From contig OZ253555.1 in NCBI GenBank assembly GCA_965262725.1, positions 416,001 to 480,000 on the forward strand: DNA of 64,000 bases. The letters are read 5' to 3'. Position numbers and translations under genes: made by a program. This stretch comes from Dehalococcoidia bacterium (lineage in GTDB: Bacteria; Chloroflexota; Dehalococcoidia; UBA2979). Below the pieces are notes generated by a model. That model was not told the DNA's origin. It saw only the letters and a program-made list of their open reading frames with translations, and searched no databases. Shown in pieces: positions 1-64,000 of this stretch (position 1 is its first letter; each line of letters opens with the position of its first letter).

Positions 1-183
1 GTGCCCGGCGGATCCCGCTTCGGGTTCGGCACTCCGCACCGACCTTGCAGCGCGGCGGCACCACGCACGTAGCGCTTGCCGCGCGCGCCGCCGTGCGGGC
101 CGCGCACCGGACGGATAGTGTTCCGCGTGTCGCCTGCGAAGCGGGTGGCGCGCTCGCAGGGACGAGCACGGACAGGCAGGAGC

Positions 184-387
184 ATGACCGCTGCCTTCTA
201 CGTCAACGAAGACAGGCCGACCCGCTCGGCGACGGTCCACCAGGCGGGGGGCCCCTGCCAGGTCCCCCAGCGAAAGCGGGCGCGCGACGGGCAGTGGCAC
301 GGACCGTTTCGACTCAAGGAGGGGGCACTGAGAGTCGCCCGTGACGTCGGCCGCGACGTCTACGAGTGCCAGCGCTGTAACCCCTGA
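184..387 (+). CDS. Small putative zinc-binding protein (67 aa; H-x5-C...WHGPF...CxxC)
   Basis: RBS GCAGGAG precedes ATG 184. The sequence is homologous by eye to the N-terminal domain of the recombinase at 9531-10544. Confidence 0.7.
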   Translation: MTAAFYVNEDRPTRSATVHQAGGPCQVPQRKRARDGQWHGPFRLKEGALRVARDVGRDVYECQRCNP

Positions 388-711
388 CGCCGGTGGGGCG
401 ATCGCCTGTCGCGCCGACGGACGGAGCACTCGCTGTGCCGGCGCGAACTCGCGAGTGCGGTGGGGGCGATATGGCCACGCATGCCGCGACGCGATCGAGG
501 ACGGCTTCGAGCACCGCGTCTACCCCGACGCGGCGCCGCAGGGCGTGTCGGCAACCGCCGGCACTCAGTAGGATTGGTCGGGGCGTGCCGCCCGGGTGGG
601 CCGGTCCCACGTGCGGCGCCGCCCACGCCCGGTCGCGTTCACGCGCGCGCCCGGACGCAGGCGCGTCGTGCTCCCGGACACGCCTGGTCGGAACCGCCCG
701 GAGGCGCGCCC

Positions 712-1788
712 ATGTCCGAGCAGACCCCCAGCCGGGCCGAGCTGGACGCGGAGGCTCACGCGGACCTGGCGCTACACCGCGCGGTCCTCGCCGAGATGGC
801 CGCGCGCGGCGTCCCCGAGGAGGTGCTGGAGCAGCAGCGCGAGAACGTCGCGCTCGCGGCCGGGACGGCCGAGCTGCTGCGGCACAGCGAGCCCGGCCAC
901 GACTGCGCCCGCCTCGGCTGCCGCGTGGACGACCTGATCGCACGGCTGTGTGACGCCCTCACCGGCGTGCCCATGGGCTGGGGCGAGTCGACCGACGACG
1001 ACACCTCGGGCGTCGACCGGGCGCGCGGTGCCTCACCGGACGAACGGGCGCCGGGCCGGCGTCCCGCGACGATTCGCGTGTCGCTTCTCGGCAGGTTCGG
1101 CGTCACCCGGGACGGGATCACCTGCGAGCTACCGGAGGCGGAGCAGCGCCTCGTCGCGCTGGTGGCGCTCCGCCGCGTCGTGGGCCTGCCCTGGGCCGCG
1201 GAGCGGCTCGCGCCTCGCATCGAGCCGGCGAGCGCGGTCGCGCGCCTCCACGCGGCGATCGCCCGCCTGCGGTCGGCCGGCCTCGACATGCTCGACGTCG
1301 ACGGCCGGGTGCTCAGCCTGGCGGCGGGCGTCACGGTCGACGCCGCGGAGGCGGAGGCGTTCTTCTCCCGGCTCGCGCGGCAGGGGGGCGACCCGCGGTG
1401 GAGCGCCGACCACGACCGGCTGCTGCTGGAGCTGCTCCCCGGCTGGACGGACGGCTGGGTGCTTCTCCAGCGTGTCAGGTTCGAGGCTCTCTCCCTGCGC
1501 GCACTGGACACGGAGATCCGCCGGCTGCTGGACGGCGGCGCCCGGACCGCCGCCCTGACCTTCGCGCAGAAGGTGCTCCGGGCCGATCCGTTCCGCGAGA
1601 GCACCCTGCGCCTGCTGATCGCGACCCACCTCGCCGAGGGCCGCGACGAGCTCGCCCGTGACTGCTACCTGGACTTCCGGCGGGATCTGCTCGACGCGTT
1701 CGGCTTCGAGCCCTCGCCGATGGCCCGTGCGCTCGTCGCCCACCTGCTGGGCGACGAGGGCGCGCCCGGCGAGAGATCTCCGGGCTGA
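712..1788 (+). CDS. SARP-family transcriptional regulator (wHTH + BTAD) with N-terminal extension
   Basis: GGAGG precedes ATG 712. Motifs IRVSLLGRF, LLPGWTDGWV and DPFRES...LIATHLAEG...LDAFGFEPS are typical of AfsR/SARP-BTAD proteins. Confidence 0.85.
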   Translation: MSEQTPSRAELDAEAHADLALHRAVLAEMAARGVPEEVLEQQRENVALAAGTAELLRHSEPGHDCARLGCRVDDLIARLCDALTGVPMGWGESTDDDTSGVDRARGASPDERAPGRRPATIRVSLLGRFGVTRDGITCELPEAEQRLVALVALRRVVGLPWAAERLAPRIEPASAVARLHAAIARLRSAGLDMLDVDGRVLSLAAGVTVDAAEAEAFFSRLARQGGDPRWSADHDRLLLELLPGWTDGWVLLQRVRFEALSLRALDTEIRRLLDGGARTAALTFAQKVLRADPFRESTLRLLIATHLAEGRDELARDCYLDFRRDLLDAFGFEPSPMARALVAHLLGDEGAPGERSPG

Positions 1789-1829
1789 CGCGTCGAGCGT
1801 GCGCCGGCCGGTTTCAGCGCCCGGTGTGG

Positions 1830-2270
1830 GCGCGGGCGGCACGGTCAACGACATCGACTGGTACCGGGTCGGACTGCAGGTTCGCGCAACCTGTCAGTTC
1901 GACATGCGCGGCAAGCCGACCGGCGGGTGGCAGCTGGTCGACGGCGTGCCCGCGTACGTCTCCGTGGGCAGCCTGGAAGCTCCGAAGCTGCTGGGAATCT
2001 ACGACGCGAGCGGCGTACTGCTCGCGGGCACGGACTCGGAGGTGGCGGGCACGGGCAAGGACAGCCGGATCGCGTCGTTCAGCCCCGCCGCGGACGGTGT
2101 CTACTTCATCTCCGCCTCGGCCGGGAGCGGCTGGACGGGCACCTACGTACTCTCGCTCACCGTGACGGCCGGCGAGCACGTCACGACCTGACCTTGCTCG
2201 CGCCAGGCGGCCTGACCGCGACCATCGTGGACGGCAGCGGCGGCGCGCTGAGTTGGAACACGCCCGCGCG
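1830..2270 (+). pseudogene. Remnant of an extracellular protein (pre-peptidase C-terminal-like domain followed by the start of an FN3 domain)
   Basis: DIDWYRV...LLGIYDASG...DGVYFISAS...GTYVLSL, then APGGLTAT...LSWNTP in another frame. No start or signal peptide. Confidence 0.55.
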
Positions 2271-2331
2271 GGCCAGGTCCGGCGGATGGATCCCGGTGCC
2301 CGCGAGGGCGCGCCGGGCGGCAGCCGTCCGG

Positions 2332-3177
2332 TTACGGCGAGGGCGGACCGTCGCTGGTCGCGAGCAGGGGCGTGTCGGGGGGAATCCCGTCCGCGAAGAG
2401 CGCGCGGAAGGCGCGGTTGACGAAATCCGGCGCGCCGAGGACGTAGGGAACGAAGACGCCGTTCTGTGTGGCGCAGAGGGACCTGATGTGCCGGCTCTCG
2501 GCGCACGAGACCAGCTCCGGGACGGTTCCGCCTTCGTAGCTGACGAGGCTGAAGCCGGCCGCGCCGGCGCCCCGGAGGCACGGCGCCGGCGGCTCCTGGG
2601 CGATCCGCACGCGGTAGATGCCACTTCGGCTCCGATCGGGCGAGGTCACGGTCACCGTGATCTCCGTGCCGTCCGCGATCGGCACCTGGTGGCCGCTCGT
2701 GAAGCGGTCCGAGTCGGGCGGTGCGATGACGATCAGGGCGCGGGGCTGCGCGCCATGGGCATCGACCGTCGACTCCGCGATTCCCGCCCGGGCAACACCG
2801 GCGTAGTCGCGGCGGGCGGGAGTGAACTCACCGATGTCGACGCCCGACAGCGTGAGCGAGGTGAGGCGGGTGTCGGTGGCGTCGGGCATGTTGTAGCTGT
2901 AGATGTGAATGTCGCTCCCGTCGGCGACGTACATGACGCCCCCGTCGGACCAGATGGCGCGCGGGCTGTTGTTGCCTGCCTGCGAGAGCGAGAGCTCCGG
3001 GAAGTCCTCCTCCTCGACGCGCTCGAGTCTGATCGGCCCGGCCTCCTCCAGCGCGGGCAGGCGGTAGGCGAGTGCTCGTTCCAGCGCGGCGCGCACATCT
3101 TCCTCGGCCCGAAGTGCCGGGCCGAGGAGCGCGTCATCGCCCGGGAGTGGATCATCCGCGCCTCGGAGGCGCTCCAC
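2332..3177 (-). pseudogene. Truncated or chimeric surface protein: beta-propeller end, cadherin-like beta-sandwich and C-terminal 'GAPDFVN' domain
   Basis: GNNSPRAIWSDG, LTSLTLSGVDIGEF...ITVTVTSPD and YVLGAPDFVNRAF. No signal peptide, and the N-terminus looks unrelated. Confidence 0.6.
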
Positions 3178-3275
3178 CTGCGCCCACCTGGGCGAGCGCC
3201 GCCACGGTCGAGTACTTCCTGGAGTACGCCAGCAGGGTCGTCGACCACCGGCTGTGGACTCGCGTCCGGAGGCGT

Positions 3276-3497
3276 ATCAGCGAACCCGCACGAAGACGAT
3301 GTCGTCGTGGTCGACCACGAGGTAGTTCGAGACGTAGGCCGGCGCCGCCGGAACGTAGACGCGGCAGCTTCGGGTGGGCACGTCCAGGGTCGCTGGACTC
3401 CCGTCCAGCGCATCACACCGAGGACTGGGCCCGCCGGTAGCTCACCGACGAACGTCCCGAACGTAGCATCCGGGACAGGTGAGAGATCGAGGCGCCG
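3276..3497 (-). pseudogene. Frameshifted paralogous copy of the 3' end of the gene at 3869-4519
   Basis: RLDLSPVPDATFGTFVGELP.GP..GV.RWTG, then DVPT.S.RVY.PAAP..VS.YL.VD.DDIV..RVR, with an internal deletion. Confidence 0.8.
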
Positions 3498-3829
3498 CGT
3501 TCCGCCCGGGTGTTGAGTCCGTGGCGCCTCAGGACGCGCCAGACCCCGCTGTGGGAGAGGCGGATGCCTCCCCGGCGGGGGCGCGCGATCTCGGCGCCGA
3601 TGCGCACGGGTCCGAGGCCCTGGTAGCCGAGGGCGAAGGCGACGACGGGCTGCTCGACGACCGGACTGGTGGCGTTGGGGAGACGCGGTGGGCGTGCCGA
3701 GCACCGGCGCGGCCCGGGATCTGCCTCCCGCCGGCGCCGGGCGGGGCGCCTGACGGCGCGCGTGCCCGAGGGGAGGGAGGGGCTGTGTTCTCGCGGCACG
3801 GCCGCTCCCGGCCGCACGTCGTGCGACAC
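3497..3829 (-). mobile_element. IS481-family transposase remnant (N-terminal HTH region only)
   Basis: PRLPNATSPVVEQPVVAFALGYQGLGPVRIGAEIARPRRGGIRLSHSGVWRVLRRHGLNTR resembles IS481 transposases. No DDE domain. Confidence 0.7.
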
Positions 3830-3868
3830 GCGGCAGTTCTCCTGGTGGCGTGTGCGGAGGTGTGGAGG

Positions 3869-4519
3869 CTAGCGGACGCGGATGACGACGATGTCGTCGC
3901 GGTCGACCAGCAGGTACCTGGAGACGAAGTCCGGTGCCGCCGGTGCGTAGACGCGATAGCTCTGGGTGGGCACGTCGAAGTACGAGACGGACTCCACGTC
4001 GCGCGGGATCGTGGCAACCGCCTGCTCGATCGGCGTCGCCGAGGCGCCCGTCCAGCGCAGCACACCGAGGCCCGGGCCCGTTGGTAGCTCACCGACGAAC
4101 GTCCCGAACGTGGCGTCCGGGACCGGTGAGAGATCGAGGCGCTGCGTGCCGGCCTGCCACGCCTGCGTCTGCGCGGCGGGTGATCCCTCGTCCACCTCCC
4201 CGGCGAGGAGCAGGAAGCTCACCGGGGAGCCCTCCGTGCCGCAACCCTCCTTCGTGGATGCGGCGGCCACGGTGACGACGTAGAAGCCGAGTCCGCCCGC
4301 CAGGGGCGTCACATCGTCCGTGCCACAGGTGACGTCGGAGACGATCGCACGCACCTTCAGGGGAGTTGCGCCGCCGGCGCCGGGAGAGATGAAGCCGTAG
4401 AAAATGGAGGCGTCCGCCTCCTGCGCATGTGCGCGGGAGGCGGACGCTCCAGATGAGGCCACGAGGGCCAGGCCGGCGGCGATGGCGAACGCTGCGACGA
4501 GCGTCGAGCGGATAGCCAT
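3869..4519 (-). CDS. Secreted protein with a Cys-pair beta domain and C-terminal 'APDFV' domain
   Basis: Signal peptide ending AHA-Q, two Cys, and C-terminal YAPAAPDFVSRY. Confidence 0.8.
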   Translation of the reverse strand: MAIRSTLVAAFAIAAGLALVASSGASASRAHAQEADASIFYGFISPGAGGATPLKVRAIVSDVTCGTDDVTPLAGGLGFYVVTVAAASTKEGCGTEGSPVSFLLLAGEVDEGSPAAQTQAWQAGTQRLDLSPVPDATFGTFVGELPTGPGLGVLRWTGASATPIEQAVATIPRDVESVSYFDVPTQSYRVYAPAAPDFVSRYLLVDRDDIVVIRVR

Positions 4520-4541
4520 GCCGCCAACCACTACGCGAGCG

Positions 4542-5117
4542 CTAGCGGACCCGGCCGGTCACCGAGCGCGCACCCGCGAGCATCGCCACGGCGAGGGCGC
4601 CGAGGCCAAGCGCGAGCCACGGGCTCGAGGACGACGTGCCGGCGAGGCCGGCGTTGCCGGTGTCCGGCGGCTCCGGCGTCATGGTCTCCGTCGGCGTCAT
4701 GGTCTCCGTCGGCGTCATGGTCTCCGTCGGCGTCATGGTCTCCGTCGGCGTCTCACCCATGCTGCCCATGTCGTAGGTCAGCGTGACTTCGGACGCGAGA
4801 CCGGCACTCCAGGTCACCGTCTCGTTGGCGGCATTGCCGTCAACCGTGAAGGTGATCTCGGAGCCGCTGGCGACGCCACACTCACCGTCGTCGATCTGGA
4901 CCAACCACACCGAAGTGGCCGCGTCGACCGCGGCGGTCTCGCAGACCACCCCGTCGACGGAGGCGACGATCACCGAGTCCGCGGCCGGAGCCGGTCCCCA
5001 GAGAAGAGTCGGCGCCTGTGCGTGGGCGGACGGCGCGGAGGCGAGACCGGCGCCGAGCAGAAGGGCCGCGAGAGCGACCACCCCACCCAGCCGGGTCAGG
5101 CCCTTGCTGAGAATCAT
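4542..5117 (-). CDS. Putative sortase-anchored surface protein (PPDTG motif) with TETMTP linker repeats
   Basis: RBS AGGGGAGG, signal peptide ending AHA-Q, PPDTGNAG followed by a hydrophobic TM segment and basic tail GRVR. Confidence 0.8.
   Translation of the reverse strand: MILSKGLTRLGGVVALAALLLGAGLASAPSAHAQAPTLLWGPAPAADSVIVASVDGVVCETAAVDAATSVWLVQIDDGECGVASGSEITFTVDGNAANETVTWSAGLASEVTLTYDMGSMGETPTETMTPTETMTPTETMTPTETMTPEPPDTGNAGLAGTSSSSPWLALGLGALAVAMLAGARSVTGRVR
4675..4752. repeat. 18-bp tandem repeat GGCGTCATGGTCTCCGTC x4 plus a partial copy
   Basis: Read directly; encodes TETMTP repeats on the minus strand. Confidence 0.95.
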
Positions 5118-5170
5118 TCATTCCTCCCCTGTGCCCGTGCGGGACATGCATCCCGCCCGTCAGTTCTGTT

Positions 5171-5213
5171 CACAGCCCCCGGACCGCGCGTTCGGCGCGA
5201 CCCGGGGGCTGTG
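5171..5213 (-). terminator. Intergenic stem-loop after the 657-aa surface protein gene (terminator/attenuator or mRNA stabiliser)
   Basis: 12-bp perfect arms CACAGCCCCCGG (5171-5182) and CCGGGGGCTGTG (5202-5213). No clear U-tract. Confidence 0.55.
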
Positions 5214-5244
5214 GTTGCTGCTGCCTTAGCAGCTGCTCACGCAG

Positions 5245-7218
5245 CTACGGGCAGGACACGTACGCGGCCGCGAAGGCGATCGGGAACTCGACGTTGTCGG
5301 TGAACCCGCGGTTCGCGAAGTCCGGAGCACCCACGGCGTAGATGACAGGGGTGCCATCCATGAGCGTGAGGCTGACCGACGCACCGGTCTGGTCGCCACA
5401 GCCGATGAGCCCGAGGGCGTCATCGATGCTGGACAGGTTGGTGAAGCTCACCAAACCAGACTGGCCCGCCGACGGGTTGAACCCGACGATACCAGGCGGC
5501 GTAACCACCTCAACCACCTCAGGCGGCGCAGGCGGCTCAACCTCCGCACCGATCTGGATGATGATCGGCTCCTTGGCCGTGACCTTCTTTTTGGCGTCCT
5601 TCGTGCGCACGAGGAACTCGACCACGCCCGGCGTGGACGGCGCGATGTAGCTGAACTTCGCGCGCCCGTCGCTGGTGTTGGCCGACACCTCGCTGATGAT
5701 CGCGCCGTCGCCGGCGGTCTTCAGCACCTCGATGGCCGTGCTGCCCACGCGGACGCCCTGGTCGTCGAGCACGGTGATGTTCACCGTGAGCTCGGCCGAC
5801 GGGTCGATCCGCTCGGGAGCGTCGTGCAGGATGTCATCCGGCGCGCCGCCCACGTCGATCGAGAGCTTCACGGCCTCGACCTTGGTGTTGGCGGTCGTGC
5901 CCGTGTCGCCGCTGAGCGCCACGATAGTGATCTCGTGCGCGCCGCGGGCCGCATCGTCCGACGTGCCGTCGGCCGAACCGGCGTCGACCTGCAGAACGCA
6001 CTTGCCGTCGCCGTTCGTGCCGATCGATGCGAACACGCCAACCACAGGCGAATTCTCGTCGTCGGCGTTGGCGTCAACGGCAGTGATACCGCCGCCACAG
6101 GCCGGGTAGTCGCCCGTCTGGACCGTGCCCTTCGTGCCGCCATCCTTGTTCATGTTGTTGGCGACGGACACCTCGTTGCCAGTGCTGCTCGGCCCGACGA
6201 CGCCGGTCGCGCCAGACTTGACGCCCGCGCGTGACTTCGCCACGGGGTTGCCAGCGGAGTCGGTCGCGGTGACGACGATGTAGGTCATGCCGCCGACCTC
6301 GATCGCCGACTGCTGGGCCATCGCGGTCAGCGTCTTGACCGGCCCGTGCAGCACGAGTTGGGCTGTCCCGGTGACGCTGCCCACCGTTGCGGTGATCGTG
6401 GAGACGCCGGGGGTGCCCCCGCCCTTCACAGCCACACGCACCCAGCCGGCCGTGTCGACATCGTCGCTAGAGACGTCGTCATCGCCGTCCGCAGTGGTGG
6501 TTGCGGTTCCGGCCAGAGCCGCGGCGGTACCGCTGGCGATTGACCCGACCGTCACCGTCTCGCTATTGATGGTGCGGCTCAGTTCAGTCGACGGCTCCAG
6601 CAAGGCGCGGGTCGATACGATCGTGATCGCCTTGTCCGCGATGCCCTTGCCGTTCGCATCCGTCAGCCGGATGTCGAGGGTCGTCTCACCGGCGGTGGCC
6701 GTGCCTTGCCCGGAGTCAATCGACCTATCGGCGAGCTTCAGCGCCAGCTTCGTCGGCACCTGCGCGACCTCGACGGTGATCGTGTCGAGTTCGTTTTGCG
6801 GGGTGGACGCGACAGTCGCCTGCCTGACGAAGATGGCGCCCGCACCGGAGTCGTCGTCGATCTTCAGTGCCACCGTGACGTTGTCCGTCTCGGCCTTCTC
6901 CGCGTCGCAGGCTCCCCCGCCGTTGCACAAGATGGACTGGCCCTCGTCGGTCGCGCTCGAGTGCGTGAAGGATGCCGTGGCCTTCCCGGTGGTCTCGATC
7001 GTGAACCGCACGTAGATCGTGTCACTGCCGTTGTCGTTGTTGATGTAGACGGTGTCGCCGTTGCTCCTGGTGAGATCGCCACCGCTCAGTCCGCTGCCAG
7101 TGGCGGTTTGTCTCACTTCCGCCTCGGCGGTCGGGGCGGACACCAGCACAGCGAACGCCACCGCGAAGGCGGCGACGCCGGCGAGGCCGTATGCGCCCAG
7201 CTTAAGTACGTATTGCAT
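5245..7218 (-). CDS. Large secreted Ig-like (invasin/Big-like) surface protein, S-layer candidate, with C-terminal 'GAPDFAN' domain
   Basis: RBS GGAG, signal peptide, Thr/Ala/Asp/Gly-rich beta repeats (IRLTDANGKGI, VVTATDSAGNPV, ITVLDDQGVRV), Pro linker, and YAVGAPDFANRGF. Confidence 0.85.
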   Translation of the reverse strand: MQYVLKLGAYGLAGVAAFAVAFAVLVSAPTAEAEVRQTATGSGLSGGDLTRSNGDTVYINNDNGSDTIYVRFTIETTGKATASFTHSSATDEGQSILCNGGGACDAEKAETDNVTVALKIDDDSGAGAIFVRQATVASTPQNELDTITVEVAQVPTKLALKLADRSIDSGQGTATAGETTLDIRLTDANGKGIADKAITIVSTRALLEPSTELSRTINSETVTVGSIASGTAAALAGTATTTADGDDDVSSDDVDTAGWVRVAVKGGGTPGVSTITATVGSVTGTAQLVLHGPVKTLTAMAQQSAIEVGGMTYIVVTATDSAGNPVAKSRAGVKSGATGVVGPSSTGNEVSVANNMNKDGGTKGTVQTGDYPACGGGITAVDANADDENSPVVGVFASIGTNGDGKCVLQVDAGSADGTSDDAARGAHEITIVALSGDTGTTANTKVEAVKLSIDVGGAPDDILHDAPERIDPSAELTVNITVLDDQGVRVGSTAIEVLKTAGDGAIISEVSANTSDGRAKFSYIAPSTPGVVEFLVRTKDAKKKVTAKEPIIIQIGAEVEPPAPPEVVEVVTPPGIVGFNPSAGQSGLVSFTNLSSIDDALGLIGCGDQTGASVSLTLMDGTPVIYAVGAPDFANRGFTDNVEFPIAFAAAYVSCP

Positions 7219-7949
7219 TCATTCTCCAAATCGGTTCGTGTGTTCTCTCCCGATCGTCTGCGCTACCCGATCGCGCCTCCCTCTTTCGCCCCGACCCCCC
7301 GGACGGCCCCTGCACGACGCGCGCGCACTCCCGCCCACATCTCATGTAAACGACGTGGCGCGGGGAAAGGTTACCGGCGCGGCCCGCTTACGGCACGCAC
7401 CGATGCCGCCAGCGGTCCCGTACCCATGCTCCGCAACGCCCCGTGCAACAACGCGGCGGCCGGCCCCTTTCACCGGCGACACCCGCGCCCCGCCTCTGCT
7501 TGCGGAAGAGGCGGGGCGCTGTGGTTCCCGGGCGAGCTCGGAGGGGTGGCCGGAGCGGCGTGTCGTGAGATAGGATTCCGCGCACCGGGGGTCCACGGGG
7601 GTATAAGGGGCGGGGAAGCCCCGCGGGGGCTCGGGCGTTCGTGGTAACTCCGGGCGTTCGGGTCTTCTTTTACCCCTCCCCGCCACTTCCCACCCACATG
7701 GTCCGCGCGACGGGCGCCCCATCGTGCTACCAGGATGTCATGCACGCGAGGCGTGCCCCGCTCGCGACGCCCTGGCCGCCGGACTCGGGCGCGGGGGGAG
7801 CCGGCCGGCGGACAGCTCGTGTGTTCGCGGCCGGCGTGGCGGCCGGCGGGTGATCTCCGTCCGGGAGCCGGCGACCATGGGCTCAAGCGCCTACGGGTCG
7901 ACCGGACGCTGGTAGACCGCATCCGGATCGCCGTACGCGCTGCCCTCGT

Positions 7950-8111
7950 ATAGCAGCACCCGTGTCGCCGGATAGTCAGGCGCCTCATCGTAGTACAGAT
8001 GACATGAGCGTCGGCCCCCTCCTCAGAGGGGATACTTCCCCTCCGGGCACGGGCTCCCGTGGTGGCCCAGGAGAACGGCTCAGGCGGGCCGCGAGAGGTA
8101 GGAGACCGACC
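7950..8111 (+). ncRNA. Putative IS110 left-end non-coding region (bridge RNA candidate)
   Basis: About 160 nt directly upstream of an IS110 DEDD ORF. Contains hairpin GAGGGGA-TACT-TCCCCTC (8026-8043), and GTCGG (8010) could pair with CCGAC (8106) next to the RBS. Confidence 0.45.
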
Positions 8112-8560
8112 GTGGCACAGGGTACATCAGATGTCACAGAGAGCAGGAAGGCGGGGGCTGCGGAGCTCGTGACTGTCGGCATCGACGTCGGCGACCGCTA
8201 CAGCCACCTCTGCGTCCTCGGTGGCGACGGGGAGATCCTGCGGGAGGAGCGAGTCCGCACCACGACCGCGGCGCTCACGCGGGCGCTCGCCGGGGATGAC
8301 GGGCGCGCGGGTGGTGATGGAGGTGGGGCCGCGGTCCCCGTGGCTGAGCCGGATGCTCTCGGAGCTCGGGCACGACGTCATCGTCGCCACCCCGGGGCGG
8401 GTCAGGCTGATCGCGCGCAGCCAGCGCAAGACCGGCCGCTCCGATGCCGAGCACCTCGCACGGCTTGGCCGATTCGACCCGGCGCTCCTCTTCCCCATCC
8501 GGCACCGAAGCGCCATGGCGCAGGCGGACCTCCGGCTCCGACGCGGACACCGCCTGCTCG
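8112..8560 (+). pseudogene. IS110-family recombinase, N-terminal DEDD domain; frameshifted near 8295 and truncated
   Basis: TVGIDVGDRYSHLCVL, then in a second frame VVMEVGPRSPWLSRML...KTGRSDAEHLARLGR. AGGAG RBS precedes GTG 8112. Confidence 0.85.
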
Positions 8561-8871
8561 CCCGGTACGGCGCTCACCATGACAGCCGAGCGGGAAGCAC
8601 GCCCCGGGCCATCGGGGGCGATCGTCTCCTGCGAGCGCCGGGACGGGGCGGCGCCTCTGGCGCTGGTCCGGTGCCCGCCCGGACGGCGGTCGTGCCAGCC
8701 GTCCGTCGCCGGTTCGGCGGCGCGCCGCCGGGCCCCGCCCGGGCGCCCGGAGCGCGCAGGGGCGAATCCCCGGCGCAGACGTGTCCCGGCTCCTGCGGCC
8801 CTGCCTGTGCCGGCACACAGCGCCGGCGATTCACGACACAACTCGTCGCGATCGACGTGGAAGGGGACCGG

Positions 8872-9345
8872 ATGCGCAGGCGGGACTACGGCAGCGGGGG
8901 CCTGAGAAAGCGGGGGAATAGCTGGCAGGCCACGCTCTGGTTACCCCGAGACCCCGATACGCAGAGGCGCACGCGCACGACGTTCACCGCAGCCACCAGG
9001 AAGGAGGCATGGGAACGGCGAAGCGGATACCAGCGTCGGCTCGAGCATGGCCTCGATGTGGTGGGTGCCGGGTCACCGCTCGGCGAGTACTCTCGACGCT
9101 GGCTTCGTGAACACGCGTCGCGATCGGTTTCAGCACGGACCCTCGCGGGCTACGAGCAGACGGGACGTCTCTTCGTCGCCTCGATCGGCTCGGTGCGGCT
9201 CCCGGACCTCCGCACGCCACACATCGAGAAGGCCCTCGCTGCATACCTGCGGTCGGGGGCAAGCAATCGCACGGCCGCGAAACACCTGGCCATACTCAGA
9301 GCCGCGCTTGCCCGGGCTGTCGTGCCGGAGCTGATTCCGCACAAC
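8872..9345 (+). pseudogene. Phage/ICE-type tyrosine integrase, arm-binding and SAM-like domains only
   Basis: GSGGLRKRGNSWQA...TFTAATRKEA...RTLAGYE...IGSVRLPDLRTPHI...LRAALARAV..ELIPHN. Homology stops before the catalytic domain. Confidence 0.8.
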
Positions 9346-9530
9346 CGCCAGACCGCGGACTCCCCGCTGCTGCGGAGCTCGGCGCACACCTGTACTCGCC
9401 GTGCGGCGGGCGGAGCGGGGGCTTTGCGTCACTCACCCTGCTCCGGGCCCTCCGTTCTCCGCAGCCTGCCGGGCCGCTACCCCCGCCTGCCTGCCGGCCG
9501 GCGTGGTGACAGTGTGATCGTGCGGGTCCG

Positions 9531-10544
9531 CTAGCGCTCCGCGTCCTCCGTGGGCGGTGCCCACCGGACCGCGCGCAGCGGTTCCGCGGCGGTGTCGTGG
9601 CGCAGGGAATGCCCGGAGAAGCGCCCCTCGATCCCGGCGGCCTTCACGCGGCGTCGGACGATGTCGCTGACGGTGTTCCCGCTCAGCGGCTGACCGCTCC
9701 GCGGGGCGGGCACCGCGCGGAAGACATGCTGCCCGGGATCGCGCTCTGCGTCCGGGAGGAGGGCGGCGAGCGCCTGGCGCGCGCGCTCGCTGACCAGCCA
9801 GAGGTCGACCGTGACGCTCCCGCGGATCTGGGTGTGGCGCACCGCGATCGCCACGCCGCCGGCCGCGACGTCCCTCCACCGCAGCGCCGCGGCTTCGAAC
9901 GGCCGCAGCCGGCAGTCGCGCATCACCAGCAGCAGCGCGCGGTCGCGCCGGCCGATCGCCGTGTCGGGGATCGCCTGAAGCACCTGGTCGAGTCCGGCGG
10001 CCGTGAGCGGGTCGCCGCGCCGCGCCGCGCCGCGCCGCCGGCTCCGCTGCTCGCTGACCAGGCGGAGCACGCTCCCCGCCCGCGTCGGATCGGGGAGTCC
10101 GGCGTCGCGGTGCTGCGCGGAGATCGCGCCGGCGTCGACGTTGACGGTCGAGGGCGTGCGGCCCTGCGCGAGGCGCTCGACCAGGTAGGTGCCGACGTCC
10201 TCGGAGGTGGCCGGCAGCGCCTCAGCTCCCCGCTCCTCGCACCAGGCCCGGAAGCGGCGCCAGGCGGAGCCGTAGGCCTTCCACGTGGCCGGCGTGCGCG
10301 CCTCGGCCGCGGTCGCGGTGCCGCGGCCCGCACACTGGTTGCACACGCGGGCGTCGTCCGGCCGGAGGAGCACGGCGAGACGGAGCGCCTCCGCTTCGCT
10401 CGCGTACGGGCCATGCCAGCGGTTGCCGGGACGACGGCTGTGGCCGCGACCGTTGTTGCAGTGCCGGCAGCTCGCCCTGTGGACGCGCGCGTGCGTGGCG
10501 GTATCGTCCTCGTGGACCCACCAGGTCTCGCCCGCCTCGCTCAT
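9531..10544 (-). CDS. Cre/Xer-like tyrosine recombinase with an N-terminal putative Zn domain; C-terminus lacks the catalytic Tyr region
   Basis: TWKAYGSAWRRFRAWC, RDRALLLVMRDCRLRPFE and FSGHSLR. The ORF ends about 20 aa after HSLR with no Tyr. Confidence 0.75.
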   Translation of the reverse strand: MSEAGETWWVHEDDTATHARVHRASCRHCNNGRGHSRRPGNRWHGPYASEAEALRLAVLLRPDDARVCNQCAGRGTATAAEARTPATWKAYGSAWRRFRAWCEERGAEALPATSEDVGTYLVERLAQGRTPSTVNVDAGAISAQHRDAGLPDPTRAGSVLRLVSEQRSRRRGAARRGDPLTAAGLDQVLQAIPDTAIGRRDRALLLVMRDCRLRPFEAAALRWRDVAAGGVAIAVRHTQIRGSVTVDLWLVSERARQALAALLPDAERDPGQHVFRAVPAPRSGQPLSGNTVSDIVRRRVKAAGIEGRFSGHSLRHDTAAEPLRAVRWAPPTEDAER

Positions 10545-11190
10545 CGGGTCTCCGGGGAGGGTGCCGCCCGGGGCCCGGCTCCGCGGCCGGATCCCGCACG
10601 CCGCGCCGCCATCGGGGCCACGCACGACCGGGCGACGGGACGCTCGCGGACTGCTGGACGGGCAGCCCGACGCGAGCGGCACGGCGCCGGAGCCGCTCCC
10701 GGGCCTGTTGCCCGGCGAGCCCGCCCACCCCCGCCGTCCTCCGCCGCCGGGTCGCCCCCGGGGATCGCGGCCGCTTCCTCTCCCTCCCGGGGGCCTCGAC
10801 GAGTCGAGGGCCACGGCACCGGGCTCGCGGCCGGGCCGCGCCGGGCGGCCGTGACGGGGCCGTCGCTCGACCGGCCCTCCGCCGGCGCGGGCGCGAAGCC
10901 GTCGGCCCCGGCCGCCTGCGGAACCGGCGGCAGGCACGCCGGGCGCGCAGTGCCCGTTCGCCGGCGAGTCGGCGTCGTCACCCCCGCGCCGAGCGGCGCC
11001 GCCGGCCTCCCACCGTGAGCTCGCGGCATGCCATTCACTCCCGCAGCTCCACGCGACGGCGGCGCCGCCGTCGATGCTGTAACGAAGGTTGTCCCAATCG
11101 TCGAGGCCGACCACCCATACTACGGGGAAGCTCTCGGCGAGAATGCCGCCCGAGCCTGCCGCGAAGCAGTCCGCGCTCGCACCACAGCCC

Positions 11191-11274
11191 GGCACCGCCC
11201 CCGCGATCGGCATTCCCGGGCTCCCGAGCCCCTCCGACCTGCTGAGCGGACTCGACCCGCGCGAGTGGGCGGCC
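11191..11274 (+). repeat. 84-bp near-identical copy of the 5' region of the trbL/virB6-like gene (31057-31140)
   Basis: Direct comparison shows one mismatch (AGCGGA vs AGCGGG). Confidence 0.95.
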
Positions 11275-11410
11275 CCCGATCGCACGCAGGTCGGCCTTGC
11301 CGGCCTTCAACTCGATGACCACCGTGGTCCCGTCGGGATCCTCCGCGGTGATGTCGATCTGGCTGGCGTCGACGGTCTTCTCGGTACCGCCGTCCACGAG
11401 GGCCGGAGCG
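11275..11410 (-). pseudogene. Fragment of a NucS-like PD-(D/E)xK endonuclease domain
   Basis: GTEKTVDASQIDITAEDPDGTTVVIELKAGKAD matches the ID...VVIELK motif. Confidence 0.65.
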
Positions 11411-11483
11411 ACCGGCCGAGCTACGGTCGCCGTGGCCCTGGTCGCGTAGGGCATCGTGCCGATGCTCTACCTCTGACCATCCG

Positions 11484-12263
11484 TCAGGATCGCGGCCGTC
11501 CGTCGAGCAGCGGCGCGACCAGCGCCCGCAGCACCTCCGAGGGTTCGCGCCCGCGCGCCTCCGCGAGGTGCCGCTCGAGGGAGTGGTAGACGTGCAGCGC
11601 CTGGTCGTCGTTCCCGTCGGCGAGGTGGATCCCGATCAGCACGCCGGCGGCGCTCTGGTGCAGCGGCGCGCTGTCCCATGTCCGCTGGGCGACGAGCAGC
11701 GCCTGGTCCACATCGCCGCGCGAGGCGAGCCGGCGCGCGTATCCGTCCAGGGCGCGCAGGAACCGGTCCCTGAACCCCGTGCGGGCGCGCTCGGCCCACT
11801 CGTCGTCCCAGCCGGCCAGCGGCTCCAGCATGAGGATCTCGTGGCGACCGTCCCCGGGCAGGGGCTGCGAGCGATCCGCGATGCGGGCCGCCAGCGCCTC
11901 CGCCTCCCACACGTCGACCGTCACGCGGGGGTGGAGGCGCAGCGTGTCGCCGTCCGTCTCGAGCAGGGGCAGGCGGGTCGCCCGCAGCCGTGTGAGCGTC
12001 TGGCGCAGGCTTGACCGGGCGCTCGCGGTCTCCAGGTGGGGGGTGAGCCGTCGGGCGACGGTCCTTCTGGGCAGGCCGCGCGGGTTGAGGGCCAGCAGGG
12101 CGACGAGGCGCCGGACGCTCTTCGGCAGCGTGCGCGGGGTGCCGTCCGCGGTGAGAGCGAACCCACCCAGCAGGGAGACGCGGACGTCCCGGGGCGCGGG
12201 GGTGCTCTCGCCGGTCCGCCGGACCCGCCGGCGCGTTCTGCCGACAGGAGCATCCGCTCGCAT
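11484..12263 (-). CDS. SARP-family transcriptional regulator (wHTH + BTAD), divergent from the Tad operon
   Basis: RBS GGAGG. VRVSLLGGF, SSLRQTLTRLR, VTVDV, PLAGWDDEW, PLHQSA...HLADGN and GREPS. Confidence 0.9.
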   Translation of the reverse strand: MRADAPVGRTRRRVRRTGESTPAPRDVRVSLLGGFALTADGTPRTLPKSVRRLVALLALNPRGLPRRTVARRLTPHLETASARSSLRQTLTRLRATRLPLLETDGDTLRLHPRVTVDVWEAEALAARIADRSQPLPGDGRHEILMLEPLAGWDDEWAERARTGFRDRFLRALDGYARRLASRGDVDQALLVAQRTWDSAPLHQSAAGVLIGIHLADGNDDQALHVYHSLERHLAEARGREPSEVLRALVAPLLDGRPRS

Positions 12264-12388
12264 CACATTCCTCCGTTCCTCCTCTCCCGCAGCGATCCAC
12301 CGGTTCCGGACGACCGGATCGTGCACGGCGCCGGGACGCACCGTTCCAATTCGCGCGACAAAAAGACGTTCCGCGTGTCCGGCCTGTG

Positions 12389-12439
12389 GTGAACCGACTG
12401 TGAACCTGTGGCGAGGGCTCCGTGCACCCGCCGTGACCC
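12389..12439 (+). promoter_or_regulatory. Heptamer direct repeats at 11/22-bp spacing (SARP-type operator candidate)
   Basis: GTGAACC 12389, GTGAACC 12400, GTGCACC 12422 and GTGACCC 12433, in the divergent intergenic region. Confidence 0.6.
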
Positions 12440-12616
12440 CTGGGCCACGCGCGGCGGCGGCGCCGGCGCGCACGAAATCAGCCGCGGCGCGCGATTCTGT
12501 CGCGGGATTTGGAACGGTGCGCCTCGTAGGGTGTTGCCCGTTTCGCCGAGAGCCGGCGCCCAGGTCGAGTGGCTTCGGAGCGGCGCCGGGTCGGCGAGAC
12601 GGGCGGGGGCGGGGCG

Positions 12617-13339
12617 ATGGCGGCCGAGAGCGCGGAGCAACGCGGACGAGCGGTGGCGCTGCCCCGCGTCGACATGCGACTCCTGGCCGGCCTCGCCCTC
12701 GTCGCCGTCTCGGTGGTGGGCGGCCTGACGCTGTGGAGCGCGGCGCGGACCACGACCCCGGTGGTGGTCGCCGCCCGCGACATCGGCTCCGGCGCCGTCA
12801 TCGAACCCGACGACCTGGCGCTGGCCGAGGCGCGGCTCGAGGACCCGCTCGCCGCGCTCGCCCTTCCCGAGGCGGAGCTCGCTGCCGCCGTCGGCCGCAC
12901 CGCGACCGGCACGATCCATGCCGGCGAGCTCGTGGTGCGTCCCGACCTGGGGAGCGGCCCGGTGATCGGTCCGGGCGAGCTCGCCGTGACGATCCCGGTC
13001 GAAGACGACGCCGTCTTCGGGCGGCTGCGCCGCGGCGCCGTGGTGACGGTGATGGCGACGAGCGACGCGGGCCAGCCGGAGAGCCGGACGGTGGCGCTCC
13101 TGGAGCGGGCGGTGGTCTACGCGGTGGCGCTGGAGTCGACGCGGGTCTCCCTCGGCGGGTCGGGCGACGCCTCGCAGGACGGCCGCCCCGCCAACGTGAC
13201 GCTGGTGATCCCCAGGGAGCGGGCGGAGGCGGTCGCGCACGCCCTGGTCAACGCCGAGCTGACGCTGCTGCTGCTTCAGCCGGAGCCCGGCTCCGGACCC
13301 GCCACCGGGCCCGCAGCAGGTGAGGGAGGCCGTCCGTGA
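12617..13339 (+). CDS. cpaB: Flp pilus assembly protein CpaB/RcpC-like (SAF domain)
   Basis: N-terminal TM segment, SAF motif VVVAARDIGSGAVIEPDDL; first gene of the Tad operon. Confidence 0.8.
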   Translation: MAAESAEQRGRAVALPRVDMRLLAGLALVAVSVVGGLTLWSAARTTTPVVVAARDIGSGAVIEPDDLALAEARLEDPLAALALPEAELAAAVGRTATGTIHAGELVVRPDLGSGPVIGPGELAVTIPVEDDAVFGRLRRGAVVTVMATSDAGQPESRTVALLERAVVYAVALESTRVSLGGSGDASQDGRPANVTLVIPRERAEAVAHALVNAELTLLLLQPEPGSGPATGPAAGEGGRP

Positions 13340-14574
13340 CGAGTGAGAGCGACCCGCGGGTGCTGCTCGCGGCCGGAAGCCGCGAGCTGGAGCGGCGGCT
13401 GAGCAGGGAGCTGGCCCAGGCCGGGATCGCCATCGGCGGGCGCTGCCTGGACGGGCCGAGCCTGCTGGAGCGGGCCTCTCAGCCCGGCTTCGATGTCGTG
13501 CTGGCGGCCGCGGAGCTGCACCGGCTCACAGACGGCGTGCTCGCGGCGCTGCGCGAGCGCCGGCTGCCGGTGGTGCTGCTGGCGGCGGATGCCGCCGACG
13601 CGGCGAGGCTCTCCGGGCTGGCGCGCGTGCTGCCCGCCTCCTCGCCCGGCGCGGTCGTCGCGGCAGCCCTGCGGCAGGCCGCAGCGCCCGGCGCGCGGCC
13701 TCCGGGCCCCGTGGACGCCGCCGGCTCAGCCGGCGGCGCGGACGCCCCGCCCGCCGCGCTCCCTCCCGCGGCGGTGCGGGACGTCCCCGGCGCTCACGCG
13801 GGAGGAGCAGGCGGCCGCGTGGTGGCCGTGACCAGCGGCAAGGGCGCGCCGGGGAAGACGACGATCGCGATCTCGCTGGCGGCGCTGCTCGGGGAGAGCG
13901 GCACGGACGTCGTGCTGCTGGACGCGGACCTCCGCGGCGGCAACGTCGCCGGGTACCTGGATCTCGACCCCCGGCGCGGGCTGGTGGGACTGGCGGCGGC
14001 GGGCGGGCGGCTCGACCGCGAGCTGCAGGAGGGGCCGGGCTGCTCGGTGCTCGCGGGCGTGGAGCGCCCCGAGCTCGCGGCGGGGCTGGCGGGCGGGGCG
14101 CTGAGCGGCGTGATCTCCGCGCTGCGCGAGCGCTTCGAGACGGTGGTGGTGGACCTCGGCGCGCCGCCTGATGCGGGGCTGCTGCGGGCGGCCGACGACC
14201 TGCTGCTGGTGACGGGCCCCGACCTGGTCTCGATCTGGAACGCGCGCACCGCGCTCCCCGCGATCCGGGAGGACACGGGCTCCGCCCTGCCCCGCGCGGT
14301 CGTGAACCGCCGCGAGGGCCGGGAGCACTACCCCGCCGGCGAGGTCGGGCGGGCGCTCGGCATGGCGGTCCTGGGCGTGGTGCGGGAGGAGCGCGAGAGC
14401 GCGCGCCGGGCGGTGTCGAGGCAGATCCCGCTCTCCGCCGCAGGCGGGAAGGTGACGCTCGACCTCCGCGCGCTCGCAGGGGCACTCGCCCCCGCGGCAC
14501 CGGCAGCGGCGGCGCCCGCCGAGGCGCTCCAGGGCGCCGACTGGCTGACGTTCGGTCTGGCCGAGGGGTACTGA
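13336..14574 (+). CDS. TadZ/CpaE-like MinD/ParA ATPase with receiver-like N-terminus
   Basis: VVAVTSGKGAPGKTT, LLDADL and VVVDLG. Confidence 0.85.
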   Translation: MTSESDPRVLLAAGSRELERRLSRELAQAGIAIGGRCLDGPSLLERASQPGFDVVLAAAELHRLTDGVLAALRERRLPVVLLAADAADAARLSGLARVLPASSPGAVVAAALRQAAAPGARPPGPVDAAGSAGGADAPPAALPPAAVRDVPGAHAGGAGGRVVAVTSGKGAPGKTTIAISLAALLGESGTDVVLLDADLRGGNVAGYLDLDPRRGLVGLAAAGGRLDRELQEGPGCSVLAGVERPELAAGLAGGALSGVISALRERFETVVVDLGAPPDAGLLRAADDLLLVTGPDLVSIWNARTALPAIREDTGSALPRAVVNRREGREHYPAGEVGRALGMAVLGVVREERESARRAVSRQIPLSAAGGKVTLDLRALAGALAPAAPAAAAPAEALQGADWLTFGLAEGY

Positions 14575-14575
14575 G

Positions 14576-15847
14576 ATGGTGGCGCCGGCCGCCTCGGGCG
14601 AGCGCGAGCGCGCGATCCGGAGCGAGGTGCGCGACGAGCTCCGGACGCTGCTCGACGCCGAGGCGCTGCTTCAGCCGGGGCCGGCGGAGCACGAGCAGGT
14701 GGAGCGGCTCGTCTCGGAGCGCATCGCGGCCTGGAGCCGGCGCTCGGCGACGCTCGGCGAGCCGGCGCTCATCGAGCCGGAGCGGCTCGCGCGCCGCATC
14801 CTCGACGACCTGCTCGGACTCGGGCCGCTGCAGCCCCTGCTGGACGACCCCGAGGTCGAGGAGATCATCGTCAACGGCCCGCAGCGCATCTTCGCGATCG
14901 CAGGCGGCAGCAAGCGGCTGACCGACGTGGTGTTCGAGGACGACGAGCAGCTGCTGGCGCTGCTGCGCCGCGCGCTCGGTCCGCTGGGGCGCCGTCTCGA
15001 CGAGACCTCCCCGATGGTCGACGCCCGCCTCGCCGACGGCTCGCGGCTCAACGCCGTGATGCCGCCGCTCGCCTCCGGCGGCACGCACGCCACGATCCGC
15101 AAGTTCCTGCTGCGGGCGCGCACGCTCGAGGACCTCGTCTCACTCGAGGCGCTCACGCCCGAGGCCGCCGCGTTCCTGGAGGCGGCGGTGCGCTCGGGCC
15201 TGAACATGCTGATCGCCGGGGGCACCGGCTCGGGCAAGACGACCTGCCTGAACGCGCTCGGGTCGTCGGTCTCGGGGCTGACGGAGCGGGTCGTCACCAT
15301 CGAGGAGACGGCGGAGCTCCAGCTCGAGCCGGTGCTGCCGGACTGCGTGGCGCTGCAGGCGCGCCAGCCCAACGCCGAGGGCGCCGGCGGCGTCCCGATC
15401 CGCGCGCTGGTCAAGAACGCGCTGCGCATGCGGCCGACGCGGATCGTGGTGGGCGAGGTCCGCGGCGCCGAGGCGCTGGACATGCTGACCGCCATGAACT
15501 CGGGCCACGACGGCTCGATGTGCACCATCCACGCCAACGGTCCGCGGGAGGCGCTGACCAAGCTCCGCACCTACGCGCTGATGGCGGAGGAGGCGCTCCC
15601 GGCGCAGGCCGTCACCGAGATGATCGCCGAGGCCATACAGCTCGTCGTGCACCTGCGCATGGACCCCTCGGGCCGGCGCCTCGTCTCGAGCATCTACGAG
15701 GTCACGGGCCTGGAGGGCGACCAGGTCGCCGGGAGCGAGCTCTTCGCGCGCGGGGCCGGCCGGCTCGCGTGGACCGGCATCCGCCCCCGGCGGGCGGCGC
15801 GGATGCTTGAGGCCGGCTACCCCGGACCCGGCGCGAGCGGTTCGTGA
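14576..15847 (+). CDS. tadA: Tad pilus assembly ATPase TadA/CpaF
   Basis: GLGPLQPLLDDPEVEEI, GGTGSGKTT, LRMRPTRIVVGEVRG and AMNSGHDGS. Confidence 0.95.
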   Translation: MVAPAASGERERAIRSEVRDELRTLLDAEALLQPGPAEHEQVERLVSERIAAWSRRSATLGEPALIEPERLARRILDDLLGLGPLQPLLDDPEVEEIIVNGPQRIFAIAGGSKRLTDVVFEDDEQLLALLRRALGPLGRRLDETSPMVDARLADGSRLNAVMPPLASGGTHATIRKFLLRARTLEDLVSLEALTPEAAAFLEAAVRSGLNMLIAGGTGSGKTTCLNALGSSVSGLTERVVTIEETAELQLEPVLPDCVALQARQPNAEGAGGVPIRALVKNALRMRPTRIVVGEVRGAEALDMLTAMNSGHDGSMCTIHANGPREALTKLRTYALMAEEALPAQAVTEMIAEAIQLVVHLRMDPSGRRLVSSIYEVTGLEGDQVAGSELFARGAGRLAWTGIRPRRAARMLEAGYPGPGASGS

Positions 15848-15977
15848 TGCGCATTCCCTCTGGTGTCGGCCCGGGCGCACGGCTGTGCCGGCCGCGGCCC
15901 GTTCGGACCACGCACGGGCCGTTGGCCGTCCGTCGCCGAGGGGGTGCTCACCACGTTCCGGGTGAGAGGAGCCTCCC

Positions 15978-16856
15978 GTGCACGTCGTGCTGAGCCTCGC
16001 CTTCGGGCTCGGCCTCTACCTCATATTCCGCTGGCTCGCCGGCGGGCAGCCCGAGGTGCGCCCCGACGAGGACCCGAACGAGCGGCCCGCGGGGCGCGTC
16101 GGCTGGATCGCGCGGCGCCTCGCCTCGCCCGGCGCGGACGGGGTGGGCCTCCGCGAGCTGGCGCCGGCGAGCGCGGCCGCGGGTGCGGCGAGCGCGCTCC
16201 TCTCCCAGCTCTTCTTCGGCTGGCCGGTGGTGACGCTCGCGGCCGCGGGCGCCGGGCTGCTGCTCCCCACCTGGTACTACCGGCAGCGCGCCCAGAGGCG
16301 CCGCGGCGAGATCGAGGAGGCGGTCGGCGAGGCGGTCGAGACGCTGCGCGACGCCGTGCGCATCGGGCTCGGCGTCGAGGAGGCGCTGCGCGCGCTCGCC
16401 GTGACCGGTCCCGCCGCGCTGCGGCCGGTCTTCAGCCAGGTGGAGCGCGACCTCCGGCTGGCCGGCTTCGAGGAGGCGCTGGACCGGGCGCGCGAGCGGC
16501 TTCAGGAGCCGCTCTTCGACACGCTGGCGGTGGCGCTCCTGACCGCCTACCGCATCGGCGGCCGCAACCTCGCGGCGGTGCTCGACGGGCTCAGCCACTC
16601 GGTGCGCGGCAGCGTGCAGGTGCGCCGCGAGGTGCGGGCCAACCAGGCCCAGAACGTGCTGTCGGCGCGGGTGATCGCGGCGCTGCCGCTGCTCTTGATC
16701 CTGGTCATCCGCGGCTCCAACCCGAACTACCTGGCCGCCTTCTCGCAGCCCGTGGGGCAGGCGGTGCTCGCCTGCTGCCTGCTCAGCATCACCGTCGGCT
16801 ACACGGTGATGCTCCGGCAGGCGGCGCTGCCGGGCCAGGAGCGGGTGCTGAGGTGA
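15978..16856 (+). CDS. tadB: TadB (type II secretion F-domain membrane protein)
   Basis: TM segments, GGRNLAAVLDGL...SARVIAALP, and position after tadA. Confidence 0.88.
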   Translation: MHVVLSLAFGLGLYLIFRWLAGGQPEVRPDEDPNERPAGRVGWIARRLASPGADGVGLRELAPASAAAGAASALLSQLFFGWPVVTLAAAGAGLLLPTWYYRQRAQRRRGEIEEAVGEAVETLRDAVRIGLGVEEALRALAVTGPAALRPVFSQVERDLRLAGFEEALDRARERLQEPLFDTLAVALLTAYRIGGRNLAAVLDGLSHSVRGSVQVRREVRANQAQNVLSARVIAALPLLLILVIRGSNPNYLAAFSQPVGQAVLACCLLSITVGYTVMLRQAALPGQERVLR

Positions 16857-17797
16857 CGGCCGCGCTCGCCCTCAGCTGCGCGCTCGGCGCCGGGCTCTGG
16901 CTGATGCTGATGGGGCAGCCCGTGGGGCGGCCTCGCCCCGAGCTCGGGGCGAGGCTCCGGCGGCTCTCGGTGCAGGAGCGGATGGCCCAGGAGGAGCGCG
17001 CCGGCGCTCCCGGCGCGCCGATGTTCCGCTGGGCGCTGCTGGAGCGGCTGCTGCGCCCGCTGCTGGAGGACGCCGGCGGCGCGGCCTCGGGGCTGCTCAG
17101 GCGCCTCGGCCTCGAGGCCGGGGACCTCGACTCACGGCTCGCGCTCGGCTGGCCGGGGATGAGCGCTCCGCAGTTCCGCGGGCAGCAGCTCGCAACCGGC
17201 GCCGTCGCCGCGCTCGTCCTCCCCGCCATGAACGTCCTGGGCGTGCACCCCTTCGGGGCGTGGCCGGTGTGGCTGTGGGTGGGGGCGTTCGCAGCCGGCT
17301 TCGCCGCCCCGAGCTGGCAGCTCGCGGGCCGGCTCACGAAGCGGCGCCGCGCGATCCACGCCGAGCTGCCGGTGGCGCTCGACCTCTTCGTGATCGCGGC
17401 GTCGGCCGGGCTCTCCCCGGAGCAGGCGCTGGTCGAGGCCGGCCGTCAGCTGGACGGCGTGCTGGGCGGGGCGCTGCGCGAGGTGGTGCGCGAGGCCGGG
17501 CTCGGCACGGTCGAGGGTGCCGAGGGGCTGCAGCTACTCGCCGACCGCGAGGGCATCGCCGAGCTGCGCTCGCTCGCCGGCGCGTGGCAGCTCTCGCACA
17601 CGCAGGGCCTGCCGCTGGCGCCGGCGATCCTCTCGCTCGCGGAGACCGTGCGCGACCGCAGAAGGGCGCAGCTCCTGGAGGAGGGCGGCAAGGCGGCCGT
17701 CCGGATGCTGTTCCCGGTCACGATTTTCATCTTCCCGGTGTTCCTGGTCGTCCTGCTCTACCCCGCCGGGGTGGAGCTGCTCGGCCTGGGCAAGTGA
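16853..17797 (+). CDS. tadC: TadC (type II secretion F-domain membrane protein)
   Basis: GTGA overlap with tadB. ELPVALDLFVIAASAGLSPEQAL and MLFPVTIFIFP. Confidence 0.88.
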   Translation: MTAALALSCALGAGLWLMLMGQPVGRPRPELGARLRRLSVQERMAQEERAGAPGAPMFRWALLERLLRPLLEDAGGAASGLLRRLGLEAGDLDSRLALGWPGMSAPQFRGQQLATGAVAALVLPAMNVLGVHPFGAWPVWLWVGAFAAGFAAPSWQLAGRLTKRRRAIHAELPVALDLFVIAASAGLSPEQALVEAGRQLDGVLGGALREVVREAGLGTVEGAEGLQLLADREGIAELRSLAGAWQLSHTQGLPLAPAILSLAETVRDRRRAQLLEEGGKAAVRMLFPVTIFIFPVFLVVLLYPAGVELLGLGK

Positions 17798-17831
17798 GAC
17801 GGCTGGTCATGGACCGGAAGGGGGTGTGGTG

Positions 17832-18014
17832 ATGCTGACGAGGATCCATGGGGTGGTGCGGAGGCTGCACGAGGACGAGCGCGGTGCGGCGATGGTCGAG
17901 TACGCGATCGTCACCGCCGTGATCGCGGTCGTGGCGCTGACCGCGGCGCAGGCGATCGGCACCAGCGTGGTCGGGGTGTTCACCGACATCTCCGCCGCGC
18001 TGGACGGGATCTAG
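17832..18014 (+). CDS. flp: Flp-family type IVc pilin (60 aa)
   Basis: DERG/AAMVEYA Flp motif followed by a hydrophobic helix. Confidence 0.92.
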   Translation: MLTRIHGVVRRLHEDERGAAMVEYAIVTAVIAVVALTAAQAIGTSVVGVFTDISAALDGI

Positions 18015-18024
18015 GCCGCGCCGC

Positions 18025-18411
18025 GTGCGCGCGGGCGAGTCGGGGCAGAGCACGCTCGAGCTGGCGCTCGTGCTGCCGGCGCTCCTGGTCGTGCTGGTGG
18101 GCGCGGTGCAGTTCGCGCTCATCCAGCACGCCCGGAACGTCGCCGACACCGCGGCCGCGGAGGGCGCGCGGCTCGGCGCCGCGGAGGGTCACACGCTGCT
18201 CGAGGGCGCGGAACGCACGCGGGAGGTGCTCGCGTCCGGGCTCGGTGCGGCCGGTGCGGCCTTCTCCGTCCGGGCGGAGGACCGGGGCGGGACGGTGGTG
18301 ACCGAGGCGAGCGGGCAGTACCGGCTCTTCATCCCGTGGGTGAGCGACCTCGCCGTCGCGATCGAGTCGCGATCCGAGGTCCGCAAGGAGGGACTGCGCA
18401 GTGGTCCGTAG
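18025..18411 (+). CDS. tadE: TadE-family pseudopilin
   Basis: ESG/QSTLELALVLP...AAAEGAR. Confidence 0.88.
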   Translation: MRAGESGQSTLELALVLPALLVVLVGAVQFALIQHARNVADTAAAEGARLGAAEGHTLLEGAERTREVLASGLGAAGAAFSVRAEDRGGTVVTEASGQYRLFIPWVSDLAVAIESRSEVRKEGLRSGP

Positions 18412-18853
18412 AGCGTTTCGGGCGCTGCTCCGGCCGGCCGCCGGCGAATCCGGCGGCGTGCTCATCGAGGCCGCGCTGGTGGTCCCGGTGGTCCTGCTGG
18501 TGGCCTTCGGCGTCCTGATGGCGGGGCGCATCGTCCACGCGCAGATCGGCGTGGCGGCCGTGGCGCGCGAGGCGGGGCGCACGCTCGCCCAGGCGCCGTC
18601 CGCTCAGGACGGGCTCGCCAGCGCCCGCTCGCGCGCGCTGGCCGTGGCGGACGGGCACGGGCTTCAGGCGGCGGAGCTCGACCTCGTGCTGGAGGCGGGG
18701 ACGTTCCGCCGCGGCGGCACGGTGCGCGCCATCGCCTCCTACCGCGTCGCGCTCGGCGACCTGCCGATGCTCGGCCGGCTCGGGGTGACGGTCCGGAGTG
18801 CGCACGCGGAGCGCGTCGAACTCTACCGCAGCCGGGCGGCGGTGCGACCGTGA
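18401..18853 (+). CDS. TadE/TadF-family pseudopilin
   Basis: ESG/GVLIEAALVVP...VAREAGR. Confidence 0.85.
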   Translation: MVRRAFRALLRPAAGESGGVLIEAALVVPVVLLVAFGVLMAGRIVHAQIGVAAVAREAGRTLAQAPSAQDGLASARSRALAVADGHGLQAAELDLVLEAGTFRRGGTVRAIASYRVALGDLPMLGRLGVTVRSAHAERVELYRSRAAVRP

Positions 18854-19323
18854 GCGGGAGCCTGCGGCGCCTCCACGAAGACGAGCGCGGGGCGGCGATG
18901 GTGCTGGTGGCGCTGTGGCTGGTGGCGCTGGTCACCGTCGCCGGGCTCGTCGTCGACGGCGGGATGCTGCTGGCGCAGCGCCGCGCGCTGCAGAACGTCG
19001 CCGACGCGGCGGCCGCGGCCGGCGCGATGCAGCTCGACGAGTCCCGTTACCGCGCCTCCGGCGGGTCGGAGGTCGTACTCGACCGTGCCGCGGCGCACGC
19101 GGCGGCCGCCGGCTACCTGGCGGCGGAGGACGGGCTCGCCTACACGGTGACGGCCGGCCGGGCGCGGGTTGCGGTCGATGTCGAGCGCCGGGCCCCGACC
19201 GCCTTCCTGCGCGTGATCGGCTTAGGCCACGTCAGCATCCGCGCCCGCGCCTCGGCCGAACCGCGGCACGGGGTCGTGCGGGCGGTGGGTGGTGGGGCAC
19301 CGGCCGAGGCGGCGGCGTCGTGA
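18850..19323 (+). CDS. TadG-like pseudopilin
   Basis: DERG/AAMV...GLVVDGG...LQNVADAAAAAGA. Confidence 0.85.
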   Translation: MSGSLRRLHEDERGAAMVLVALWLVALVTVAGLVVDGGMLLAQRRALQNVADAAAAAGAMQLDESRYRASGGSEVVLDRAAAHAAAAGYLAAEDGLAYTVTAGRARVAVDVERRAPTAFLRVIGLGHVSIRARASAEPRHGVVRAVGGGAPAEAAAS

Positions 19324-19919
19324 CCCGGGAGAGCCGCTTCGCGGTGCTCGCCTCGGCCGTGGTCGTGGCCGCGGCGCTCGCGGCCGTGCTGCTCGCCCCG
19401 GGCGGTGGCGACGGCGAGCAGCACGCGGGGGCGCCCGCCCGGGCGGCGCCGGTGGCCACGGTGCCACCGGCACCCTCGCCAACGGTCGTGCCCACGCCCA
19501 CGCCCACGGCCACGCCGGCGCCGGCGCCGGCTCCCTCCGTCGAGGAGAAGGTCGCGGCGGCCTACCTCGCGTACTGGGACGCCTACGCCCTGGCCGCCCT
19601 CTGGCTCGACGCCTCGCTCATGGAGGGCTTCGCCTCGGGGGAGGAGCTGCGGCGGATCCGCGATGAGGTCGCGGCACTGAGGGAGAGCGGCGTGGCGCTG
19701 CGGGTCGTGGTCGAGCACGACCTGCTCGTCGTCGTGACCTCCCCCGCCTCCGCGGTGGTCGTGGACCGGATCACGAACAGGAGCTTCTACGTCGACCCCG
19801 TCAGCAGGCAGCCGCCGCGGGCGGAGGGGGGCGGCGAGATGCTCCGCGACACGGTGTTCATGGAGAAGGCAGGTGAGAGATGGATCGCAACCGGCAGTCA
19901 GCGGGAAGGCCCGCGGTGA
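19320..19919 (+). CDS. Membrane-anchored protein with Pro/Thr linker and probable NTF2-like domain
   Basis: GTGA overlap, TM segment, PTPTPTATP linker, and VAAAYLAYW...GERW. Confidence 0.7.
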   Translation: MTRESRFAVLASAVVVAAALAAVLLAPGGGDGEQHAGAPARAAPVATVPPAPSPTVVPTPTPTATPAPAPAPSVEEKVAAAYLAYWDAYALAALWLDASLMEGFASGEELRRIRDEVAALRESGVALRVVVEHDLLVVVTSPASAVVVDRITNRSFYVDPVSRQPPRAEGGGEMLRDTVFMEKAGERWIATGSQREGPR

Positions 19920-20863
19920 TGCACCCGCGCGGAGCGGCCGCCGTGCTGTACCTGTTCGCCCTCATCGTCCTGGGCCTCGCGTGGGCGGGGGCCGGCACCG
20001 CCCACGGGGAGGTCGCGCCGGTTCCCGGCGAGGACGCCCGGCCGATGCCCGACCGGCCCGAGAGCACGGTCGAGATCAGCGTGGAGTCCGGACCCGACGG
20101 CGTCACGATCTATATAGAGAGCGAGACGGTGACTCCCGGGGACCCCGGCACGCCCGGCGTACCGGGCACGCCCGGCACCCCGGGCACGCCCGGTACGCCG
20201 GGGTCGGACGACCCTCCGAGCTGCACGGCCGCGCCCGTGAACGTCGGCGACAGCAGCACCGGCTGGGTGGCGGAGGGCCTGGAGGCCAACCCCGGCACCT
20301 TCCCCTGGGCCGCGACCTGCGACAACGGCTACTTCGGGATCGCCTGGGTGCCGACGGGAGGGGGCGCGCCCGACGTCGTCCTCGGCGAGCCGCCGATCCC
20401 CCCGGTCGACCCGGAGCTGGTCCGCGCGTCGGCCTTCCGCATCGTCGGGCTGCCGCAGGTGTCGGTCGGCGTGAACCCGTCGACGGGCCTCGTCGCGATG
20501 CCGGCGTGGTTCTGGGTCCGGGGCTACTCGGGCGGGACGCTGAGCGGATCGTCGGCGCTCGACCAGTCCATGGTGGAGGTCGAGATCACCCCGACCGGCT
20601 ACCGCTGGAGCTTCGGCGACGGCGCGTCGCTGTACACGCACTCGGTCGGTCGTGCGTACCCGGCCGAAAGCGACATCCGCCACCTCTACGAGCGCTCCTC
20701 GCACGGGGCCGGCGGCGCCTTCTCCGTGCGGCTCCGGATCACCTGGAGCGCCCGCTACTCAGAGAACGGCGGCCCCTGGCTGCCGCTCGCACCGATCTCT
20801 CTCACCTACACGCGCTCCTACCCGGTGCAGCAGCTGCAATCGGTGCTGACGGCGAACCGCTAG
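19919..20863 (+). CDS. Secreted Tad-associated protein with PKD-like C-terminus
   Basis: Signal/TM segment, GTP repeats, GLVAMPAWFWV and YRWSFGDG...HLYERSS. Confidence 0.75.
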   Translation: MHPRGAAAVLYLFALIVLGLAWAGAGTAHGEVAPVPGEDARPMPDRPESTVEISVESGPDGVTIYIESETVTPGDPGTPGVPGTPGTPGTPGTPGSDDPPSCTAAPVNVGDSSTGWVAEGLEANPGTFPWAATCDNGYFGIAWVPTGGGAPDVVLGEPPIPPVDPELVRASAFRIVGLPQVSVGVNPSTGLVAMPAWFWVRGYSGGTLSGSSALDQSMVEVEITPTGYRWSFGDGASLYTHSVGRAYPAESDIRHLYERSSHGAGGAFSVRLRITWSARYSENGGPWLPLAPISLTYTRSYPVQQLQSVLTANR

Positions 20864-20881
20864 CGGACGGGAGGGCGGCAG

Positions 20882-23800
20882 GTGGCCGGAGCGGTGAGGC
20901 GGCGGCGGAGCGGGGCGGGCCCCGGGCGGCGCGGGGACTCGGTCGGGACGCTCGGCCTGCTCGCCCTGCTCCTCGGGGGCGCGGCGCTGGGGTACGTGCT
21001 GCGGGAGCTCGCCGGCGGACCGCGGGCGCCGGACGGCGCGCACATCCGCGAGGTGCTCTCCGGCACGGAGCTCGCCGACTCCGACCTGGCCTCGGCCTCG
21101 GCTGCCCTCGCCTGGCTCGTGCTGGCGTACCTCGCGCTCAGCGTCGGGCTGAGGCTCGCGGCCCTGCTCGCGGGCCGGCTCAGCGGCGGGGCGCGGTGGG
21201 CGCGCACGGGCCTGCGCCTCAGCAACCTGGTCACGATCCCGGCCGTGCGCCGCCTCGTGGACGGGAGCGTCGGGGGCACGCTGCTCGCCGCGAGCTGGCT
21301 GCCGCTGCCCGCGCAGGTCGAGGGCGCGGGCCACGCGTATGCCGCCGCGGCGGCGGCGGCGGCGCCGCCGCCGCTCGTGGCGTGGGTGGACGCCCCGCCG
21401 CCTGCCGCCGAGGCCGCGCCCGAGGCGCCGCCGCCTCCGTGCGTCCTCTACACGGTCGCGCCCGGCGACGACCTGTGGGAGATCGCGCGGCGCTGCTACG
21501 GGGACGGCAGCCGCTTCGTCGAGATCTTCGAGGCGAGCCGCGGCCTGCAGGTGGCAGGCGGCGAACGCTTCAGCGACCCGCGGGTCATCCGCCCCGGCTG
21601 GGTGCTGCGCGTGCCGATGCCCGCGCCGAGCGTCGACGCCGAAGGCGACGTCACGACCTACCGCGTCCGACGCGGCGACCACCTCTGGGGGATCGCCGAG
21701 CGCTTCCTCGGGGACGGCTTCCGCTGGGTCGAGATCTGGGAGCGCAACAGCGGACGCGAGGTGGAAGCGGGCTCCCGGCTCACCGACCCGAACCAGATCT
21801 ACCCGGGATGGCTGCTGGAGCTGCCGCTCCGGGACGGCGCGGCGATCCTGCGGGCAGAGGCTCAGGGCCCGGCAGCACCCCCCGCGCCCCTCCCGGTGGA
21901 GAGTGCGGTCCAGCCGGACTTGGCTGACTACCTGGATGGTGCTGCTGTCGGGGCCGGCACCGCAGCATCCGAGGGCGCCGCCGAGGACGCCGATGCAGAC
22001 GCCGCGCGCGGCGGTGGCTGGGACTGGGAATGGCCGCGGCTGCCGCGAACGGTCACCTGGAGCGCCGCGGGCTTCGTGGCGATCGGCGGCACGGCCATCT
22101 TCGTGCAGCGGCTGCACCGCGCAGGCTCGCTGCGGCTCCGCTTTGGCGCGGGCCGCGGCGGGGACGGTCCGGGCGACGCCGGCCGCGTGGCGCTCGCCAC
22201 CGGGGCGCTCGCGACGGCGCTCGCGGACCTGGGCTTCGCCGGCTCGATGCCGCTGCTCGTGATCGAAGGGGGCGCGGGGCTTCAGTTCACGGTGGCGTGC
22301 CCGCCCGGCGATGCCGGCGCCCTGCTCGCGGCGCGCCACGACCTCGAGCGGCGCCTGGGCTGCGATGTCGAGGCGGCGCCGGAGGGATCCGCGCGCGTCG
22401 CGCTGACGCTGCCCGGGTCCGGGCGGCCTCCGGGCGCGCGCGCGGGGGCTCCGGACGCGCCTCCGGCGCTCGTCGTGCCGGTCGGCGCGAACGATGCGGG
22501 CGTCGTCTACCTCAACCTCGCGGCCGCGGGCAGCGTGACCGTGGCCGGCACCGCCGGGGAGCGGCGGGCGCTGCTGCGCTCGTGGGTCGCGACGCTCCAG
22601 ACGACCCGCACCCCGAACGAGCTCTCATTCCGCGTGGACGCAGACGCCGCCCGGCTGCTCGATGCGGATGCGGGTCTCCTCTACTTCGGCGCAGCCGGGG
22701 CCGGCGGCGCCGCGGACCTGGCGGAGGAGCTCGATGAGATCATCCGGAGCCGGAGCCCGGGTGACGGGGTGAGCCGGCCGCTCGTCGCCGTCTTCGACCT
22801 GGCCGGGGGCGGCGGCGACGTGCCCGCCGGGGCGGTGCGCTACGGGCCGGCGGCCGGGGTCTTCGTGATCCGCTGCCTGCCGCCGGGCGAACCCGCGGAC
22901 GGCCTCGAAGGCCCCGGAGCGCTGGTCGCCTTCGGCGCCGCGGGAGACGGAGCGGACGGGGACGCGGACCCCGTCCCGCCCGGCGCGATCGCGCTGAGGA
23001 CCGGCCGGGACGAGCCGCTGCTGCTCGAGCCGGTGCACGTGCGGCGGGATACGTCGGCCAGGTGGAGCGAGAGCGCGGACCCGGCGGAGCCGGCAGAGGT
23101 GCTCGGCCGGATGGCCGGAGATCTGCCGCCTCCCGGGGAGGCGGACGCGCGCACCTCGGCCGACGGACGACCGCGGAGCGGCGACGATCGCGGGGGCGAT
23201 GCCGCCGGTGTGGGCGCCGCCCTCGCGCACCCGGTCGTGCCCCCGGTCGTGCCCCACGACCCGCCCGGGTTCGCGGCACGCGGCGGCGGCGGGCGAGACG
23301 CCGTGACCTCTGCGCCCGTCCGACCGGGCGGCGAGCCGGATCTGGATCTGGATCTGCCCGAGCCCGTGCCCGCGGCCCCGCAGGATGCCGGGTGCGAGGA
23401 CGGTCGAGTGCGGTCGGCGGCCCCCCCGGAGCAGCCCGGCGGGGAGGTCGCGGCGCAGCCCGGCGCGGCGCCCGCGGGCGCGACCCCCTCCAGCGGATCC
23501 CCGCCGGAACACGGCCCGGCGACGACGCCGGAGCCGCAGCCGGCGGCGGCGGGCGCGGGCGCGACCCCCTCCAGCGGATCCCCGCCGGAACACGGCCCGG
23601 CGACGACGCCGGAGCCGCAGCCCGGCGCGGCGGCCGCGGGCGCGACCCCCTCCAGCGGATCCCCGCCGGAACACGGCCCGGCGACGACGCCGGAGCCGCA
23701 GCCGGCGGCGGCGGGCGCGGGCGCGACCCCCTCCAGCGGATCCCCGCCGGAACACGGCCCGGCGACGCCGCCGGAGCCGCAGCCCGGCGCGGCGGCCGCG

Positions 23801-24832
23801 GGCGCGATCCCCTCCGGCGGCTTCCCGCAGGCACACGGCCCGGCGACGCCGCCGGAGCCGCAGCCCGGCGCGGCGGCCGCGGGCGCGATCCCCTCCGGCG
23901 GCTCCCCGCAGGCACACGGCCCGGCGACGCCGCCGGAGCCGCAGCCCGGCGCGGCGGGCGCGGGCGGTGCGGGCCGGTCCGCGCCGGCGATCCGCCAGTC
24001 GGCGCTGCTCACTCACACCGACCTCTCCCCGGCGGCGGAGGATGGCCCGCCCGCCGCGCAGGCGGTCTTCACGGTGCGGTGCCTCGGCCCCTTCGAGCTG
24101 CGGTTCGGAACCACCCCCGTCGCGGGCTGGCCCGTCACGAAGTCCCGCGAGCTGCTCGCGTTCCTCGCCACGCAGGGCGGAAGGCCCGTGCCGCGCGAGT
24201 CCGTCGCCGAGGCGCTGTGGCCGGACTACCCCTGGGACGCGAGCCTCCGGCACACCATCGCGAATGCCGTGAGCAGCCTGCGGGGGGTCGTGCGGTCCGC
24301 GGCGGGCAGCGACGAGCTGCAGCCGGTCGTCACCGCCCGCCAGCGATACGAGCTCCAGACCGCCCTCTTCCGCATCGACCTCGACGAGTTCGAATCGGCG
24401 CTCAGGCGCGCGGCCGCGCTCCCCGATGTGGACGCGCTCGCGGAGTACGAGCGCGCCGCGGCGCTCTGCCGGGGAGACTTCCTTGAGGGGGAACCGTTCC
24501 CGTGGCTCGACGCCTACCGGGCCGACTACCGCCGGCGAGTGTCCGACGGGGCGAGCCGCGGCGCGGCGATCGCCGAACGGCTCGGGGAGCGGGAGCGGGC
24601 GTCGCTCCTCTACCGGGTGGTCCTGGCGCAGGAGCCGACCGACGAGGCGGCCGCGCGGGGACTGATGCGCCATCTCGCGGCGGCCCGGGACGCCAACGGG
24701 GTCCGCAAGGTCTTCAAGGTGCTGTCCGAGGCGTTGAAACGGGAGCTGGACGACCCGCTGGCGGCGCCCGGGCAGGAGACGCGGGAGCTGCTCGCCGCGC
24801 TCCTCGCCCGGGCGCCGGGAGCGGTGGTGTGA
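20882..24832 (+). CDS. LysM x2 - TM - degenerate P-loop-like domain - repeats - SARP wHTH/BTAD fusion protein (1316 aa)
   Basis: LysM motifs YTVAPGDDLWEIA...IRPGWVLRVP and YRVRRGDHLWGIA...IYPGWLLELP, a TM segment, and C-terminal VRCLGPF...RELLAFLA...ALWP...EPTDEAAARGLM. Confidence 0.88.
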   Translation: MAGAVRRRRSGAGPGRRGDSVGTLGLLALLLGGAALGYVLRELAGGPRAPDGAHIREVLSGTELADSDLASASAALAWLVLAYLALSVGLRLAALLAGRLSGGARWARTGLRLSNLVTIPAVRRLVDGSVGGTLLAASWLPLPAQVEGAGHAYAAAAAAAAPPPLVAWVDAPPPAAEAAPEAPPPPCVLYTVAPGDDLWEIARRCYGDGSRFVEIFEASRGLQVAGGERFSDPRVIRPGWVLRVPMPAPSVDAEGDVTTYRVRRGDHLWGIAERFLGDGFRWVEIWERNSGREVEAGSRLTDPNQIYPGWLLELPLRDGAAILRAEAQGPAAPPAPLPVESAVQPDLADYLDGAAVGAGTAASEGAAEDADADAARGGGWDWEWPRLPRTVTWSAAGFVAIGGTAIFVQRLHRAGSLRLRFGAGRGGDGPGDAGRVALATGALATALADLGFAGSMPLLVIEGGAGLQFTVACPPGDAGALLAARHDLERRLGCDVEAAPEGSARVALTLPGSGRPPGARAGAPDAPPALVVPVGANDAGVVYLNLAAAGSVTVAGTAGERRALLRSWVATLQTTRTPNELSFRVDADAARLLDADAGLLYFGAAGAGGAADLAEELDEIIRSRSPGDGVSRPLVAVFDLAGGGGDVPAGAVRYGPAAGVFVIRCLPPGEPADGLEGPGALVAFGAAGDGADGDADPVPPGAIALRTGRDEPLLLEPVHVRRDTSARWSESADPAEPAEVLGRMAGDLPPPGEADARTSADGRPRSGDDRGGDAAGVGAALAHPVVPPVVPHDPPGFAARGGGGRDAVTSAPVRPGGEPDLDLDLPEPVPAAPQDAGCEDGRVRSAAPPEQPGGEVAAQPGAAPAGATPSSGSPPEHGPATTPEPQPAAAGAGATPSSGSPPEHGPATTPEPQPGAAAAGATPSSGSPPEHGPATTPEPQPAAAGAGATPSSGSPPEHGPATPPEPQPGAAAAGAIPSGGFPQAHGPATPPEPQPGAAAAGAIPSGGSPQAHGPATPPEPQPGAAGAGGAGRSAPAIRQSALLTHTDLSPAAEDGPPAAQAVFTVRCLGPFELRFGTTPVAGWPVTKSRELLAFLATQGGRPVPRESVAEALWPDYPWDASLRHTIANAVSSLRGVVRSAAGSDELQPVVTARQRYELQTALFRIDLDEFESALRRAAALPDVDALAEYERAAALCRGDFLEGEPFPWLDAYRADYRRRVSDGASRGAAIAERLGERERASLLYRVVLAQEPTDEAAARGLMRHLAAARDANGVRKVFKVLSEALKRELDDPLAAPGQETRELLAALLARAPGAVV
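23455..23965. repeat. 81-bp in-frame tandem repeat, 6 copies plus a partial copy (27 aa unit QPxAAxAGATPSSGSPPEHGPATTPEP)
   Basis: Units start at 23455, 23536, 23617, 23698, 23779, 23860 and 23941. Confidence 0.95.
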
Positions 24833-25386
24833 CGGGGCGTATCGCCGGCGTGCGGCGCGCGTGGCTGGTGAGGGCCCGGGAGCCGCGGGCAGCGTACCCG
24901 GCGCTCGCGGGAGCGGCTCTCGTGGTCGGGGCGGTCCTCGCGCTGCGCGGGCGGGAGCCGGCGGAGATCGTCCTGGGTTCGGGCTTCGGTGCCTGCTTCC
25001 TGGCGCTGGCCTGGTCGGACCTCCGGCGCCGCGTCCTCCCGAACCGGCTCGTCTACCCGGCGCTGGTCCTGGCGATCGCCGTCTCCGGCGCCTGGCCCGA
25101 CCGCGGGGTGGTCGAGGCGCTCACCGGCGGGCTCGGCGCGCTCGTCGTCGCGATCGCCATCCGCGGACTGAGCGGGGGCGGCCTCGGCGGCGGGGACGTG
25201 AAGATGGTTGCGCTTGTTGGGGCGGTCGTGGGCTACCCGGGCGTGCTGTCGGCCGGATTCTGGGCCGCGCTCGCGGGAGGCGTGACGGCCGCGGTGCTGC
25301 TGGTCACGCGGCGAGCCGGACGCGGTGACCGCGTGCCCTACGGGCCGTTCATCGCGCTCGGCGCGGTTGCGGCGCTGCTGGGCTGA
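24829..25386 (+). CDS. Prepilin peptidase (A24 family, TadV/CpaA-like)
   Basis: SDLRRRVLPN, LGGGDVKM and VPYGPFIALG. Confidence 0.92.
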   Translation: MTGRIAGVRRAWLVRAREPRAAYPALAGAALVVGAVLALRGREPAEIVLGSGFGACFLALAWSDLRRRVLPNRLVYPALVLAIAVSGAWPDRGVVEALTGGLGALVVAIAIRGLSGGGLGGGDVKMVALVGAVVGYPGVLSAGFWAALAGGVTAAVLLVTRRAGRGDRVPYGPFIALGAVAALLG

Positions 25387-25672
25387 TGGTGCCCGTAGGC
25401 ATCAGCGAACGGTCGCGGAGATGGTGTGACCCACCCCGACTTGCCTCTCTGCATGGCCACGCGGATCGGAGTCGGGTCGGATGGGCGCGAAGTCGTTCGA
25501 GCCTTGTGTGGTGGGCCTGAGCGTACTGTACTGCGAACTTTTCGGTGGGAATTTCTGATATAGGGAGCAGGTCGAAAGACGCCGCTTAGGCCCCACGAGC
25601 CTCCGGCCCGCTAGGGTGGAGGCTCTTCTATCCCCATCGCGGGCGGCGCCGCCGCACCCCACCCGGCGGGCA

Positions 25673-26061
25673 CTACTCGGGCTTGGCCGGATTGCTGGAG
25701 TCGATGTCCGAGCATCCGTCACTATTGCAGGCGACCACCCAGTAGTTATTTTTGTTCGCATCCGGGTTTGTGTGCACGTATGTCGTTCCAACTACGTTCG
25801 TAGCCAGCTCTTCGCAGAGGAGCACCCGATCCTTCGCAATTGAGAGTATACAAGAATCGTGGAAAGCGGAATAGTATACGTTGTAGTAGTCCGCGCCATC
25901 CACCGCGTCCCAACTGACGCGTATCGCCGAATTCTCCCGGGTCCACCGCTCATTCGCGTCTTGCCCGCGCCGTTACGGCCGATCAGCAGGGCGAAGTCCG
26001 GGAGGTCCACGGTCGTGAGCGTCTCAATGGCCTGGTATGACTGAGGAAGGTCGATTCTCAT
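25673..26061 (-). pseudogene. Fused remnants: N-terminus of an AAA/ABC-type ATPase and an FN3-like fragment
   Basis: LLIGRNGAGKTR (Walker A) stops abruptly, followed by GADYYNVYY...YWVVACNSDGCS. GC content is lower here. Confidence 0.6.
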
Positions 26062-26063
26062 GC

Positions 26064-26432
26064 TCAGCGGGCCTCGATGACGACGCGTCCGCCGCTCTCT
26101 ACTTCCACATGAAGGTCGTAACCGGCGAGCAGCCGCATACCAACGAGTGGCGTGGTCTCGGCGGCGTCCACCTCGACATTTCTGGCCTGACCATCCCAGC
26201 CAACAGTGACCATGTGGATGTCGAAGCTGACTGCGCTGCCGTCGGCTAAGGTCGCCTCGCCGCTGGTGACGAAGGGGAGGCCGAGTTCGCCCACAAGCAC
26301 GGGCGGCAGCGTCAGGAACCCGTTATAGCCCGTGTCGACCACGGCTTCGATTTCGCGTGCGTGACCCTCCGGGCCTTGTACGGTGAGGATCAGTGCTGCC
26401 TCGTAGGCAGCATTCACCGTGCCCTCGATCAC
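26064..26432 (-). CDS. Clan AA (retropepsin-like) aspartic protease
   Basis: EAVVDTGYNGFLTLP...LADGS...PLVGMRLL. Confidence 0.88.
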   Translation of the reverse strand: MIEGTVNAAYEAALILTVQGPEGHAREIEAVVDTGYNGFLTLPPVLVGELGLPFVTSGEATLADGSAVSFDIHMVTVGWDGQARNVEVDAAETTPLVGMRLLAGYDLHVEVESGGRVVIEAR

Positions 26433-26698
26433 TCAACTCTCCGCAGGGGCCGACCCCCAAAATGACGCAGCGCCCGGTGACCTACCCGGACGCTCCACAC
26501 GTCGACAACGTCGGGGTACCTCGACCGGAGATCGCTGGCGGCCGCGAGTAGATCCTCTGCGACGGCCCAGCAGCCGCTGTTGACGTCGATGGCGACATAC
26601 TCGCCGTCGTGGTCGACCTCGACCTGGGCGCGGATGTCGCGCTCGTAGATGGCCTCTCCCAGTCGGGCGGTCTCCTCGGTGGGTCGGCGTACGGTCAT
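26429..26698 (-). CDS. Small protein coupled to the aspartic protease (DUF5678-like)
   Basis: GEAIYERDIR...GEYVAIDVNSG...VRVG; overlaps the protease start. Confidence 0.75.
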   Translation of the reverse strand: MTVRRPTEETARLGEAIYERDIRAQVEVDHDGEYVAIDVNSGCWAVAEDLLAAASDLRSRYPDVVDVWSVRVGHRALRHFGGRPLRRVE

Positions 26699-26989
26699 GG
26701 CGCTCTCCCGCAAGCGGAGCGGTGTCACAATGAGGATAGCGCCCCGAGCAATCCCATCCAACGCCGGTGTGACGCACCGCCCCGGGGTCTCGCGTCGCTA
26801 GGCGGTGGTGCTCAGGCACGACGAAAGCCCGCACACATGGCCGGGTAGGAGGCACCGCCCCAATCAGCGATGCTCCCGCGTCCGCCTAGCGGGCCGCTCC
26901 TGCGAGCGCCGCCGGTCTGCTCACATTCGAGCGCCCACTCGAAGGGAGAGCGTGGGCGTCGCGCCGTTTCCGGCGCTCGGGTCGGGCGA

Positions 26990-27312
26990 ATCCCCGGCCA
27001 TGAACTCGGGCCACGAGAACAGCGCCCGCTACCTCTCCCCGCCTTCGTCGCGGCAATCGTCCGCGCGGGCGATCAACCGCAACGAGCGGCTCGGGCGAGG
27101 CCCAGCCCTCATCGACCAACAGCCCCTCCGGCCCCGGCCGCAACCTGCCGGGGCTGGGGAAGACCGGCTCGACCGAGTCCCCCTCTTCGTCGCCCGCCGA
27201 CGATCTCTCGGGCGAGCGCGAGCATCACGTCGTCGCCGTCGTCGCCGTCGTCTCCGGAGACGGCAAGCCCGTCTGCCGGCACCTCACCCTCGACCGCGAG
27301 GGCACTCTGCAA
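26990..27312 (-). pseudogene. Degenerate C-terminal remnant of an element gene (acidic 'LMLALA..IV' / 'LFSW.EFM' tail)
   Basis: Frameshifted segments QSALAVEGEVPADGL...DDVMLALAREIV, LLVDEGW and LFSWPEFM. Similar to 30460-30605 in inverted orientation. Confidence 0.6.
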
Positions 27313-27357
27313 GCGCGCGGGACGCGATGGGCGAGCTGACGTAGGGAAAGACGATGC

Positions 27358-28853
27358 TCAACCGAACGCGCGAACCGGGGGTCCGCCCGCGGGAGCGGGC
27401 CAGGCGTGCCCGAGCGGGCCCTCCCGTTCGATGAGGGCGCGGTGCGAGACCCGCAGGGGCAGCTCGACGCGGGCGCGGGCGATCTCCTTGCGCGCGACGC
27501 GCAGGAAGTGGTCCGCCGCGATCTCATCCTCGAAGACCACGAGCACGGCCGGGCGCGCGCCGTGGTCGTCGGTGGGGCGGTGGGAGGCGTAGTAGCGCAG
27601 GTAGGGGGCGAGGCGGGCGGCCATCGTGGAGGGCCTGACGGCGCGGCGCTCCCACTCGAGGAAGAACGCCCACGGCTTCCCCTCGCGGCGCAGGACGCCG
27701 AAGGCGTCGGGGTGGACGGAGTGCAGGACGCCGCCGTGGCGGAAGTAGCGTGACGCGCGGTGCGGCGGGTCGAGCTGCGCCACCTCCCAGCCCTCGTTTC
27801 GCGCCTGCCGGGTCAGCGCCGCCACGAAGCCGTGCACGGCGGCGCTGTGGTCGATGGTGCGCAGGAGCTGGCGGCTGCGCCTGCCGGCGACGTTGCGCCA
27901 GCTGAGCGGCGCCTCCGGGTCGAGCGGCCGGGCGCTCCAGCGCCGCAGGGCGAGGTTGGCGGCGGAGCGGTCGCGGCGCGCAAGCAACGCCAGCCCGCGG
28001 TCCTGCAGGACGAGCCGGCCCGCGACGCGAGCGACGAGCGACGCCTCCTGGAGCGGATGCAGGAGCTGCGAGACCTGCCGGGCGGAGACGCCCAGCAGCG
28101 CCCGCAGGTCGCAAGCGGCTCCTCCTCCGGCCACGCGCCCCGCCGCGCGACGTGCGCGAGGACTTCCCGGAGCGAGAGGAGCGGCGAGCCGGAGGCCGTG
28201 CGCCAGATGCGGGCGCTGGTCCCGGACGTGGCCGCATCGCCCTCCAGCGCGAGGAAGGCGGGTACGGACGCCTGGGCCATCAGCCGCGCCGTGTGGCGCA
28301 GCCGCACCGCGTCGGGGACGAGCAGCAGGCAGGCGCCCGGGCGCGGCCCCTCGCGCAGCCGCCAGAGGCGCTTGGCGAAGGAGGTGCGGTCGGCGGTCTG
28401 CCCCTCCCTGACCACGAACAGCCTCCGCCCGCCGGGGAGCGCGAGCGCGGCGTCCATCGGCATCGCCCGGTACCAGCGGAAGCGCAGCGGCCAGGCGGCG
28501 TCGGTGATCGCCGCGGCGAGCCGGTAGATGGAGGCCACGCCTTCGAGGCGCTCCAGCAGGAGCCGCCGCCAGTGCGCCGTGAGCGGCCGCGAGCGCAGCA
28601 GCTCGCCCAGGCCGGCGCCCTCCTCGGCGGCGAGGCGGCGCAGCCCGGCCGTCGTGAGCTGGTAGCGCTGCGTGGACGCGAGCAGCTCCGATGCGTGGGC
28701 GTGGGGGAGGGGGGCGACGAGCCCCGCAGCCTCCAGCGCCGCGCAGGCCGCGTAGACCGCCCCCCGCGACCAGCCGGAGAGGGCGGCCGCCTCCAGCCGG
28801 TCGAGGAAGGGCATCTCCCCGAGCAGCCGCAGCAGGTCGCGCTCGGCCGTCAC
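27358..28853 (-). pseudogene. Replication-relaxation (MOB_C-like) protein, frameshifted near 28110
   Basis: N-terminal MPFLDRLE...YQLT, then in another frame HSAAVHGF...VHPDAFG...FFLEWERRA...LAPYLRYY. Confidence 0.8.
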
Positions 28854-30425
28854 GCGGCGTCATCCCCGGAGGAAGCGCCGGGCGGCCGGGTGCGCTTGCT
28901 GCGCGGTCCCTTCCCGCGAGAGCCGTCCCCGGACGCGCCGTCGCGCGACTGGTCCCGCTGCTCCGGTTCGGATTCCTTCCCGCCGTCCTCTTCCGCCATC
29001 CCTTCGAGCCACAGATCGACGCGCCTGCGGCCCTCGGCGCGCTGGGCCGCGATCTCCTCCTCGGTGAGCAGGTAGGCGGACGCCTCCTCGCGGATGCGCG
29101 CGGCCGTCTCCGGGTTCCCGTCGTCCGGCTTGCGCACCTCCATCGAGAAGGCGGGCGCGCGCTCCGTGCCCACCGTCGCGCGCACGTAGGCGTGGTGCAC
29201 GGGCAGGGAGACGACGTCCTCCTCGGAGACGCGCTCGCGGTCGAGCTCCCAGACGAGCTGGCGCGCGTCCGAGCCCGCCACCTGGAAGACGGCGAGGCAG
29301 CCGACGTTGGCGAGCAGCGTGCTGCGCAGCGTGCGGGAGAGGTCGTCGAGCTTGTCGAGGCTCTGCGTGGCGAGCACGAAGCTCGCGCCGTACTTGCCCC
29401 AGCTCCGAGAGCATCGACTCGTAGTCGACGCCCGGCATCGACTGCATCTCGTCGACGACCACGAGCGCGCCGCGCCGTTGCGCCTGGGGCAGCTCGCCCT
29501 GCTCGCGGATGACGGCGTCCGTGAGGTTGAGGATCGAGGCCCCGACGAGCGCGGCGACGTCCTTGCCGGCCGCGCCCTGCGCGGTGGAGACGAGCAGCAC
29601 GCCGCCATCGAGGATCGTGCGCCGCAGGTCGATCGTGGAGCGGGGCTGACCGAGGATGGCGCGCGCCCGCTTCGAGGAGGCGTAGTAGGAGAGCCGCGTC
29701 TGCACGGGCGCGAGCGCGTCGGCGCGGTACTCGCGGCGCCAGCCCCGGAAGTCGCGCTCCCACCAGTCCAGCAGGAACTCGTCGCTCACGCGCTTCAGCA
29801 CGAGGGTGCGGAAGCGGTCGTCGGAGAGCAGGCGCAGCCCGTCGAGGATCGTGTACTGCTCCTCGGCGGCGGTGGCGGGGTGGGCGTTGTGCTCGTGCAG
29901 GGTCTTCACGACCTGCTCGAGGATCGACTGCATGCGCGGTCCCCACTGCTCCCAGAGCCCCTTCGCCACGCGCACGACCGAGTCGGCGGTGCGGTCGCGG
30001 TCGGCGAAGACGCGCGTGTCGAGCAGGTTGATGCCGGGGTAGCCGCTCTCGCCCGCGAGGTCGAGCAGGCGTACCTGCCCCGCCAGGGACTCGGGGACCT
30101 GCTGGAGGATGTCGGCGACGAGGTCGGCGTGGGGGTCGACGACGACGATCGCGTCGCCATCGCGGCCCGCCGCCTTCTCGCGCAGCCTGTGCGCGACGAG
30201 GTGCTGCATGAGCGTCGACTTGCCCATGCGCGTGCGCGCGACGTAGAGGTGGTGGCGGCGCAGCAGGTCGTCGGGGAAGCGGATCTCCCGCGGCGCGCCC
30301 GCCGTCGTCTGGCCGACGAGCGCCCCGCCGCTTACGTCCCTCGCCTGGGGGACGAGCACCCGCGCCCCGGAGCGCGCGACGAGCGGCGTCTCGTCCTTCG
30401 CCCCCGGCGGGTGCCAGAGCGCCAC
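28850..30425 (-). pseudogene. VirD4/TraD-like coupling ATPase, 5'-truncated and frameshifted at about 29400
   Basis: VARTRMGKST, VVDPHADL, WGPRM, VDEMQ and MLSELG/KYGAS split across frames. Paralog of 37422-39983. Confidence 0.85.
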
Positions 30426-30459
30426 GGCCTAGCGCACGCCGAGCACGCGCAGGCCCACC

Positions 30460-30605
30460 GCCTACGGGGACGAGGGCGACGACCTGATGCTGGCGCTCGC
30501 CGGGAAGATCGTCGCCGGCGGGGAGGACGCCGCCTCGGTCGAGTCGGTCTTCGCCCGGGCCCCGGGCCGGCAGCGGTCTCTGTTCTCCTGGGCGGAGTTC
30601 ATGTG
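30460..30605 (+). pseudogene. Second remnant of the same C-terminal tail as 26990-27312
   Basis: AYGDEGDDLMLALAGKIVAGGEDAASVESVF...QRSLFSWAEFM. Confidence 0.6.
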
Positions 30606-30685
30606 GGCATGTGGGCGTCGCCCCATGTGTCCGCAGCATGCGGAAACGCCGCCCGGACCCGCGTTGAGCCGATTCTGGCGTGTTC

Positions 30686-30765
30686 GGAACGAATCCGGAA
30701 CAAATCCGGAACAAATCCGGAACGTTTTGAACTCTCATGGAACGTAGCCGGAACTTTCTGTGAAC
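30686..30765 (+). promoter_or_regulatory. Array of eight (G/T)GAAC cores at 11-bp spacing upstream of the conjugation operon
   Basis: GAAC at 30687, 30698, 30709 and 30720, then 30729, 30740, 30751 and 30762. The first run includes near-perfect AATCCGGAACA units. Confidence 0.8.
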
Positions 30766-30825
30766 GCCTGATCGCACCCTAGCCCTGCATCGCCGCACCC
30801 CGCCCACCGGGGCGAGCGCGCGGCG

Positions 30826-32013
30826 ATGCGGAAGGGGCTGGCCGTGCGGGGTTCGCTGCTCGCCGTTGCCGCTGCGCTCGTCTGCTGGCTGCTGCTGGCC
30901 GTGCCCGCCCACGCGGAGCAGGCGGCGGATCCGCTCGCGGCCCTCACCCGGGCCGGCGCGCCTCTCGTCGCCGCGGCGCCGCCCTCATCCGCCGGCCCCA
31001 CCCCACCGGCGAGGCCGATGGTGGCCTCCACAGCGGACCCGGTCGCACCGGCGCCGGGCACCGCCCCCGCGATCGGCATTCCCGGGCTCCCGAGCCCCTC
31101 CGACCTGCTGAGCGGGCTCGACCCGCGCGAGTGGGCGGCCTCGATCCTCGACGGCGTCGTGAGCGCGCTCGGGCGGGAGCTGCTCGGGGCGATGCGCAGC
31201 TTCATCGACTGGGCGCTCGGCTTCGGGGGCTCCTCGCTCAACTTCGTCACGCGCACGCCGGCTCAGGGCTCCTACGAGAGCCCGACCGTGCGCTCCCTCT
31301 GGGACTTCTCGCGCGCCATCGCCAACGCCGGCCTCGCCGTGGTGGTGATGTGGGGCGGCTTCAACGTCATCGTCCGGCGGCACATCGGGAGCCCCTACCA
31401 CGGGGCGATGGAGCTCCTGCCCCGCGTCATCCTCGCCGCCCTCGCCGTGAACCTCACGCTCGAGTTCGCGGGCCTCCTCATCGAGGTCAACAACGCCTTC
31501 GCCGGGGCCGTCGGCCAGGTCGGACTGCCCGGCTACGAGCAGGCGAACGTCGCGCAGGAGGGGATCGCTCTCGTCTTCGTGGCGATCGCGTACGCCGTGA
31601 TGGCGCTCCTGCTGGTCTTCCAGATGCTGATGCGGCTCGCGCTCCTGGACGTTCTGATCGTGCTGTCGCCGCTGATGGTGCTCTGCTGGGTGCTGCCGCA
31701 GACGCAGGGCTGGACGCGCTGGTGGGCGCACCTCCTGGTGATCACGGTCTTCCAGCAGGCGGTCCAGCTCGTCGTGCTGCGCCTCGGCGCGGCGCTGATG
31801 GTCGAGCTGGTGCCCGGCGGCGCCGCGGACGCGCTGCTGACCCTGCTCCTCGGCATCGCCATCGCCGCCCTGACGCTCCGGGTGCCCTCGCTCCTCCACG
31901 GCCAGGTCCAGCAATCGGGCACCGGGGCGGCCGTCGCGCTCGTCGTGGCCGGCCGCGTCGCCGCCGGCGTCGCCGGGCGCGGTAGCGCCGCCGCCGGCGC
32001 GGTGGGGAGGTAG
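30826..32013 (+). CDS. TrbL/VirB6-like polytopic conjugation membrane protein
   Basis: Multiple TM segments, LLPRVILAALAVN and MRLALLDVLIVLSPLMVLCWVLPQT; first gene of the T4SS operon. Confidence 0.8.
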   Translation: MRKGLAVRGSLLAVAAALVCWLLLAVPAHAEQAADPLAALTRAGAPLVAAAPPSSAGPTPPARPMVASTADPVAPAPGTAPAIGIPGLPSPSDLLSGLDPREWAASILDGVVSALGRELLGAMRSFIDWALGFGGSSLNFVTRTPAQGSYESPTVRSLWDFSRAIANAGLAVVVMWGGFNVIVRRHIGSPYHGAMELLPRVILAALAVNLTLEFAGLLIEVNNAFAGAVGQVGLPGYEQANVAQEGIALVFVAIAYAVMALLLVFQMLMRLALLDVLIVLSPLMVLCWVLPQTQGWTRWWAHLLVITVFQQAVQLVVLRLGAALMVELVPGGAADALLTLLLGIAIAALTLRVPSLLHGQVQQSGTGAAVALVVAGRVAAGVAGRGSAAAGAVGR

Positions 32014-32016
32014 CCC

Positions 32017-32448
32017 GTGCTCCAGGCCGCGCTCATCGTCAGCTCGCTGCTCGGCGACCTCCCGCGCGAGGCGCTCCGCACCGCCGGCGCGCTCCTGCTG
32101 CTCGTCCTCGCCTCCGTGCTCGTGGTGGTGATCGCCGTGGCGGCGCTGGCGGCGACGCTGCTCGCGGCACTTCCCGGCGTCGGCGGTCCCGAACCGCCTC
32201 CGCCTCCGCCTCCGCCTCCGCCTCCGCCCGAACACGCCACCGCCATCTCCAGAGACGGCGCTGCGCACGGCGTGCCCGCGGAGCTGCCGGCAGCGGCGAT
32301 CGCCCCGGTGGGGCGCGGCTTCGGCGCCCGCACCAAGGCGCCAGCGGCCGCCGTGGCGCCGGCGCCCGCCCGCGAGAGCTATGCCGCCGCCGAGCTCATG
32401 ACGGCACCGCCGCCCGTGCCGGCCGCGTCTGCCGGGGCGGCGTCGTGA
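32017..32448 (+). CDS. Membrane protein with poly-Pro tract (possibly truncated)
   Basis: RBS GGGAGG, TM segment, P12 tract encoded by a CCGCCT hexamer repeat, and a low-complexity tail. Confidence 0.5.
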   Translation: MLQAALIVSSLLGDLPREALRTAGALLLLVLASVLVVVIAVAALAATLLAALPGVGGPEPPPPPPPPPPPPEHATAISRDGAAHGVPAELPAAAIAPVGRGFGARTKAPAAAVAPAPARESYAAAELMTAPPPVPAASAGAAS

Positions 32449-32987
32449 CCGGGCGCGGACCGGGCTACGCGCTGCTCGCGCTCGCCGCGCTGCTCTTGGC
32501 GGTCGCCGTCGCCTCCGCCTGGAGCGGGGCCTCGCGCCTCGCCGGGCGCGGTGAGGACGGCGCCGCGCGCCGGGCCGCCGATGCCGCCTCCGTGGAGGCC
32601 GCGGCGTCCGCGTTCGTCGTCGCCTACGGCGGCTTCGACTACCGCGACGCAGACAGCTATATGGCGCGCCTCGCCGCGCTCACCTCAGGCGAACTCCGCG
32701 CGGCGCTCGCGGGAGCGGCGGTCGATCCGGCCGCCATCGCCGGGGACCGCCGGAGCCGCGCTGCCGTCCAGTCGGTCTCGGTCGCCGCGCTCACCGCCGC
32801 TGTCGCGGAGGCGACGGTCCGCTCGCTGCACGAGCGGAGCTGGCTGGACCCGGCGTCCGGACGCGCCGCCCGGGAAGAGGTCACCCAGCACGTCCGCCTG
32901 CGGCTCGTCCGCGAGGGCGGCCGCTGGCTGGTGACGGAGGTCGTTCTGCTTGGGGAGGAATCAATCGGCGCACGGGGCGCCGGCTGA
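32445..32987 (+). CDS. Bitopic NTF2-like protein (VirB8/TcpC-like candidate)
   Basis: N-terminal TM segment, AASAFVVAYGGFDYRD and LRLVREGGRWLVTEV. Confidence 0.7.
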   Translation: MTGRGPGYALLALAALLLAVAVASAWSGASRLAGRGEDGAARRAADAASVEAAASAFVVAYGGFDYRDADSYMARLAALTSGELRAALAGAAVDPAAIAGDRRSRAAVQSVSVAALTAAVAEATVRSLHERSWLDPASGRAAREEVTQHVRLRLVREGGRWLVTEVVLLGEESIGARGAG

Positions 32988-33001
32988 GAAGGGAGCCGGG
33001 G

Positions 33002-33232
33002 ATGGAAGAGATCAACGTGCTGTTCGGGAACCTGCTCGACATCGGCATCGGTGTGGCGGCGGCGGTCTCGGCGTTCTTCGTGATGTGGGGGGCATTCCTC
33101 TACATGTCGGCGTCCGGGTCGCCCCGCCAGATGGAGGCGGGCAAGACGGCGATCCTCAACGCGCTCGCGGGGTTCGCGATCGTGCTGCTCGCGCGCGCGA
33201 TCGCCGGCATCGTGCAGGGGGCGATGGCGTGA
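33002..33232 (+). CDS. TrbC/VirB2-like pilin
   Basis: 76 aa with two hydrophobic helices; WGAFLYMSASGSP..MEAGK.AILNALAG. Confidence 0.8.
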   Translation: MEEINVLFGNLLDIGIGVAAAVSAFFVMWGAFLYMSASGSPRQMEAGKTAILNALAGFAIVLLARAIAGIVQGAMA

Positions 33233-33627
33233 TGACGCGCCACGAGATCCCGACCCACCTCGGCGTCGCCGACAGGGCGGTCCTGGGCCTGACGATGCGC
33301 CAGCTGCTCTCCGCCGCCGCCGGCCTCTCGCTGGCCTACGGCGCCGCGGGCGACCTGCCGCTGCCGCTGCCCGTCCGCCTCTGTGCGGCCGCGCTGGTGC
33401 TGGCCGCGGTGCTGCCGCTGGTCTTCTGGCGGCCCGCCGGACGCCCGCTCGAGGAGTGGGTATTCGTGCTGCTGCGCTACCGGGCCGTGCCCCGCGCCGC
33501 CGTCTGGAGGCCGCGCGAGCGCTCCGTGCCTCCGCGCGCGTCCCGCGAGGTGGTGCTGCGCCCGCTCGCGGCGCCGCCCGTCCACCCGGTGACGAGGAGG
33601 GGAGACGTGCATGCGACCGCGTCCTGA
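33232..33627 (+). CDS. PrgI-family (VirB3-like) protein
   Basis: HEIPTHLGVADRAVLGLTMRQ...GRPLEEW...P. Confidence 0.85.
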   Translation: MTRHEIPTHLGVADRAVLGLTMRQLLSAAAGLSLAYGAAGDLPLPLPVRLCAAALVLAAVLPLVFWRPAGRPLEEWVFVLLRYRAVPRAAVWRPRERSVPPRASREVVLRPLAAPPVHPVTRRGDVHATAS

Positions 33628-33826
33628 CCGGAGACGGCGGTGGCGGCCGTTCGGGAAGAGCGCTCACGCGGCCGAGCAGCGGGCCGAGCAGCGGGCCCAT
33701 CAGCGGGCACGACGGGAAGCACGCAGGCAATCGCACCGGATCAGGAGACGCACGTGGCGAGCACGCATGAGGCGCTACCGCTGATGGAACGCGGAGCCCG
33801 GGTGGTGGCGAGGAAGGGAGTGGCAC

Positions 33827-34537
33827 ATGTGGTCACGCGGTAGCAGGAGGCGGCGCCTCGCGAGCGTGCAGGAAATCCTGCCGCTGGAGGAGATATCGGG
33901 CGACGTCGTGCGCCTGCGCGGCGGCGACTACCGCTGCGTGCTCGAGGCCCAGGGCATCCACTTCGCGCTCAAGTCGGAGCCCGAGCAGGAGGCGATCCTC
34001 GCCGGGTACCGGCGCTTCCTGAACGGGCTCACCCACCCGCTGCAGGTGCTGGTGCGCCTGGTCCCGGCCGATGTCGAGGGCTACCTCGCCGGTCTCGGGG
34101 GCGCCCGCCGGGGCACGGAGACGCTGCGGCGGCTCGCGCTCGACCACGAGGCGTTCGTGCGGCGCATCGCCCGCGAGCGGACGCTGCTCGACCGACGGTT
34201 CTACGTGGTCGTGCCGGCGGACGTGGACGGCGCCCCCGGGCGGGCCGGGCCGGGCTGGCCGGGCCTGGGCCGGCTGCTGCGACCGGGAGCGCGGTCCCCG
34301 CGGCAGCAGAGCGACCTCGCCCGGGCGCGGCGCACGCTCTCCTTGCGCTGCGGCGAGGTGGCGCAGGGCCTCGGCTCATTCGGGGTGCGCACGCGGCGGC
34401 TCGACGCGGGCGAGCTGGCGGCGCTCTGGCGCGCCGTGCTCGGCGGCGGCGCCGGCTATGGGCCTCCGGTCGCCACTCCCGTCGTCACATCACCCGTCGT
34501 CTTCTCCGGGCACCGGCAGGAGGCCTCCCGTGCCTAG
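33827..34537 (+). CDS. VirB4/TraC N-terminal-like accessory protein
   Basis: FALKSEPEQEAILAGYRRFLNGLTHPLQVL...RRFYVVVP; lies directly upstream of VirB4. Confidence 0.7.
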   Translation: MWSRGSRRRRLASVQEILPLEEISGDVVRLRGGDYRCVLEAQGIHFALKSEPEQEAILAGYRRFLNGLTHPLQVLVRLVPADVEGYLAGLGGARRGTETLRRLALDHEAFVRRIARERTLLDRRFYVVVPADVDGAPGRAGPGWPGLGRLLRPGARSPRQQSDLARARRTLSLRCGEVAQGLGSFGVRTRRLDAGELAALWRAVLGGGAGYGPPVATPVVTSPVVFSGHRQEASRA

Positions 34538-36356
34538 CCCCGCGGCACTCCTTCGGCGTCGGGATCGCGGCGCCGGCAGCCCGGCGGGCGCGCACCGCTT
34601 CGCCGCCGGCGAGCGCTCCACCGCCGACCTGATCGCGCCCACGGCGATGGAGGAGACGCGAGACCACCTCGACATCGACGGGCAACTCACGCGGGTGCTG
34701 GCGCTCACGGACTACCCGCGCCACGTCGCCCCGAACTGGCTCGGGCGGCTCATCGACCAGGGCGAGCCGCTCGACCTCAGCCTGCACCTCGAGCCGCTGG
34801 ACTCGGGGGACGCGGTGCGCGGCCTGACCCACCGCCTGGTGGAGCTGCAGTCATCGCGCCTGCTCGACGCCAGGGGCGGGCGCATCGCCTCCGCCGAGCG
34901 CGAGGTCGCCTACGAGGATGCCGAGCGGCTGCGCGACGCGCTGGAGCGCGGCGACGAGCGCGTCTTCTCGGGAAGCCTCTACCTCAGGGTGCACGGCCGC
35001 TCGGCCCGGGAGCTCGACCGGGCCGCGGCGCGCGTCGAGGGGACGCTCGGCGGGATGATGGCCACGGCCCGGCCGGCGCTCTACGAGATGCTGCCGGGGC
35101 TGCTCTCGTGCCTCCCGGCCGGGCAGGACCACCTGGGCCGGCGCCGCAACCTCGACACGTCGAGCGTGGCGACGATGATCCCCTTCACGTCGAGCGCTCT
35201 CTCCGCCGGCCGCGGGCTGCTCTACGGCGAGAGCGTCCACAACAGCTCGCTCGTCATCTTCGACCCCTTCGGTGCGGACCAGGAGAACGCCAACAAGGTC
35301 GTCTTCGCGAAGAGCGGGGCCGGCAAGTCCTACGCCTGCAAGGTCGAGGCGCTGCGGGCGCTGCTGCTCGGGGTCGAGTACTACGTCATCGACCCCGAGG
35401 ACGAGTACGGCCGGATCTGCGAGGCGGTCGGCGGGCAGATGGTCCGCCTCTCCGGCGGCTCGCCCGTCCGCATCAACCCCTTCGACCTGCCGCCGGGCGG
35501 GCCGGAGCCGGCCGGAGCGGATCCCGATGCGCGCGACCCGCTCGCGGAGCGCGTGCTGGCGCTGCAGGGTCTGCTCGCGCTGATGCTGGCAGGGCCCGGC
35601 CAATCGCTCGGCCAGCGCGAGCGGGGCGTGCTCGACCGGGCGCTCTACGAGAGCTACCGGCGGGCCGGCATCACCGCCGACCCGGCGACGCACGACCGCC
35701 CCGCGCCGGTGCTGCGCGACCTGGTCCGGGTGCTGCAGAGCGGCGGCGATGAGCACGGGCTCGCGGGGCGCCTCGAGCGCTACGTCTCGGGCAGCCTCGG
35801 GCGCGTCTTCTCGGAGCGCACGACGGCCTCACTCGACCGCCCCTTCGTGGTCTTCAACGTGGAGGGCCTGGAGGAGGAGCTGCGCCCGCTCGCCACCTAC
35901 CTCATCGCGGATCACATCTGGGCGCGGGTGACTCGCGACCCGAAACCCCGCGTGCTGCTGATCGACGAGGCGTGGTCGTTGATGCGCTACCCGGAGGGGG
36001 CTCGCTTCCTGGCGCAGCTGGCACGCCGGGCGCGCAAGCGCTGGCTCGGCCTCACCACGGTCACGCAGGACGTGGGGGACTTCCTGGCCTCGCCGGAGGG
36101 TCACACCGTGCTCGCCAACAGCTCGGTGCAGCTCCTGATGCGGCAGGACAGCTCCACGGCCGGGCTCGTCGCGGAGACCTTCGGGCTCTCGGCCGCGGAG
36201 CGGGAGTTCCTGCTCGCCTGCCGCAGGGGCGAGGGCCTCTTCCTGGCCCGCGGCAACCACATCGCGCTGCGCGTCGAGGCGAGCCCGCTCGAGCACGCGC
36301 TGGCGACGACAGACCCCGCGGAACGCGCTGCCGACAGGACGGAGGTGCAGCCATGA
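34530..36356 (+). CDS. virB4: VirB4-like type IV secretion ATPase
   Basis: RBS AGGAGG. AKSGAGKS, IDPEDEY, INPFD, IDEAW...RRARK, TQDVGDF and LLMRQ. Confidence 0.9.
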   Translation: MPSPAALLRRRDRGAGSPAGAHRFAAGERSTADLIAPTAMEETRDHLDIDGQLTRVLALTDYPRHVAPNWLGRLIDQGEPLDLSLHLEPLDSGDAVRGLTHRLVELQSSRLLDARGGRIASAEREVAYEDAERLRDALERGDERVFSGSLYLRVHGRSARELDRAAARVEGTLGGMMATARPALYEMLPGLLSCLPAGQDHLGRRRNLDTSSVATMIPFTSSALSAGRGLLYGESVHNSSLVIFDPFGADQENANKVVFAKSGAGKSYACKVEALRALLLGVEYYVIDPEDEYGRICEAVGGQMVRLSGGSPVRINPFDLPPGGPEPAGADPDARDPLAERVLALQGLLALMLAGPGQSLGQRERGVLDRALYESYRRAGITADPATHDRPAPVLRDLVRVLQSGGDEHGLAGRLERYVSGSLGRVFSERTTASLDRPFVVFNVEGLEEELRPLATYLIADHIWARVTRDPKPRVLLIDEAWSLMRYPEGARFLAQLARRARKRWLGLTTVTQDVGDFLASPEGHTVLANSSVQLLMRQDSSTAGLVAETFGLSAAEREFLLACRRGEGLFLARGNHIALRVEASPLEHALATTDPAERAADRTEVQP

Positions 36357-37441
36357 GCCACATCGACATCGATCAGCTGAAGCGCCGCAACCCGCTCGCC
36401 GACATCGTCCGGCGCCACGGGGTCGAGCTGCGCGGGCAGGGGAGGCGACTGACGGGGCGCTGCCCGTTCCACGACGACCGCACGCCGAGCCTCTGCGTCT
36501 ATCCCGAGACGGAGTCCTTCCACTGCTTCGGCTGCGGCGCCGCCGGCGACGTGATCGACTTCATCCGCCGCACCGAGGGCCTGGGCTTCCGCGAGGCCGT
36601 TCTGCGGCTCGGAGGCGGAGCCGTGGGCGGCGGTTCCGGTGGCAGTTCGATCGGGACCGCCGCCCACGCGCCACCGCCCCCGGTGCGGGCCCGCGTGCCG
36701 GAGAAGACCGAGCAGGCCCCGGTGCTGTCGCTCGACGACCGGCTGATCCTCACGGCGGCCTGCGAGCTCTACCACGAGACGCTGCTCGAGACGCCCGCGG
36801 CGCTGCGCTACCTCGATGAGCGGGGGGTGCAGCCCTGGCTCGCGAAGGGCTGCCGGCTCGGCACGAGCGACGGCAAGAGGCTCGTGCCGTACCTGAAGCG
36901 GCGCCGGCTCAGCCTGAAGCGCGCAGAAGCGCTCGGCCTGCTCTTCCGCTCCGGCGACGAGGCGATGACCAGCCGCCTCGTGATCCCGGAGCTGCGCGGC
37001 GCGCACTGCGGCTGGATGGTCGGCCGCGCCCCGGACGGCGGCAGCGGTCCGAAGTACCGGGGTCTCTCGCTCCCGAAGCCGCTGCTCGGCTACGAGCGCG
37101 GCAGGCGGCGCCTCTTCCTCACCGAGGGGCCGTTCGACTGGCTGACGCTCACGGGCTGGGGGCTGCCGGCGTGCGCGCTGCTCGGGACGCAGCCCGGGCG
37201 GGGCGTGCTGCGGCTGCTCGAACGCGCGCGCTCGGTCGTGCTCGTGATGGACTCAGACGAGGCCGGTCGCGACGCCGCGCAGCGGCTCTCCGCCGAGCTC
37301 GGAGGGCGCGCAGAGGTCCTCGAGTTGCCCGCGGGCGTCAAGGACGTGAGCGAGCTGGGCGCGCGGCCGGGCGGCCGCGACGCCTTCTTCCGGCTGCTGG
37401 GCGCGGAGAGGAGGGACACGGATGTCGCGATCACGCACTGA
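36353..37441 (+). CDS. DnaG-like primase (CHC2 zinc finger + TOPRIM)
   Basis: CPFHDDRTPS...HCFGC, TEGPFD, MDSDEAG and KDVSE; ATGA-coupled to virB4. Confidence 0.9.
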   Translation: MSHIDIDQLKRRNPLADIVRRHGVELRGQGRRLTGRCPFHDDRTPSLCVYPETESFHCFGCGAAGDVIDFIRRTEGLGFREAVLRLGGGAVGGGSGGSSIGTAAHAPPPPVRARVPEKTEQAPVLSLDDRLILTAACELYHETLLETPAALRYLDERGVQPWLAKGCRLGTSDGKRLVPYLKRRRLSLKRAEALGLLFRSGDEAMTSRLVIPELRGAHCGWMVGRAPDGGSGPKYRGLSLPKPLLGYERGRRRLFLTEGPFDWLTLTGWGLPACALLGTQPGRGVLRLLERARSVVLVMDSDEAGRDAAQRLSAELGGRAEVLELPAGVKDVSELGARPGGRDAFFRLLGAERRDTDVAITH

Positions 37442-39983
37442 ACTCTCGTACCTGGCAGAGGTCGTCGCGCCCCGCGATCTGGAGGCGAGCATCGCCTCGG
37501 CGCGGGGGATGTTCGGCGCGCTGGCCGGCGAGTCGATCTCGCTCGAGATCGCGACGGGCGCCGCCGGAGGCCCGCGCTGGTACGTGCGCTCGGGCACGGC
37601 ATCGGGCCTCGACCGCGCGCTCGCGCAGCTGCGCGCGGCCTACCCGCAGGCGCGGGCCGAGCGCATCGCACCGGACCGTGCCGATCTCGATCCGGCCCGT
37701 GTGCTCGGGGCGGAGCAGGCCATCGTGGTCGGGCTGCGGCCCTCCACCGGGGACATCCCCTCGCTCCGCAGCGACTGGCGGAACGAACCCTCACCGCTGA
37801 CCGGGGTGCTGGCGCGGGCGGCGCCGCGGGAAGACGAGCGGGTCGTCTGCCGGCTGACACTCGGCCCCGCTCCGGCCGGGGCGGCCGGCCGCATCCACCG
37901 CCGGGCGGCGCCCGCCGGCGCGCCGCGGCGCGAACCTGCCGGAGACACGGGGCCGAGCCCGGTCCCGCTCGTCGGGGCGCTCGCGATCGCCGCGGCGGGC
38001 CTGCTGGGACGACAGTGGTACCTCGATGGGGAGTGGGCGCTGCTGCTCGCGGGCGGCATCGGCGCCTTCGTCGGGCTGCCGCTCGCGGGAGCGCTCGCCA
38101 TGCGCATGCTGCGCTCCCCCGAACCGCTCCCGCCGAGGGTGGTGGAGCAGAAGCTCGGCTCGCCTCTGGTGAGCGCGAGCCTCGAGGTCCACGCGATCGG
38201 CTGGCATGACTCGGGCCCCGAGCGCCTGCGCCTGCTCGCTCGTGAGACCGCGGCGGCCTACGGCGCCTACGACTCGGCGGGCGGGGGACTGCGCCCCGCG
38301 GCTCCGCACGCGCCGCGCCGCAGGCCGGACCGGAAGCTGCCGCTCCTTCTGAACACCGCCGAGCTCGCCGGCCTCTGGCACCTGCCCGACCAGGCGGGCG
38401 CCCCGGCCGGGATCCGCCGCACGACGGCGCAGCGGCTTCCGCCGGCGCCCGGCCACGCGGCGCGCGGCGCGCGCGTCGGCACCTCAGATGCGGACGGCGG
38501 CGACGCTCCCGTCCACCTCCCCGCGCCGCTCCTGCACCGCAACCAACTGATCGTGGCGAAGACGCGGCGCGGCAAGTCGACGCTGCTCAGGCACCTCGCG
38601 GCCCGCGTGATGGAGGGGGCAGGCGGGGGATCGGACGGGACGGCGCTGGTGGTGGTCGACCCCCACCAGGACCTCGCCGAGGCGGTGCTGGACGCCGTGC
38701 CGCCGGAACTCGCGGACCGCACGACCTACCTCGACTTCGCGAACCTGGAGCGGCCGGTCGGCCTCAACCTGCTCGACGTCTCGCTCTTCCCCGACCGCGA
38801 CCGCACGACCGAGCACATCGTCACGATGATGAACCGCCTCTGGCCGGACAACTGGGGGCCGCGCATGGAGGGCGCGCTGCGGGCATCCCTGCTCGCGCTG
38901 CTCGACGCGAACCGCCACTACGAGCGGGAGGCGCAGTTCACGCTGCTCGACGTCGCGCCGATGCTCACCGACCGGGAGCTGCGCGAGCGCGTGCTCGACC
39001 AGGTGCAGGACCCGGCGGTGCGCGCCTGGTGGCGCGACAACTACGACCGTGCGGGGCGCGTGCTGCAGCAGCAGACCGCGAACCCCGTCACCTCGAAGAT
39101 CGGCCGCTTCACGGTCACGGAGGCATCGCGCCTGGTCTTCGGGCAGGCGCGCTCCACCTTCGATCCGCGCGCGATCGTGCGCGACGGCGGCGTGCTCGTC
39201 GTCAACACCGCCGTCGGCGCGCTCGGCGAGGGCGCCGCCTCGCTCGTGGGGGCGACGCTGCTCAACCTGCTCGGCCTCCTGATCGAGGAGCAGGTGGCGC
39301 TGCCGCCTCAGCACCGGCGGAAGGTGATCGGGCTCATCGACGAGTCGAGCACGCTCGGCGCCGTCGACTACACGCGCATGCTCTCCGAGCTCGGCAAGTA
39401 CGGCGCGAGCTTCGTGCTGGTGACGCAGTCGCTCGCCAAGCTCGACGCCATCGACCGCAACCTCGCCCCGACGATCTTCGCCAACTCCGACGGCCTCACC
39501 GTCTTCGGGGTCAGCGCCGAGGACGCCCGCCGGCTCACGCCGGAGCTGGGAGGCGGGATCGAGGTCCCCGACCTGGTCTCGCTCGACGACTTCACCTGCT
39601 ACGCGCGCTGGTGGGACGGCCGCGCCCGCCCGCCCGCGTTCTCGTTCCGGGTCGACCCGCCGCCGCCGACCGTCCCGGGTCGGGCCCGGGCGATCGCGGC
39701 GCGCTCCGCCGAGCGCGTCGGCAGGCCGCGCGAGCAGGTGGTCGAGGAGATCACGCAGGCGCTCTCGGAGCACTCGCCGTCGAGGTCGTCGGACCGCCGC
39801 GGGCGGAAGTCCCAGGAGGAAGTGGCGGAGGCAGGGCAGGGGAGTGCCGCGGGAGCGGGTGACGACCTCGGAACCCCGACGGGCAGGGCGGAGCGGCGCG
39901 AGAGTCCGGGGACCGCAGGACGGTCGTCCCGCGGCAACGACCACCGCGGCCGCGGCCCCCACCCCCGGGGGCGCCATGCGTGA
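37422..39983 (+). CDS. VirD4/TraD-like type IV coupling ATPase (853 aa, two internal TM segments)
   Basis: AKTRRGKST, VVDPHQDL, WGPRME, IDES and LSELGKYG...TQ. Confidence 0.85.
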   Translation: MSRSRTELSYLAEVVAPRDLEASIASARGMFGALAGESISLEIATGAAGGPRWYVRSGTASGLDRALAQLRAAYPQARAERIAPDRADLDPARVLGAEQAIVVGLRPSTGDIPSLRSDWRNEPSPLTGVLARAAPREDERVVCRLTLGPAPAGAAGRIHRRAAPAGAPRREPAGDTGPSPVPLVGALAIAAAGLLGRQWYLDGEWALLLAGGIGAFVGLPLAGALAMRMLRSPEPLPPRVVEQKLGSPLVSASLEVHAIGWHDSGPERLRLLARETAAAYGAYDSAGGGLRPAAPHAPRRRPDRKLPLLLNTAELAGLWHLPDQAGAPAGIRRTTAQRLPPAPGHAARGARVGTSDADGGDAPVHLPAPLLHRNQLIVAKTRRGKSTLLRHLAARVMEGAGGGSDGTALVVVDPHQDLAEAVLDAVPPELADRTTYLDFANLERPVGLNLLDVSLFPDRDRTTEHIVTMMNRLWPDNWGPRMEGALRASLLALLDANRHYEREAQFTLLDVAPMLTDRELRERVLDQVQDPAVRAWWRDNYDRAGRVLQQQTANPVTSKIGRFTVTEASRLVFGQARSTFDPRAIVRDGGVLVVNTAVGALGEGAASLVGATLLNLLGLLIEEQVALPPQHRRKVIGLIDESSTLGAVDYTRMLSELGKYGASFVLVTQSLAKLDAIDRNLAPTIFANSDGLTVFGVSAEDARRLTPELGGGIEVPDLVSLDDFTCYARWWDGRARPPAFSFRVDPPPPTVPGRARAIAARSAERVGRPREQVVEEITQALSEHSPSRSSDRRGRKSQEEVAEAGQGSAAGAGDDLGTPTGRAERRESPGTAGRSSRGNDHRGRGPHPRGRHA

Positions 39984-41823
39984 CGAACCGGCGCGTCTCG
40001 CACGGGCCCTGGAGTGGATCGCCCGGCTCCCGCTCTGCGGTGAGCCGGAGCTGGCCCGGCTGCTCGGCGTGGATGAGCACGACGCCCGCCGGCTCATCCA
40101 CCTGCTTTCCGCGCAGGGATGGGTCGAGACCGTCGCGGCAGCCTCGCCGGAGCTGGAACCGCGGCGACTCGCCGTCCTGCGGGACGAGGCGGTGCCGGCC
40201 CTGGCGACCGCGTGCGGACGGGATCTCGCCTCGCTCGCGGGCGCCGTCCCCCTCCGCCCGCGCGATCTCTCAAACCGGGTGGCCCGGCTTGAGATCACCG
40301 CCTGCGTGAATCGCTTCCTGGCCGACCTCGCCGACGATCTGGAGAGCTCCAGTATCGCCGAGCTCGCCGACGCGCGGTCGCTCCCGCTCGCCCTGCCCCC
40401 GGCCGGGCGCTGGTGGCTCCCGGACACGGAGGGCTACGGCTGCCTCCGCTCGGGTCCGATCCACGCGCCCTTCCTCGTGGCGTGGGACCGCGCGGCGGCG
40501 CCGGACGTCCATCGCCGCAGGCGGCTGGCCGGGTGGTTCGCGGCGAGCGCCCGTGTCGACAGGCGGTGGGGCACCGAAGGGCTCCCGCCCGTGCTCGTGA
40601 TCTGCCCCTCCGCCCGGGAGTGGCGGGTGTGGGAGGAAGCGCTGGCGAAGCGGGACGGCGTAGGGCCCGGGTCTCCGGACCTGCTCTTCACCACCCGCGA
40701 GGAGCTGCGCGCAGCCGGCTCGGGCGATGCGCGGTGGTGGCGGCCCGACCGCGCGCCGGCGCCGCTCGTCGAGCAGGTCGGATGGGGGGAGGCGCCGACC
40801 CTGGACGCGGTCCGGATCGAACGGCCGCTCGACGACTGCACGCCGCCGCCCCGCCGCGACGGAACATCGCTTGGCAGGCGTGCGTTCGATCAGGCGACGA
40901 GCGGGCAGGTGGGGCCGGACCGGCAACGTCTTGCCGGCCTCGCGCGCGCGACCAGCCCGGCTGAGAAGACCCTCATCGAGTGGGTGGCGCGGCATCCGCT
41001 CCTCACCGCCGCCGATCTCGCGGCGCTCACGAGCGAACCGGCGGGACTGATCAGGCGCCGACTGGAGCGGCTCACGAGCTGCGGCGCGATCGGTGCGGAC
41101 GCGGAATCCGTGGAGACGGGGAGGAACTCCCGTATGAACAGAGCCGACGACCTCGAGTCGCGGTACCTGCTGACCGAGCTGGGAATGCGTTGGCTCGCCG
41201 CTCGGGCCGGCGTGCCTCCGGCCATCTTCGCCAACCACGGGGGAGTCACGTTCGCCTCCGGGGAGCGGACATCCTCCCGGCGAGTGGTCCGGCACCGCGA
41301 GCACACGCTCGGCGTGAACCGCTTCGCCGCTCGCCTGGCCCTCGATGCCAGGGCCGCGGGCTGGCGCCTCGCGGAGTGGCGGAACGAGGCTGAGTCGACG
41401 CACCGCTTCGTGGCGGAGGACGGGCGGATCGCCTGGATCCGTCCAGACGCCTCCGGCCTGCTTGTGCGTGACGCGGAGGCGCGCCCGTTCCTTCTGGAGT
41501 ACGACCGCGGGACGCTCGACTCGGGCGACTACCGCGCGAAATTCGAGGGGTACCGGCGGTACTACGACGCCGCGGCGTGGCGGGGGGAGTTTCCCGGGAA
41601 GCCCGGGCTGGTGTTCGTTTGCACCGACCGCAGCGCAGAGGATCGCGTGGCGCGCCTGGCGAGGTCGGCCTCGCCGGACCTGGCGCTGGTAATGACATGT
41701 GAGTGGCGCGGCGAGCAGGATCCTGCTGGGTTGGCGGGGCCGATCTGGCGGAACCAGCGCGAAGACCGGCGTCGCCGCGCGCTCCCGCCATCGGACGAAG
41801 TCGCCGTGGCGGGCAACCGATGA
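39976..41823 (+). CDS. Replication-relaxation family (MOB_C-like, PD-(D/E)xK) relaxase with two tandem modules
   Basis: C-terminal module HTLGVNRF...IRPDASG...FLLEYDRGT...KFEGYRRYY. N-terminal module is degenerate (FLVAWDR). Confidence 0.8.
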   Translation: MRDEPARLARALEWIARLPLCGEPELARLLGVDEHDARRLIHLLSAQGWVETVAAASPELEPRRLAVLRDEAVPALATACGRDLASLAGAVPLRPRDLSNRVARLEITACVNRFLADLADDLESSSIAELADARSLPLALPPAGRWWLPDTEGYGCLRSGPIHAPFLVAWDRAAAPDVHRRRRLAGWFAASARVDRRWGTEGLPPVLVICPSAREWRVWEEALAKRDGVGPGSPDLLFTTREELRAAGSGDARWWRPDRAPAPLVEQVGWGEAPTLDAVRIERPLDDCTPPPRRDGTSLGRRAFDQATSGQVGPDRQRLAGLARATSPAEKTLIEWVARHPLLTAADLAALTSEPAGLIRRRLERLTSCGAIGADAESVETGRNSRMNRADDLESRYLLTELGMRWLAARAGVPPAIFANHGGVTFASGERTSSRRVVRHREHTLGVNRFAARLALDARAAGWRLAEWRNEAESTHRFVAEDGRIAWIRPDASGLLVRDAEARPFLLEYDRGTLDSGDYRAKFEGYRRYYDAAAWRGEFPGKPGLVFVCTDRSAEDRVARLARSASPDLALVMTCEWRGEQDPAGLAGPIWRNQREDRRRRALPPSDEVAVAGNR

Positions 41824-42956
41824 GCGGCAGGTTGGCCATTCCGCACCCGCCGGACGAGGCTCTGAGAGACGAGCGACTGTTCGCGTATCTCCAGGACGTC
41901 GCCGAGCATCCATTCTCGCTGGCGTTGGAACGCGATGAGCGCCTCGGCCTGAGCCGGTACAACGGCGTGCAGGTCCGCCGACGACTCATCGAACTGGGCT
42001 GCGTGCGTCCGCATCGCGTCTCGACGGGCCGTCGATCGGGGCAGGCCGTGCTGCTCGAACTCACGCCCGTCGGCCGAGAGCACCTGGAGGCAGCTGGCGT
42101 CCGCATAGACCAGCCTGAGGGCCCTCTTGCCTACCGAAGGCGCTACTACGCGAACAGGCTCGCCGGGTACGCGCGCCGCATGTGGCCTGACGCGGCGGTT
42201 GAGATTGGCCGCGGGCTCGACTCGCCCGACCACTCACCGGATGTCGCGGTCATGGTCCCGGGCGGCGGCGACGTGAAGGGAGCCCGGTCCGTCGCCTTCG
42301 AGGTCATCGAGACCGGCGACGCTGGCGGGCTGAACTCGCACCTGCAGGACATTGGTGCTTTCGACGAAGTGTTCCTCTGCGCGGACACGGCGGAAGCCGC
42401 CGCCGACCTGAAGGAGGAGGCGCAGCGCCTCGTGCGGTCGGAGTTCATTCAACGAATCACGTGTACTCCCGTCAGCTCCCTTCTCTCGGCACCAGCCGAG
42501 TCTGGCGTGCAGATGATCGGCACGAGCACTGCCAGGGCGATTCGTGCCATGTCCCGCCGCTCTCGGCCCGATGCTGCTCTCCTGCAACACGTCGTGGAGG
42601 CGTACGGGCATCTTCACGATCTCGATTGGCTGCAGGACTCACCGCTCACCGGGCTCGAGGCTGTTCGAGAGCGGACAAACCCGCTGGCGCCGATGCCGGA
42701 GGCACAGGCGCTGCGCGGGCTGCTCGTGGATGCGGCGCAGCGCGCTGCCGCCCATGCCCGCGAGGTACCGCTTCAGGCGCCGTTGCACCTGTTCCTCACG
42801 CGCTACGTCGAGGGGAAGCGGGTAACCGAGATCGCCGGCGAGCTGGGCGTCAGCCGCGAGTGGTGCTCACGGGCGTACCGCAAGCAGGCGCTGAAGCTCA
42901 CCGGGATGCAGTTCTTGCGGCTGGCGGCCTCCGGGTCGAGGAATGGCAGCCGCTGA
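41820..42956 (+). CDS. wHTH + PD-(D/E)xK-like + C-terminal sigma4-like HTH protein
   Basis: LELTPVG (wHTH wing), SPDVAV...VAFEV and RYVEGKRVTEIAGELGVSREWCSR; ATGA-coupled to the relaxase. Confidence 0.7.
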   Translation: MSGRLAIPHPPDEALRDERLFAYLQDVAEHPFSLALERDERLGLSRYNGVQVRRRLIELGCVRPHRVSTGRRSGQAVLLELTPVGREHLEAAGVRIDQPEGPLAYRRRYYANRLAGYARRMWPDAAVEIGRGLDSPDHSPDVAVMVPGGGDVKGARSVAFEVIETGDAGGLNSHLQDIGAFDEVFLCADTAEAAADLKEEAQRLVRSEFIQRITCTPVSSLLSAPAESGVQMIGTSTARAIRAMSRRSRPDAALLQHVVEAYGHLHDLDWLQDSPLTGLEAVRERTNPLAPMPEAQALRGLLVDAAQRAAAHAREVPLQAPLHLFLTRYVEGKRVTEIAGELGVSREWCSRAYRKQALKLTGMQFLRLAASGSRNGSR

Positions 42957-43014
42957 TGCCCTCTCGTCCGCGCGCGACGCTGTTTCGCAATCTCCCGGCG
43001 AGGCGACCCTGTTG

Positions 43015-43412
43015 AGCTCTCCCTGCCGCGAGATGGATGTCCGCTTCTCGGTCACGGTGCGCCAGCATCCGAAGCTGCGGAGACTCATCGAGGCGATTCC
43101 CGAACAGGAGTGGACGCCGATCCCGTACTGGCTGGAGGGCGGCGCCGATGTCTCAGAGACGACCTACACGCCGTTCGCACACGCGCCGGACGCCGTCCCG
43201 GTGCGGCTCATCGTCCGGCGCGTGCGGCCGACGCCCGGTTCGCAGCTCGCTCTCTTCGCGACGTACAGCTAATGGGAGCCGAACCAGAGGACCAGAGCGA
43301 TCCGGGAGACGCTCGAGCTGGAGGCCGACCATCGCCGCCACGCCGAGGTCGAGAACGCGATCCGCGACCTGAAGTACGGCGTGGGGCTCAATCACCTGCC
43401 GTCCGGCCGCTT
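43015..43412 (+). mobile_element. IS1380-family transposase internal remnant
   Basis: VRFSVTVR...WTPIPY...RLIVRRVRP.PGSQLALF, a stop, then EADHRRHAEVENAIRDLKYGVGLNHLPSGR. Confidence 0.85.
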
Positions 43413-43702
43413 AGCGGGAGCCGATCGCCCGCAGCGGCGGGCGATTGGCGTCGATGGCGTGGATGAGACAGGCCCGGAAGCCCTGGATCGGGCACTCGGG
43501 CAGCATCGGTCTCCCCCGCCCACTTGGGCCTCATCGTCCATGACTCCCACCACATTGGCATCAGCATCCAAACCAGATACCCTGCGTCCAAACTGGAAGG
43601 ACGTGCCTGAGCCGACCCACTGCCTCGACCGTGCAGAGGGTGCGAAATCGGGCGATTTTGAACCTGAACGGAGCGGTTTGGGGAGCACGAGGAACCGCGC
43701 GA

Positions 43703-43746
43703 CTCCCAAGCAGAGGGTCGCGGGTTCGAATCCCGTCTCTCGCTCC
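43703..43746 (+). tRNA. 3' half of tRNA-Gly(CCC), probable attR of the integrated element
   Basis: CTCCCAA-GCAGA-GGGTC-GCGGG-TTCGAAT-CCCGT-CTCTCGC-T. The 5' half (GCGAGAG..., TCTGC) is absent upstream. Confidence 0.88.
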
Positions 43747-44517
43747 TCAAGGAGCGGCAACCCCCCGCTCCCGGGCGACGCGCACGGCGACCTGGTGCGC
43801 CGCGCGCGCGTAGGGGTCGGCGAGCGGCTCGAGCGACGTGGCGCCCGCGCCGTAGCGGTGACGCATCGCTGCGGCGAGGAGGCGATCGGCGAGCGCAGGG
43901 TGCCGCGGCAGGAGCGGGCCGTGGAGGTAGGTGCCCACCGCCTCGGCGCAAAGCGCCCCCTCTGTGCCGTCGACGCCGTTGTTGCCGCGGCCGCGCTCCA
44001 CGCGCGCGAAGGGCCGCGCGTCGGGGCCGAGGTAGGTGTGGCCGGCGTGGTTCTCGAATCCGGCGAGCGGGCCCACGTCCGGCAGCTCGCTGTGCACCAG
44101 CACGTCCCCCACGTGCCGCGGGGCTCCGGGCGCCGGCGCCACCGTCGTGATGTCGAAGACGCCGGCGCCGGGGAGTTCGGCGCCGGCCGACGTCCGGTAG
44201 CCGCGCCCGAAGAGCTGGTAGCCGCCGCAGACGGCGAGCATCGCGACCCCCTCGTCGCGCCAGGCGCGGATCCGCTCGCCGGCGGCGGCGAGCTCGGGCG
44301 CGACGCGCTCCTGCTCGCGGTCCTGCCCGCCGCCTATCAGCAGCAGGTCGGCCTCCTCGGGCAGCGTGTCCCCGAGGCCCACGTCGACGCGCTCAAGAGC
44401 GATCCCCCGGCGGGCGCACCGATCCGCGATCGCGATCACGTTGCCGCGATCGGCGTAGACATCCATCAGGTCGGGGTAGAGGACGATAACGCGGAGGGCC
44501 GGGGATCCGGAGCTCAC
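43747..44517 (-). CDS. gatD: GatD / CobQ-like type 1 glutamine amidotransferase
   Basis: LYPDLMDVYADRGN, GGGQDREQ, AVCGGYQL, GFENH and TYLHGPLLP; GTGA-coupled to murT. Confidence 0.9.
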   Translation of the reverse strand: MSSGSPALRVIVLYPDLMDVYADRGNVIAIADRCARRGIALERVDVGLGDTLPEEADLLLIGGGQDREQERVAPELAAAGERIRAWRDEGVAMLAVCGGYQLFGRGYRTSAGAELPGAGVFDITTVAPAPGAPRHVGDVLVHSELPDVGPLAGFENHAGHTYLGPDARPFARVERGRGNNGVDGTEGALCAEAVGTYLHGPLLPRHPALADRLLAAAMRHRYGAGATSLEPLADPYARAAHQVAVRVARERGVAAP

Positions 44518-46016
44518 GGGCGCACCCCGCCCGGGGGCGCGGGCGACGGCGAGATCGCGGAGAGTGGGGAGCGCTCCCAATAGTGCTCGCGCCCCGCGCG
44601 GCGTGCGAGTTCCTCGCGCAGCTCGAGCATCGCCGTGTAGGTCGCGATGACGGTGAGCGGGGAGCCCGGGGGCGTCGCGGCGAGCGCCGCGTCGAGCGCG
44701 GCCGCGAGGTCGCTCTCCACGCGCTCGGGGGGCACGCCCGCCAGCATCAGGCGCAGGGCCATGTCCTCCGCGCGCAGCCCGGAGGCGACAACGCGGACCC
44801 CCCCGCCTGAGGCCTCCCGCGCCAGCGCCTCCACGTCGGCGTCATATATCCAGGAGGTGTCCCGCCCGTCCTGCACGCCGTCGTTGAGCGCGATCAGCAG
44901 GTGCACCGCCGCCTCCGGGGCCGCGCGCGCGGTCACGGTGCGGATCACCTCGGAGAATCCCGTCGGGTTCTTCGCCAGCAGCACGCGCACGTCGCGCCCG
45001 TCGACGTGGAACACCTCCTGCCGGCCGAAGGCGGGCGAGGCTAAGGCGAGGCTCTGCGCGGCGGCGAGGGGGGAGATGCCCAGGGCGGCCGCGGCGGCCG
45101 CCGCCGCCACCGCGTTGTAGACCGAGTGCATCCCCTCGAGGGGGAGCGTGACGCGGGCGCGCTCCCGCGGGCGGCCGGGCAGTCGCGTGCGGAGCTCGAA
45201 GCGGGCACCGTCGGGACCGAGCGCGACGCTCACCGCCTCCACGTCGGGCTCTGAGCGCTGGCGCCCGCAGGCATCGCAGCACCAGGAGCCGAGATGGCCG
45301 AGCAGGAGCGTCCGGTGCCGGATGGCCCCGCCACAGAGACAGAAGCGTGCGTCGACCGCGACGGGAGAGGAGGTGCCGACCCCGTCCCCGGGCGTCGACT
45401 CGACGCCGAAGCGGATGACGCGGCCTCCGCCGCGCGCCTCGAGCTCCTCGGCGAGCATCGCCACGGAAGGGTCGTCGGCGTTGAGCACGAGCGTGGCCGG
45501 GCGCCCCGGGCCGGCGAGCATTCGCCGCCACCCCTCGGCGACGGAGTCGACCTCGCCGTAGCGGTCGAGCTGGTCCCGGAAGAGGTTGAGGAGCACGACC
45601 ACGCGGGGGGAGAGGCGCGGCGCGAGCAGGGGGAGCACGGCCTCGTCGACCTCGAAGACGCCGACGCGGGAGGAGCCGTCGATCCCGCCGGCCCGGCCTC
45701 CCTCCGCGACCAGCGCGGAGACGAGCCCCCGCTCGAGGTTCGATCCCGAGCCGTTGGTGACGGTGGCGAGGCCCGAGCCCCGCGTGATCGCCGCAAGCAG
45801 GTGCGTCGTCGTCGTCTTCCCGTTGGTGCCGGAGACGCAGATCACGCCGTGCTGAAACGACGACGCCGCGTGGTCGAGGAGTCGCGGCGCCAGCAGCCCG
45901 GTCACGAGCCCGGGCAGCGCGGTCCCCCCGCCGCGGCCCGCGCGGCGGGCGAGGGCGCCGGCGGCACGGCCGGCGAGAACGGCGGCGCGCTCGCGGGGTG
46001 AGGTGGTGTTGCGCAC
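44514..46016 (-). CDS. murT: MurT ligase (lipid II isoglutaminyl synthase subunit)
   Basis: GTNGKTTT, EVDEA, NLFRDQLDRYGE, Cys4 motif, LAKNPTG, DGRDTSWIYD and TYTAML. Confidence 0.92.
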   Translation of the reverse strand: MRNTTSPRERAAVLAGRAAGALARRAGRGGGTALPGLVTGLLAPRLLDHAASSFQHGVICVSGTNGKTTTTHLLAAITRGSGLATVTNGSGSNLERGLVSALVAEGGRAGGIDGSSRVGVFEVDEAVLPLLAPRLSPRVVVLLNLFRDQLDRYGEVDSVAEGWRRMLAGPGRPATLVLNADDPSVAMLAEELEARGGGRVIRFGVESTPGDGVGTSSPVAVDARFCLCGGAIRHRTLLLGHLGSWCCDACGRQRSEPDVEAVSVALGPDGARFELRTRLPGRPRERARVTLPLEGMHSVYNAVAAAAAAAALGISPLAAAQSLALASPAFGRQEVFHVDGRDVRVLLAKNPTGFSEVIRTVTARAAPEAAVHLLIALNDGVQDGRDTSWIYDADVEALAREASGGGVRVVASGLRAEDMALRLMLAGVPPERVESDLAAALDAALAATPPGSPLTVIATYTAMLELREELARRAGREHYWERSPLSAISPSPAPPGGVRP

Positions 46017-46055
46017 GTCCCGATTCTCACACGCGGGCGCGCCGGGCCCGCGGCA

Positions 46056-47087
46056 TCACCGCCTGAGGCGCGGCTCCGACCAGCGGACGAGCGCTCCGGA
46101 TTCGCCCTCGTCCTCGACGCGGACGAGGCGCTCGTCGTCGGCGAGCAGCTGCAGGTGCGAGAGCGTCTCGCCGATGGCCGAGCGCTGCATCATCAGCGGG
46201 AAATCGGCGAAGCGCCCGGTGTTCCACTGCACGCGCGCGGCCACGTCGCGCGCGGTGGCGCCGGGCGCGGGCTGCTCCAGGGCGGCCCGGGCGACCTCGC
46301 CCAGGCGGTCGTCGTGGTGGTGGAGGAGCGCGCGGCAGCGCCTCGGGAGGTCGGCGATCGTGAACTCGTGCGCCGGCAGCCCGAGCGCGCTGTCGTAGCT
46401 CGCGACGCGCTCGAGCGAGCGACGGAAGTCGGCGAGCGGGCTCGTCCCCTCCTGGTCGGAGTGCAGCGAGACGTTGGGCGAGATGTGCGGCAGCACGTGA
46501 TCGCCGGTGAGCATCAGCCGGCGGCGGCGCTCGAACATGCAGAGGTGGCCGGGCGTGTGCCCGGGCGTCCAGACCGCCTCGAGCTCCCAGCCGTCGAAGC
46601 TGAGCACGTCGCCGTCTGCGAGCAGCGTGTCGGGCTTCACGCTGGGGGACGGCGCCATCCCGCCCGAGCGGCGTGCCTCCTCCGCGCGGTGGCCCTCGTC
46701 GATCTCGGAGCGGCTCATCCCGTGCCGCATCAGCCAGCCGTCGGAGCGCGCCATCCACCCCTCGCCGCTCGCCTCGCGCGCCTCAATCCAGTCCCATTCG
46801 CGGTCGAGCATCACGAGCTCGCAGCCCGGCGACTGCTCCTTCACCCACGCCGCCATCCCGTAGTGATCGGGGTGGGAGTGGGAGATGATCAGCCGCTGGA
46901 TGTCGGAGGGGCGGTGCCCGCGCGCCGCCAGGCCCTCGGTCAGCGCCGCCGTCGCCTCGGGCGTCCCGAATCCGGAATCGAAGAGAGTGACGCCGTCCTC
47001 ACCCTCGAAGAGGTAGGCGAAGACATAGGGAAGCTCGGGCCGCGGCATCGGCGTCTTGACCTGGTGCAGGCCGGGAACGATCTCCAC
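46056..47087 (-). CDS. Metallo-beta-lactamase-fold hydrolase
   Basis: SHSHPDHYG, TPGHTPGH, GDHVL and PAH. Confidence 0.9.
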   Translation of the reverse strand: MEIVPGLHQVKTPMPRPELPYVFAYLFEGEDGVTLFDSGFGTPEATAALTEGLAARGHRPSDIQRLIISHSHPDHYGMAAWVKEQSPGCELVMLDREWDWIEAREASGEGWMARSDGWLMRHGMSRSEIDEGHRAEEARRSGGMAPSPSVKPDTLLADGDVLSFDGWELEAVWTPGHTPGHLCMFERRRRLMLTGDHVLPHISPNVSLHSDQEGTSPLADFRRSLERVASYDSALGLPAHEFTIADLPRRCRALLHHHDDRLGEVARAALEQPAPGATARDVAARVQWNTGRFADFPLMMQRSAIGETLSHLQLLADDERLVRVEDEGESGALVRWSEPRLRR

Positions 47088-47105
47088 GGGGAGCGCCGGC
47101 CCCCG

Positions 47106-47342
47106 CTAGCCGGCGGAGCTGTCGCCGGAGGAGGAGCCGCCCGTGCCCGTCGAGGCTCCGCCACCACCCGCGGGGGCGTCGTCGTCCGAGGACTCCTCGT
47201 CCTCGGAGCGCGCCTCCCGTCGGAACTCGCGAATGCCCTTCCCCAGCGCACCGCCGAGGCCCGCGACCCGCGAGGCGCCGAACAGCAGCGCTAGGATCAC
47301 GAGGATGATGAGCAGTTCCTGCCAGCCGAGACTTCCGATCAT
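47106..47342 (-). CDS. tatA: Twin-arginine translocase TatA/E
   Basis: [22 protein letters not shown]...LGKGIREFR. Confidence 0.92.
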
Positions 47343-47433
47343 TCGCCCGTCCTACTCCTGCATCCGCTGCGCTCCCGCGCGTCGCGCCCCGCGAGGGGCC
47401 CGCGCGCCGGGGCGCGCGTCGGCGCCCATCCTA

Positions 47434-48735
47434 TCACCGCCCGGCGCCGAGACGCCGCTCCGCGCGGCCGACGCGCTCCTCGAGCGCGAGCAGACGCCGG
47501 CCCAGCGCCGTCAGCGACTCGACGCTGTGCGCGGGGAGGAAATCGTCGCAGTGCGGCAGAGCCGCGGCCATCCCGCCGGCGAGCGGCTGGTAGCCGGGCG
47601 CGCCGAGCAGCGGGTTGAGCCAGATCAGGCGTCGTGCGCGCCGGTGGAGGAGCGCCATCTCCCGTCCCACGGCCGCGGAATCGCCGCGGTCCCAGCCGTC
47701 CGAGAGCACGATCACGACCGTGTCGCGGCCGACGCGCTCGCGGGCGTAGCGGCGGTTGAAGTCGGCGAGCACCGCTCCTATCTGGGTGCCACCGCTCCAG
47801 GCGTCGACCGAGGAGGAGACGAGCCGGAGCGCCGCGTCGAAGGATCGCGCCCGCAGCATCGGCGTGACCTCGAAGAGGCGCGTCGAGAAGACGAAGGTCG
47901 AGACGCCCCGCAGCTCCTGCTGGAGCCCATAGAGGAACTGCACCAGGAAGCGCGAGTAGAGGTCCATCGACCCGGAGACGTCGGCGAGCACGACAAGCCG
48001 CGTGCGGCGGCGACGGCGGCGGCGGTGCGCGAGTTCGCGGAGCTCGCCGTCACCGCGCGCCGCGCGCCGCATCGAGCGCCTCAGGTCGATGTCGTGCCCG
48101 AGCCGCGCGGCGCGACGGCGGCGGGCGAGCGCGCTCGCGAGGCGGGGAGCGAGGGCGCGGATCAGCCGCCGCACCGCGTCCAGCTCCTCCGGCCGGAGCG
48201 AGGAGAAGTCGCGCCGCGTGAGGAGATCCTGCCCGCTGTAGGCGCCCGCCGTGGCCTGAGGCGGAGGGGCGGCCTCGCCGCCTGAGGCGAGCGCCTCCGG
48301 GACCGCGGAGCGGGCGAGGCGGCCGGGCGGCTCCGCGCTCCGGCCCGGGGCGGCGACCTCGCGCGGGGGCCGGGGAGGCGCGGCCCGCGGGGCGCGTCCC
48401 GACCAGAACTGCTCGAACAGCGCCTCGAAGAGAGCCCTCTCCGCCGGCCGGCGCAGCAGCGTCGCGGCGAGTGCGGCGCGGGCTCCCTCGCGCGTCTCGA
48501 CGCCGACGGCGAGGAGCGCGCGGGCGGCCTCGATAGCGTCGCCGGTGGTGACCGGGAGCCCGGCCTCGCGCAGGAGCCGGACGAAGGCGACGACGTTGCC
48601 CTCGAGCGTCCCCTGCCTGAGCGCCTCGGCGCGCTCGGCGAAGGCGGCGAACTCCCAGGCCTCCGGGGTGGGGCCCCCGGAGCCCGCTCCGGGGCCGGCT
48701 CCGGGGCCGGCTCCGGGTCCAGCTGGATCCCTCAC
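47434..48735 (-). CDS. CoxE-like VWA-domain protein
   Basis: DVSGSM, FVFSTRL, WSGGTQIG, SDGWD and WLNPL. Confidence 0.9.
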   Translation of the reverse strand: MRDPAGPGAGPGAGPGAGSGGPTPEAWEFAAFAERAEALRQGTLEGNVVAFVRLLREAGLPVTTGDAIEAARALLAVGVETREGARAALAATLLRRPAERALFEALFEQFWSGRAPRAAPPRPPREVAAPGRSAEPPGRLARSAVPEALASGGEAAPPPQATAGAYSGQDLLTRRDFSSLRPEELDAVRRLIRALAPRLASALARRRRAARLGHDIDLRRSMRRAARGDGELRELAHRRRRRRRTRLVVLADVSGSMDLYSRFLVQFLYGLQQELRGVSTFVFSTRLFEVTPMLRARSFDAALRLVSSSVDAWSGGTQIGAVLADFNRRYARERVGRDTVVIVLSDGWDRGDSAAVGREMALLHRRARRLIWLNPLLGAPGYQPLAGGMAAALPHCDDFLPAHSVESLTALGRRLLALEERVGRAERRLGAGR

Positions 48736-48757
48736 GTCGCCTCCGCCGCCCGGATCG

Positions 48758-49681
48758 CTACATCGAGCGGTCGATGTCGACCTGCGCGAGCACCTGGCCG
48801 ATGTTGCTCTCGCGGAAGCGCTCCACGTCGTCTCTGTACTTGAAGATGCAGCCGAGCGTCTGCTCCACGGCGTCCTCGTCGAGCGTGTCGCGCGAGAGCG
48901 CCATCAGCGCCATCGCCCAGTCGATGGTCTCCGCCACGCCCGGGCGCTTGTAGAAGTCGCGCTCGCGCAGCAGGCGCATGAACTCGCAGAGCTGCCGGGC
49001 GAGCCCCTCGGCGACGCCGGGCACGCGCGCCATCAGGATCGCCTGCTCGCGCTCGACGTCCGGGTAGTCCAGCCAGTGGTAGAGGCAGCGGCGCTTCAGC
49101 GCGTCGTGCAGCTCGCGCGTGCGGTTGGAGGTGAGCACGACGTAGGGGCGACGGCGGGCGGCGAGCGTCCCGAGCTCCGGGATCGAGATCTGGAAGTCGG
49201 AGAGCACCTCGAGCAGGAAGGCCTCGAACTCCTCGTCGGCGCGGTCGATCTCGTCGACGAGGAGGACGGGCGGCTCCTCGTCCTCGGCGAGGATCGCCTC
49301 AAGCAGCGGCCGGCGCACGAGGTACTCCTCGCCGAAGAGCGAGCGCTCGAGCGCCGCGCGGCGCTCGCCCGTGGCGCCCGCCTCGCCGTCCTCGGCCGAG
49401 GCCAAGCGGATGTGCAGGAGCTGCCTGGGGTAGTTCCACTCGTAGAGCGCTTGCGCGGCGTCGACGCCCTCGTAGCACTGCAGGCGGATGAGCCGCGCGC
49501 CGCGCGCCGAGGCGATCGCCTTCGCGAGCTCGGTCTTCCCGACGCCGGCCTCGCCCTCGAGCAGGAGCGGCTTCTCCATCGCCTGCCCGAGGAAGACGGT
49601 GGTAGCGACGGCGCGCGAGGCAAGGTAGCCCTGCCCGGCGAGCCGCGCGAGCGCGTCGTCGACGGAGGCGAAGTGGGTCAT
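48758..49681 (-). CDS. MoxR/CoxD-like AAA+ ATPase
   Basis: EGEAGVGKTE, RLQCYEG, LVDEIDRAD and DALKRRC. Confidence 0.92.
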   Translation of the reverse strand: MTHFASVDDALARLAGQGYLASRAVATTVFLGQAMEKPLLLEGEAGVGKTELAKAIASARGARLIRLQCYEGVDAAQALYEWNYPRQLLHIRLASAEDGEAGATGERRAALERSLFGEEYLVRRPLLEAILAEDEEPPVLLVDEIDRADEEFEAFLLEVLSDFQISIPELGTLAARRRPYVVLTSNRTRELHDALKRRCLYHWLDYPDVEREQAILMARVPGVAEGLARQLCEFMRLLRERDFYKRPGVAETIDWAMALMALSRDTLDEDAVEQTLGCIFKYRDDVERFRESNIGQVLAQVDIDRSM

Positions 49682-49705
49682 GGGCGAGCGGGTCCGGCCT
49701 GCGCG

Positions 49706-50020
49706 CTAGCCGGTGATGCGCTCGACGAAGACCTCGAGCACGCCGCCGCAGATCTTGTCGTCGCCATCAACGGGCTCGGTCAGGTCGACGACGACGACCC
49801 GGGGCTTGCCGTCGGCCATCGTCTCCATGGCGTCCGCCCAGACCTCGGCCTCGCCGCAGCCGCCGCCGATGGTGCCCACGAAGGAGCCGTCGGGCCGGAG
49901 CAGCATGCGGGCGCCGGGCTTGCGCGGCGTCGAGCCGACCGCCTGCGAGACGGTCGCGAGCACACGCTGCTCGCCCGAGGCGAGCGCCTCCCCGATCTCG
50001 GCGTATATCTGGCGGTCCAT
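49706..50020 (-). CDS. XdhC/CoxI N-terminal domain protein
   Basis: GSTPRKPGARM...GTIGGGCGE...CGG. Confidence 0.88.
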   Translation of the reverse strand: MDRQIYAEIGEALASGEQRVLATVSQAVGSTPRKPGARMLLRPDGSFVGTIGGGCGEAEVWADAMETMADGKPRVVVVDLTEPVDGDDKICGGVLEVFVERITG

Positions 50021-50089
50021 CGGCCCTCCCGCGGGGCAAGTCTAGCGCAGCGCCCGCGCCGCCGCAGCGGGTGCCCCGGTGGAGGACGC

Positions 50090-50938
50090 TCAGCCCGCGC
50101 CCGGGCGCATCGGCCCGCCGCGGCCGCCTCTGCGGACCATCACGATCTCGGCGAGGATGGAGACCGCTATTTCCTCGGGCGTCTCCGCCCCGATGTCGAG
50201 GCCGATGGGGGTGCGCACGCGGTCGAGCTCAGCCCGCGGGACGCCGCCCGCGGCGAGGCTCTCGAGCACGGTGCGCGTGCGCCGACGGCTCCCGATCATC
50301 CCCAGATAGGCGGCGCCGCGGCCGACCGTATGCCGGAGCGCGAGCTCGTCCTGCTTGTGGCCGCGCGAGACCAGCACGACCGAGCAGGCACCCCCGAGAT
50401 CCATCGCGTCGAGCTCGGAGTCGATCTTGCCTGAGCGCACGTCGTCCGCCATCGGGAAGCGCTCCGCGTTCGCGAACTCGGGCCGGTCGTCGATGACGGT
50501 GATCCGGAATCCGAGCAGGGCGCCGATCTCGGCGAGCGCGAGTCCGACGTGACCGCCGCCGACCACGACCAACCGCCCCGGCGCCTCGAAGAGTTCGAGC
50601 ATGATCTGGGCGTCCCCGGGTGAGGACTCGTGCCGGCGATCAGTCGCCGGCTCCCCCGCGTCGAGATGCGCGCGCCCGATGTAGAGCGTCTGCACGGCGG
50701 TGCGCAGGCGGGCCGAGAGCGCCTCGCGCGCCGCGGCCAGGACCGAGGCGTCGAGGGCGGGACTCCCGAGCGTCCCCAGGGAGCCCTCTGCGGGATCGCG
50801 CCGGACGAGGAGCTTCGCGCCGCGGAGTGCGAGCGGCGGATCGCCCGGGTGGGTCACGGTCGCGACCGCGGCCGGCGCCCCGCCCGCCTGCGCGCGCTCG
50901 ACCTCAGCCACCATGCGTGCGCGGTCCGGTGCGTCCAT
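50090..50938 (-). CDS. XdhC/CoxF-family molybdenum cofactor chaperone
   Basis: VVGGGHVG, DDRPEFA, YLGMIGSRRR and PIGLDIGAETPEEIAVSI. Start codon uncertain (up to 50992). Confidence 0.88.
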   Translation of the reverse strand: MDAPDRARMVAEVERAQAGGAPAAVATVTHPGDPPLALRGAKLLVRRDPAEGSLGTLGSPALDASVLAAAREALSARLRTAVQTLYIGRAHLDAGEPATDRRHESSPGDAQIMLELFEAPGRLVVVGGGHVGLALAEIGALLGFRITVIDDRPEFANAERFPMADDVRSGKIDSELDAMDLGGACSVVLVSRGHKQDELALRHTVGRGAAYLGMIGSRRRTRTVLESLAAGGVPRAELDRVRTPIGLDIGAETPEEIAVSILAEIVMVRRGGRGGPMRPGAG

Positions 50939-51039
50939 CACGCTCGATGATAGCGGGCGGGCGGACCTGGACTCTCCCCCAACCTCTCTCATCCCCGGGT
51001 AACAGCGACGGGTGCAGGGCCCCGGAAGCAGGAGCCCCG

Positions 51040-51174
51040 ATGATTGGACGGGCTAGTCGAGCTCGAGCCCCCAAGAAGAAGCAGACCCTGTTGCGTCGGA
51101 CCGATTGGTGGAAGGTTCTGGTCGGCTTCGCGGTGGGAACCGCGGCGTGGAACGTGCTGGAACGCCTGCTCTAG
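51040..51174 (+). CDS. Putative 44-aa small membrane protein
   Basis: RBS AGGAG precedes ATG 51040; basic N-terminus plus a hydrophobic helix; fills the intergenic gap. Confidence 0.45.
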   Translation: MIGRASRARAPKKKQTLLRRTDWWKVLVGFAVGTAAWNVLERLL

Positions 51175-51228
51175 GGAGAGGGGCGTCCCCCGCTTCCGGG
51201 CGGCGCGACGCTGCTTCCGCAGTATCCC

Positions 51229-52320
51229 CTAGAGGTTGAAGAGGATGTTCAGCACGTCGCCGTCCTGAACGACGTAGGACTTCCCCTCCGTGCGGAGTCG
51301 GCCTCTCTTCTTGAGCTCGGCCAGAGAGCCAGCGTCGATGATCTCCTCCCAGTGGGCGACCTCCGCGCGGATGAAGCCCCGCTCCATGTCGCTGTGGATC
51401 TTCCCCGCGGCCTCGGGCGCGGTGGCGCCGACCGGGATCGTCCACGCCCGGCACTCGTCCTCGCCGACCGTGAGGAAGGAGTGCAGTCCCAGGAGGGCAT
51501 AGGCCTCGACGACGGCGCGCCCCGCCGGCGACTCCGGCGCGACGCCGAGGTCCGAGCGCATCGCCTCCGCCTCCCTGGGGTCGAGCTGCGCCAGCTCGGC
51601 CTCGAGGCTCGCGCAGAGCGCGGCCACGGCAACGCCTGAGCCGCCGTAGCGCCCGGCGACGTCGCGCTCGATGGACCCGGCACGCGGGAGATCCGCCTCG
51701 CCGATGTTGGTAACGAGCAGGACCGGCAGGCGCGTGAGGAAGGGGTAGGCGGCGAGAGCGCGACGATCCGGCTCGTCAAGGTCGAGCGAGCGCAGCGCGC
51801 GGCCCGACTCAAGCGTCGCCTGCAGCCGGAGCAGCAGATCGCGGTCGCGCTCGAGCCGGCCGCGCTCGCCGACGCGGATCGAGCGCGCCTCCGAGTCGAT
51901 GCGGGCGAGGCGGCGCTCGATCAGCCCGAGGTCTGCGAAGACGAGCTCGAGATCGAGCGCCTCGATGTCGCGATCGAGATCGACGGCCCCCTCGGGGTGC
52001 GGCACCACCTCGGACTGAAACGCGCGCACCACGTGCACGAGCGCGTCTGAGCGCGCCAGCTGCTGCAGGAAGCGGCTCCCCGGCTCCCCGGCCCCGAAAC
52101 CGGCGACCGGATAGTCGACCCAGCGGGTCTCGGCGGGGGTCCGCTTCTTCGGGTCGAAGATCTCGGAGAGCCGGTCAAGCCGGTGGTCCGGGACGTGCGC
52201 CACGCCGACGTGGGGGTCGGCGCCCGGCGCGTAGCCGCCGGTCGGGACGCTGCTGCGCGTGACCGCGTTGAAGAGCGACGTCTTGCCCGCGCGCGCCAGT
52301 CCGAGAATCGCGAGTTCCAC
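51229..52320 (-). CDS. ychF: Redox-regulated ATPase YchF
   Basis: GLARAGKTSLFNA, VPDHRLD, HVVRAF, AAGKIHSDMERGFIRAEV and EGKSYVVQDGD. Confidence 0.92.
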   Translation of the reverse strand: MELAILGLARAGKTSLFNAVTRSSVPTGGYAPGADPHVGVAHVPDHRLDRLSEIFDPKKRTPAETRWVDYPVAGFGAGEPGSRFLQQLARSDALVHVVRAFQSEVVPHPEGAVDLDRDIEALDLELVFADLGLIERRLARIDSEARSIRVGERGRLERDRDLLLRLQATLESGRALRSLDLDEPDRRALAAYPFLTRLPVLLVTNIGEADLPRAGSIERDVAGRYGGSGVAVAALCASLEAELAQLDPREAEAMRSDLGVAPESPAGRAVVEAYALLGLHSFLTVGEDECRAWTIPVGATAPEAAGKIHSDMERGFIRAEVAHWEEIIDAGSLAELKKRGRLRTEGKSYVVQDGDVLNILFNL

Positions 52321-52462
52321 GCCCGGACACCCCCTCCACGTGAAGCCGTCAGCCGGCGAGGCCCAGCTCCCGCTGGCCCATCGGGCAGCGGGCAAGGAGC
52401 GGGCACTCCCCGCAGGCCGGGTCACGGCGGTGGCAGCGCCTCTGCCCGTGTCGAACCACGAG

Positions 52463-53670
52463 GGCAAGTCTGATCAGGTGGGTCTAGCGACCCAGTTTCG
52501 CCGCGGTCAGGCGCTCTCAGGCGGATTCCCGATGACAGTGGTCATATCCGCCCCCTCGCGGGCCCCTGTGGCTCCCCTCCTCGCCCCGTGTGGGGCGGGG
52601 AGGGCGCACTCCACCCACGGTCAGGCACGGTGCGGCTTCGCGGTGAGCAGGTTGTGGAACCCCAGCAAGACCGCACACCGCTCGTGGTTCTTGAAGAGAC
52701 CCCGGTACCGCACCTTGGCGTAGCCGAAGCGCCGCTTCACGCTGTAGAACGGGTGCTCCACCAGCGCTCGCACCGATGCCTTCCGCTTCTCCTCGACGGC
52801 CTCAGGACTCTCCGGGTCGAGCGCACGCCGGAGGCCCGGGCGCATCGCCACGTTCCAGTCCTTGACCCTGGAGTCCGCGTTCTCGGGTCTCTTCTGCACG
52901 CCCCGGTACCCGGCGTCGCCGTAGACCTCGGCTTCCTCGCCGTGCAGCAGGCGGTGCGTCTCAGACACGTCCGACACGTTCGCAGGCGTGGTCGTGAAGT
53001 TGTGGACCAGTCCAGTATCCCTGTCGGCGCCGATGTGCAGCTTCATCCCGAAGAACCACTGTTTCCCCTTCTTGGTCTGATGCATCTCCGGGTCCCGCGC
53101 CCGCCCGCGATTCTTCGTCGACGATGGCGCCGAGATGATGGTCGCATCCACGATGCTGCCCTCGCTCAGCTTCAATCCCTTGCTCGTGAGGTGCTCGTTG
53201 ATGAGTTGGAGGATCCTGCTACCCAGGGAGTGGCGCTCGAGCAGGTGCCGGAAGTTGAGGATCGTCGTCTCGTCGGGGATGGGCTCGGAGAGCGTGAGGA
53301 AGCAAAAGGCTCGCACCGACTCGGCCTCGTGGAGCAGATCCTCCATGCCGGGGTCGCTGAGGTTGTAGCAGAGTTGCACGGTATGGATGCGCAGCATCAC
53401 GGAGAGCGGGTAGGGCCTCCGCCCGCGGCCCGGTTTCGGGTAGTGGGGCTCGATGGCTGCTTCGAACCTCTGCCACGGGACGAGGCCATCCAGCCGTTCG
53501 AGGAACTTCTGGCGGCGCGTCTTGTAGCCATCCCGCTCGAACTCGACTCTCGCGAATGTCGGCTGATGCATGGCAGCGCTCCCCTTTCCCGGAGGAGTGC
53601 CATGATCGCATATAGTCATCGGAGTGTGCATGTGCTCCAGTAACGACGCGGCGACCTGTTCAGAGAACCC
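52463..53670 (-). mobile_element. Complete IS5-family element with 4-bp target duplication CGAG
   Basis: Ends GGCAAGTCTGATCAGGT and GGGTTCTCTGAACAGGT (reverse complement) match at 12/17. CGAG at 52459-52462 and 53671-53674. Confidence 0.92.
52621..53571 (-). CDS. IS5-family DDE transposase
   Basis: PDETTILNFRHLLE, VDATII, KKGKQWFFGMKLHIG, GDAGY and RALVEHPF. Confidence 0.95.
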   Translation of the reverse strand: MHQPTFARVEFERDGYKTRRQKFLERLDGLVPWQRFEAAIEPHYPKPGRGRRPYPLSVMLRIHTVQLCYNLSDPGMEDLLHEAESVRAFCFLTLSEPIPDETTILNFRHLLERHSLGSRILQLINEHLTSKGLKLSEGSIVDATIISAPSSTKNRGRARDPEMHQTKKGKQWFFGMKLHIGADRDTGLVHNFTTTPANVSDVSETHRLLHGEEAEVYGDAGYRGVQKRPENADSRVKDWNVAMRPGLRRALDPESPEAVEEKRKASVRALVEHPFYSVKRRFGYAKVRYRGLFKNHERCAVLLGFHNLLTAKPHRA

Positions 53671-54337
53671 CGAGCGCGTGCCACTGGTTGAGGCGCGGCA
53701 CGTCCTGGCCGATGCGATCCAGGAAGAGACGCCGCTCCCGCTCGTAGCGCCGCCTCCCGGAGGCCGCCTCGCCGGGGACGGCCGGCAGCAGCTCGAGGCG
53801 CTCGACCAGGCGCCGGGAGTAACTATCGACGACGAAGGTCGGCAGGCGCGCCGCGTAGAGCATGATCGCATCCGCCGTCTCGGGGCCGATGCCCCAGACC
53901 TGAAGCAGCCGCTGGCGGACCGCCTCCGCGGCACGGGCCGGCCCCACGCCGGCGGGCGGCTTGAGCAGCGCGTCGACGTCGCCGTACTCCTCGAGCACGA
54001 CCCGGGAGAACTCGCGGAGCTTGCGCGCCTTCACGTTGAAGTGACCCGACGGGCGGATGAGATCTCCCAGGACTGGCTCGGGGAGGGCGAGGATTGCCTC
54101 CAGCGAGAGTGCCCCCGCGGCGCGCAGCCGTTCGAGGGAGGATGCCGCCCCGCGCCAGGCGGTGTTCTGCGTCAGGATCGCGCCGAGGCAGATCTCGAGC
54201 CTCTGGGCTGGCCCGTCACCGGGGCCGACGGGCCACCACTGCTGGGGCCCGTACTCGCCGACCAGCGCGCCGTAGACGGCGTCGAGCGTGCGGCGCGAGG
54301 CGCGTCGGCCCAAGCGGCGGTTGAGCATCGCCGGCGC

Positions 54338-57083
<2,746 letters not shown>

Positions 57084-57143
57084 CCTCTCCCGGCGCGCCC
57101 CCCGCGGACCCCGTGCGTCCGCTGGCGCGCTCGCGAAGGAGGA

Positions 57144-57653
57144 GTGGCCGTTCCGCCCGAGAGCAGGTTCTTCGTCGAGGTCGAGGTCGAGGAGGCGTGC
57201 CCCGTCACGTTCGGGGGCGACCCCGAGATCGTGCTGTTCTTTGCCTCCTGGGCCTTCTCCCTGCGCTTCGGCGGCATGCACGAGCTCGCGCAGGCGGCGA
57301 TGCGGCTGCAGCGCCGCCACCGCACCGACCTCGCCCCGCTGCTCCGCTACGCCGACCGTGACGCGGGTGATGCGGCCGGGCGCGCCGAGCTCGAGCGCGC
57401 CTGGCAGGCCCCGGAGCCGCTCGCCACGTGCTGCCGCGACGTCGCCGATGCGTGGGAGTCTGGAGACGAGGAGCTCGACGCGCTGACGGCGGGCTACGAG
57501 AGCCTCGCCCAGCGCATGCGCGAGCTCGCCGCGATCTGTGACTGGGCCGGCTCACGCGAGGCACGCGTGCGGCTCAGCTTCGACCTGCGCACCGACGAGC
57601 GGCGGGCGGAGCGCCCGGCCAATCCCTCGGGTCGCGCGGACGGCGGGCGCTGA
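57144..57653 (+). CDS. Hypothetical protein (169 aa)
   Basis: RBS AAGGAGGA; plausible globular composition. Confidence 0.7.
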   Translation: MAVPPESRFFVEVEVEEACPVTFGGDPEIVLFFASWAFSLRFGGMHELAQAAMRLQRRHRTDLAPLLRYADRDAGDAAGRAELERAWQAPEPLATCCRDVADAWESGDEELDALTAGYESLAQRMRELAAICDWAGSREARVRLSFDLRTDERRAERPANPSGRADGGR

Positions 57654-57938
57654 CGGCCGGGCCACAACTCCGCGTCGAACCCATCGTCGGAGCGGTGCGC
57701 GTCGCGGATGCGGTTTATGGGGAAGACGCGGGCGAAGAAGTCGCGCGCCGGTCTCCGAGCGCCACCCGCGAGCCGAGGGCGCTGGTGTGTGCCACGAAGC
57801 AGCACCCCCACCGAGAGCGGACGCGCACGTCTCGTCGCTGCGAGAGGGGCGCTACGAGGCCAGGTACGCCGCGCCGATGAGCTCCTGGTAGCGCGCCAGT
57901 TCGTCGTCAGCGAACTCCACCATGGCATCGACGCCCAG

Positions 57939-58088
57939 CGGCGGCGTGGCAGCCGGCGGCGTGGCAGTCGGCGGCGTGGCAGCCGGCGGCGTGGCAGCCG
58001 GCGGCGTGGCAGCCGGCGGCGTGGCAGCCGGCGGCGTGGCAGTCGGCGGCGTGGCAGCCGGCGGCGTGGCAGTCGGCGGCGTGGCAGT
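57939..58088. repeat. 15-bp tandem repeat CGGCGGCGTGGCAG(C/T) x10
   Basis: Read directly; the last base runs C,T,C,C,C,C,T,C,T,T. Confidence 0.97.
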
Positions 58089-58091
58089 CGA

Positions 58092-58136
58092 GGCATGATT
58101 CCGCGCGGCGAGCGGTCCGCCGCGCGGAATCATGCC
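58092..58136. repeat. Perfect 19-bp inverted repeat with a 7-nt loop
   Basis: GGCATGATTCCGCGCGGCG-AGCGGTC-CGCCGCGCGGAATCATGCC. Confidence 0.95.
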
Positions 58137-58157
58137 AAGGCTTCGTTCTCGGGAGGG

Positions 58158-58478
58158 CTACTGGCGGTAGCGGGGCTCCAGGAACCGCCGCTCGATTGCC
58201 ACGAGTACCCGGACGGCCACGAGAACACCTATCAATCCGGCGCCGATGAACAATCCACCGCTGGTTTCAAGCAGTGCTCTCCCCAACGTGTCCTCGAACG
58301 ACGGCCTGACGTCGACGATGATCCACGATGCGAGCCAGTAGAGAGCGGAGCCAGCGAGCATCACCGCGATCAGGCCGGCCACGAGGAAGCCGCTGCTAGC
58401 GAGCGGAGCGAGGAGGCCCTGACCTCCACCGCTATCGTCCATGCCCCCACCCTCGGATCCGTTGTCGTTCTCTGCCAT
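58158..58478 (-). CDS. Small membrane protein (2 TM segments)
   Basis: Two hydrophobic segments; GGGGG upstream of the ATG. Confidence 0.65.
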   Translation of the reverse strand: MAENDNGSEGGGMDDSGGGQGLLAPLASSGFLVAGLIAVMLAGSALYWLASWIIVDVRPSFEDTLGRALLETSGGLFIGAGLIGVLVAVRVLVAIERRFLEPRYRQ

Positions 58479-58790
58479 CGCCGCCCCCTATTACGCCACC
58501 GCAAGCCCCCGGATCGGGCAAGCGCGTGTTTGGAGAGCACAGACTAGCACAAGAGTAATACGCCTCAACTCGACGGTTCTCGGCGGAGCAGCTCGCCGCG
58601 CACGGCATCCTCACGGGCGCCGCACGTCTGCCGCTGGCGCCCGCCACGCGCGCCGAAGGCATGGCCGTTGAGCGGGTGCCGCGTTTCGGCAATGGGAGGC
58701 TCCCCATGCCGTGAGCCCGCTCGGCACGGCGGCTCACGGCAGGCGGACTCGCCGTCGACCCTCCCGTGCACCGCGCCTATCCTTCGGAGT

Positions 58791-59564
58791 GTGAGAGATG
58801 TCCCTGCCAGCGCGACGCCGACGAGCACCTCGCCCCAGCGCGAGCGCATCGCCGAATACGAGAGCTGGCTCGACGGCCGCGGGCCCACCTCGGCGGTGAT
58901 GCGCTGGTGGATGGGCGTGCCGGGCACGCTCCTCGCCAACACCGCTCTCTTCCGGCTGCCGGAGGAACTCCGGCTCAACGAGGACTGGCGCGTGGTCGAG
59001 ATCGGCTGCGGCCGCGGCTCGCTGCTGCGGATGCTCGACGACCGCATCGGCTTTCTCTCGCCCCCGGTCGGCGTCGATGCGTCGGCGGCCGCCCTGCGTC
59101 TCGCGAGCACGAACGAGCGCCGGGCGCCCGGTGCCCGGCCCGGGCTGTACCTCGTTCAGGGTGCGGCGACCGACATCCCGCTCGCCTCGTCCAGCGCGGA
59201 ACTCGTGGTCGCCGGACACCTCGTCAAGCACCTCGCCGACGGGGAGCTCGAGGCGTTTCTCCGTGAGATCTGGCGCGTGCTCGTCCCCGGCGGGCTGGCG
59301 CTCGTGTGGGACTTCGCGCCGACCGGAAACGTCCACCTCGATCGGTGGAATGCGTGGCTGCTGTCGCGCGGCGTGAAGGGCCCACGGCTGCGCTCCACCC
59401 GCAGCCTGCTCAACGCCGCGGGACGCGCCGGCTTCGCGTTCCGCACCGACGCCCGGCTGCGGCCCTTCCTGCTCCCGCCGATCCCGCGCGCCTCGATTCT
59501 CCTCGGCCGTCCACCCGCGACACAGGCCGATGCCGCTCCTCCCCCGGATCCGGGCGCGGGCTAG
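58791..59564 (+). CDS. Class I SAM-dependent methyltransferase
   Basis: VVEIGCGRG, GVDAS, IPLAS and EIWRVLVPGG. Start codon uncertain. Confidence 0.85.
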   Translation: MRDVPASATPTSTSPQRERIAEYESWLDGRGPTSAVMRWWMGVPGTLLANTALFRLPEELRLNEDWRVVEIGCGRGSLLRMLDDRIGFLSPPVGVDASAAALRLASTNERRAPGARPGLYLVQGAATDIPLASSSAELVVAGHLVKHLADGELEAFLREIWRVLVPGGLALVWDFAPTGNVHLDRWNAWLLSRGVKGPRLRSTRSLLNAAGRAGFAFRTDARLRPFLLPPIPRASILLGRPPATQADAAPPPDPGAG

Positions 59565-60172
59565 CGGTAGAGCCGTAGCTCACCGACCAGGCGCAGCACC
59601 TCCCGCGGCAGGAGCGGTGATGTCGGACGCCCGCACCGGACGCGCTCGCGGAGATCGCTCGCCGAGATCTGAAGAGCCGGCAGCGGCACACGGTCGACCC
59701 TTGCCTCGATGCCGGGGACGGCGTCGCGCACCGCGGCCGGCACGTCCGCCTCCTCGCCGGCCCGCTCCACCAGCGCGATGCGAGCCCGGGCGATGATCTC
59801 GTCGGGGCGGTGCCACGCCGGCAGGTCGGCGAGCGCATCGGCGCCCATCACGACCCACCTGTCGTCGCCGGGGCTCATGCGCTCGAGCTCGGCCAGCGTC
59901 TCCGCGGTGTAGGAGGGGCCGGCGCGCTCCACCTCGAGGGAGCTCACCTCTGCCCACGAACCGAGCGGCTCAAGAGCGGCCCGCACGAGTTGCAGCCGGA
60001 GCGCCGCCAGCGTCACCGGGCGCCCCCGCTTGCGCCAGGGCTCTCCCGCCGGGACGAAGAGCACGACGTCGAGGCCCAGCGCCGAGCAGGTGGCGGCTCC
60101 CGCCGCGAGGTGCGCGAGATGCGGCGGGTCGAAGGTGCCGCCCATCACGCCCACCCGCCTCCGCGACGCCAT
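59561..60172 (-). CDS. nadD: Nicotinate-nucleotide adenylyltransferase
   Basis: GGTFDPPHLAH, GPSYT, MGAD, W...EI and ISAS; coupled to the obgE stop. Confidence 0.92.
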   Translation of the reverse strand: MASRRRVGVMGGTFDPPHLAHLAAGAATCSALGLDVVLFVPAGEPWRKRGRPVTLAALRLQLVRAALEPLGSWAEVSSLEVERAGPSYTAETLAELERMSPGDDRWVVMGADALADLPAWHRPDEIIARARIALVERAGEEADVPAAVRDAVPGIEARVDRVPLPALQISASDLRERVRCGRPTSPLLPREVLRLVGELRLYR

Positions 60173-61494
60173 CACCTCCCGTACCCCTCCCACGCAACCT
60201 CGACCGAGCCGATGCGTACCCGGTCGCCCCCCTCCACACCGATCCGCTCGAGCGCGCGAGAGATCCCCATCACCTGCAGGCGGCGGAAGAGCTCACCCCG
60301 CGCCTCCACGTCGCCGATGTCGAGCGTCGCCGCGAGCCACTCCGCCGTGTGCCCCTTCACCTCGGCGACGCCGTCTGCACCACGTGACACCTCGAAGCGC
60401 CGGCGCTTGGGCGACGGCCGCAGCACCGGCAGGCTCTCGGCCGCCACCGCCGCCGCCGCCTCGCGGGCCTCGCCCAGCAGCTGGGCGGCGCGCAGAGCCA
60501 GCTGGCGCGTCCCCTCGCGCGCGAGAGCGGAGATGGCGAGCCACGGGATGCCGCGCGCGTCGAGCGCCGCCCCGAGCGCGGCGCGATTCTCGAGCGCGGC
60601 CGGCTGGTCGATCTTATTGAGGGCGACGAGCTGCGGTCGCTCCGAGAGCGGCGTCCCGAGCGGGCGCTCCGGACGAAAGGCGGCCAGCTCGCCGTTCACG
60701 AGGTCGAGGTCGTCAAGCGAGCGGGCGCTCGTTGCGTCAACCACGTGCACCAGCACCCTGGTGCGCTCGATGTGGCGGAGGAACTCGTGCCCGAGCCCGT
60801 GTCCCCTGCTCGCGCCCTCTATGAGCCCGGGGATATCCGCCGCCACGAAGGAGTCGCCTGCCGCCTCGACGACGCCGAGTTCTGGCTCAAGCGTCGTGAA
60901 CGGGTAGGCCGCGACCTTCGGCGTTGCCGCGCTCCACACGCTCAGTAACGTCGACTTGCCCGCGTTCGGCAGCCCGACGATGCCGACATCAGCCAGAAGC
61001 CGCAGCTCAAGGCGGAGACGCCTCTGCTCTCCGGCAGACCCTCGCTGGGCGAAGCGGGGCGCCTGCCGCGTCGACGTCGCGAAGCGACGGTTCCCCCACC
61101 CCCCGCGGCCGCCCTGCGCGACCACGGCCCTCGCCCCCGGCTCGGCGAGGTCGACGAGCGGCTCCGCGCCGGGCTCCCCGGCGTCGTCGAGCTCCCAGAC
61201 GATGCATCCGGCCGGCACGCGCAGCTCCAGGTCGGGGGCCGAGCGTCCGCGACGGCGAGCCTTGCTCCCCGCCCGTCCCTCCGCTGCGCGTCGTGGACGT
61301 CTGTCGTGCAGCCCGCGAAGGGTCGAGAGCCGCTCGTCGGCATGAAGCAGCACGTCCCCACCCCGGCCGCCGTCACCCCCATCGGGACCACCTCGCGGCA
61401 CGAACTTCTCGCGCCGGAAGGAAACGGCGCCGTCGCCTCCTCGCCCCGCAACGACATCGAACTCCACACAATCGATCACGGTCGTCTCATCCAC
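60172..61494 (-). CDS. obgE: GTPase ObgE/CgtA
   Basis: FRREKFVPRGGPDGGDGG, GLPNAGKS, YPFTT, DIPGLIEGA and NKID. Confidence 0.96.
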   Translation of the reverse strand: MDETTVIDCVEFDVVAGRGGDGAVSFRREKFVPRGGPDGGDGGRGGDVLLHADERLSTLRGLHDRRPRRAAEGRAGSKARRRGRSAPDLELRVPAGCIVWELDDAGEPGAEPLVDLAEPGARAVVAQGGRGGWGNRRFATSTRQAPRFAQRGSAGEQRRLRLELRLLADVGIVGLPNAGKSTLLSVWSAATPKVAAYPFTTLEPELGVVEAAGDSFVAADIPGLIEGASRGHGLGHEFLRHIERTRVLVHVVDATSARSLDDLDLVNGELAAFRPERPLGTPLSERPQLVALNKIDQPAALENRAALGAALDARGIPWLAISALAREGTRQLALRAAQLLGEAREAAAAVAAESLPVLRPSPKRRRFEVSRGADGVAEVKGHTAEWLAATLDIGDVEARGELFRRLQVMGISRALERIGVEGGDRVRIGSVEVAWEGYGR

Positions 61495-61499
61495 AGCAC

Positions 61500-61780
61500 C
61501 TCAGGAGTCAGCTTTCATGGTAGAGGGATCGTAGTCGTCGTAGTGGCGTGGATACGTGGATAACGCGGGTGGGCGCGGCTACGGATGCAGGTTGCGGCAT
61601 ACGCCGCGCCGTCTGTGGGAAGGGGGTTCATGGGCTCGGGAGCGTCGGCCGGTTTTTGGTGTCTCCGGTGAGGCCGCACGCGGTTTCTGCGGGTGTCCGG
61701 TGACATGCGCGAGGTTTGTCCACACTATGAACCGGCTTATCCACAGATGCGGGCACAGCGGCAGCGGGGTGCGAACGGGG
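61500..61780. other. Chromosomal replication origin (oriC), unwinding half
   Basis: DnaA boxes TTATCCACA (61737), TTGTCCACA (61716) and tandem CGTGGATAC/CGTGGATAA (61547-61563), next to trio-like TAG-TCG-TCG-TAG-TGG (61532-61546). Confidence 0.85.
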
Positions 61781-61781
61781 G

Positions 61782-63158
61782 TCAGGCCGAGCGGCGGGAC
61801 TGCTCGATCAGCTCGCGGATCGAGCTCACGTCGCGCTTCGTCTCGGGGTCGATGTGGAGTGCGCGATCCATCTTCTGCCAGCCGTGGTGGATCGTGGAGT
61901 GGTCGCGGCCGCCGAGGGTGTTCCCGATCTCGACGAGCGAGCGGTGCGCGAGCTCGCGGATCAGGTACATGGCGATCTGCCGCGGGTAGGCGATCCGCTT
62001 CTCGCGGCTGCGGGAGAGGAGCTGGCGCTCGTTGAGCTCGAAGTAGCGGCAGACCGCCCGGATGATCACCGACGGCGAGGGGGGCAGGCGTGTGGCCGAG
62101 GACTCCAGGGCGGCGAGAGCCGACTGCATGAGCGATGGGGAGAGCGGCTCGCCCGTGAGCCGCGAGTAGGCGATCACCCGCGTCAGCGATCCCTCGAGCT
62201 CCCGGATGTTGGTCGTGAAGCGAGCGGCGATGAGCTCGAGCACGTCGTCGGGCACGGACATATCGTGATCCGCGGTCTTGGAGCGCAGGATCGCGATCCG
62301 TGTCTCCACGTCGGGCGGCTGCAGGTCGGCGGTCATCCCCCACTGGAAACGCGTGCGCAGCCGCTCCTCGAGCTGCGGGATCGAGGACGGGCCCTGGTCG
62401 CAGCTGATCACGATCTGGCGCCCCGCCTCGTAGAGCTCGTTGAAGGTGTGGAAGAACTCCTCCTGCGTCTGCTCCTTGCCCGCGATGAACTGGATATCGT
62501 CGACGAGGAGGGCGGTCGCGGAGCGGTAGCGGTGCCGGAAGGAGCCCTGCGTCCGCTCTTGGATCGAGGTGATGAGCTGGTTGGTGAACTGTTCGGCGGA
62601 GATGTACGTCGCCCGGTACCCCCGCTCGGCGAGCTGGTGTCCGATGGCGTGTAGCAGGTGTGTCTTGCCGAGTCCCGCGGCCCCGTAGAGGAAGAGCGGG
62701 TTGTAGAGGTGCCCGGGGTCCCTCGCGACGCTCTCCGCGGCGGCGACGGCGAGGCGGGTTCCGGGCCCCGAGATGAACCTCTCGAAGGAGTAGCGCTTGC
62801 GCAGGCGCGGCGACGGCGGCAGCGGCTCCGCGCTCGCCTCGACCGACGGAGTTCCCCCCGCTCCGAAGTCGGGCGCCCTCAGCGCCTCCGCCGGCGGCTG
62901 CTCCGCGCTCGGAAGCGGCTCGAAGCCGATGTCCAGCGGCTCCTCGGCGAGATCGGCGATCGTCCGGAGGATGAGGGGGCGCAGGCGCTTCTTCAGCCAC
63001 TCCGTGACGAACTCGGAACGGGTACCGACGATCAGCCGCGAGTCCTCGAAACGCAGGCCCTCAGTGCCCGCGAGCCAGGTCTCGTAGTTCGCCCGCGAGA
63101 GGTGCTGCGAGAGAACCGTGAGCGTCTCGCGCCAGAGGGCGCCGGCGTCGGTGTACAC
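61782..63158 (-). CDS. dnaA: Chromosomal replication initiator DnaA
   Basis: YNPLFLYGAAGLGKTHL, DDIQF, QEEFFHTFN, NIRELEG and GGRDHSTI. RBS GGGGAG precedes GTG 63158. Confidence 0.97.
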   Translation of the reverse strand: MYTDAGALWRETLTVLSQHLSRANYETWLAGTEGLRFEDSRLIVGTRSEFVTEWLKKRLRPLILRTIADLAEEPLDIGFEPLPSAEQPPAEALRAPDFGAGGTPSVEASAEPLPPSPRLRKRYSFERFISGPGTRLAVAAAESVARDPGHLYNPLFLYGAAGLGKTHLLHAIGHQLAERGYRATYISAEQFTNQLITSIQERTQGSFRHRYRSATALLVDDIQFIAGKEQTQEEFFHTFNELYEAGRQIVISCDQGPSSIPQLEERLRTRFQWGMTADLQPPDVETRIAILRSKTADHDMSVPDDVLELIAARFTTNIRELEGSLTRVIAYSRLTGEPLSPSLMQSALAALESSATRLPPSPSVIIRAVCRYFELNERQLLSRSREKRIAYPRQIAMYLIRELAHRSLVEIGNTLGGRDHSTIHHGWQKMDRALHIDPETKRDVSSIRELIEQSRRSA

Positions 63159-63221
63159 GCGCTCTCCCCGTCGTTGGCGGTCGAGAGCACATGACACCCC
63201 AAACCTCGCTCATGCGAGGCG

Positions 63222-63252
63222 AAATCCACAACCTGTGAACAGGTGTGGGTAA
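63222..63252. promoter_or_regulatory. DnaA-box cluster upstream of dnaA (autoregulation or second oriC half)
   Basis: AAATCCACA 63222, TGTGAACAG 63234 and TGTGGGTAA 63244. Confidence 0.7.
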
Positions 63253-63536
63253 CATGTGAGATGCTTGCTGCCGAGGATCGCGGCCCCGCCGAGTCCCGGA
63301 TCCTCCGCTCCCGAATGCTGGGCTGCAGGCCCCCGCCCGCCCAGCGTCGCCCGCCGACTGTAGCACCGTCGTTTTTGGGGGATCAAGACTGTTATGTAGA
63401 TCACGGCAACTTTTTTCTGCGGGTTTCCGAAGAAGCGCCGCCCGGACAGCCCGCCCGTATACTGGAGAGCGCGCCCGGCATCCCGCCCGGGTCGAGACCG
63501 GAGTGCACCCGCAGCGGGCGCTCACGGAGAGTCGGC

Positions 63537-64000
63537 GTGGCTCCAGACGCAGCACCCGACGGAACGCCTGCTTCAGGCGCGCGCCTGCTCGCGATAGACA
63601 TCGGCAACACCAGCATCGCGATCGGCGTCTACGCGGGAGACCGCCTCGAGGCGACCTTCCGCGTGGCCTCCGACCGGGAGAACCTCCCCGACGAGTACGG
63701 GATGCTCCTCTCCGGGCTGCTCCGGAGCCGCGGGATCGAGCCGGAGAGCGTGGATTCCGCCATCCTCTCCTCGACGGTCCCGCCGCTCACCAGCGTCTTC
63801 CGCGAGGTGTCGCGCCGCTGCTTCAGCGTCGAGGCGCTGGTGGTGGGTCCCGGCGTGCGCACGGGCGTGAAGGTCCGCTACGACAACCCGCGCGAGGTGG
63901 GGCCCGACCGCATCCTGCACGCCGTCGCGGCGCTTGCTCACTACGAGCCGCCGATCGTGGTCGTCGATCTCGGCACCGCGCTCGTCTTCGATGCGATCTC
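63537..64000 (+). CDS. coaX: Type III pantothenate kinase (runs off the window)
   Basis: LLAIDIGNT, SSTVPP, YDNPREVGPDR and VVDLGTA. Confidence 0.92.
   Translation, partial: MAPDAAPDGTPASGARLLAIDIGNTSIAIGVYAGDRLEATFRVASDRENLPDEYGMLLSGLLRSRGIEPESVDSAILSSTVPPLTSVFREVSRRCFSVEALVVGPGVRTGVKVRYDNPREVGPDRILHAVAALAHYEPPIVVVDLGTALVFDAI

Follow-up and report, generated by a model that had tools for sequence, protein, structure and literature searches.

A Tad/Flp pilus operon and a type IV secretion system on a very large mobile DNA island of a Dehalococcoidia bacterium

Does a Tad/Flp pilus operon that lies upstream of a type IV secretion system (T4SS) in a Dehalococcoidia genome belong to the same mobile element, and does the pilus take part in DNA transfer? 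The window analyzed is a stretch of 64,000 nucleotides (positions 416,001 to 480,000 of contig OZ253555.1, assembly GCA_965262725.1). The genes for the conjugation machine and for the Tad pilus are located on a very large mobile DNA island of this Chloroflexota genome, and positions 1-43746 of the window probably form the right-hand third of an integrative and conjugative element (ICE) of ~132 kb (copy A, genome positions 327,309-459,746).

As proposed in an earlier note on this DNA, Pfam searches identified a complete monoderm Tad/Flp operon, running on the plus strand at 12.5-25.4 kb from cpaB through an A24 prepilin peptidase gene. It encodes CpaB/RcpC (12569-13339; RcpC and SAF), a TadZ-type ParA/MinD ATPase (13336-14574; CbiA/ParA), TadA (14576-15847; T2SSE, 164 bits), TadB (15978-16856) and TadC (16853-17797), both matching T2SSF, two TadE pseudopilins (18025-18853; TadE twice) and a TadG-like protein (18850-19323; Tad). 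Both TadE proteins and the TadG-like protein have one N-terminal transmembrane (TM) segment apiece by hydropathy. The Flp prepilin (17832-18014; Flp_Fap, 35.7 bits against a cut-off of 32.2) lies within the ORF 17517-18014, comprises 60 residues when read from an internal methionine, and carries a G/AAMVEY-type cleavage motif, as read from the sequence. The last gene encodes the TadV-type prepilin peptidase (24502-25386; Peptidase_A24, 55.2 bits), and blastn breakpoints place the end of the likeness among all copies of the Tad module at 25386. No direct repeats flanking the module were found in a repeat search.

Two further plus-strand genes lie within the operon. The ORF 19880-20863 encodes a secreted or anchored protein of no known family, with a signal/TM segment, a PGT-repeat linker and a C-terminal domain that is weakly PKD-like; homologues go with the Tad operons of other families as well, and one with 26-30% identity is found beside the Tad operons of Embleya. 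The second (20882-24832) encodes a LysM/SARP-like membrane protein of 1316 residues (Pfam LysM, Trans_reg_C and BTAD; NCBIfam LysM), in which TM segments at residues 21-39 and 79-97 are followed by LysM domains, a TM segment at 443-461, tandem repeats of 27 residues (81-nt repeats in the DNA) and a C-terminal wHTH+BTAD region. Divergent from the operon, a BTAD-domain regulator is encoded on the minus strand (11484-12473; BTAD, 35.7 bits), with homologues in the equivalent position in copies C, E and F and in the congener G003. The BTAD/cpaB intergenic region contains a 44-nt inverted repeat, 77% complementary (12332-12526; repeat search), which is a candidate operator.

Between the Tad and T4SS operons lies a variable minus-strand spacer of lower GC (25402-26761; GC 0.67) with four small ORFs, one of which encodes a clan AA aspartic protease (26064-26432, minus strand; TIGR03698, 64.6 bits against a cut-off of 57.35). 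It is followed by a minus-strand pair of coupling-protein and Replic_Relax genes (27358-30425), which the earlier note had overlooked. The second, small Replic_Relax (MOB_C-like) protein (27358-28110) was identified by a Pfam match of 29.4 bits to residues 947-1121 of an 1184-residue ORF, its coding frame being taken from a GC3 frame plot. The second VirD4-like coupling ATPase (28850-30425; frame plot, tblastn and a weak DUF87 match) is 39-42% identical to the main coupling protein; its gene has a frameshift near 29.4 kb in copy A and is a single frame in copy D.

The T4SS operon is of the MPF_FATA type and occupies 30.8-43.0 kb in the same orientation as the Tad operon, all genes being on the plus strand. 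Pfam confirmed the VirB6-, PrgI-, VirB4-, DnaG-primase-, VirD4- and replication-relaxation-type proteins named in the earlier note. VirB6/TrbL_4 (30826-32013; TrbL_4, 55.4 bits) is a polytopic membrane protein with six to nine (overlapping) TM segments predicted by hydropathy. The next ORF (32017-32448) had been called VirB2-like; hydropathy shows a single-pass membrane protein with a polyproline tract, which gives no support for a pilin. The product of 32445-32987 is a bitopic protein with a TM helix and an NTF2-like domain (AlphaFold model, pLDDT 79), and the predicted fold supports its description as VirB8-like: Foldseek matched the model to IcmL-like 5cnl, PrgL 7aed, TcpC 3ub1 and CagV 6iqt (E 7e-4 to 6e-3), NTF2 enzymes scoring comparably. 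The PrgI family (VirB3-like) protein (33232-33627; PrgI, 28.2 bits against a cut-off of 27) was given an internal methionine as start by reading, the full ORF being 32950-33627. VirB4 appears to be split. The model of ORF 33827-34537 (pLDDT 69) had R388 TrwK/VirB4 chains as all of its ten best Foldseek matches (E 2e-3 to 1e-2; next match E 0.17), suggesting a VirB4 N-terminal domain in its own gene, which stands alone also in other loci and in Embleya; the ATPase part of the CD1110 (MPF_FATA) type follows at 34071-36356 (P-loop_TraG, AAA_10), with an NCBIfam conju_CD1110 score of 323.1 bits against a cut-off of 325 for an N-terminally trimmed query.

Downstream are a DnaG-type primase with CHC2 zinc finger and Toprim domains (35972-37441; Pfam) and the VirD4-type coupling protein (37422-39983; TraG-D_C and TrwB_AAD_bind, barely above cut-off). 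The candidate MOB_C relaxase (39844-41823; Replic_Relax, 69.9 bits) has an N-terminal wHTH that is repeated in degenerate form, with Replic_Relax following at residues 379-578; PF13814 has been assigned to MOB_C (PMC5357655). The relaxase had been described as a tandem protein; the family assignment held, while the tandem is weak (BLASTP of N- versus C-terminal half, E=0.16). The terminal gene (41703-42956) is conserved, encodes a weak C-terminal HTH and, in each of copies A, C and I, lies at the end that carries the P arm. The absence of VirB11 claimed in the earlier note extends to the whole genome, where PF00437 matches the four ICE-linked TadA copies alone and no other Tad ATPase. No VirB1-type hydrolase was found within the window.

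Where does the element end? The earlier note had bounded it on the right by a split tRNA-Gly. Neither ARAGORN nor Rfam finds a tRNA in the 64-kb window; what is present is a 46-nt 3' fragment (43701-43746, plus strand; repeat comparison) that reaches from the anticodon loop to the acceptor end, is 91% identical to the tRNA-Gly(CCC) of the genome and is an att-type core repeat. It abuts the gatD stop codon, where synteny with four relatives (G001, G003, G004 and G008) restarts in gatD and murT (43747-46016, minus strand; GATase_3, MurT_C, Mur_ligase_M), and the junction is bridged by contigs of three runs from three studies. On the element side is an att arm ("P arm"; 43560-43700, plus strand) conserved in copies A, C and I. 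A transposase-gene fragment, present in ~20 copies in the genome by blastn, is inserted in the end of the element (43019-43415, plus strand), and contigs in three runs skip 42943-43548. The left end had been placed at 11484, giving an element of 32 kb; this position is merely the end of the BTAD gene, and DNA missing from the relatives continues leftward past the end of the window, for an actual length of ~132 kb.

In the sister copy C, 108.8 kb long, an intact tRNA-Gly(TCC) and a 337-residue integrase on one side and a 44-nt repeat on the other enclose ArdC/primase, Tad and T4SS genes, and in G003 the sequences flanking this copy on either side meet at an intact tRNA-Gly(TCC). This empty site proves the insertion of copy C into tRNA-Gly(TCC). 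The only other close copy of its integrase (94%) lies in copy A, next to a core repeat (98% identity) at 327.3 kb, and six collinear blocks are common to the two copies. The att core of the ICE family is probably the 3' part of tRNA-Gly genes, and a single ICE very probably holds both modules. The conserved backbone reads: core repeat, tyrosine integrase, ArdC with DnaG-type primase, BTAD regulator, Tad/Flp operon with LysM/SARP membrane protein and prepilin peptidase, VirB6, VirB8-like protein, PrgI/VirB3, split VirB4, primase, VirD4, MOB_C relaxase, terminal gene, arm and second core repeat, with IS elements and cargo filling positions between modules. Copy A lacks an intact tRNA partner, its insertion site is tRNA-free in the four relatives, and it may have lost mobility. 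Also absent from the earlier note is a tyrosine recombinase encoded on the minus strand at 9531-11285 (Phage_integrase, 54.3 bits; XerC/D-like in NCBIfam, below cut-off), with the integrase domain in the C-terminal ~330 residues of the ORF. It occurs also beside Tad copy E (98%) and at 677 kb (91%), and is absent from copy C.

The pairing recurs. In the source genome, all four TadA genes are upstream of a co-oriented T4SS/VirB4, as are the three ICE-type TadA genes (84-90% identical) of G003. Among 400 other, evenly drawn Chloroflexota genomes, 15 had a top-tier TadA, 16 a top-tier VirB4 and 12 both, against ~0.6 expected under independence, with tier thresholds chosen after gaps in the score lists were seen and with genomes that are related by descent, five being from one genus. 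In all six same-contig pairs, from five families, Tad precedes the T4SS in the same orientation, at distances of 13.5-39 kb; overall the spacing ranges from 5 to ~96 kb. A T4SS without a close TadA was found in four of the 16 top-tier genomes (G335, G099, G391 and G041) and in G016 and G018; in the source genome, no Tad lies near copy D, and near copy B there are only remnants of one. Quick LG+G4 searches gave largely congruent TadA and VirB4 trees that agree at nearly all supported nodes and share four supported groupings, G199 being placed differently. Judged by such comparisons, the linkage is not chance and the two modules are co-inherited across Chloroflexota. The Tad operon was not found alone at a conserved chromosomal locus in relatives, nor attL between the operons. 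The longer related loci are all labeled as Chloroflexota MAGs (24/24), which supports a Chloroflexota source organism; two short contigs are labeled Actinomycetota.

The earlier note saw here a Chloroflexota class of ICE. One integrated element and phylum-wide linkage were borne out, but the pairing extends past Chloroflexota, since two Embleya (Actinomycetota) replicons also carry a homologous T4SS adjoining a Tad operon. Plasmid unnamed2 of Embleya sp. NBC_00896 (NZ_CP108778.1) and record NZ_CP108785.1 of NBC_00888, for which no paper was found, encode a PrgI family protein, a coupling protein, a replication-relaxation protein, a full Tad operon and, before VirB4 (39-40% identical), a small gene annotated as XF1762 family; NZ_CP108778.1, the only annotated record of the two, has a large BTAD protein after TadG/the Tad operon. 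Unlike copy A, these are linear replicons with an NlpC/P60 hydrolase and reversed order, the Tad operon lying 12-16 kb downstream of the T4SS. TadA is merely 38-39% identical and on a long branch, so Tad may have been recruited independently in Embleya. The note knew of no characterized example; co-location of Tad and VirB4-type genes on Cutibacterium acnes plasmids is, however, already published, in an account whose available text calls the link of Flp pili to conjugation unclear (PMC5696575). By gene description there, the large linear plasmids (p15.1.R1, p11-79 and similar) resemble copy A as monoderm mobile elements with tad adjoining a VirB4-family ATPase, a TcpC/VirB8-like protein and a DNA translocase; they differ in being plasmids, in the FtsK/TraB-like type of translocase and in that this text reports no MOB_C. 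The C. acnes VirB4 matches that we found (28.6%) are on other, 31-kb plasmids.

Among known systems, IncI plasmids (R64, TP114) and the PAPI-1 island likewise encode a type IV filament machine besides a VirB4/VirD4 apparatus, and the filament is described as promoting donor-recipient contact, being required in PAPI-1 (PMC12857230, PMC9045228). In these diderm systems the pili are of the T4b type, the T4SSs MPF_I or G-type and the relaxases HUH or MOB_H, whereas copy A combines a secretin-less Tad (type IVc) pilus, for which we infer a mating role, with a monoderm MPF_FATA-like T4SS and MOB_C. With MPF_FATA systems (CTn2/CD1110 of C. difficile, pCF10 Prg/Pcf), copy A has in common the VirB4 type, conju_CD1110 being the best NCBIfam model, the PrgI/VirB3, VirB6 and VirB8-like parts and, as described in PMC4027160, the lack of a VirB2 pilin, outer-membrane core and VirB11. 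Those systems depend on adhesins at the cell surface and encode a VirB1-type hydrolase; copy A has no such hydrolase in the window, VirB4 in two ORFs, a primase within the operon and a linked Tad. The pRAW-type mycobacterial plasmids, described as monoderm-lineage conjugative elements, also have an envelope machine of another, unrelated kind in addition to VirB4/VirD4 (PMC12857230), but the partner is ESX/type VII and has no sequence relation to the proteins analyzed here.

The Tad operon might instead be adaptive cargo that serves host adhesion or biofilm formation and rides the ICE with no part in DNA transfer, denser biofilms at most aiding conjugation indirectly. Tad is classically an adhesion pilus and frequently moved horizontally (PMC6668835), and it is common on plasmids, which makes this status plausible. 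PLSDB contains 336 plasmid records with TadA homologues (E<=1e-60), including 176 classed as non-mobilizable; on the Arthrobacter plasmid pYA7-1b, no T4SS gene lies within 20 kb of the Tad locus, and the copies and genomes with a T4SS and no Tad fit as well; the ICE-borne Tad is also the only one of the genome, on which the host may depend. Cargo is usually variable, yet order, orientation and tree topology are kept across five families down to 53% TadA and 52% VirB4 identity, a long, fully supported branch parts the ICE-linked TadA from "native" Chloroflexota TadA, and the pairing is found also in Actinomycetota. We regard cargo as rather unlikely. A Tad machine for DNA uptake, whether it acts in recipient cells or is disseminated with the element as a competence system, is considerably less probable: a Tad role in Micrococcus luteus transformation is cited in PMC5696575 and DNA-processing proteins are encoded at the same locus, but the full donor-side set of relaxase, coupling protein and VirB4 is present and needs no uptake pilus.

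The modules could also be unrelated, if a Tad island that brought its own recombinase (9531-11285) and a T4SS ICE came by accident to lie side by side in an IS-rich, rearranged hot spot. The genome is rich in IS elements, in copies A and E a recombinase gene adjoins the Tad module, and the repeat boundaries are separate, with the Tad module ending at 25386 and the T4SS module starting at 27.3-30.6 kb. Against this stand the missing direct repeats around the Tad module, repeat searches that found no att copy between the modules here or in copy C, the enclosure of both within one tRNA/repeat pair with a clean empty site in copy C, the phylum-wide synteny and the congruent trees; we consider such an accident very improbable. 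Least credible of all is a T4SS for effector delivery, killing or DNA release alongside the pilus. Hybrid and non-canonical T4SSs are described (PMC12857230), but relaxase, coupling protein, primase, ArdC and integrase, together with att repeats, an empty site and many diverged copies, point to self-transfer.

We lean, by a little, towards an ICE that uses a Tad pilus for mating contact. Gene content, the right junction, collinearity with the empty-site sister copy and Tad/T4SS co-inheritance are established, and the steps from excision to contact would be as follows. The integrase would excise the element, the MOB_C protein would nick oriT, and the coupling protein would feed single-stranded DNA into a pilus-less monoderm channel of VirB4, VirB6, VirB3 and VirB8. 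TadA, the only VirB11/T2SSE-family ATPase of the genome, would power the co-inherited Tad pilus, by which donor-recipient contact would be made or stabilized; that the pilus serves transfer in this way has, in our judgment, an even chance of being correct. It would thus take the role of the adhesins in other MPF_FATA systems, comparable to the type IV pili of IncI plasmids and PAPI-1, and the LysM-SARP protein may couple cell-wall or contact sensing to expression. As the pairing recurs across the phylum, it may give these single-membrane bacteria a mating pilus.

The complete Tad operon described in an earlier note on this DNA was recovered when 40 ORFs of the window were searched with Pfam. 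CpaB, TadZ, TadA, TadB and TadC are encoded between 12.5 and 25.4 kb, together with a 60-aa Flp prepilin, two TadE proteins, one TadG-like protein and an A24 peptidase, and the set is secretin-less. By gene content, the operon is predicted to encode the monoderm form of a Tad/Flp (type IVc) pilus. Matches to PF00437 in the whole genome were limited to four TadA genes, which means that the genome holds no VirB11, as had been claimed, nor any further ATPase of Tad or type IV pili. The only peptidoglycan-related domain among the scanned ORFs was LysM, found in a 1316-aa membrane protein with a BTAD domain (20882-24832), here called the LysM-SARP protein. Its gene contains seven tandem 81-nt (27-aa) repeats at 23373-24101, with 96% identity to the reference centrally and 61-76% at the edges. 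Direct repeats around the Tad module, sought as a test for a nested island, gave nothing convincing.

The T4SS operon at 30.8-43.0 kb, in the same orientation as the Tad genes, was likewise confirmed by Pfam, with TrbL_4/VirB6 (55.4 bits), PrgI (28.2 bits, cut-off 27), a VirB4-type ATPase, a DnaG primase, a VirD4-type coupling protein and a Replic_Relax protein. ORF 32445-32987, claimed to be VirB8-like, has a predicted fold (pLDDT 79) consisting of a transmembrane helix and an NTF2-like domain. Fold matches of the VirB8 class included IcmL-like 5cnl, PrgL 7aed, TcpC 3ub1 and CagV 6iqt, with NTF2 enzymes scoring about equally, and on fold the protein is putatively VirB8-like. The ORF proposed as VirB2-like has one transmembrane segment and a proline tract, and we do not accept it as a pilin. 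Neither VirB7, VirB9 and VirB10 nor a VirB2 pilin was matched by Pfam among the 40 scanned ORFs, in agreement with the suggested lack of an outer-membrane core, and no hydrolase domain of a VirB1-type enzyme was found among the ORFs scanned. The ten best fold matches of ORF 33827-34537 (pLDDT 69) were R388 TrwK/VirB4 chains (E 2e-3 to 1e-2; next match E 0.17), and a PDB sequence search with this ORF returned no match. Based on these folds, VirB4 seems to be divided between two ORFs, one for the N domain and the other for the ATPase, with an overlap in different frames at 33827-36356. The same split is present in related Chloroflexota loci and in a linear plasmid of Embleya. For the ATPase part, queried without the N-terminal domain ORF, the best NCBIfam model was conju_CD1110 (323.1 bits, cut-off 325), on which VirB4 is a candidate member of the FATA clade; one NCBIfam scan of the small T4SS and spacer ORFs gave none above cut-off.

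The relaxase candidate matched Replic_Relax (PF13814) with 69.9 bits against a cut-off of 25.3. This family corresponds to MOB_C relaxases in the section of PMC5357655 that treats it, and by family membership the protein is a candidate MOB_C relaxase. The tandem structure also claimed for it is far less certain, as the N half matches the C half with E=0.16 and 26% identity; in the alignment of the two halves, PD and E-x-D-like motifs are visible by eye in the C-terminal half. A second pair of coupling protein and MOB_C-like protein is encoded on the minus strand at 27358-30425, divergent from the T4SS operon, and is similar to the mobilisation module (VirD4+MobC) of streptococcal IME class 8, as outlined in part of PMC5357655. 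The second VirD4-like ATPase gene is frameshifted in the window and in one frame in copy D, one of the related copies elsewhere in the genome; in copy F the pair occupies a different place.

A split tRNA-Gly had been reported at the right end. Neither ARAGORN nor Rfam detects a tRNA anywhere in the window, and we replaced this reading by that of an att fragment: 43701-43746 is a 46-nt copy of tRNA-Gly from the anticodon loop to the 3' end. The gatD stop codon follows directly after 43746, and from that base synteny resumes with three congeners (G001, G003 and G004) and a member of the same family (G008). In all four relatives gatD-murT abuts, with no tRNA between, DNA found at 299.9-313.3 kb in the genome under study (G000); in G003 the DNA at gatD-murT also matches G000 318.0-318.7 kb. 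This contiguity implies 141-146 kb of extra DNA in G000, of which the first 43.7 kb of the window are the right-hand part. The left boundary placed at 11484 is thus not upheld, since the extra DNA continues past the left end of the window. A left att copy was sought within the window, and both the 32-nt core (at most 3 mismatches) and the T-loop motif (at most 1 mismatch) were found at the right end only. A Phage_integrase domain lies within 9531-11285. Copies of the 150 nt that end at the junction are found at 1610.3 kb (95%) and 3414.7 kb (90%), and copies of the core alone at 327.3 kb (98%) and 160.3 kb. When aligned, the att regions show the tRNA-like core between an element-side arm and a second arm, the latter leading into a 337/338-aa tyrosine integrase, the att-adjacent integrases being encoded outside the window at 1717.8 kb and 327.6 kb.

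The canonical arrangement is that of the sister copy C, on the minus strand. An intact tRNA-Gly(TCC) at 1719049-1719124 is followed by the second arm and integrase, ArdC with a second DnaG-type primase (1695.5-1688.7 kb), BTAD and Tad (1671.8-1658.5 kb), the T4SS (1623.5-1611.1 kb) and, at the far end, the arm and a 44-nt repeat with the TCC anticodon. The copy is 108.8 kb long and contains no additional core, and its flanks are contiguous in G003 (G003:C1:70857-79966) around an intact tRNA-Gly(TCC). This clean empty site places both copy C operons inside one insertion, which bears out the claim that Tad and T4SS belong to one integrated element.

The only other close copy of the copy C integrase (94%) is at 327.6 kb, beside the 98% core repeat, and from there to the right end of the window the modules of copy C recur in the same order. 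We therefore read the element in the window, copy A, as a 132.4-kb element at 327,309-459,746, with 46-nt repeats at genome positions 327309 and 459701 and a right junction that is clean against all four relatives. The 5' half of a tRNA is missing in front of its left repeat, and the site is without tRNA in the relatives. The left flank encodes PBP1 and a 2043-aa protein, is not syntenic in the relatives and has only matches of 570-710 nt at 70-73% identity in three congeners, so short and diverged that no empty site is definable on this side. Our guess is that copy A lacks an intact tRNA owing to rearrangement in an IS-rich genome or to integration at a secondary site. Judged by its recombinase, its att repeats (with the empty site taken from sister copy C) and its VirB4, coupling protein and relaxase genes, copy A is a predicted ICE, which may no longer be mobile.

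Short metagenome contigs from three studies, compared with 38000-47000, bridge the integrated right junction. Loose contig ends at 43706 belong to ordinary tRNA-Gly genes of other organisms. A transposase-gene fragment at 43019-43415 has about 20 copies in the genome (79-97% identity), and contigs of three runs join 42942 to 43549, showing that forms without this insert exist. At 3414715-3414915, an attP-like junction is fixed in the chromosome, with element arm, core and integrase-side arm together; its neighbour is the truncated tail of a T4SS, and a tandem array may have left it behind. The tRNA-Gly(CCC) at 3452 kb was rejected as the partner of this fragment, its neighbours being an amidase and a peptidase, with no integrase.

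The window (about 75% G+C), which occupies 416,001-480,000 of a single 3.67-Mb contig, was compared with its own genome by blastn and tblastn. Four Tad modules were identified, in copies A, C, E (2505-2521 kb) and F (2075-2088 kb, about 76% nucleotide identity). Full-length VirB4 with a T4SS module was found six times, in A, B (706-718 kb), C, D (1905-1891 kb), E (2616-2627 kb) and F (2098-2108 kb), and partial T4SS modules at 37-33, 1076-1083 and 3419-3415 kb. A co-oriented VirB4 gene is located downstream of each of the four TadA genes, at 18, 47, 108 and 21 kb. In copy B, Tad is reduced to remnants, among them the A24 gene, with the junction placed as in the window, and copy D has no Tad. 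The similarity breakpoints differ, that of Tad being at 25386 and that of the T4SS at 27.3-30.6 kb; between them are a low-GC spacer and the minus-strand pair of second VirD4-like ATPase and small Replic_Relax protein. Among the four small unnamed ORFs of the spacer is a clan AA (retropepsin-like) aspartic protease gene (26064-26432, minus strand; TIGR03698 above cut-off), whose homologues at 1701 and 2490 kb adjoin the same neighbouring ORF.

Several other repeats were observed. At 386001-400000 of the contig, ArdC (ArdcN and zincin-like peptidase), a second DnaG-type primase and two unnamed genes form a 6.5-kb module, which has six copies. Copies A, B, C, E and F of G000, as well as two of G003, have this module upstream of Tad. 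A 1.2-kb insertion sequence at 52461-53674 has about 17 further copies of at least 99% identity, which, with several other IS families at 12 or more copies each, makes the genome unusually IS-rich for 3.67 Mb. The 537-nt repeat at 7996-8533, with five other copies at 94-96%, overlaps an ORF weakly similar to IS110 transposases, and 2315-3072 belongs to a gene family that has about 35 diverged matches across the genome (66-75% nucleotide identity). Inside the element and outside the window, a 2.1-kb duplication (340883-342981 and 404226-406324, 99.6% identical) carries tRNA-Ser(TGA), a gene of which ARAGORN finds five in the genome.

Related loci were then sought in other Chloroflexota. The VirB6-like protein has 26 loci, 24 in Chloroflexota MAGs, mostly Dehalococcoidia, and two on short contigs titled as Actinomycetota. 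In G003, three ICE-type TadA (84-90% identical) and three close VirB4 were identified, and in all three pairs the two genes have the same orientation, with Tad upstream at a distance of 19, 30 and 75 kb. Among G000 and 40 relatives, close TadA (at least 74%) was found in 6/41 genomes, close VirB4 (at least 60%) in 7/41 and both in 5/41; G004 is without both, G008 has TadA only, and two further genomes (G016 and G018) have VirB4 only. G008 was rejected as a case of Tad without T4SS because its locus is decayed, tadB and tadC being missing and an IS-like repeat lying inside; it sits between backbone blocks that are not adjacent in G000. A wider sample held 400 other Chloroflexota genomes, evenly drawn, with four candidates scored per genome and four unpublished genomes counted in the denominators only. 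TadA-like genes at E<=1e-70 are present in 231/401 genomes. The top TadA tier (E<=1.1e-126, 53-64% identity) comprises 15 genomes, the top VirB4 tier (E<=1.9e-115, 52-61% identity) 16, and both tiers 12, against about 0.6 expected under independence, with tiers placed at gaps in the score lists after the scores were seen and with genomes that are kin, five of them from one genus. In six of the 12 genomes TadA and VirB4 share a contig, and all six pairs, from five families, show the same gene order, co-oriented with Tad upstream and 13.5-39 kb apart.

In a quick ML tree, 15 native TadA proteins are separated from T4SS-linked TadA by a long, fully supported branch, a split that is partly circular as the native proteins were chosen for low identity. 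Congruence of the TadA and VirB4 trees, proposed as a check in the earlier note, holds for the most part when supported groupings of quick ML trees are compared by inspection. Four are common: (G399, G343), two Chloroflexota genomes; a clade of six elements from other families; (F, (G003a, G003b)); and (G003c, (A, C, E)), with G003a-c denoting G003 copies. Only G199, another compared genome, is placed differently. At the level of such comparisons, the Tad and T4SS modules have been co-inherited over deep divergence, and the results define a predicted family of large tRNA-Gly-type ICEs with a backbone of Tad operon, pilus-less MPF_FATA-like T4SS and MOB_C.

Outside the phylum, the best PLSDB match to VirB4 (40%) is on the linear Embleya plasmid. 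Its T4SS is annotated as PrgI family, XF1762 family, ATP-binding protein, T4SS coupling protein, replication-relaxation protein and NlpC/P60, and about 8 kb downstream lie SAF/CpaB, an unnamed gene, a T2SSE ATPase, two T2SSF, TadE, TadE/G, a TadG-related gene and a large BTAD gene. The plasmid differs in its NlpC/P60 hydrolase, none of which was found in the scanned ORFs of the window. By tblastn, this arrangement recurs in a second Embleya record, and in a Streptomyces relative (BHT-5-2) and a Rubrobacter plasmid no Tad was found within 20 kb. The 336 TadA matches in PLSDB are all below 60% identical, and at most 50% among the matches listed.

In the Creative Commons PMC and bioRxiv literature, we found neither a paper that describes a Chloroflexota element with Tad and T4SS nor one that demonstrates a role of a Tad pilus in conjugation. 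A portion of PMC5696575 describes C. acnes plasmids with a tad locus beside VirB4-, TcpC- and FtsK-like genes and calls the functional link unclear, and pilus and T4SS ORFs are mentioned for Micrococcus linear plasmids in an extract of PMC11707576. A 2025 T4SS review (PMC12857230) treats hybrids with type IV pili and with ESX, and the word 'Tad' is absent from it.

The steps of transfer are inferred, and by analogy with the IncI and PAPI-1 type IV pili, as covered in the same review (PMC12857230), the Tad pilus may be used for mating-pair formation. The likeness would be functional only, since the IncI/PAPI-1 mating pili have T4b-type pilin and assembly genes (PilQ/PilS/PilV class), whereas the filament genes of the window are of Tad type. 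The main rival explanation is that the Tad operon is adhesion cargo of the element. Tad loci are common on plasmids and, according to part of PMC6668835, often mobile, and some members of the T4SS clade are without Tad; against this explanation stand the gene order and tree groupings common to Tad and T4SS. A bolder proposal, which we put forward tentatively and consider rather unlikely, is that conjugative elements with MPF_FATA-like T4SS and MOB_C form one class across the Terrabacteria (ICEs in Chloroflexota, linear replicons in Actinomycetota) and that the Tad pilus has co-evolved with them as their obligatory mating organelle, with the membrane-anchored LysM-SARP protein as a contact or cell-wall sensor switching transfer on.

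Monoderm conjugation systems are thought to be pilus-less and dependent on adhesins. If the bolder proposal is true, Tad would be the missing 'conjugative pilus' of monoderm conjugation. Unlike the known hybrids, T4SS with type IV pili and T4SS with ESX, the window combines a T4SS with Tad, and co-inheritance of Tad with transfer genes in five further Chloroflexota families and Actinomycetota would represent a third hybrid conjugation apparatus. The pairing also bears on the published question of whether the Flp pili of C. acnes plasmids are linked to conjugation. Six full-length VirB4, several partial T4SS and four Tad modules in 3.67 Mb indicate how extensively a small genome can be colonised by such elements, and the pairing bears on the way in which mating partners are found by Chloroflexota that are uncultured and often filamentous or sheathed.
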